A stretch of 23,364 nt of DNA from Granulicella sp. (GCA_027339965.1 DAHWNL010000010.1:1-23364), one strand, 5' to 3'; counted from the stretch's first letter, positions 1 through 23,364 are shown. Translations and numbers: made by a program. The notes: generated from the letters alone by a model not told the origin.

Positions 1-700
1 GCGCGCGGTGGGGGAATATCTCAAGCGCTGGGGCTTCACGCCGCAACGGCCGCTCAAGAAGGCTTACGAGCAGAACCCTGCTGCCGTCGATCAGTGGGTG
101 AACGAAGAGTATCCGAAGATCGCCAAAGCCGCGAAAACAGAGGGCGCGGAGATACAGTGGGGCGATGAGACTGGCTTGCGCTCGGACGATGTGCGTGGCC
201 GGGGTTATGCGCCGAAGGGCAAGACTCCGGTGGTGCTGGCCAATGCCAACCGGCCCAAGCTGAGCGTGATTTCGACGGTGAACAACAAGGGCCAGATGCG
301 CTGGAAGGTCTTCTCGGGCGCGCTGCATGCGAAGATCCTGATCGGCTTCATGAAGCGGCTCGTGCACGGACGCGAGAAGCGAGTCTTCCTGATCCTGGAC
401 AATCTGCGCGTGCATCACTCCAAGGAGGTGAAGCAATGGCTCGCGGAAAACACGGAGAAGATCGCGGTGTTTTATCTGCCAAGTTACTCGCCGGAGTTAA
501 ACCAGGACGAGTTGCTCAACGCCGACCTGAAGCAGAGCGTCACCAAGACCGCCCCGCCTAGAACGAAGATGGCGCTGACGCGCACCGCCATCGGCGCTCT
601 GCGCAGTATCCAACAACAGCCTGATCGAGTCGAAAACTACTTCGGCCAGAAAGATATCGCCTATGCCGCATAATCGCATTCCTTCCATGCCAGATCAATA
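1..700 (+). mobile_element. IS630-family insertion sequence, right part (5' end outside window)
   Basis: Transposase ORF ends at 673. It is followed by ...TGCCAGATCAATA, ending in TA (699-700, IS630 target dinucleotide), after which an interrupted LacI reading frame resumes at 700. The left IR is not visible, so the end position is inferred. Confidence 0.85.
8..673 (+). CDS. IS630-family transposase (5' truncated by window edge)
   Basis: Winged-HTH tail YLKRWGFTPQRP and DDE motifs WGDETG, LILDNLRVH, YLPSYSPELNQDE typical of IS630/DDE_3. Confidence 0.93.
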   Translation: MGEYLKRWGFTPQRPLKKAYEQNPAAVDQWVNEEYPKIAKAAKTEGAEIQWGDETGLRSDDVRGRGYAPKGKTPVVLANANRPKLSVISTVNNKGQMRWKVFSGALHAKILIGFMKRLVHGREKRVFLILDNLRVHHSKEVKQWLAENTEKIAVFYLPSYSPELNQDELLNADLKQSVTKTAPPRTKMALTRTAIGALRSIQQQPDRVENYFGQKDIAYAA

Positions 701-1103
701 AGATCAAGCCGGACCTCGTCGTCTCTCTGGACCGCGACATCTCCTCCCCCGAACTGGGCTATCCGGTGGTCCAGCACCTCCTGGCCTCCGGCATCCGTTC
801 ACGGCGCTGGTGGCGTTCAACGATAACGCCGCCATCGGAGCCATCCGCGCCTTTCAGGATCTCAACCTCAACATACCCAGGGATGTCTCCATCATCGGCT
901 TTGACGACGTCAATGCGTCCTCTTACAGCATCCCTCGCCTCACCACCATCAACCAGCCTCTGGCAGAGATGGGCCGGATCGCCACCCAGGCGCTGTTGAA
1001 CAAGATCCATGACACCATGCCCCCGCGCGATGAACTTGTCGTGCAGCCCACCCTGGTCGTCCGTGAATCCACCGCCGTGGCGCTGAAGCGTCCACGCGCC
1101 TGA
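700..1103 (+). pseudogene. LacI-family transcriptional regulator, C-terminal remnant (IS-interrupted and frameshifted)
   Basis: From 700 the frame reads KIKPDLVVSLDRDISSPELGYPVVQHLLASG; after a -1 shift near 795 it reads FTALVAFNDNAAIGAIRA...VSIIGFDD...PRLTTINQP...QPTLVVREST, the LacI ligand-binding C-terminus. Confidence 0.88.
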
Positions 1104-1395
1104 CGTCCGCCACGCTGCACCACTCCCTTGCGCAAACCCATGGTCGCCTCTGGCTTCTCAGGCAACCGGCCGCAAGCGGCAGGCCCAGCGGGCAGCCTTT
1201 GCCCACAATTGGCTTGTCCGCCAAATCACTCTGCATCGCCGGCCTTCGGCATAGAGCGAATAGAAGCGATCAGTCCCTTCATATCGTGAGCACTCAGATT
1301 GGTCAGTGGCATGCCGCCTTCCTGCATCTGCGCACTATGGTGTCGCAACAGGCCTGCTGCTTGAGCGCTGGGCTCTACTGCTTGGCCGCGGAGTC

Positions 1396-1581
1396 TTATA
1401 CGTCCTTGAAAGCTTTTCTTGCAGCGTCCTTCACATCTCCTATCGCATTGTGGACCGCCCCTTTCGCCTGGTCTACCTTGCCCTCGCTCTCTAGTCCCTT
1501 GTCTCCAGTGATGTGGCCGGCAACTTCCTTCATCTTGCCTTTCACCTCTTCCACTGCGCCTTTCACATGTTCCTTGTCCAT
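1396..1581 (-). CDS. csbD: CsbD-family general stress protein (61 aa)
   Basis: MDKEHVKGAVEEVKGKMKEVAGHITGDKGLESEGKVDQAKG...; strong RBS AGGAGGT just upstream of ATG 1581. Confidence 0.92.
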   Translation of the reverse strand: MDKEHVKGAVEEVKGKMKEVAGHITGDKGLESEGKVDQAKGAVHNAIGDVKDAARKAFKDV

Positions 1582-1804
1582 CAGACACCTCCTTCTAACT
1601 GATATACGTTCTAACTGGAACCCGTCACGCAACGCCTTCTTCAATGTGAAACAAGATACCGTGTCAACCCATTTCAGCTTCCCGCGCCCACGATCAATCT
1701 GCTGTGTAGGGGCACCACTCCTTTTCCCAGAAGAAATAACCCGGCCAACCCTCAGAGATCAGGACAGAAACAGGAAAAGGAGACATCTCATCGGAATCGG
1801 CCAT

Positions 1805-3139
1805 CTACTCGGACACGGGAGCGTAGACGCAGTACCCTCGCGGCGGTGCAGGGAACTCCGCATTTCCGTCGGCGTCGGTCGTGCGCTCATCGGGATGAGC
1901 CGTGTCGTGACCATCCCATGCTACCGGCTTGAACCTCTGGTTGGTCCACCTTGTCTTCACCTGTGTGCCGCTCCACTGATTTCCAAGATTGTTCAGCACA
2001 TAGATCAGGCCGCTCTGCGTCTCCGTTCCATCACGCTGCATGATATACAGGTCGGGATCGGCGTGCAGGATCGCGGACTCTCCCCCCGCGTAGCGATGAT
2101 GCACGTCAATCAGCGCGTCGATTCCGTTCGGCGTACCCGGCCGCGCGAGCTCGCAATTGAAGTAGTCCCACCAGAAAACACACGGATATCCGTCGCCAGT
2201 CAGAATGAAAGAATAGCCAAGCATCTTGTCGTTCACCACTTCATTGCCGCCCATGTCGTGATTTTCGGTGAAGGTGACGGCATTGAACGGCCGCCTGGCG
2301 GAAACAGATTCGCCATCGGTCAGCCTGCGCAGATCGTAGTTCGGCGTGTCGCAGACCTCTTTGAGTTTGTAACGTAAGGGAAAGTCGAACGCGGCGATCT
2401 GATCATCCGTTACGGCACGCACCCGATCAAGCCAATCGCCGATAGCCTCAGGTCCGGACCAGTACTCCCCCACCACAAAAGGAGTGAACTCACGGCCATC
2501 TTTCTTTTGATATTGATACTTCGCCAATAAGCCGATCATCCACGCTCCAAAACCCTTCACAAAATCAAACCGGAAACCATCGAAATCGAGTTCCTCGATG
2601 GCCAGACGCGAATACTCGAACATTGCCGCATACACCTGAGGATTGCGATGGCACAGGTGCGGAAATCCAGCGAACTTCTCGCCCTCCACTATCGTCCGCT
2701 CATACCGGCTCGGATGGAAGCAGTTCCAGTCACGCGGGAACTTCCCGCTCTTCGGATTGAACTTCGTCCATCGCTTCTTCCCGTCCAGAGGGTTCGTCTC
2801 TTCCTCATCGCCCCCTGAGTTATGGTTGATCACCATATCGGCGATCGCACTGATCTTGTGCTCTCGCATCACCCGGATCAGTCTCTCCAGTTCGGCGCGA
2901 TTGCCATAAAGTGTCTTCACGGAGCCCTTCTGATCCAAATCTCCCAGATCAAAATAGTCGTAAGGATCGTATCCATTCGACGCAGGGTCCGCGGCCTTGC
3001 TGAAAGGCGGCAACCACATGGAATTGATCCCCGATGCCGCCAGTTGAGGCGCCTTCTCCGCAAGGAAGTTCCACCACTCCCCGCGCTTGTTCTCTTTGAC
3101 CGGAGCATCCCAATAAAACGCCTGCATCATAACGGCCAT
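1805..3139 (-). CDS. Cytoplasmic alpha-amylase, GH13
   Basis: MMQAFYWD, GYDPYDYFDLG, ADMVINH and catalytic motifs DGFRFDFVKG, VGEYW, FTENHD; no signal peptide; RBS GGGAGGGAG. Confidence 0.92.
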   Translation of the reverse strand: MAVMMQAFYWDAPVKENKRGEWWNFLAEKAPQLAASGINSMWLPPFSKAADPASNGYDPYDYFDLGDLDQKGSVKTLYGNRAELERLIRVMREHKISAIADMVINHNSGGDEEETNPLDGKKRWTKFNPKSGKFPRDWNCFHPSRYERTIVEGEKFAGFPHLCHRNPQVYAAMFEYSRLAIEELDFDGFRFDFVKGFGAWMIGLLAKYQYQKKDGREFTPFVVGEYWSGPEAIGDWLDRVRAVTDDQIAAFDFPLRYKLKEVCDTPNYDLRRLTDGESVSARRPFNAVTFTENHDMGGNEVVNDKMLGYSFILTGDGYPCVFWWDYFNCELARPGTPNGIDALIDVHHRYAGGESAILHADPDLYIMQRDGTETQSGLIYVLNNLGNQWSGTQVKTRWTNQRFKPVAWDGHDTAHPDERTTDADGNAEFPAPPRGYCVYAPVSE

Positions 3140-3481
3140 TCGCGCTCCCTCCCTTCAACGGCTGTCCATCAAACCTCTGCTACTGTGCTTCTTCCGTGCA
3201 TGGGAGCCTTGGCGATAACACCCATGGCCGCGGCGGACAACTCGCAGGCTTTGCCTCGCCAAATTTGTCCATCTCGCGCCGCTCGTCACAGGCGCCGGCC
3301 GCAACCTTGTACCCGGCCCGCCAGGAATCTTGCTCCTGCCGTTCTGCTTCACGCCTGCCACACCAACCCAAAACGCCAACCCTCAAAGTCCCGGCACAAC
3401 CCGCTGCCCCTACATCTCCTTGCAAAGAACTAAAAGCATATTGCACCTCGGCCACGCGGCTTCAGTCCGCGGCGCAGCCAG

Positions 3482-4345
3482 CTACAGACGGAGACGCCGT
3501 CTCAGCTTTGCATCAGTCCTTTGCGAAAATACCAGAAAGAGCAGCCCCGCCATTCCGGTTCCCAGCAGCAACAGGCTATGCGGTTCCGGCACTACAGATA
3601 TGGAAGATACAGGGGTCACCACGCCATCGGTAATCGTTCCGCCACCGGTGCAACCGGTCGAGACGGTATTCGAATCCATGGTTACGGCCCCGCTTGACGC
3701 CAACGCGCTACCACACCCAATGCTTGCACCGGTGTCCAGGGTGATGCTGTCAGACGCGAGGATATTTCCTTCAAAGTTTGTGTAGGTACCCAGGGTAGCG
3801 GAGCTGCCGATATCCCAGAATATGCCATCATTGGATCCGGCATTGATTACGTTAATAGCCGCCGCGCCTTGTCCGCTCGCCGTCGTCAGCGTACTGCCCG
3901 TTACGAACACCCATAAGGCGTTCGGATTACCCTCGCCGTTCAGTGTAAGCGTTCCCGTCAGGCCTGCGGAGGAATCAAACGCATAGACGCCTGGCGTCAG
4001 CGTCAGGCCGCCAAGATTCTCCCCTGTCAGGTTCGTAGTCACCGGCATGGCCCCAAGGCCAAGGCTTGCTGCAGTGGCGTCCCCCTCAGCAGTCGCCGCG
4101 CCTGCGTTGTTGGGCGGGACCGCGCTTCCGCCGTACACAACCCCATTGATGGTGATGCCGTTGGTGTTCGTTATCGACGTACCAGGATAGACCCCTAAAT
4201 CTCCATTGAGGGTCGTCGGACCGGTATTCGTCACGTCAGAGCCGCCCAGGATCGCCAAAATCCCGGCGGATCCAAGAATAGGATCCGCATACGCTGGCAA
4301 AGTTGAAAGCAGAAGAATCAACCAACAGGATGTGCGTAGTTGCAT
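3482..4345 (-). CDS. Ice-binding protein (DUF3494) with signal peptide and PEP-CTERM sorting signal
   Basis: ATG 4345 with RBS GGAGG; signal peptide ending PAYA; DUF3494 motifs VTNTGPTTLNGDLGVYPG, LTLTPGVY, IFWDIGSSATLGT, FEGNILA, GAVTMDSNTV; C-terminal VPEP + hydrophobic helix + basic tail. Confidence 0.88.
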   Translation of the reverse strand: MQLRTSCWLILLLSTLPAYADPILGSAGILAILGGSDVTNTGPTTLNGDLGVYPGTSITNTNGITINGVVYGGSAVPPNNAGAATAEGDATAASLGLGAMPVTTNLTGENLGGLTLTPGVYAFDSSAGLTGTLTLNGEGNPNALWVFVTGSTLTTASGQGAAAINVINAGSNDGIFWDIGSSATLGTYTNFEGNILASDSITLDTGASIGCGSALASSGAVTMDSNTVSTGCTGGGTITDGVVTPVSSISVVPEPHSLLLLGTGMAGLLFLVFSQRTDAKLRRRLRL

Positions 4346-4442
4346 AGAAAGAACCTCCGTTGCGCTGCATATCCCGAAGAGAGAGCTTCCCGTGACGCTA
4401 CGCTTACCTTGAGTTAGCTTGCTCCCTCGGCCAGACAGAAAC

Positions 4443-4458
4443 TGTATAGAAACGCACA
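4443..4458 (-). promoter_or_regulatory. Putative Crp/Fnr-type box upstream of ice-binding gene
   Basis: Minus strand TGTGCGTTTCTATACA(G), 21 nt, then CAAGCT (-10-like, 4421-4416). Confidence 0.6.
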
Positions 4459-4540
4459 CTTCCAGCCGAAGCAACGCAATCTTCATGCCGACAGCGCCGC
4501 TGCCGCCTGCGTTGGCTAGCATTCCTCAAACCGAACAGCT

Positions 4541-4690
4541 TCACCACCTGCCGCGGCGTCCGCTCACCAGGTTGAAGATCAGGATGATCACGGCTACAAC
4601 CAGTAGAAGGTGAATCAGCCCACCGCCGATGTGTAAGCTGAAGCCAAGAAGCCACAAAACCAGAACCACGACGAACAATGTCCAAAGCAT
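4541..4690 (-). CDS. Small membrane protein, lmo0937/DUF5670-like (49 aa; absent from ORF track)
   Basis: Hand translation MLWTLFVVVLVLWLLGFSLHIGGGLIHLLLVVAVIILIFNLVSGRRGRW; RBS GAGGAG. Confidence 0.88.
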   Translation of the reverse strand: MLWTLFVVVLVLWLLGFSLHIGGGLIHLLLVVAVIILIFNLVSGRRGRW

Positions 4691-4818
4691 AACGATCTCC
4701 TCTCAATCTCCATCTGCCCGCCAACATTCCAATCAGAACCAAACTGTCTTCTCTCTGGCTCGTAAGCAGGAAAGGTGCGGGCGCTATCTATCTGATAGAT
4801 CCCGCTGTCTTCAGGAAG

Positions 4819-5247
4819 TCACTTCGATCCGTCTTCCGCAACCATCAACGTGCTATGGAACAGATCCTGCACCGCGGGCGCAATGCCGGGATTCCCTTGC
4901 GCAAGCCCTCCCGTAACCGCATCGCGTTGAGCCAGCGTCGTCTGCAGGAAAGCTTGCAGGTTGGCATCAGGCGCCTGGCTCATCATCGCTTGAACCTGAT
5001 CAAAGAAGTGGGATGAATCCTGGCTCGCCAGGCCGTAATTCTTGAGGTTGGTCTCAAGATAAACTCGCCCGCAGAGCAGGCCCAGCTCGTCCATCTGCGC
5101 TTCGTCGCGTTCCGCGTTCAGCCGCTGCTTTACCTCACCGAGTTGATCCTCCAGAGCCTTGCCCTTCCGGTATCGCGGCACAAACCCTAGCAGAAACGCT
5201 GCTACCACCAGCGCGCCAATCACGATGAAACGCCTGTTCCATCTCAT
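4819..5247 (-). CDS. Hypothetical N-terminally membrane-anchored helical protein (142 aa)
   Basis: ATG 5247 with RBS GAGGGAG; TM segment FIVIGALVVAAFLLGFVP followed by coiled-coil-like and helical sequence. Confidence 0.75.
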   Translation of the reverse strand: MRWNRRFIVIGALVVAAFLLGFVPRYRKGKALEDQLGEVKQRLNAERDEAQMDELGLLCGRVYLETNLKNYGLASQDSSHFFDQVQAMMSQAPDANLQAFLQTTLAQRDAVTGGLAQGNPGIAPAVQDLFHSTLMVAEDGSK

Positions 5248-5543
5248 AAGATGAGGCTCCCTCTGTTTCCGCCTGCTGTTTACCAGGATGTACGGCACAC
5301 TGCTCTCCCTGTTCCTCTTCCCAATCCAGAACGGCGTCACACTCCTGTGGCATGCGCCTTACGACGCCATCTTCCCGGTAGGCGCCCTCAGGAATCCTGA
5401 GTGCAACAACTCCGGCCGCTTGCCATCATCGGCCGCACTGGATAGCAGAAACTCCGATGCGCTCGCAGCGTCACTTCTCTACACTGTCTGGCGCCCGGGA
5501 GTCCAATGTCTCTCCCGGGCGCTCAAGCATCCAGACAATCCGC

Positions 5544-6239
5544 CTAATCACCAGAGGCAACCGACTGCGCCTTCGCTCCACTCACAGCATTCAGAAAGGA
5601 ATCCGCACCCGCGGGCGTTGCTATCTTACCGTCGAGCACCCTCCGCGTGGAGACGTGACGGCCATAGAAGGCACGCATGGAATCATCGTCGCGCCGAACG
5701 TTGGCCCCGGAGAGCGTCAGTCCGGCAAACAGACCCTTGGCTCGCGAGTAGGTAAGGATCTGGGTGTTCAGATTCCAATCGGTGCTCGCGGAGGCGTTGC
5801 GCCCCACGGGTCCGGCCGCCGCCGAGGCGTCTACTCCAACCTTGAAGTTGGAGGATTCCAGACGCCGCATGCCCTTGTCGTTCTGGAAGATCATCACCAC
5901 ATCCACGCCCTCCACGCCGATCTGCAACCCCCAGCTCCCTCCGGTAATCGCGAAGAAGTCCGGCGCGCTCCAGCCGTGGGCCGTGCGGCAGGTGGCCACG
6001 CCCTTGCCGTTCTCCGCCCCAAAAATAAGGCCGCCCTTGATCATGTGAGGAACCACGGCAATGCACTTTGCGTGTTCCATCACCTCTTCCGGAATACCTT
6101 TATCCGGCGTGTCCATAATCTGGTGCAGCACCAGCGCAGCGTTGTCCAGCCGGTTCTGCGTATCTTCGCGCGACTCTGCCTTGGCCGCCATGGCCGCTCC
6201 CAGACTGAGGATCGCCACCATTGTCATAACTGTTTTCAT
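5544..6239 (-). CDS. Lipid-binding SYLF (Ysc84/DUF500) domain protein, exported
   Basis: Signal peptide; PDKGIP, AKCIAVVP, GWSAP, GGSWGLQIG, AAAGPVGR, TYSRAKGLFAG motifs. Start could be 6239, 6251 or 6263. Confidence 0.9.
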   Translation of the reverse strand: MKTVMTMVAILSLGAAMAAKAESREDTQNRLDNAALVLHQIMDTPDKGIPEEVMEHAKCIAVVPHMIKGGLIFGAENGKGVATCRTAHGWSAPDFFAITGGSWGLQIGVEGVDVVMIFQNDKGMRRLESSNFKVGVDASAAAGPVGRNASASTDWNLNTQILTYSRAKGLFAGLTLSGANVRRDDDSMRAFYGRHVSTRRVLDGKIATPAGADSFLNAVSGAKAQSVASGD

Positions 6240-6338
6240 GCGTCTCACCATTTTTCTACCCATGCGCAGCGTCTCTTGCTCTCCGCTCTTTGAGGCGCAT
6301 CAGGTAACTTCACGGTAGTCGTATTGTTTCTCGGCGTC

Positions 6339-6354
6339 TGAGCAATACAGCACA
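6339..6354 (-). promoter_or_regulatory. Putative Crp/Fnr-type box upstream of SYLF gene
   Basis: Minus strand TGTGCTGTATTGCTCA(G), 21 nt, then TACCGT (6317-6312). Confidence 0.62.
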
Positions 6355-6530
6355 TGGGCAGTAATATGCCCTCATGGCACAAGAGCGCTCTCCGGAGCTC
6401 TGTGTCGCCAGATCCTTTCACGGCTCCCGGCAACGGCTCGGAACCGGCGAAAGTGGGCCCTAAATGTATCTCGCGGCGCGGGAGTGCGGGTCGATCCTGA
6501 AACACCCGCATGGAGAAATTCCTGGAAACG

Positions 6531-6546
6531 TGTGCAAAAGGGAACA
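6531..6546 (+). promoter_or_regulatory. Putative Crp/Fnr-type box upstream of first Crp gene
   Basis: TGTGCAAAAGGGAACA(G), 21 nt, then CAAACT (6568-6573). Confidence 0.6.
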
Positions 6547-6767
6547 GACTATTAACCTCGTGGGGCGCAAACTAGTCTTGTCGCAGTTGTATCCGCGTCT
6601 CGGACGACCAAGAGAAGACGAGCTTTATGGCGCGCGAACGCCATGACCGTCGCAGATCGACTTCGATGCATGTCGGCATTCTCGCTGTTCGTTTTTCCAA
6701 CGGCTTGATCGTGCCCACATTCACTGGGTCCGTTCGTCGGAATCGCATCCGAAAGGTATCCTCCACT

Positions 6768-7478
6768 ATGTCCGAGCAGCGAAAGTCCGCATTTGATCCC
6801 GCTCAATTTCTAATGAGCGCAGGGCTGGGTAGAAGAATCGTCTGCCTGGAACCAAAGCAGCACTTCTTTTCGCAAGGCGATCCAGCCGACGCAGTCTTCT
6901 ATCTACAAAAGGGCCAGGCAAAGGTCACGGTTGTCTCCTCAGGCGGCAAGGAGGCCACCATCACGTTCCTTTCCGCAGGCGACTTTGTCGGTGAAGAGAC
7001 GCTGGCGGCGATTGTCGGGCCGCGCTTGTCCGCGGCCACAGCCATCAGCGCCTGCACCGCCCTCAAAATAGGCCGCGAAGAGATGGCTCGCGTTATGCAC
7101 GAAGAGCACGCCTTCTCTGATCTGTTCCTCAAGTTTCTTCTGCAGCGCAGCATGCGCATTCAGGCCGATCTCGTCGATCAGCTCTTCAACTCCAGCGAAA
7201 GGCGGCTGGCGCGCCTCCTTCTGTCGATGGCCGAATGTGGCCGGCCGGGTGAGCCAAACGGGCAACTCCCAAAGATCTCGCAGGAGACCCTGGCAGAGAT
7301 GGTCGGAACCACGCGGTCCCGCGTCAGCTTCTTCATGAACCGCTTTCGCAGGCTCGGCTTTATCGACTACAAGAGCGGCATCGTGGTCCACAAATCGCTG
7401 CTCAACGTAGTCCTCCACGATCAACTCCCGCCCGGCAACGCTGCAAGGCCAAAGCCGGCCCAGGACCTGATCCAGTAG
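6768..7478 (+). CDS. Crp/Fnr-family transcriptional regulator (paralogue 1)
   Basis: cNMP-binding domain (FFSQGDPADAVFYLQKG, GDFVGEE, PR) and HTH ISQETLAEMVGTTRSRVSFFMNRFR; likely start ATG 6768. Confidence 0.93.
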   Translation: MSEQRKSAFDPAQFLMSAGLGRRIVCLEPKQHFFSQGDPADAVFYLQKGQAKVTVVSSGGKEATITFLSAGDFVGEETLAAIVGPRLSAATAISACTALKIGREEMARVMHEEHAFSDLFLKFLLQRSMRIQADLVDQLFNSSERRLARLLLSMAECGRPGEPNGQLPKISQETLAEMVGTTRSRVSFFMNRFRRLGFIDYKSGIVVHKSLLNVVLHDQLPPGNAARPKPAQDLIQ

Positions 7479-7510
7479 CCCACCTGCCGAGAATCGAAAT
7501 GCGCAGCGCC

Positions 7511-7526
7511 TGTACAAAATGAATCA
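7511..7526 (+). promoter_or_regulatory. Putative Crp/Fnr-type box upstream of receiver/Zn-ribbon gene
   Basis: TGTACAAAATGAATCA(G), 21 nt, then CACTCT (7548-7553) preceded by TGn (extended -10-like). Confidence 0.6.
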
Positions 7527-7593
7527 GACACTGAAGCGGATGGATGTCACTCTGGCTTCAGATGCTAAATCCATTTGACAGGTGACATTGCGT

Positions 7594-8457
7594 ATGCCCT
7601 ACCCAACCAGGAGTCTTCTCATCGTGGATCACGAGGCGTGGATTCGAAGAACATTGTCGCTCTTTGCTGCCGGCCTGGGATTTCTGGTGCGTTCTTCCAG
7701 GGACGGTCTTTCCGCGTTGCGCGAAATCCGCCTGGATCAGCCAGATGTTCTACTGGCCGAACTCAACTTGCCAGACATGTCCGGACCTCAACTGCTCTCT
7801 GTGGTCAGGCAACGGCTTCCAGCAACTCTGGTCATCGCCATGAGCGGAGCGTCCGGCGGCAGGGACGCGCTATCTCGCATTCCCGCGGATGCCTTTTATC
7901 AAAAAGGCAGCGGTCCAGCCAGCCTCTCCAGTTTATTGAGTACACCACCCGGAATAAGACGGCAAACCCCGCCGGATTCCGATTACATGGAGCCTCTGCT
8001 GACTCAGCATCATCCGTGCGGCTCCAATGGGACCGCGCAAGCCCGGATCACTTGTCCAGAATGTCACAGGGCGTTTCATGTTGCTCTTGATCGTCTTGGG
8101 GATCTCACGTGCAACGTGGAATGTATCTATTGTGACTATGCGATTCAGTACCCAGCCTCCATGGTCACGCCACTCGCCAAAATGCCCCCGCAGGCCGCGC
8201 GGCAAATCGCGGGCCTGGCGGCAGCCTGCAAGCCTGGCAAAAGCCCCGGTCCGCAGTTGATAGCAGCAGGAAAGAGTCCAATCTATGCATACCACGGCAA
8301 AAACCAACCTGCTTCTTCGCGCGAGCATCGAGTTACCCGAAGGCCTCAGCCTGGCGACGGAAGAATTCCACGAAGGCTGGAACTTCTCGCGGTCGGTCAA
8401 CGCAAACCACCTGGAAAAGAGACTGAAGAGTCGTGGATGGAACACCGTCAAGAGTGA
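7594..8457 (+). CDS. Atypical response-regulator receiver protein with C-terminal Cys4 Zn-ribbon
   Basis: REC fold LLIVDHE...PDVLLAELNLPDMSG...VIAMSG...ADAFYQKG, then CPECH...CIYC. The 3' tail overlaps the next gene by 173 nt and may be read-through. Confidence 0.75.
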   Translation: MPYPTRSLLIVDHEAWIRRTLSLFAAGLGFLVRSSRDGLSALREIRLDQPDVLLAELNLPDMSGPQLLSVVRQRLPATLVIAMSGASGGRDALSRIPADAFYQKGSGPASLSSLLSTPPGIRRQTPPDSDYMEPLLTQHHPCGSNGTAQARITCPECHRAFHVALDRLGDLTCNVECIYCDYAIQYPASMVTPLAKMPPQAARQIAGLAAACKPGKSPGPQLIAAGKSPIYAYHGKNQPASSREHRVTRRPQPGDGRIPRRLELLAVGQRKPPGKETEESWMEHRQE

Positions 8458-8815
8458 GGCCGGCGGCGGAACGCTGAGAAGCGGCGTGGGAGATACAGCG
8501 CAGCAGGCGATCGCCAGTGCGCTCAAACTCGGTCTCCGCCAAATCTCTGAGCACTTCAATGCGGTGGAGATTGAGCAAATCCAATTGACGCAATATCCCT
8601 GGCTCTTTCTGGCCAGAGTCAAAATCAATCCCTTCCGCATTCCGCAAAGTCCCACGTTGTCTTGGCCGGACCATCTGGAGCCGCCGCCGCCCAAGCCCCG
8701 GCGGGCATGTTTTTCCCTCAATCCATCCCTGCCGCATCTACACTCTTGCAGCATCACGCCAAGGCTCAAGGAGATGCTGCTTGTTTCCAGAAGCGAACAC
8801 AAGGAAATCGAATGA
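8285..8815 (+). CDS. Hypothetical protein (176 aa)
   Basis: ATG with upstream AGGAAAG; protein-like alpha/beta composition (EEFHEGW...SGVGDTAQQAIASALKLGLR...FNAVEIEQIQLTQYPW). No family recognised. Confidence 0.7.
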   Translation: MHTTAKTNLLLRASIELPEGLSLATEEFHEGWNFSRSVNANHLEKRLKSRGWNTVKSEAGGGTLRSGVGDTAQQAIASALKLGLRQISEHFNAVEIEQIQLTQYPWLFLARVKINPFRIPQSPTLSWPDHLEPPPPKPRRACFSLNPSLPHLHSCSITPRLKEMLLVSRSEHKEIE

Positions 8816-9327
8816 TCCTGGAAATAGTGCTGTTTCCGCTCATCATTCACAGGGCCCTCCGGCTCATCGAAGGACGACGCGAGCAAGAGCAGGCCGGTAT
8901 TTCTCTTCAGCCGAGCAAAAGCCTTCCGTTGCATGCACCACCCCCGCGCCGATACCGCAATCATCCGCACGCTCGTCCAGCGTCTGGGGTTGCGCAGCGC
9001 AAACCAAACCCACCTTCTTCGCCCAAACATCTGGCGAAAGGGGACGCAGAAAGAGCCCAGCGAGCAGGCCATCTGCCAAACGCAACTTCGCGGGATCAGA
9101 TGTCGCTGAATGGCAGCGCGCACCCCTGCGCCATAGCCAGGCAGACGTGGTCCAACACTCGGTCAATTCCGGCTTCCGCTGTCTACGCTGCCCCTCCCTC
9201 TTCGCCCCGTGACCGCGCGGGCTCTTCGGTCGCAACTGCGGTCGAGCCTGAATTCGCATCCAGCCAGGCCAGCAGACGGCGAATGCTGCCTGTGGCCAAT
9301 GCCACGCAGAAGTCGGCCGCCCCGTAA
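8812..9327 (+). CDS. Possible hypothetical protein with hydrophobic N-terminus
   Basis: ATGA overlap with the upstream stop (8812-8815), RBS AAGGA at 8801-8805, MILEIVLFPLIIHRAL...; the remainder is low-information and overlaps the GH130 gene end. Confidence 0.3.
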   Translation: MILEIVLFPLIIHRALRLIEGRREQEQAGISLQPSKSLPLHAPPPRRYRNHPHARPASGVAQRKPNPPSSPKHLAKGDAERAQRAGHLPNATSRDQMSLNGSAHPCAIARQTWSNTRSIPASAVYAAPPSSPRDRAGSSVATAVEPEFASSQASRRRMLPVANATQKSAAP

Positions 9328-10250
9328 TACATCTGAATCGAGTCGCCATCCGCGCCGATGGTTTGCCCACAGGGGAACACAACGTCTTTCACATCTCCGC
9401 CACGTTCATAGGCCTCTTCCGGCCCGAACATCCACGAGTTGCCGCGCTGCAGGCAGACCGTCGGATCTTCTAGATCGAACAGAGCAAGGCCCAGCCGATA
9501 AACGCTTCCCGAAGCCGTCTGCCTCACCCCATGGTAGATCATCAGCCAGCCCTTCTCCGTCTCGATCGGCGGAGAACATAGCCCGATCTTGTTTGCATCC
9601 CACCACCCCCCCCGCCGTGCTTCCAGAATAATCTTGTGGCTCCCCCAATGGCGCAGGTCCGGTGAGTAGGAGATCCACATATGAGCTCCCAGTGACGTTA
9701 CTGGCCGATGGATCAGTGCCCAGCGCCCTCCAATCCTCCGGGGCAGCAGCGCCGCATCTTTATCTTCTGGAGGCATGACGACGCCGAATCGCTCAAAGCT
9801 GTGAAAGTCCTTGGTCAGCGCCAGGGAAACTCCCGGTCCTCCGCGCGCAAAGGATGTATAGGCCACTGCGTATTGATCCAACTCCGGAACGTACGTGATA
9901 CGCGGATCTTCAATCCCCCAGATCTCTTCGGGATGCTCCACCGGATTTGCGATCAGCGTCGGCTTCCGCTCGACCTGCCAGGCATCCACTCCATTGCTGG
10001 AACGGGCAGAGCATAGGTGCGATAGGCCGCTTCTGTCTTCCACGCGGCAAAGCAGCAGCGTGTCCCCATCGGGCAGGCGCACCGCTCCTGCGTTGAATAC
10101 GCTATTGATCGGATAGGGCCAGTGCTCCCGGCTGAGAATCGGATTGGCTCGATGGCGCGTGAACAAGGGTTGATCGGCACATGCCTCAAGCTTTGCATCT
10201 TCGAGTAGGACAGCTTCCGGCGACTTATTCGGTACGGCGGTCGGTTTCAC
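9183..10250 (-). CDS. GH130-family glycosidase/mannoside phosphorylase-like protein
   Basis: NPIL, VFNAGA, GIEDPRIT, KDAALLP, ALIHRP, PPIETEKGWLMIYHGV, YERGGDVKDVVFPCG, MYYGAAD; GTGA overlap with the upstream gene. Confidence 0.9.
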   Translation of the reverse strand: MKPTAVPNKSPEAVLLEDAKLEACADQPLFTRHRANPILSREHWPYPINSVFNAGAVRLPDGDTLLLCRVEDRSGLSHLCSARSSNGVDAWQVERKPTLIANPVEHPEEIWGIEDPRITYVPELDQYAVAYTSFARGGPGVSLALTKDFHSFERFGVVMPPEDKDAALLPRRIGGRWALIHRPVTSLGAHMWISYSPDLRHWGSHKIILEARRGGWWDANKIGLCSPPIETEKGWLMIYHGVRQTASGSVYRLGLALFDLEDPTVCLQRGNSWMFGPEEAYERGGDVKDVVFPCGQTIGADGDSIQMYYGAADFCVALATGSIRRLLAWLDANSGSTAVATEEPARSRGEEGGAA

Positions 10251-12628
10251 AGGTGGCGCTCCGTTTCCTGGTGCAGTTTCCTTGTGTTGGCGATATCGAC
10301 GGCCTGCATTTCCAGCAGAGACATCAGGAAGGAAAGAGTTGATTCCGCTCCCTCGTTTTCATTCACCCGGTCGGGATGGAGCCCATCCCTGCATCCGCCC
10401 GTCACTGGATCGTAAAGCGGCACCCTCAGGTCGTTCTTGCCCAGGTACCAGAGGAACACCCCTCTTGCTTCCTCATGCCACCGGCCCTCCCCCGTCAGCC
10501 TGTACACCTCAAGACATGCGGAGATGGTTGCGCAAGCCTCGACGGGCTGCTGATCAAAACGCATCTTCCGGTTTCCTTCGATGAAGAATCCGTGGGATCC
10601 AATCGGCACGAAGATCTCCTGGTCGTCGCGGTGCTGCTCGGCCACAAGCCATTCCAGAGCCTCCACTCCCGCTTCGATCATTCGCTGGTTCTTACTCCTC
10701 CAACCCACCAGAATCAGAGCCTGCGGCAGCCTCGCATTGGAGTAGGAGAGCCTCTTCTCGAACCAGCGCCAGCTCTCGGAGCGGCTGCGCTCGTAAATGT
10801 CCAGTAGCCGATTGGCAAGCGTGTTGCGAATTCTCTCTATGTCTCGGTCGCCGGGAAACCAGTCGAGATAGGCCTGCAAACCAAGAACACCGTAAGCCCA
10901 CGCGCGCGGACTGCTGAATCGAAGCACCGCAGGCACGGCGGCCTCAAAGAGCCTTCCCGCTGCTCCGCGCAGTCCCGCATTCCGAGATCGACCCAGAACA
11001 GTTCCCAAAGCCCACAATGACCTGCCATGACTGTCTTCCGAGCCAATCTCCTCAAGCCATCGGCGGTCATATCCAAGAAAGTTTCGGAACCTTCCGCTCC
11101 CGGAATTGAAGGCGAGCCAGAGAAAGGCCAGATATCGGCGGGAAAGACTGGAAGGTTCAATCTCATTGTCGGGAATCCTGTATTCATCCTGAAGTGTGGT
11201 CACAATCAGCGCCCTCGCGTTGTCGTCGGTCGTATAGCCCTCTCTCGCGTTGGGTACTGAGAATATCGCGTGCTGCAACATGCCGGTGTCATCTGTCATA
11301 TTGCAGAGGTGCGTCGCATTCAGCACCGGCAAGCTATAGACCCGACTCTCCGTGAGACTCTCATGTGGCTTCGCTCTCGGCCAAAGTGTTCGCTCAAACC
11401 GCGCGCGTTGAAAACTCGCCATGTACGCTCGCGCGGCTTTCGGCCAGGTCGTTCCCCGCGAGTACAGATAGGCGCGCTTCCGCATCGCGTGCCGCTCTGC
11501 ATCGTTCTCCAGCAATGCAACCACTTGATCCGCGATGGAGTCGAAATCGTCGAAAGGAACAATCACCCCTCTTCGGCTCGCTAGCAACTCCTTGGCATGC
11601 CAGTACGGCGTGGAGACGATTGCCTTTCCCGCTCCCAGTGCCATGGCCAGCGTGCCAGACACAACCTGAGCCTCCTGCCGGTAAGGCGTGATGTATATAT
11701 CCGCTGCGCCTACCTGCTCCATCAACTCCTCGGCGCTCACAAACCGATTCTTGAAGATCACCTGGGAGGAAACGCCAAGCCGCTCCGCCAGAGCGCGTAA
11801 CTCCTCGCGGTAGCGCTCGCCCTCCTGCCGCCTCACATGGGGATGCGTCACTCCAGAAACGATATACACCACGTTCGGATGCCTTGCCAGAATTGCGGGC
11901 AGAGCTCGGATCACGTTTTCAATACCCTTGTTCGGAGACAAGAGACCGAATGTGAGCAGGACGGATTTTCCCTCCGCACCAAACAGGTCTTTAAAGTAGT
12001 TGGGATCCATGAAGGGCATCTCGGGCACTCCATGCGGAATCACATCGATCTTGCCACCGGGAACAGCATAGATGTCGCGCAGCAATTGCCCCGCCAGTTC
12101 ACTCATCACGATCAGCCGATCAGAGAGCCGCGTAATCTCTTCGAGCACAGCACGCTGATTTATGTCCGGATCGCGCAGCACCGTATGCAACGTGGTCACC
12201 ACAGGCATCTTCAACTTCCGCAGCAAAGCCAGAATATGCCCTCCTGCCGGCCCGCCGTAGATGCCGTATTCATGCTGCAGACAAACCATGTCGTTGCCGT
12301 TGAAGTTCAAAAAATCCGCGGCCCGCACGTAGGAAGCGCAATCTTCCTGTTCAAGCTCAAGACGCACTTGCGGAGGGTAATCGTAGCGCGATCCCGGATC
12401 ATTGACCGGAATCGTAAAGAGCCGCCCTTCCCCATACTCTGTCGTCAACGCGGTACCCAGGTCGGCCGTAAATGTGGCAATGCCGCACTCTCGCGGCAGA
12501 TAATTGCCGATAAAGCCAATGCGCGTCGGCAATGGTAGGTCGCAGCGGTTCGACCCGACTAGCGCAAGCGCCGCCGGTTCGGCCCCCTCGGCCCCGTCCT
12601 TGCGATGCGTTGATTCCGTTAACGACAT
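10247..12628 (-). CDS. GT4 glycosyltransferase fused to a C-terminal glycoside-hydrolase-like helical domain (793 aa)
   Basis: GT-B motifs GNYLPRECGIATF, LQHEYGIYGG, IPHGVP, TFGLLSPNKGIE, ITPY...SGTLA; C-terminal DDTGMLQHA, YTTDDNARAL, SEDSHGR, LSYSNARLPQA, FDQQPVEA, CRDGL, NEGAEST. Confidence 0.9.
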   Translation of the reverse strand: MSLTESTHRKDGAEGAEPAALALVGSNRCDLPLPTRIGFIGNYLPRECGIATFTADLGTALTTEYGEGRLFTIPVNDPGSRYDYPPQVRLELEQEDCASYVRAADFLNFNGNDMVCLQHEYGIYGGPAGGHILALLRKLKMPVVTTLHTVLRDPDINQRAVLEEITRLSDRLIVMSELAGQLLRDIYAVPGGKIDVIPHGVPEMPFMDPNYFKDLFGAEGKSVLLTFGLLSPNKGIENVIRALPAILARHPNVVYIVSGVTHPHVRRQEGERYREELRALAERLGVSSQVIFKNRFVSAEELMEQVGAADIYITPYRQEAQVVSGTLAMALGAGKAIVSTPYWHAKELLASRRGVIVPFDDFDSIADQVVALLENDAERHAMRKRAYLYSRGTTWPKAARAYMASFQRARFERTLWPRAKPHESLTESRVYSLPVLNATHLCNMTDDTGMLQHAIFSVPNAREGYTTDDNARALIVTTLQDEYRIPDNEIEPSSLSRRYLAFLWLAFNSGSGRFRNFLGYDRRWLEEIGSEDSHGRSLWALGTVLGRSRNAGLRGAAGRLFEAAVPAVLRFSSPRAWAYGVLGLQAYLDWFPGDRDIERIRNTLANRLLDIYERSRSESWRWFEKRLSYSNARLPQALILVGWRSKNQRMIEAGVEALEWLVAEQHRDDQEIFVPIGSHGFFIEGNRKMRFDQQPVEACATISACLEVYRLTGEGRWHEEARGVFLWYLGKNDLRVPLYDPVTGGCRDGLHPDRVNENEGAESTLSFLMSLLEMQAVDIANTRKLHQETERHL

Positions 12629-13495
12629 GACGCCTTGCCCTTCCTTCTATCCGTTCAAGTGCACAGGCCCGCCGCACAATGCCTATTCGGACACCGCCGC
12701 CTGGCTCAGGGTTGGGATCTCATCCGACGCGGTGCCTGGTCTATCTCCTGTTTGCCGTCTGCGCCAGCGTCTCGTCGCAAGCTTCCCGCAACGTGTGTCG
12801 CTGGATCTCGCGTGGCTGGAATCCCGCATCGGCGACGTGTAAACCCGGATACTCTACGACTCCAACGGAATCGCCTTCTGCGGTATGAAATGGCCGCACG
12901 ATCCTTGAATGCGTACGCTTCACAGTATGGTCGCCGGCATCGCCCTGTCTTCGCCCAAACGATCTTCGCTAACAGGAGCCCTGCAACCCCAGAAAGCGCC
13001 ATCCGGGATCACCCGTCGTTCCTTGTCACCCAGGCTGGACAGGGCAGATCTTCCACAAGCATTCACGCCTCGCCAATGGGTTCCCCAGCCGGTGCCAGGC
13101 CATTCGATAAGCGGACCCTTTGCTTCCCTCAAGCGGAATGCAGTTCCACGCCTGCGCATCTCTCAATCCTGTCGGTGCCTTCGAACCATGGAACCGATCT
13201 AGCAACCGACGACAACAGGGGAACTCCCAAAGAGCGAAAGGTTCGTGTGCAAGCTCTCTCAAAATCTGGCGCTTCCCCTTCTCAGGTGCACCGCTGGACC
13301 CCGGAAAGACCAGCCGTATCCGGCTGGCCTTCCGGCGGGCCCAGATGGAACTCCTTGCCGCAACGGGCACAAAAAAGGTGACGCCTTACCGAGTCCTTCT
13401 TGCTACGCCCATCACAGCTCCAATACTTTCGGTTACATGCTCACCAGATAGATGCCTGTGGTTGAAGAGGCAAGAACCATGGTCGCCACAGTAAG

Positions 13496-15028
13496 CTAGC
13501 GTAGGCTACCAGTCGTTACGTTCGCTGGACTTCCAATTGCATCGCCCGATACCACCAATTCCACTCTCCGGTTCTCTTGCCGGCCAGTTAAGTCATCATT
13601 CGAGGCTACCGGCGAAGCTTCGCCATACCCCTCTGCTGTCACAGAGCTGCCAACCACGCCCTCTTCTACCAGGTAATCGCGTACAGCGTCCGCTCGACTC
13701 TCAGACAACGTCTGATTCCTCTCATTGCTGCCGACATTGTCCGTGTAGCCGCCCACTGCGATGTTCAGGCTGGGGTACGCAATCAGAATTCCGGCTACCT
13801 TGGCCAGTTTCTCCTTTGCGCCCGGCGTCAATGCGTACTCCCCGGTAGCAAACAGCACATCGGACATACTCACAATCAGACCGCGTGCACTATCGCGAGT
13901 CTCAAGTACCTTGTTTAGCCGCGCGGACAACTGCGCCCGCAGAACCGCCTTTTCACTATCTGCTTGTTGCATAGTCTGCATCGCCATAGCCCGCGATTGA
14001 TCGGCATCGGCTTGCGCCGCGTTGATCGCCACTGCCGATGTCACCTGATTCACCGCCATCTCGGTCTGCGCCTCTACCGCATCAGACTGGGCTTGCTCCT
14101 TTTGCCTCGTCGCCTCATTCGCTTGCGCCTGCGACTGCGCCACCGCTTCCGCTGAAGCTTGGCGGGCGTTCTCCCTGCGATCCTCGCCAATCCTCTTGGC
14201 TGCAATCTCACGTGCATCTTCCGCCGTCTGCACGGTCGCACGCGACTTCAGGATCAGTTGCCTTGTATCCGTGTTGCCGTCAGTAGCATCTTCATTGGCC
14301 GTATGCATCAACTGGACGGCATGCTGATAGGTTCCGCCGGCGTACGTCTCAGCTCCTTCGGATCGCGCAATGCGCAGTGCATTCCGCGCTTCCAGGAACT
14401 CCAACGGCAACTTCGCGTCCAGCACCACTGGATCAAAAGTATAGCCCGTGGGAACGTAGCCGCCACGCTGCACCAGCTCATACTTCGTGTCCACTGCACT
14501 GCTGGCCAATCTGCCGCCTGCCGCCACCGTGTCCTCCAACACCACAACGTCGCTCGGCTGGCGAACTGCAAAATAGGGCTCCGCGGTAACAATCAGTGCA
14601 AAAGCCTGAAGATTGGTGGTTGCGGTCAGCTTGCTTCGATCATTGCTGCCCACCAGTACTTCGCCGAGGTTCACCGCTCGGCCATCCGGTGAGATCGCCC
14701 AAAGCACGTAAGTAAGATACTCCTCGCCAAATGTCTTCGGACTCTGCAAGTTCCCAAACTCCGCTTCCACTTCCATCGTGCCGCGCTTGCTCCGCACCTT
14801 GGCTGTTCCTTCAGCGGAAGGCATCAGATTGGTGCCGGCAAGACTCACCTTCGCTGTCCCTCCGCGCTGCCCGAAATTGAGAACTTTCACCGTTCGATCG
14901 GTCTGATTCATGATCGAAACGGGCATCCGGCTCACCGGATCAAGCGGAATCGAGTTCTGTGTAGGTGCCTGGGCAAACGCGCCCATGCTCAGCGCGCTTC
15001 CAATTACCAGAAAATACGAAGGTTTCAA
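13496..15028 (-). CDS. Exported OmpA-like C-terminal domain protein with helical/coiled-coil linker
   Basis: TTG start with RBS AAGGAG; signal peptide; C-terminal DVLFATG, GYTDNVGS, NQTLSESRADAV, NRRVEL peptidoglycan-binding motifs. Confidence 0.9.
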   Translation of the reverse strand: MKPSYFLVIGSALSMGAFAQAPTQNSIPLDPVSRMPVSIMNQTDRTVKVLNFGQRGGTAKVSLAGTNLMPSAEGTAKVRSKRGTMEVEAEFGNLQSPKTFGEEYLTYVLWAISPDGRAVNLGEVLVGSNDRSKLTATTNLQAFALIVTAEPYFAVRQPSDVVVLEDTVAAGGRLASSAVDTKYELVQRGGYVPTGYTFDPVVLDAKLPLEFLEARNALRIARSEGAETYAGGTYQHAVQLMHTANEDATDGNTDTRQLILKSRATVQTAEDAREIAAKRIGEDRRENARQASAEAVAQSQAQANEATRQKEQAQSDAVEAQTEMAVNQVTSAVAINAAQADADQSRAMAMQTMQQADSEKAVLRAQLSARLNKVLETRDSARGLIVSMSDVLFATGEYALTPGAKEKLAKVAGILIAYPSLNIAVGGYTDNVGSNERNQTLSESRADAVRDYLVEEGVVGSSVTAEGYGEASPVASNDDLTGRQENRRVELVVSGDAIGSPANVTTGSLR

Positions 15029-15116
15029 AATATCTCCTTTAGAGAAAAAACTACTTTACCGCGTTGGTATCTGAAGAGGGCTGGCGAAGCCAGGCAGGTT
15101 TCAACCGGGCGATAGA

Positions 15117-15308
15117 TCAATGACCAACCCGGAAATGCTTGAGTTGGTCAAATAGACCGAAAAGATTTCCGATCCACAGGACCACGACAATCACCACCAG
15201 ACCATTGAGAATCGCTTTCACCTGACTCTGCATCGGAATAAACCTGTTCACAAGCCACAGCAACACTCCTACTGCCACAAGCGTCAAAATTACGTTGGTT
15301 AACGGCAT
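15117..15308 (-). CDS. Small two-TM membrane protein (Thivi_2564-like, 63 aa)
   Basis: MPLTNVILTLVAVGVLLWLVNRFIPMQSQVKAILNGLVVIVVVLW...; RBS GAGGA. Confidence 0.85.
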   Translation of the reverse strand: MPLTNVILTLVAVGVLLWLVNRFIPMQSQVKAILNGLVVIVVVLWIGNLFGLFDQLKHFRVGH

Positions 15309-15464
15309 ACTTTGTTCCTCATCTCCCGTACTGCGCCCTCTGTTGGCTCAAGGCGCCCTCGGGCACGCCAGGAACATTCGGGTCACGTGTCGCACGAAGC
15401 CGTCAGAACGAAATCAGTGAATATCGGCTTCATTGTCATTGTTTCAAAACAAGGATCAAAGAAC

Positions 15465-15480
15465 TGAGCTAAACAGCACA
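15465..15480 (-). promoter_or_regulatory. Putative Crp/Fnr-type box upstream of Thivi_2564-like/OmpA genes
   Basis: Minus strand TGTGCTGTTTAGCTCA(G), 21 nt, then AACAAT (15443-15438). Confidence 0.6.
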
Positions 15481-15607
15481 CCACGGAGGAGCGTCCAACT
15501 TAGCCGGGCGAGCGGCGCTCAGCCTGTATTTGGCTCAGGTTGCAGGCAGTCCCCGCCATTTGCAGCCTCGTTCGGTCCCATACAACTCCGCAGGGAGCAC
15601 TTGCAGA

Positions 15608-15675
15608 TTGCCCAGTTCCGTGTTCCCAGCCTCGCGTTGCCCAGCCTCGCGTTGCCCAGCCTCCACGTTGCCACG
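15608..15675. repeat. Degenerate ~15-bp tandem repeat (TTGCCCAGCCTCGCG, ~4 units)
   Basis: ttgcccagttccgtg / ttcccagcctcgcg / ttgcccagcctcgcg / ttgcccagcctccacg / ttgccacg. Confidence 0.8.
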
Positions 15676-15796
15676 CTACACCGGCAAGGCGTCCTTCACG
15701 CCGTTGATCCTGCGCTTCTTTCAGTCACCATCGGGAAAGACAGTTCAACAGAATCTTAGCCAGTAGCCTGAACACGCCGTGAGTGTTACCTCAGCG

Positions 15797-17305
15797 TTAT
15801 GTCTTATTCTCCGGCCGCTGGGACGCTTCTTGCTTTGTGCCCGATTGGCTTGTAAGTACAGGGATCCCGCTGATAAGGCCCTGATACTCTGTCAGGCGTT
15901 TGCCTAAAATCACCAATCCCTTGGAGGTGATCTCATATTCGCGAATGTCCTTGGCATGGTTTCCGCCCCGCATCTTGATCACCACCATGATCTTGCGGAG
16001 CTGGCCATCGATCGATACATACCGCAGCCTCAGAATGTCATCGCACAGGAAGGAAATAGAGTAGGTGCTGAAGGGAAACTCCGTGAAGGACTCATCCACC
16101 TCAACCGTGCTCAGAATTGTCACTCCAATTCCTGTCAGGGCGAAGATCATTCGGTACAGCGATTCGCGAAAGTCGGCACGGAAACCGGGCGACAGAGCCA
16201 TCTCAAATCCAGCCAGAGAGTCGATCACCAGCCGCTTCGCGCCAATCTTCTGCACCGCGTCCAGAATCGACTGCATCGTCTCATCCACGGAGAGATCCAA
16301 CGGACGAAGATACAGGATCGTGAGCTTCCCGTTCTCTTGCGGCGTTTCCAGATCCAGGCCTAAACTCGTGGCTCGCTCCGCATAGGCTTCCGGGCGCTCT
16401 TCAAAGACAGCGACAATTCCCGGCTGCCCCTGGCGAATGCCTTCCGCAATGAACTGCGTGGCCAGCACGGATTTCCCGGTTCCCGACGATCCTGCCACCA
16501 GCACGCTATCCCCCTCCCTCACCCCGCCACCCAGCATCTCGTCCAACTCCGCAACGCCAAAGGAAAGTCGCCGCTCGGCAGGAGGATTTCTCCTGCTCGC
16601 GCTCAACCCAAAGGTGCGGGAGAAGGCCTGGATCCCGGCATCGGTAATCCGGAACGTATGCAGCCCCGGTACGGAATCCTGACCGCGTAGTTTCATGATC
16701 TGCAGCTTGCGCACTACGGAATTGCGTTCTGCCGTCTGGCGCAACCAGAACAGCCCATCGGCGACGGTAAAGATCGGATTGTCACGCAAATCCTCCTCCG
16801 CGTATTCACCGATCAGGAAGGTGGTCGCCTGCCAGCTCGCCAGAAACAGCGCCAGCCTTTGCAGAAACGATTGCAGATCCATATCACTCTGCGGCTTGCG
16901 CACCATCGTGCGAAAAGAGTCCACAACCACAACGGAGGGATTGGCCCTTTCCACCTCCCGGGTGATCTCCTCCAGCACCGCGCCCAGATCCTTCTCCAGC
17001 ACAACCTGGCTCAGGTTGATAAAGCGAATGGAATCCGGCAGCTTGGCCGGATCGAAGAAGGTGTACTGCTGCTGGTACCGCATCATCTTGATGGCGGACT
17101 CGCCCAGAATCGTGAAATAGATCGCCGGACGTTCAGGGGTCGCATTCGCAAAGACGACTTGGTGAGCTAGTGTGGTCTTCCCGCTTCCCGGGGCGCCCGC
17201 GATGATGTTGAATGAGAACTCCGGGAGCCCACCGCCCACAATCTCGTCAAGCCCCGGAACTCCCGTCGGCAGTCTGTTGATCTTCACCTTGTCCTGAGTG
17301 CTCAC
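15797..17305 (-). CDS. kaiC: Double-domain KaiC-like RecA-superfamily ATPase (502 aa)
   Basis: RLPTGVPGLDEIVGGGLP, two Walker A motifs (GAPGSGKT, GSSGTGKS), Walker B (VVVDS, LVIDS), MKLRG/IKMRG; KaiC phosphosite-equivalent ISFLCD. KaiC-like, not necessarily a clock. Confidence 0.9.
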   Translation of the reverse strand: MSTQDKVKINRLPTGVPGLDEIVGGGLPEFSFNIIAGAPGSGKTTLAHQVVFANATPERPAIYFTILGESAIKMMRYQQQYTFFDPAKLPDSIRFINLSQVVLEKDLGAVLEEITREVERANPSVVVVDSFRTMVRKPQSDMDLQSFLQRLALFLASWQATTFLIGEYAEEDLRDNPIFTVADGLFWLRQTAERNSVVRKLQIMKLRGQDSVPGLHTFRITDAGIQAFSRTFGLSASRRNPPAERRLSFGVAELDEMLGGGVREGDSVLVAGSSGTGKSVLATQFIAEGIRQGQPGIVAVFEERPEAYAERATSLGLDLETPQENGKLTILYLRPLDLSVDETMQSILDAVQKIGAKRLVIDSLAGFEMALSPGFRADFRESLYRMIFALTGIGVTILSTVEVDESFTEFPFSTYSISFLCDDILRLRYVSIDGQLRKIMVVIKMRGGNHAKDIREYEITSKGLVILGKRLTEYQGLISGIPVLTSQSGTKQEASQRPENKT

Positions 17306-17757
17306 GCTTTTCTCCCGTTCTCCGAATTGCTATCGTCGAGGGCCGCTCCCGGCCACTGAACGCGCAGCAGACTCAACGTCAAACTTTCACCAAGGAAGAT
17401 AAGGAGTAGGCCGAGTATGTGGATGATAAGGATCTCTACTCCCCCGCCTCCGGCACACCCGTCAGCCCCATCCTTGGCCAAGCCCGTGGGATGTTCCATC
17501 TTGCCCAGGCCATGTAACGATCCGTCCCCGGAAATCTGCACTTCTCCAACCCTGGGTTCCTCCGCCTTGGCCAATGTCATGGCCCGAGAGGCGAGCGACA
17601 AAAAACCGGCAACGCTGGCAAACTCACAAAGGCTCCGCCGCAGCTTCTCATAGACCACAAGCATTGCGGGCTCGGGAGACCCCAACGCCTTGCCCAGATT
17701 GGCTTCGTAAGCAAGAAGCCGGTCAGCTAGATCTCGCATCTTTGCGTCGGTCGTCAT
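17302..17757 (-). CDS. Hypothetical KaiC-associated protein B (151 aa)
   Basis: GTGA overlap with kaiC start; aligns by eye with the upstream ORF (YEKLRR, GFLSLASRA, LGLLLIFLGE). Start 17757 chosen from that alignment; the frame is open to 17859. Confidence 0.8.
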   Translation of the reverse strand: MTTDAKMRDLADRLLAYEANLGKALGSPEPAMLVVYEKLRRSLCEFASVAGFLSLASRAMTLAKAEEPRVGEVQISGDGSLHGLGKMEHPTGLAKDGADGCAGGGGVEILIIHILGLLLIFLGESLTLSLLRVQWPGAALDDSNSENGRKA

Positions 17758-17907
17758 GTTTAACCGTTCATAGTTCCTTGCGGAAATTCTCAAAAGCTGT
17801 CTCAGGCTTCGCTGCGACCCGTGCAACCACTCCATCTCCTCCTGGAGTGGCTCCGTCAAATGGCGTTCACTCTCAAGCGTCTCTCTTAGGATCTGGCCCA
17901 GCAGAAC

Positions 17908-18606
17908 TTAATTCATGTAGCGATTCGTCTCGGAGGCAACCACGTCTGGTTGCGAGTCGCCAGCCTGGCTTCGGATCAAAAGAAATACGTCCAAAACGGA
18001 GGCAATACTGCGAATATTCCCCGCAACACTTACCAGCCCATCTTCCATGTCCGGATGTTTGTTCGCCAGGATCTCAATATGCTCGCTCACGCTCCTCAAT
18101 CGATCAACTTCCAGCAAAAGATCCCCAAAAACCGCCGCAATCACCAGTCGATCGATCCCTGAATCTGGCTTGTCTGCTGCCAACGCAGCCGGCGCAGCCC
18201 TGTCGTCGAACTGTAGACGTAGATCTTCTATCAAACGCAGCGTTGTTGCTTCGCCAAGAAAGGCAAGAAACAGCCCGAGCAACTGTTCAATCAGAACCAC
18301 CCCGGCCTCACCGTCCTCATCCGCTCCCATCCCGGATTCAACTTCGTCGAACCCGCGCAGTCCTCCATTTGCCGTTACCTGCACCGCGCTCAGCCGCGGA
18401 GATTCCGACTTGGCCAGAGCCAAAGCACGCGAGGCGAGCGCTTGAAAGCCATCAACACCCATCGTCGCCGCAAGTTGACGGCGCAGCCTCTCATAGACCC
18501 GCACCGTCGCAGGCTCCGCACGCAGAGATCTCGTAGCCGCGTCGACTTCGTGAGCAACCAGAGTTCGGGCCAATTCACGCGTTGTATGTGGAGGCATGGT
18601 GCCCAC
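17908..18606 (-). CDS. Hypothetical KaiC-associated protein A (paralogue of B plus helical C-terminal extension)
   Basis: YERLRR, GFQALASRA, LGLFLAFLGE shared with 17302-17757; extra ~100 aa amphipathic helical tail. Start 18606 (GTG) or 18597 (ATG). Confidence 0.8.
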   Translation of the reverse strand: MGTMPPHTTRELARTLVAHEVDAATRSLRAEPATVRVYERLRRQLAATMGVDGFQALASRALALAKSESPRLSAVQVTANGGLRGFDEVESGMGADEDGEAGVVLIEQLLGLFLAFLGEATTLRLIEDLRLQFDDRAAPAALAADKPDSGIDRLVIAAVFGDLLLEVDRLRSVSEHIEILANKHPDMEDGLVSVAGNIRSIASVLDVFLLIRSQAGDSQPDVVASETNRYMN

Positions 18607-18763
18607 CCCTTTCCATCGAGTCTACGCCATCATCTTGAGCGTAACGCTTTCACGATTCCGGCACGATCGCGGCAAATCTTCTGCCCGAAGACTCCCGCCG
18701 CCATCTGCTGGCGCCAACCTGGCGTCTCGCAACTCAAGACTACTCAAAACACCTTCACCAGAA

Positions 18764-18779
18764 TGAGCAAACAGATACA
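18764..18779 (-). promoter_or_regulatory. Putative Crp/Fnr-type box upstream of kaiC-like operon
   Basis: Minus strand TGTATCTGTTTGCTCA, 21 nt, then TAGTCT (18742-18737). Confidence 0.58.
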
Positions 18780-18943
18780 TTTCCGAAAAGACCATCTCCC
18801 GCTCCATCGAGCTTCCAGCGAACCTGCCAGGCACAAGCTTCTCCACTGGTCCCGCTTCAGGGGTAGGATGAGGATAGTGTCGGCGAACGTAGCATCTCTC
18901 CAATGGCCATCCGGCTCGGCTGCGATCGGAAGCGAGTACTACA

Positions 18944-19648
18944 ATGACTGCACTGCAACAGCATGAATTTGATACTGCCGCCTTCTTGATGAGCCCTGGT
19001 CTGGGGAAAAGCACCCTCCAGTTTGCCCCAAAGGAGGCGTTTTTCTCCCAGGGTGATCGTGCAGACTCGATCTTCTATCTTCACCAGGGGCGCGCCAAGG
19101 TCACTGTCGTCTCTGCAACCGGCAAGGAAGCTACCATCGCGCTCCTTTCCGCAGCTGACTTTGTTGGGGAAGAGGCGCTTGCCGCGATACCCGGACTGCG
19201 TCTGTCTACGGCTACCGCTATTACCGCCTGCACTGCTCTCAGAATCAGCCGCGAAGAGATGATCCGCGTGATGCATGTGGAGCGCAGCTTCTCAGATCTC
19301 TTTGTCCGGGCCCTGCTGGAGCGCAGTATGCGCACCCAGGCCGCGCTCGTCGATCAGCTCTTCAACTCCAGTGAGAAGCGCCTCGCGCGGATCCTGCTGC
19401 TGATGGCGGAATTGGGTCCACCGGGCGAACCGGATCAAGGCATTCCAAAAATATCCCAGGAGATGCTTGCGGAGATGATCGGAGCCACCCGCTCCAGAGT
19501 CAGCTTCTTCATGAACCGGTTTCGTCAACTCGGGTTTATCGAATATAACGGACGCATCAAAGTACATCGGTCGCTGTTGAATGCAGTCCTGCTCGATCAA
19601 TTCCCAGGTTCTTCTCCCGTGGGGAAGAAGCATTCATCTTGCGCCTGA
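18944..19648 (+). CDS. Crp/Fnr-family transcriptional regulator (paralogue 2)
   Basis: FFSQGDRADSIFYLHQG, ADFVGEE, HTH ISQEMLAEMIGATRSRVSFFMNRFR; closely similar to 6768-7478. Confidence 0.93.
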   Translation: MTALQQHEFDTAAFLMSPGLGKSTLQFAPKEAFFSQGDRADSIFYLHQGRAKVTVVSATGKEATIALLSAADFVGEEALAAIPGLRLSTATAITACTALRISREEMIRVMHVERSFSDLFVRALLERSMRTQAALVDQLFNSSEKRLARILLLMAELGPPGEPDQGIPKISQEMLAEMIGATRSRVSFFMNRFRQLGFIEYNGRIKVHRSLLNAVLLDQFPGSSPVGKKHSSCA

Positions 19649-20939
19649 AGAACTCAAAGCTCCGTCGCCCGTTCCTCTTGGCTAGGTACATGGCGGCATC
19701 GGCATTCTTGATCAGCGTCTCCGCATCCAGGCCGTCCTCGGGATAGACACTCACCCCGATGCTTGCCGTCACCCGAACATCGCGATCGTCCGCAACATGG
19801 ACCTCCGCTACCGCCTGCAACACCCTTTTGGCAGTCGAGCATGCATCTTCCGGCCCTTCCAGATCCTGCAGTAGGATCAGGAACTCATCGCCGCCCTGCC
19901 TGCTCACCGTGTCTGGCGCGCGCACGCAATCCAGCAATCGCTTCGCCACGGAGCGGAGAACTTCGTCGCCGGCTGCATGTCCCAGCGTGTCATTGATCTG
20001 CTTGAACCCATCCAGATCCAGGAACATGATGGCGGCTCGCCGCTGGCGGCGATGTGAAAGTGCAATCGCCTGACCGATCCGGTCACAAAAGAGCAATCGA
20101 TTCGGCAGCCCCGTCAAAGGATCATGTTCGGTCAAATGAATCAGATATTCCGCCTGCGCTCTCGCCGCGCTTACGTCGCGAAAGACAATCACCGCTCCTG
20201 TAACCCTCCCTTCAGGGTCGTGGATGGGAGCAACAGAATCCTCGATGAAGAACTCACGGCCGTCACGGTGGATCAGTACACAATTCAACGGCAAACTTCC
20301 CGCCAGATCCTCAACGGTCGCCTTCGCCATCGGATTCCGGATGGTATCGCGTGTCGCGGCGTCCACAATGCAAAAAACATCGGTCAGGGGCCGACCAACC
20401 GCCTCACTCAACGTCCAGCCCATCATCTTGCCCGCCACCGGGTTCAGAAACGTGATCTTTCCCGTTACGTCGGTGCTGATCACGGCATCTGCAATGCAGC
20501 TGAGTGTGGACTGGGCCAGGTCCCTTTCCCTGCTCACGGCCTCTTCCCGCATCTTGCGCTCCATCGCATGCTCCAGAAAGCCCATCAGTCGAAGTGGTTC
20601 CATCTGTTCCTTGAGGAGATAGTCTTGCGCTCCCTCGCGGAGGGCTTGGATTGCCTTCGGCTCATCGTCTTGCCTGGCCAGCAGCACAAAAGAGGCTTCA
20701 GGAGCCCTTCTGCGCGCCCACCCCACCGCCTCCGGCCCATAAAGCTCGAACAGTCCCAGATCGAGCAGAACAATGTCGACGAAGTGCTCTGCGAAATAGG
20801 CTTCCGCGTCCGTCAGACTCGCCACCGGGGTTAATGCAAAAGCGGATTCTCTTCTATCATTAAGCATCGCACGAATCGTGCGCGCCTCTTCGGGATCATC
20901 CTCGATCAACAGAACTGTCCTTGACGGCCTTTTTCTCAT
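19557..20939 (-). CDS. REC-PAS-GGDEF diguanylate cyclase
   Basis: REC (LLIEDD, DIVLLDLGL, QDYLLK), PAS (IADAVISTD...FLNPVA...GAVIVFRDVS), HDPLTGLPNR, FLDLDGFKQIND, I-site RAPD, SRQGGDEF; likely start ATG 20939. Confidence 0.9.
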   Translation of the reverse strand: MRKRPSRTVLLIEDDPEEARTIRAMLNDRRESAFALTPVASLTDAEAYFAEHFVDIVLLDLGLFELYGPEAVGWARRRAPEASFVLLARQDDEPKAIQALREGAQDYLLKEQMEPLRLMGFLEHAMERKMREEAVSRERDLAQSTLSCIADAVISTDVTGKITFLNPVAGKMMGWTLSEAVGRPLTDVFCIVDAATRDTIRNPMAKATVEDLAGSLPLNCVLIHRDGREFFIEDSVAPIHDPEGRVTGAVIVFRDVSAARAQAEYLIHLTEHDPLTGLPNRLLFCDRIGQAIALSHRRQRRAAIMFLDLDGFKQINDTLGHAAGDEVLRSVAKRLLDCVRAPDTVSRQGGDEFLILLQDLEGPEDACSTAKRVLQAVAEVHVADDRDVRVTASIGVSVYPEDGLDAETLIKNADAAMYLAKRNGRRSFEFFRRKMNASSPREKNLGIDRAGLHSTATDVL

Positions 20940-21061
20940 CGAATGTACCTGCTGGGAGCAAACCGATATCACTTGCTTGGAACCGATAGCTTCACAAAAC
21001 CTTCCCTGACGACATCCCTCACGAATAGATCGAAGCATTCCAAACCCCTCGCAACTTGGGC

Positions 21062-21077
21062 CGTTCTCTTCTGTACA
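21062..21077 (-). promoter_or_regulatory. Putative Crp/Fnr-type box upstream of diguanylate cyclase
   Basis: Minus strand TGTACAGAAGAGAACG(G), 22 nt, then AATGCT (21039-21034); matches the 6531 box at 13 of 17 positions. Confidence 0.5.
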
Positions 21078-21540
21078 CAGGAGGTTGCGCTTGGCAAGGA
21101 ATCGAGAGTCTTGCACACTCAAAGCATGTTGCGGAGCTCTTGGTCATGGAGCCCGTCAGATGGCGTGGCGGCAGTGTGGAGGGCGTTGTACCTCCGGCGA
21201 ATACCGCCGGATAATCCGGCATCACTGCCGCCGCCGTTGCGGTGTGTTTCATCACCAACCATATTTTTGCCCTGGAAGAAAAGCTGTGCAATTTTGCTCA
21301 CCGACTGTTCAGCCGAGAACTTGCCCCGTTGCCATGCTCCCGGACATCCACCTCATCCATAGGCATCAACGGGCAACGCCTGCTTTAATCGCTCGTCGGG
21401 AATCCCTGTCAGGTCGTCACTACGGTGCCGATCCATGCTTCGAGCTACAGCGCCCAGACCGGTGTTCTCAGGAAGAACCCCTTCCATGCCGCTACGCAAG
21501 ACCATCTGGGGTACGCCACCCGCCCAGGCGCCGCCAGATT

Positions 21541-22413
21541 CTACCTGGACGGCAGAACCGGCGCGCCGACTGCAACCGCCAACTTGCCGGCCTCTGCTTC
21601 CAGCTCCAGCAGCCGCTTCTTCCGCTCCACGCCCCAGCGATAGCCAGTGAGCCTTCCCTTCGCCCCAACCACTCGGTGGCAGGGAATCACCACCGCCAGC
21701 GGATTCGCTCCGCAGGCAGCGCCCACCGCGCGGACGGACCGCGGCGACCCAATCGTCGCGGCAATCTCAACGTAGGTCCGGGTCTCTCCCCGTGGAATCC
21801 GCATCAACGCCTGCCAGACACGCTGCTGAAACGCCGTAGCTCGAATATGGAAGGGAAGCGCACTGGCGGAGGGATGTTCGCTCAAATGTGAGAGCACCCA
21901 CTGCACCGCCTCACCAGGCAGCGCCTCGCCCCCGGCCGTGGCCGCGCGCAGCGCAGCCTGCGGAAAGCGCTGCCGCAGCTCGAAGATCAGCTCAGCGTCC
22001 GGCGATCCCATCCCACCCGCGCCGCCCTCCGCGCCCTCCGCAAACAGCACCGCGCACAGCCCACGCGCCGTAGCCGCAACCAGCAACCGCCCCAGCGGAC
22101 TCTCCGTGGTGCTGTAATGAATCGTCTCGCCCGCGCCGCCCGCCTTCATCGCGCTCGGCGACATGCCCAGCGACGCTCCCACTCCCTCATACAGCCGGCT
22201 CGGCGAGCCAAAACCGGCCTCGTACACCGCCTCGGTCACCGTCATCCTGGGCCTTCGAACCCCGCTGCGGAACCGTTCCCTGCGCTGCTCCCGGGCAAAC
22301 GCTGCGGGGGTCACTCCCAGCACCCGCTTGAAGCCGCGCTCGCCTCTCGTCTTCTCGTCTCGCATCGCTACCATGGGCGCAAGCCTGTCTTGCTCCTTAC
22401 CAGTATCCGTCAT
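21541..22413 (-). CDS. ada: Ada-like O6-methylguanine-DNA methyltransferase lacking the N-terminal Zn domain
   Basis: AraC-type remnant RGFKRVLGVTP...VTEAVYEAGFGSPSRLYE, then SPLGRLLVAAT, TAFQQRVW, IPRGETRTY, RAVGAACGANP, PCHRVV, GYRWG. No CRPSC/CxRC motifs. Start uncertain. Confidence 0.85.
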   Translation of the reverse strand: MTDTGKEQDRLAPMVAMRDEKTRGERGFKRVLGVTPAAFAREQRRERFRSGVRRPRMTVTEAVYEAGFGSPSRLYEGVGASLGMSPSAMKAGGAGETIHYSTTESPLGRLLVAATARGLCAVLFAEGAEGGAGGMGSPDAELIFELRQRFPQAALRAATAGGEALPGEAVQWVLSHLSEHPSASALPFHIRATAFQQRVWQALMRIPRGETRTYVEIAATIGSPRSVRAVGAACGANPLAVVIPCHRVVGAKGRLTGYRWGVERKKRLLELEAEAGKLAVAVGAPVLPSR

Positions 22414-22616
22414 CTCCCCATCGTCCATCCGTTGGCGGCTGTTTGCACTCCGGCAATTGCGTCGGAACTGGGACTGTCGCGGAAAACAGCGCTGCGGCTC
22501 CTCCCTCCACTGCCCGTACACCCAGGCGTCTTCCGCAGGAGCCTCCATCCCACCGTGCTCTCCCACGGACCTGAACCACCCCCCCATCGAAGCCTTTCCA
22601 CTCCCCAGGGCTGAGC

Positions 22617-22650
22617 CGCAAAAGCCCGCAGCAACGCAAAAGCCCGCAGC
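22617..22650. repeat. 16-bp direct repeat, period 18
   Basis: CGCAAAAGCCCGCAGC at 22617-22632 and 22635-22650. Confidence 0.85.
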
Positions 22651-22668
22651 CCGGCAGTCGTCGGCTGG

Positions 22669-22910
22669 CTACTCAGGCTGCGTGCCGCCGGCCGGACTCT
22701 CCGGTGCGGCTGCCGCCTTGCCGTCAAACATGCCGTAGCGCCACAGCATCACAACCCACACCACAACGCCGCAGACAAACAGGCCTAGAAACAGAGCCAG
22801 CACAGAGGTCTGCGTCTGCACGGGTATCTTGCTGGGGTCGTAGTAGGGCTTCAGGTAGGCGTCGCGGAGGATATCGCGCATGATGCTCATGGCCACGATC
22901 ACGGAGGCCG
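22669..22910 (-). pseudogene. C-terminal remnant of a membrane protein
   Basis: SVIVAMSIMRDILRDAYLKPYY...QTSVLALFLGLFVCGVVVWVVMLWRYG has coding-like codon use and a TM helix, but no credible N-terminal part; it abuts transposon debris. Confidence 0.55.
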
Positions 22911-23020
22911 CACGGTCCACATCGGCTACCGTTGGCAAAACAATATCGCGCACCTCCCGCAGACCAGCATCGCGCACAGGCAAGAGCAGCGCCCAAAGGC
23001 GAGCGGCCTTTGTGGAACTG

Positions 23021-23364
23021 ACGCCGTTGGCGGCTATGGTGTATTCACTTCAACAGTTACGCAGCAATGCTTGCGGTCAGATCTTCACCGCCCAGGCGCC
23101 CGAGGGCGTAGGTGAAGAGAAGCACGACGCGACCGCCGCGGCCATGATCGCGCAGATGAAGTATGGCTCGGGCGTGCCCTTCCATCAAGAACACAGCCGT
23201 GCCGTCATGGAATCGCTGCACGCCTGGATGAAGACACAGCTCGATGAGCATCTCACCGAGCCGAACTCGGGTCTGGGGCAAGCCATCCAGTACATGCGCC
23301 GCCACTGGTCTGCGCTGACCCTGTTTCTACGTCAGCCGCGTGCTCCATTGGATAACACGATCGT
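23021..23364 (+). mobile_element. tnpC: IS66-family transposase fragment, 5'-truncated, internally deleted, running off the window
   Basis: Hand translation (frame of ATG 23036): PLAAMVYSLQQLRSNACGQIFTAQAPEGVGEEKHDATAAAMIAQMKYGSGVPF|HQEHSRAVMESLHAWMKTQLDEHLTEPNSGLGQAIQYMRRHWSALTLFLRQPRAPLDNTI. Absent from the ORF track because it has no stop. Confidence 0.85.

Follow-up and report, generated by a model that had tools for sequence, protein, structure and literature searches.

The window analysed here is the whole stretch DAHWNL010000010.1 (1-23364) of Granulicella sp., 23,364 nucleotides in length. It holds a cluster in which two crp genes, called crp1 and crp2, lie with the following genes and predicted operons:

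1396-1581, minus strand, csbD-like gene, and 1805-3139, minus strand, alpha-amylase-family gene
3482-4345, minus strand, ice-binding-like protein with a PEP-CTERM-like tail (PF11999, PF07589), predicted target
4541-4690, DUF5670 gene, and 4819-5229, open reading frame, both minus strand
5544-6263, minus strand, SYLF/Ysc84 protein, predicted target
6768-7478, plus strand, crp1 (cNMP_binding and HTH_Crp_2 domains, 236 aa, recognition helix TTRSRVSFFMNR)
7582-8457, plus strand, receiver-domain protein with a weak zinc-ribbon match, predicted target, overlapping a hypothetical reading frame (8285-8815)
9183-10250, GH130 gene, and 10247-12628, GT4 glycosyltransferase, both minus strand, upstream box decayed here
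13496-15028, OmpA-domain gene, and 15117-15308, Thivi_2564-family gene, both minus strand, predicted operon
15797-17305, kaiC-like ATPase, with hypothetical paralogues 17302-17859 and 17908-18606, all minus strand, predicted operon
18944-19648, plus strand, crp2 (paralogue, 69% identity to crp1, recognition helix ATRSRVSFFMNR)
19557-20939, minus strand, REC-PAS-GGDEF diguanylate cyclase, predicted target of two boxes

Gene calls were made with a crude script, which overlooked two genes of the window. Reading frame 17908-18606 matched just unnamed Acidobacteriota clusters in the Atlas.

A preliminary description of this DNA had proposed seven class II promoters, each made of a TGTRY-N8-WCR box and an xAxxxT hexamer. 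All seven boxes and hexamers lie where they were placed, with spacers of 21, 21, 21, 21, 21, 21 and 22 nt, and the full pattern (box, 21-22 nt, xAxxxT) has exactly seven matches window-wide, all intergenic and each directed toward the next gene. The seven are not the full set, as a stronger eighth box (21285-21300) had been overlooked. Transcription starts are predicted near the positions first given, each shifted one base further on when the centre is set at -41.5. The eight boxes are:

4443-4458, minus strand, 8.9 bits, 21 nt to CAAGCT (4416-4421), predicted start 4409, toward the ice-binding-like gene
6339-6354, minus strand, 18.1 bits, 21 nt to TACCGT (6312-6317), predicted start 6305, SYLF/Ysc84 gene
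6531-6546, plus strand, 16.6 bits, 21 nt to CAAACT (6568-6573), predicted start 6580, crp1 (predicted autoregulatory site)
7511-7526, plus strand, 13.7 bits, 21 nt to the extended -10 TG-n-CACTCT (hexamer 7548-7553), predicted start 7560, receiver-domain gene
15465-15480, minus strand, 16.8 bits, 21 nt to TG-n-AACAAT (hexamer 15438-15443), predicted start 15431, Thivi_2564-family and then ompA-like gene
18764-18779, minus strand, 5.9 bits (weak), 21 nt to TAGTCT (18737-18742), predicted start 18730, two hypothetical genes and the kaiC-like gene
21062-21077, minus strand, 9.3 bits, 22 nt to AATGCT (21034-21039), predicted start 21027, diguanylate cyclase gene
21285-21300, minus strand, 23.5 bits (the window's best), 21 nt to TATGGT (21258-21263), predicted start 21251, diguanylate cyclase gene across a 310-nt leader

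Downstream of the eighth promoter lies a 78-aa reading frame that matches no protein in the loci described below, and it was left out of the gene count.

In 1000 dinucleotide shuffles of the window's 5114 intergenic bases, the seven full matches compare with a mean of 0.12 and a maximum of 2, and the 11 boxes counted regardless of a hexamer compare with 1.31. Because this test is post hoc, held-out DNA was used, namely 77 loci around crp1 relatives with the window excluded. De novo discovery there gave a motif of 296 sites and 16.6 bits with the consensus TGWKC-AAWWTT-GMWCA, a 16-bp palindrome. C5/G12 are fixed (C 0.94 at position 5), G stands at position 2 (0.99) and A at position 6 (0.71), with little constraint on positions 3-4. 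Its intergenic density is 11.1 per 10 kb in the loci, versus 0.53 in coding DNA and 0.47 in the other intergenic DNA of this genome. A half-site gap of 6 nt occurs 126 times, versus at most 12 at each of 15 other gaps, and choosing sites on one half recovers the other half in 197/562 cases, versus 18/708 in the genome control. The two 5-bp halves 6 bp apart form the dyad expected of a class II site, and the Crp-type geometry (5+6+5) first proposed for the boxes is borne out in the held-out loci, as is their class II position. The original pattern fared less well: TGTRY-N8-WCR is too loose by itself, with 348 matches in the 77 loci versus 284-382 for the same halves at other spacings. When joined to xAxxxT it does favour spacer 21 there (39/348 boxes, versus 9-25 at 31 other spacers), whereas no spacer peak appears in the rest of the genome (21/599). 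Excess of sites was absent from 4/20 distant loci, 4/8 short loci from other classes and 2/5 alphaproteobacterial loci, and the Granulicella locus has 7 matches, within the permutation maximum of 8.

A -10-like hexamer lies 21 or 22 nt away in 253 of 300 held-out intergenic sites and at neither distance in the other 47, by a lenient test that rests on two bases (xAxxxT). Counted by orientation, xAxxxT is found at spacer 21 in 164/600 and at 22 in 119/600, versus 16-60 at other spacers; with near-duplicates removed the two values are 121/491 and 74/491. These spacers place the site centre at -41.5/-42.5, and -41.5 is the class II CRP/FNR activation position. Measured from the -10, the site overlaps the -35 hexamer, and the bases of an extended -10, which were not selected for, stand in register (T-15 0.47, G-14 0.55). 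The TTGAC promoters of this genome peak at 17/18 nt, which equals 21/22 minus 4. Such promoters face a gene start in 232/268 cases, versus 180/323 for other orientations. In other loci they were found upstream of 15/19 SYLF/Ysc84 homologues, 65/109 crp homologues, 15/23 homologues of the receiver-domain gene and 13/17 homologues of the Thivi_2564-family target of box 15465-15480.

The congeneric genome G342 retains seven of the eight boxes, and its orthologous boxes differ at 2/56 key bases versus 354/1691 of the remaining intergenic bases. Box 4443-4458 keeps its 8.9 bits and identical hexamer there with a spacer of 22, while the eighth box (17.8 bits) keeps both hexamer and spacer. The weak box 18764-18779 has an orthologue of 18.2 bits in G342, with TAGGCT at 21 nt, and of 20.7 bits in loci L002 and L009. 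At box 21062-21077 the TG is gone in G342, and 16-18 bit boxes stand at the equivalent place in loci L046 and L057; this box is probably decaying and is the weakest-supported of the seven. Single weak boxes (4443, 21062) could be non-functional.

Both crp1 and crp2 belong to the CRP/FNR superfamily, with PF00027 at 62-63 bits and PF13545 at 44-46 bits, over the cut-offs, and with Crp proteins as best PDB matches. They score far below the models of the named families (NCBIfam CRP 54 bits versus a cut-off of 266, Fnr 21.5 versus 228, FixK 24 versus 300). The recognition helix of their subfamily, RSRVSF, aligns with RETVNK of mycobacterial Crp and departs from the canonical R-E-x-x-x-R/K helix. 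Among 154 sequences, R183 is present in 151, S184 in 146 and R185 in 152, and the two residues with which CRP reads position 4 have changed, Glu181 to Ser and Arg185 to Phe. Of the cAMP signature (E72, R82-S83, T127-S128), the Glu is kept in 148/154 and the Arg in 136/154, while S83 is L, M or I; the T127 position holds T (65), I (43), Y (20) or V (10), and the S128 position Q (111) or E (39). No class III nucleotide cyclase was found in this genome with the queries used. An AlphaFold2 model built on a 29-sequence alignment had a mean pLDDT of 49 and was not used. Of 151 genomes sampled from the class, 61 carry the subfamily, which has at least 8000 relatives in the protein collection.

The 77 loci were picked by their crp gene, so that a crp gene beside the boxes is there by design. 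Free of such picking are the comparison of genomes with and without the subfamily, the six other crp genes of this genome and the genomes with a second Crp type, though the genomes are related. Pattern matches number 309 in 60 genomes with the subfamily versus 72 in 80 without it, the control being 80 of 90 such genomes (G122, G123, G124, G128-G131, G134, G135 and G148 left out). Four or more matches occur in 36/60 versus 3/80, and matches are higher with the subfamily in all seven families having both kinds of genome; seven of the 60 genomes have zero matches. A reversed-pattern control was not relied on because its dinucleotide make-up differs. Site density is 21 per 10 kb close to crp and drops to about 5 further away, and within 10 kb of the six other crp genes of this genome no intergenic site reaches 10 bits. 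On three alphaproteobacterial plasmids (Bradyrhizobium, Methylocapsa), eight sites of at least 20 bits lie beside RSRVS-type crp genes, six with a -10 at 21/22. The analysis shows a conserved palindrome at a set spacing that is linked, across Acidobacteriota and Alphaproteobacteria, to a single Crp subfamily with the RSRVSF helix. A genome-wide regulon in this organism was considered and rejected: outside contig C64 there is no spacer peak, and of 32 intergenic sites of at least 10 bits (best 15.1) only 3 have a -10. This genome has 11 separate canonical CRP boxes.

The eight boxes are likely binding sites of the cluster's own Crp proteins, which would activate weak class II promoters. The best reading is likely a new class II Crp activator regulon with predicted positive autoregulation. 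With its centre at -41.5 or -42.5, a bound Crp dimer would cover a poor -35 hexamer (formed by the box end CA plus GAC[A/T]) and would recruit polymerase with the housekeeping sigma, held by an often extended -10 (TG-n-xAxxxT). Arg183 (Arg180 of CRP) would read G2, and positions 3-4 would be freed by the loss of CRP's Glu181 and Arg185. At helix position 3, the subfamily's invariant Arg185 would recognise the G that pairs with C5, just as Lys197 of Clr recognises the G that pairs with C6. The local Crp paralogues had already been named as the binder, which is supported as likely, although the relaxed CRP box attributed to them gives way to a different site: the intergenic DNA of the 77 loci contains no strict TGTGA-N6-TCACA, versus 252 strand matches for the new box, and FNR-type TTGAT-N4-ATCAA has just 2. 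The Glu is only one of the two position-4 residues that are replaced, and the new invariant pair is the helix-position-3 Arg with C5/G12.

Activation rather than repression is deduced solely from geometry. The same Crp might instead repress, its dimer lying over the -35 of sigma-70 promoters until released by a signal, which we regard as unlikely. The box end does overlap the -35 position, crp is the commonest target (56/222 target genes), and negative autoregulation is a frequent arrangement; moreover, boxes in families f3 and f5 form 22-bp tandem pairs upstream of better-looking promoters (CTGACA...TATAAR), and promoters at these 22 tandem pairs could work unaided. However, the position is fixed to two spacers, and activators need a fixed position whereas repressors do not. 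The -35 match is at most 3/6 in 248/275 promoters, and a consensus scan of 1300-21299 detected no sigma-70 promoter at the seven boxes that lie within this range.

It is less probable still that another dimeric regulator, in the islands or elsewhere, binds the palindrome and the RSRVSF Crp is only one target. The picking of loci by crp would allow for this, several matches occur in genomes lacking the subfamily (G014 7, G048 4, G092 4), and a second Crp type is present in Granulicella and Acidisarcina islands. Yet every other regulator family recurs in at most 20 of the 77 loci, the seven of 80 genomes with the second Crp type and no subfamily member total 3 matches, its C27 copy in this genome has no intergenic box nearby, and 5+6+5 is the geometry of Crp sites.

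The element could also be the upstream part of an alternative-sigma promoter with no separate activator: its targets look like those of general-stress regulons, the -10 shows a preference for C at both -13 and -8, and the genome has 13 sigma-70 region 2 matches. We give this very little credence, as sigma elements lack symmetry whereas here each half of a dyad predicts the other, the same weak -10 with C at -8 accompanies the genome's TTGAC promoters, and no sigma gene recurs in the loci. A hybrid of Crp with a stress sigma could still apply. The queries used detected no group 1 sigma gene in this assembly, a point against the main reading. By-eye selection of chance matches, suggested by the commonness of TGTRY-N8-WCR (600 matches in the rest of the genome, and no enrichment over other half-site gaps in the loci) and by two or three of the seven boxes falling below 10 bits, is already refuted for the set as a whole by the held-out de novo discovery, the spacer peak, the G342 footprinting and the cross-phylum recurrence.

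Under activation by the local Crp, the circuit would amplify itself since crp1 carries a box, and would switch on a portable set of general-stress-type genes along with genes for a second tier of signalling, namely the receiver protein, the KaiC-like ATPase and the diguanylate cyclase. Plain cAMP is probably not the signal, because the pocket keeps the Gly-Glu and the Arg that hold the phosphoribose and not the RS and TS signatures. The proposal that the whole cluster is activated was too wide, and the predicted regulon covers part of it: no box above 5 bits faces csbD or the amylase gene (which are boxed in other loci), the DUF5670 gene, reading frame 4819-5229, the GT4-GH130 pair, crp2 (which no class II box faces) or ada. 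Some boxless genes may be transcribed by read-through, as may be the case for reading frame 4819-5229 and the DUF5670 gene, which follow the SYLF/Ysc84 gene on the same strand, from the promoter of that gene.

The islands carry CsbD, YtxH, YflT, Usp, DUF3309, transglycosylase-associated, lmo0937-family, PRC-barrel, trehalose synthase and Ku genes. They hold the marker genes of a general stress regulon (CsbD, YtxH, YflT, Usp and similar families, which we take to be stress markers). General stress regulons of the sigmaB, sigmaS and EcfG type are sigma-driven elsewhere; the islands are like them in gene content, while the shared signal here is a Crp-type dyad with a housekeeping-like -10 and the regulator lies inside the island. 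Tentatively, and with rather less than even confidence, we suggest that a large Crp subfamily with its own DNA code and a non-cAMP ligand runs a portable, self-amplifying general stress response with the housekeeping sigma, in the role that sigmaB, sigmaS or EcfG has elsewhere, carried on islands and plasmids between Acidobacteriota and Alphaproteobacteria and recruiting local genes by the 16-bp box.

Several characterised regulators are comparable. Class II E. coli CRP, as described in PMC10187061, is a dimeric cNMP-domain/HTH protein whose site lies over the -35 region, 21 nt from the -10, and it shares with the present system the 16-bp dyad, the 6-bp centre, TG at positions 1-2 and the class II placement. 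The present system differs in its helix (RSRVSF versus RETVGR), site (TGWKC versus TGTGA, with an A/T-rich centre), replaced RS and TS cAMP signatures (R-L/M, T/I/Y-Q/E) and local island regulon, which is not catabolic. Clr of Sinorhizobium meliloti (site HGTYHC-N4-GRWACA, helix RPKVNR, Lys197 reading the G opposite C6) is similar in its 16-bp site with a loose position 4, lost Glu181, basic residue at helix position 3 and patchy, horizontally spread subfamily, according to PMC10187061. However, neither RPKVNR nor C6/G11 is found here: the conserved C is at 5, position 3 is Arg and not Lys, the match to PDB 7pza is only 33 bits, and Clr retains the cyclic-nucleotide signatures. Comparative genomics first revealed the sites of the Crp/Fnr subfamilies NnrR (ctTTGcg-N4-cgCAAag) and HcpR2 (GTAAC-N4-GTTAC), which vary together with helix positions 180/181 (PMC1274295), and NnrR likewise has C at position 5; position 2 is T in NnrR and G here, and their denitrification or hcp targets do not recur in these loci. 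Myxococcus MrpC, a Crp-family protein with the site TGTY-N8-RAC that binds its own promoter, resembles our system in its TGT-N10-AC type site and in having a site at its own promoter (PMC4320627). The fixed C5/G12 and A/T centre set our site apart, and the MrpC regulon is genome-wide and developmental.

Acidobacteria are abundant in soil, and to our knowledge almost no regulon is known for them. A literature search found no description of this regulator-box system. For this Crp subfamily the analysis names a regulator and its predicted binding site, along with a class of promoter and a list of targets. It also extends the Crp helix-to-site code by a new pair, C5 with an Arg at helix position 3, and hints at how soil acidobacteria may turn on stress and desiccation-type genes. 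Promoter tables of Bradyrhizobium diazoefficiens USDA110 (PMC4842269), which are restricted to starts that have a predicted RpoD-, leaderless- or RpoN-like promoter, contain none of 18 twelve-base box variants and no bll2244 start. The subfamily member bll2244 of this strain is listed with proteomic support and a mapped start, and because USDA110 is a tractable model, every inferred step is testable there by routine methods.

The seven boxes of the preliminary description, with their hexamers and spacers, all match the sequence at the coordinates claimed for them. The full pattern occurs seven times in the window, every time in intergenic DNA, compared with 0.12 times in shuffled sequence. Because that pattern had been derived from the window sites, it was tested on DNA that had not contributed to it. 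The remaining genome gave no signal, with a spacer of 21 in 21 of 599 boxes, while 77 held-out loci surrounding relatives of crp1 in other genomes gave a peak at spacer 21 (39 of 348; other spacers 9–25). Without its hexamer the box was not enriched in these loci, with 348 occurrences versus 284–382 at other half-site gaps. The consensus first given for the box is therefore too loose.

Motif discovery was carried out with the window left out, through an unguided dyad count over 268 kb of intergenic sequence taken from the 77 loci, in which genes had been called with a crude script and homology masks. The top-ranked words were fragments of one word. Three of four EM seeds, including the CRP seed, reached (c)TG[A/T/g][G/T]C-AAWWTT-G[C/A][T/A/c]CA(g), with 296 sites and 16.6 bits; the FNR seed led merely to A/T-rich DNA. 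Base frequencies are 0.99 for G2, 0.94 for C5 and 0.89 for T1, and positions 3 and 4 are loose. Because symmetry was imposed in the EM run, it was tested separately. A gap of 6 separates the paired half-sites in 126 cases, and none of 15 other gaps exceeds 12; selecting by one half-site recovers the second in 197 of 562 cases, compared with 18 of 708 for the control from the genome. Sites of at least 10 bits number 11.1 per 10 kb in intergenic DNA, 0.53 in coding DNA and 0.47 in the other intergenic DNA of this genome.

When 300 intergenic sites were read in both directions, 164 of the 600 readings had xAxxxT at spacer 21 and 119 had it at spacer 22, the remaining 28 spacers having 16–60 each. 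After removal of near-duplicates these numbers are 121 and 74 of 491, with others at 13–41. A hexamer at spacer 21 or 22 is present in 253 of the 300 sites and absent in 47, and 232 of 268 promoters face a gene start versus 180 of 323 other orientations. Two bases that were not selected for, T at -15 with a frequency of 0.47 and G at -14 with 0.55, line up with an extended -10, and the -35 position is occupied by the end of the box plus GAC[A/T]. TTGAC promoters of the host genome peak at 17 nt (25 of 285) and 18 nt (35 of 283), equal to the box spacers 21 and 22 minus 4. With the -10 set at -12 to -7, the box centre falls at -41.5 or -42.5, a placement matching the class II architecture that PMC10187061 describes for CAP. 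A distinct double-site promoter architecture is found in loci L085-L092 (families f3 and f5), where 22 tandem box pairs have exactly 22 bp between centres and CTGACA-like and TATAAR elements come next. Such pairs are nearly absent from Acidobacteriaceae loci (1 of 247). Examples are:
L091:9242-9279, tandem box pair
L092:9762-9799, tandem box pair

Occurrence of the palindrome was compared with that of the Crp subfamily, membership being set at E <=1e-40 to crp1; carriers make up 61 of 151 genomes sampled within the class and 18 of 201 sampled across the phylum. With a strict pattern that captures a quarter of sites, 309 strand matches were obtained in 60 genomes with the subfamily versus 72 in 80 without it (from the 90 that lack it), and at least 4 matches were found in 36 of 60 carriers versus 3 of 80 non-carriers. 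The mean count is higher in carriers in all seven families having both kinds, although kin are not independent, and seven carriers have zero strict matches. In the seven genomes that have the second Crp type (the other kind in Granulicella and Acidisarcina islands) but lack the subfamily, matches total three. Site density per 10 kb is 21 at distances of up to 1 kb from the crp gene and about 5 at 8–10 kb, and a box accompanies 65 of the 109 copies of crp. In this genome, none of the six remaining crp genes has an intergenic site within 10 kb. Twenty loci from seven other families and one more of family f1 contain 78 sites of at least 12 bits, spread over 16 loci (controls 0.1–0.5 per locus), and eight short loci from other classes contain six sites in four loci, all with a -10 (control 0.29). 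On Bradyrhizobium japonicum and Methylocapsa plasmids, eight sites of 20–25 bits adjoin RSRVS-helix crp genes, six of them with a -10 at 21/22. No site excess was seen in the Methylocystis and Bradyrhizobium CB82 loci. Sequence data give good support to a promoter class that is real, conserved and tied to an uncharacterised Crp subfamily. On the CB82 plasmid (L083:15001-15638) the subfamily crp matches as two pieces with no annotated gene and no strong box in the locus, as expected if boxes decay along with the regulator.

The genome also carries 11 perfect canonical boxes, of which ten are intergenic and eight have a -10 spaced by 21/22 nt, as well as three RETV-type Crp genes on contigs C17, C21 and C32:
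Contigs C6, C21, C32, C36, C41, C44, C49, C70 and C80 of assembly G000, canonical TGTGA-N6-TCACA boxes
Two Crp codes therefore coexist, the canonical boxes probably being a separate CRP-type regulon read by the RETV-helix Crps.

Crp1 and Crp2 both contain cNMP_binding and HTH_Crp_2 domains and score far under all named NCBIfam models; the best solved-structure relative reaches 61 bits. Across 154 sequences the recognition helix has R in 151, S in 146, R in 152, V in 145, S in 132 and F in 125. R180 of CAP reads G2, E181 and R185 read the position-4 pair, and Clr, having lost E181, reads the G opposite C6 with a lysine at helix position 3 (PMC10187061); the residues that contact bases are in other respects well conserved across the family (PMC12531629), and site changes follow residue changes at 180/181 (PMC1274295). 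The retained R180 equivalent would read G2, loss of E181 and R185 would leave positions 3-4 loose, and the new arginine would account for C5. In the ligand pocket G-E and R are retained, L/M/I stands at S83 and T/I/Y/V-Q/E at T127-S128; the queries used found no class III cyclase in this genome. Literature searches found no description of the palindrome, the helix or bll2244 (the Bradyrhizobium diazoefficiens USDA110 member), and an earlier prediction may exist in subscription papers or regulon databases.

We consider it likely, judging from sequence, that a dimer of the island Crp would sit at -41.5/-42.5, substitute for a poor -35 and bring in housekeeping polymerase, with crp1 providing self-amplification. 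That the same Crp binds the boxes but represses is rather unlikely; the 22 tandem pairs, which precede stronger promoters in two other families, speak for it. Binding of the palindrome by a different regulator is less likely again, and among the 77 loci no second family of regulators turns up in more than 20. An alternative sigma reading the element is improbable. Chance can hardly account for the boxes.

Across the 77 loci there are 222 predicted target genes, among them crp (56), receiver proteins (24), SYLF (15), Thivi_2564 (14), three unnamed families (10–11 each), fatty-acid desaturase (8), Usp (7), CsbD, GT4 and KaiC-like (4 each) and diguanylate cyclase (2). Neighbouring genes include KaiB, PPK2, G6PD, YtxH, YflT and DUF3309, and alphaproteobacterial islands also hold PRC-barrel, GlsB, trehalose synthase and Ku genes. 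These genes would mark a general stress response.

Scored with the held-out matrix, the seven boxes reach 8.9, 18.1, 16.6, 13.7, 16.8, 5.9 and 9.3 bits. Four further matches of 7–13 bits all lie within coding DNA, and one additional box scores higher:
21285-21300, minus strand, eighth box, 23.5 bits, TATGGT 21 nt away
The proposed activation would not cover the whole cluster: csbD, amylase, DUF5670, the orf at 4819-5229, GT4-GH130, crp2 and ada lack a box of their own, their best candidates scoring below 5 bits or pointing away. Among homologues elsewhere, three of four csbD genes and one of two amylase genes are boxed. The congeneric genome G342 shares collinear blocks with the window at 78–93% identity, with 2 of 56 key bases changed, compared with 354 of 1691 bases in the rest of the intergenic DNA. 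The box at 18764 was excluded from the 56 owing to an alignment gap; its counterpart in G342 reaches 18.2 bits and has a -10 at a spacing of 21 nt. The two changed bases fall in the box at 21062, whose TG is lost in G342, so that seven of the eight boxes are kept and this one is probably decaying. An ice-binding-like PEP-CTERM gene (3482-4345, minus strand) lies under a box; it has no homologue in the 77 loci, yet gene and box are also in G342, which suggests recent recruitment into the regulon.

The receiver gene at 7582-8457 (plus strand) has 291 codons and shares 173 bases with the orf at 8285-8815; homologues are 160–196 aa long and the G342 match stops at residue 162. The gene may in fact end sooner, or it may have lost a stop codon. 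Upstream of the GT4 gene, 12630-13495 (minus strand) is a degenerate second copy of the 8285-8815 orf family with internal stop codons:
13246-13261, decayed box within this degenerate copy
Before the kaiC-like gene, 17302-18606 (minus strand) holds two paralogous hypothetical genes with 44% identity across ~80 aa, an order repeated in other genomes. The pair had no Pfam/NCBIfam match, only unnamed Acidobacteriota clusters, and they are possible KaiC partners.

The window is the entire contig C64 of a 3.82 Mb assembly in 88 contigs, and behaves as an island. A DDE transposase (DDE_3, 8-673) stands at the contig start and a transposase-like frame, presumably IS66-like, closes it (23036-23362), the contig breaking at both transposase ends. 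G+C of bases 1200-21500 is 57.5% versus a mean of 60.7%, the 8th lowest among 148 windows. Most window proteins have no close paralogues elsewhere in the genome, and of its nine HTH_Crp_2 matches none but crp1 and crp2 is of their kind; the nearest relatives of crp1 are in Acidobacteriaceae records. A group 1 sigma factor (PF00140) was not found in the assembly (completeness 98.9%), probably an assembly gap. An Ada-like methyltransferase/AraC gene and a 104-aa hypothetical gene (21541-22983, minus strand), both without boxes, are probably outside the regulon.
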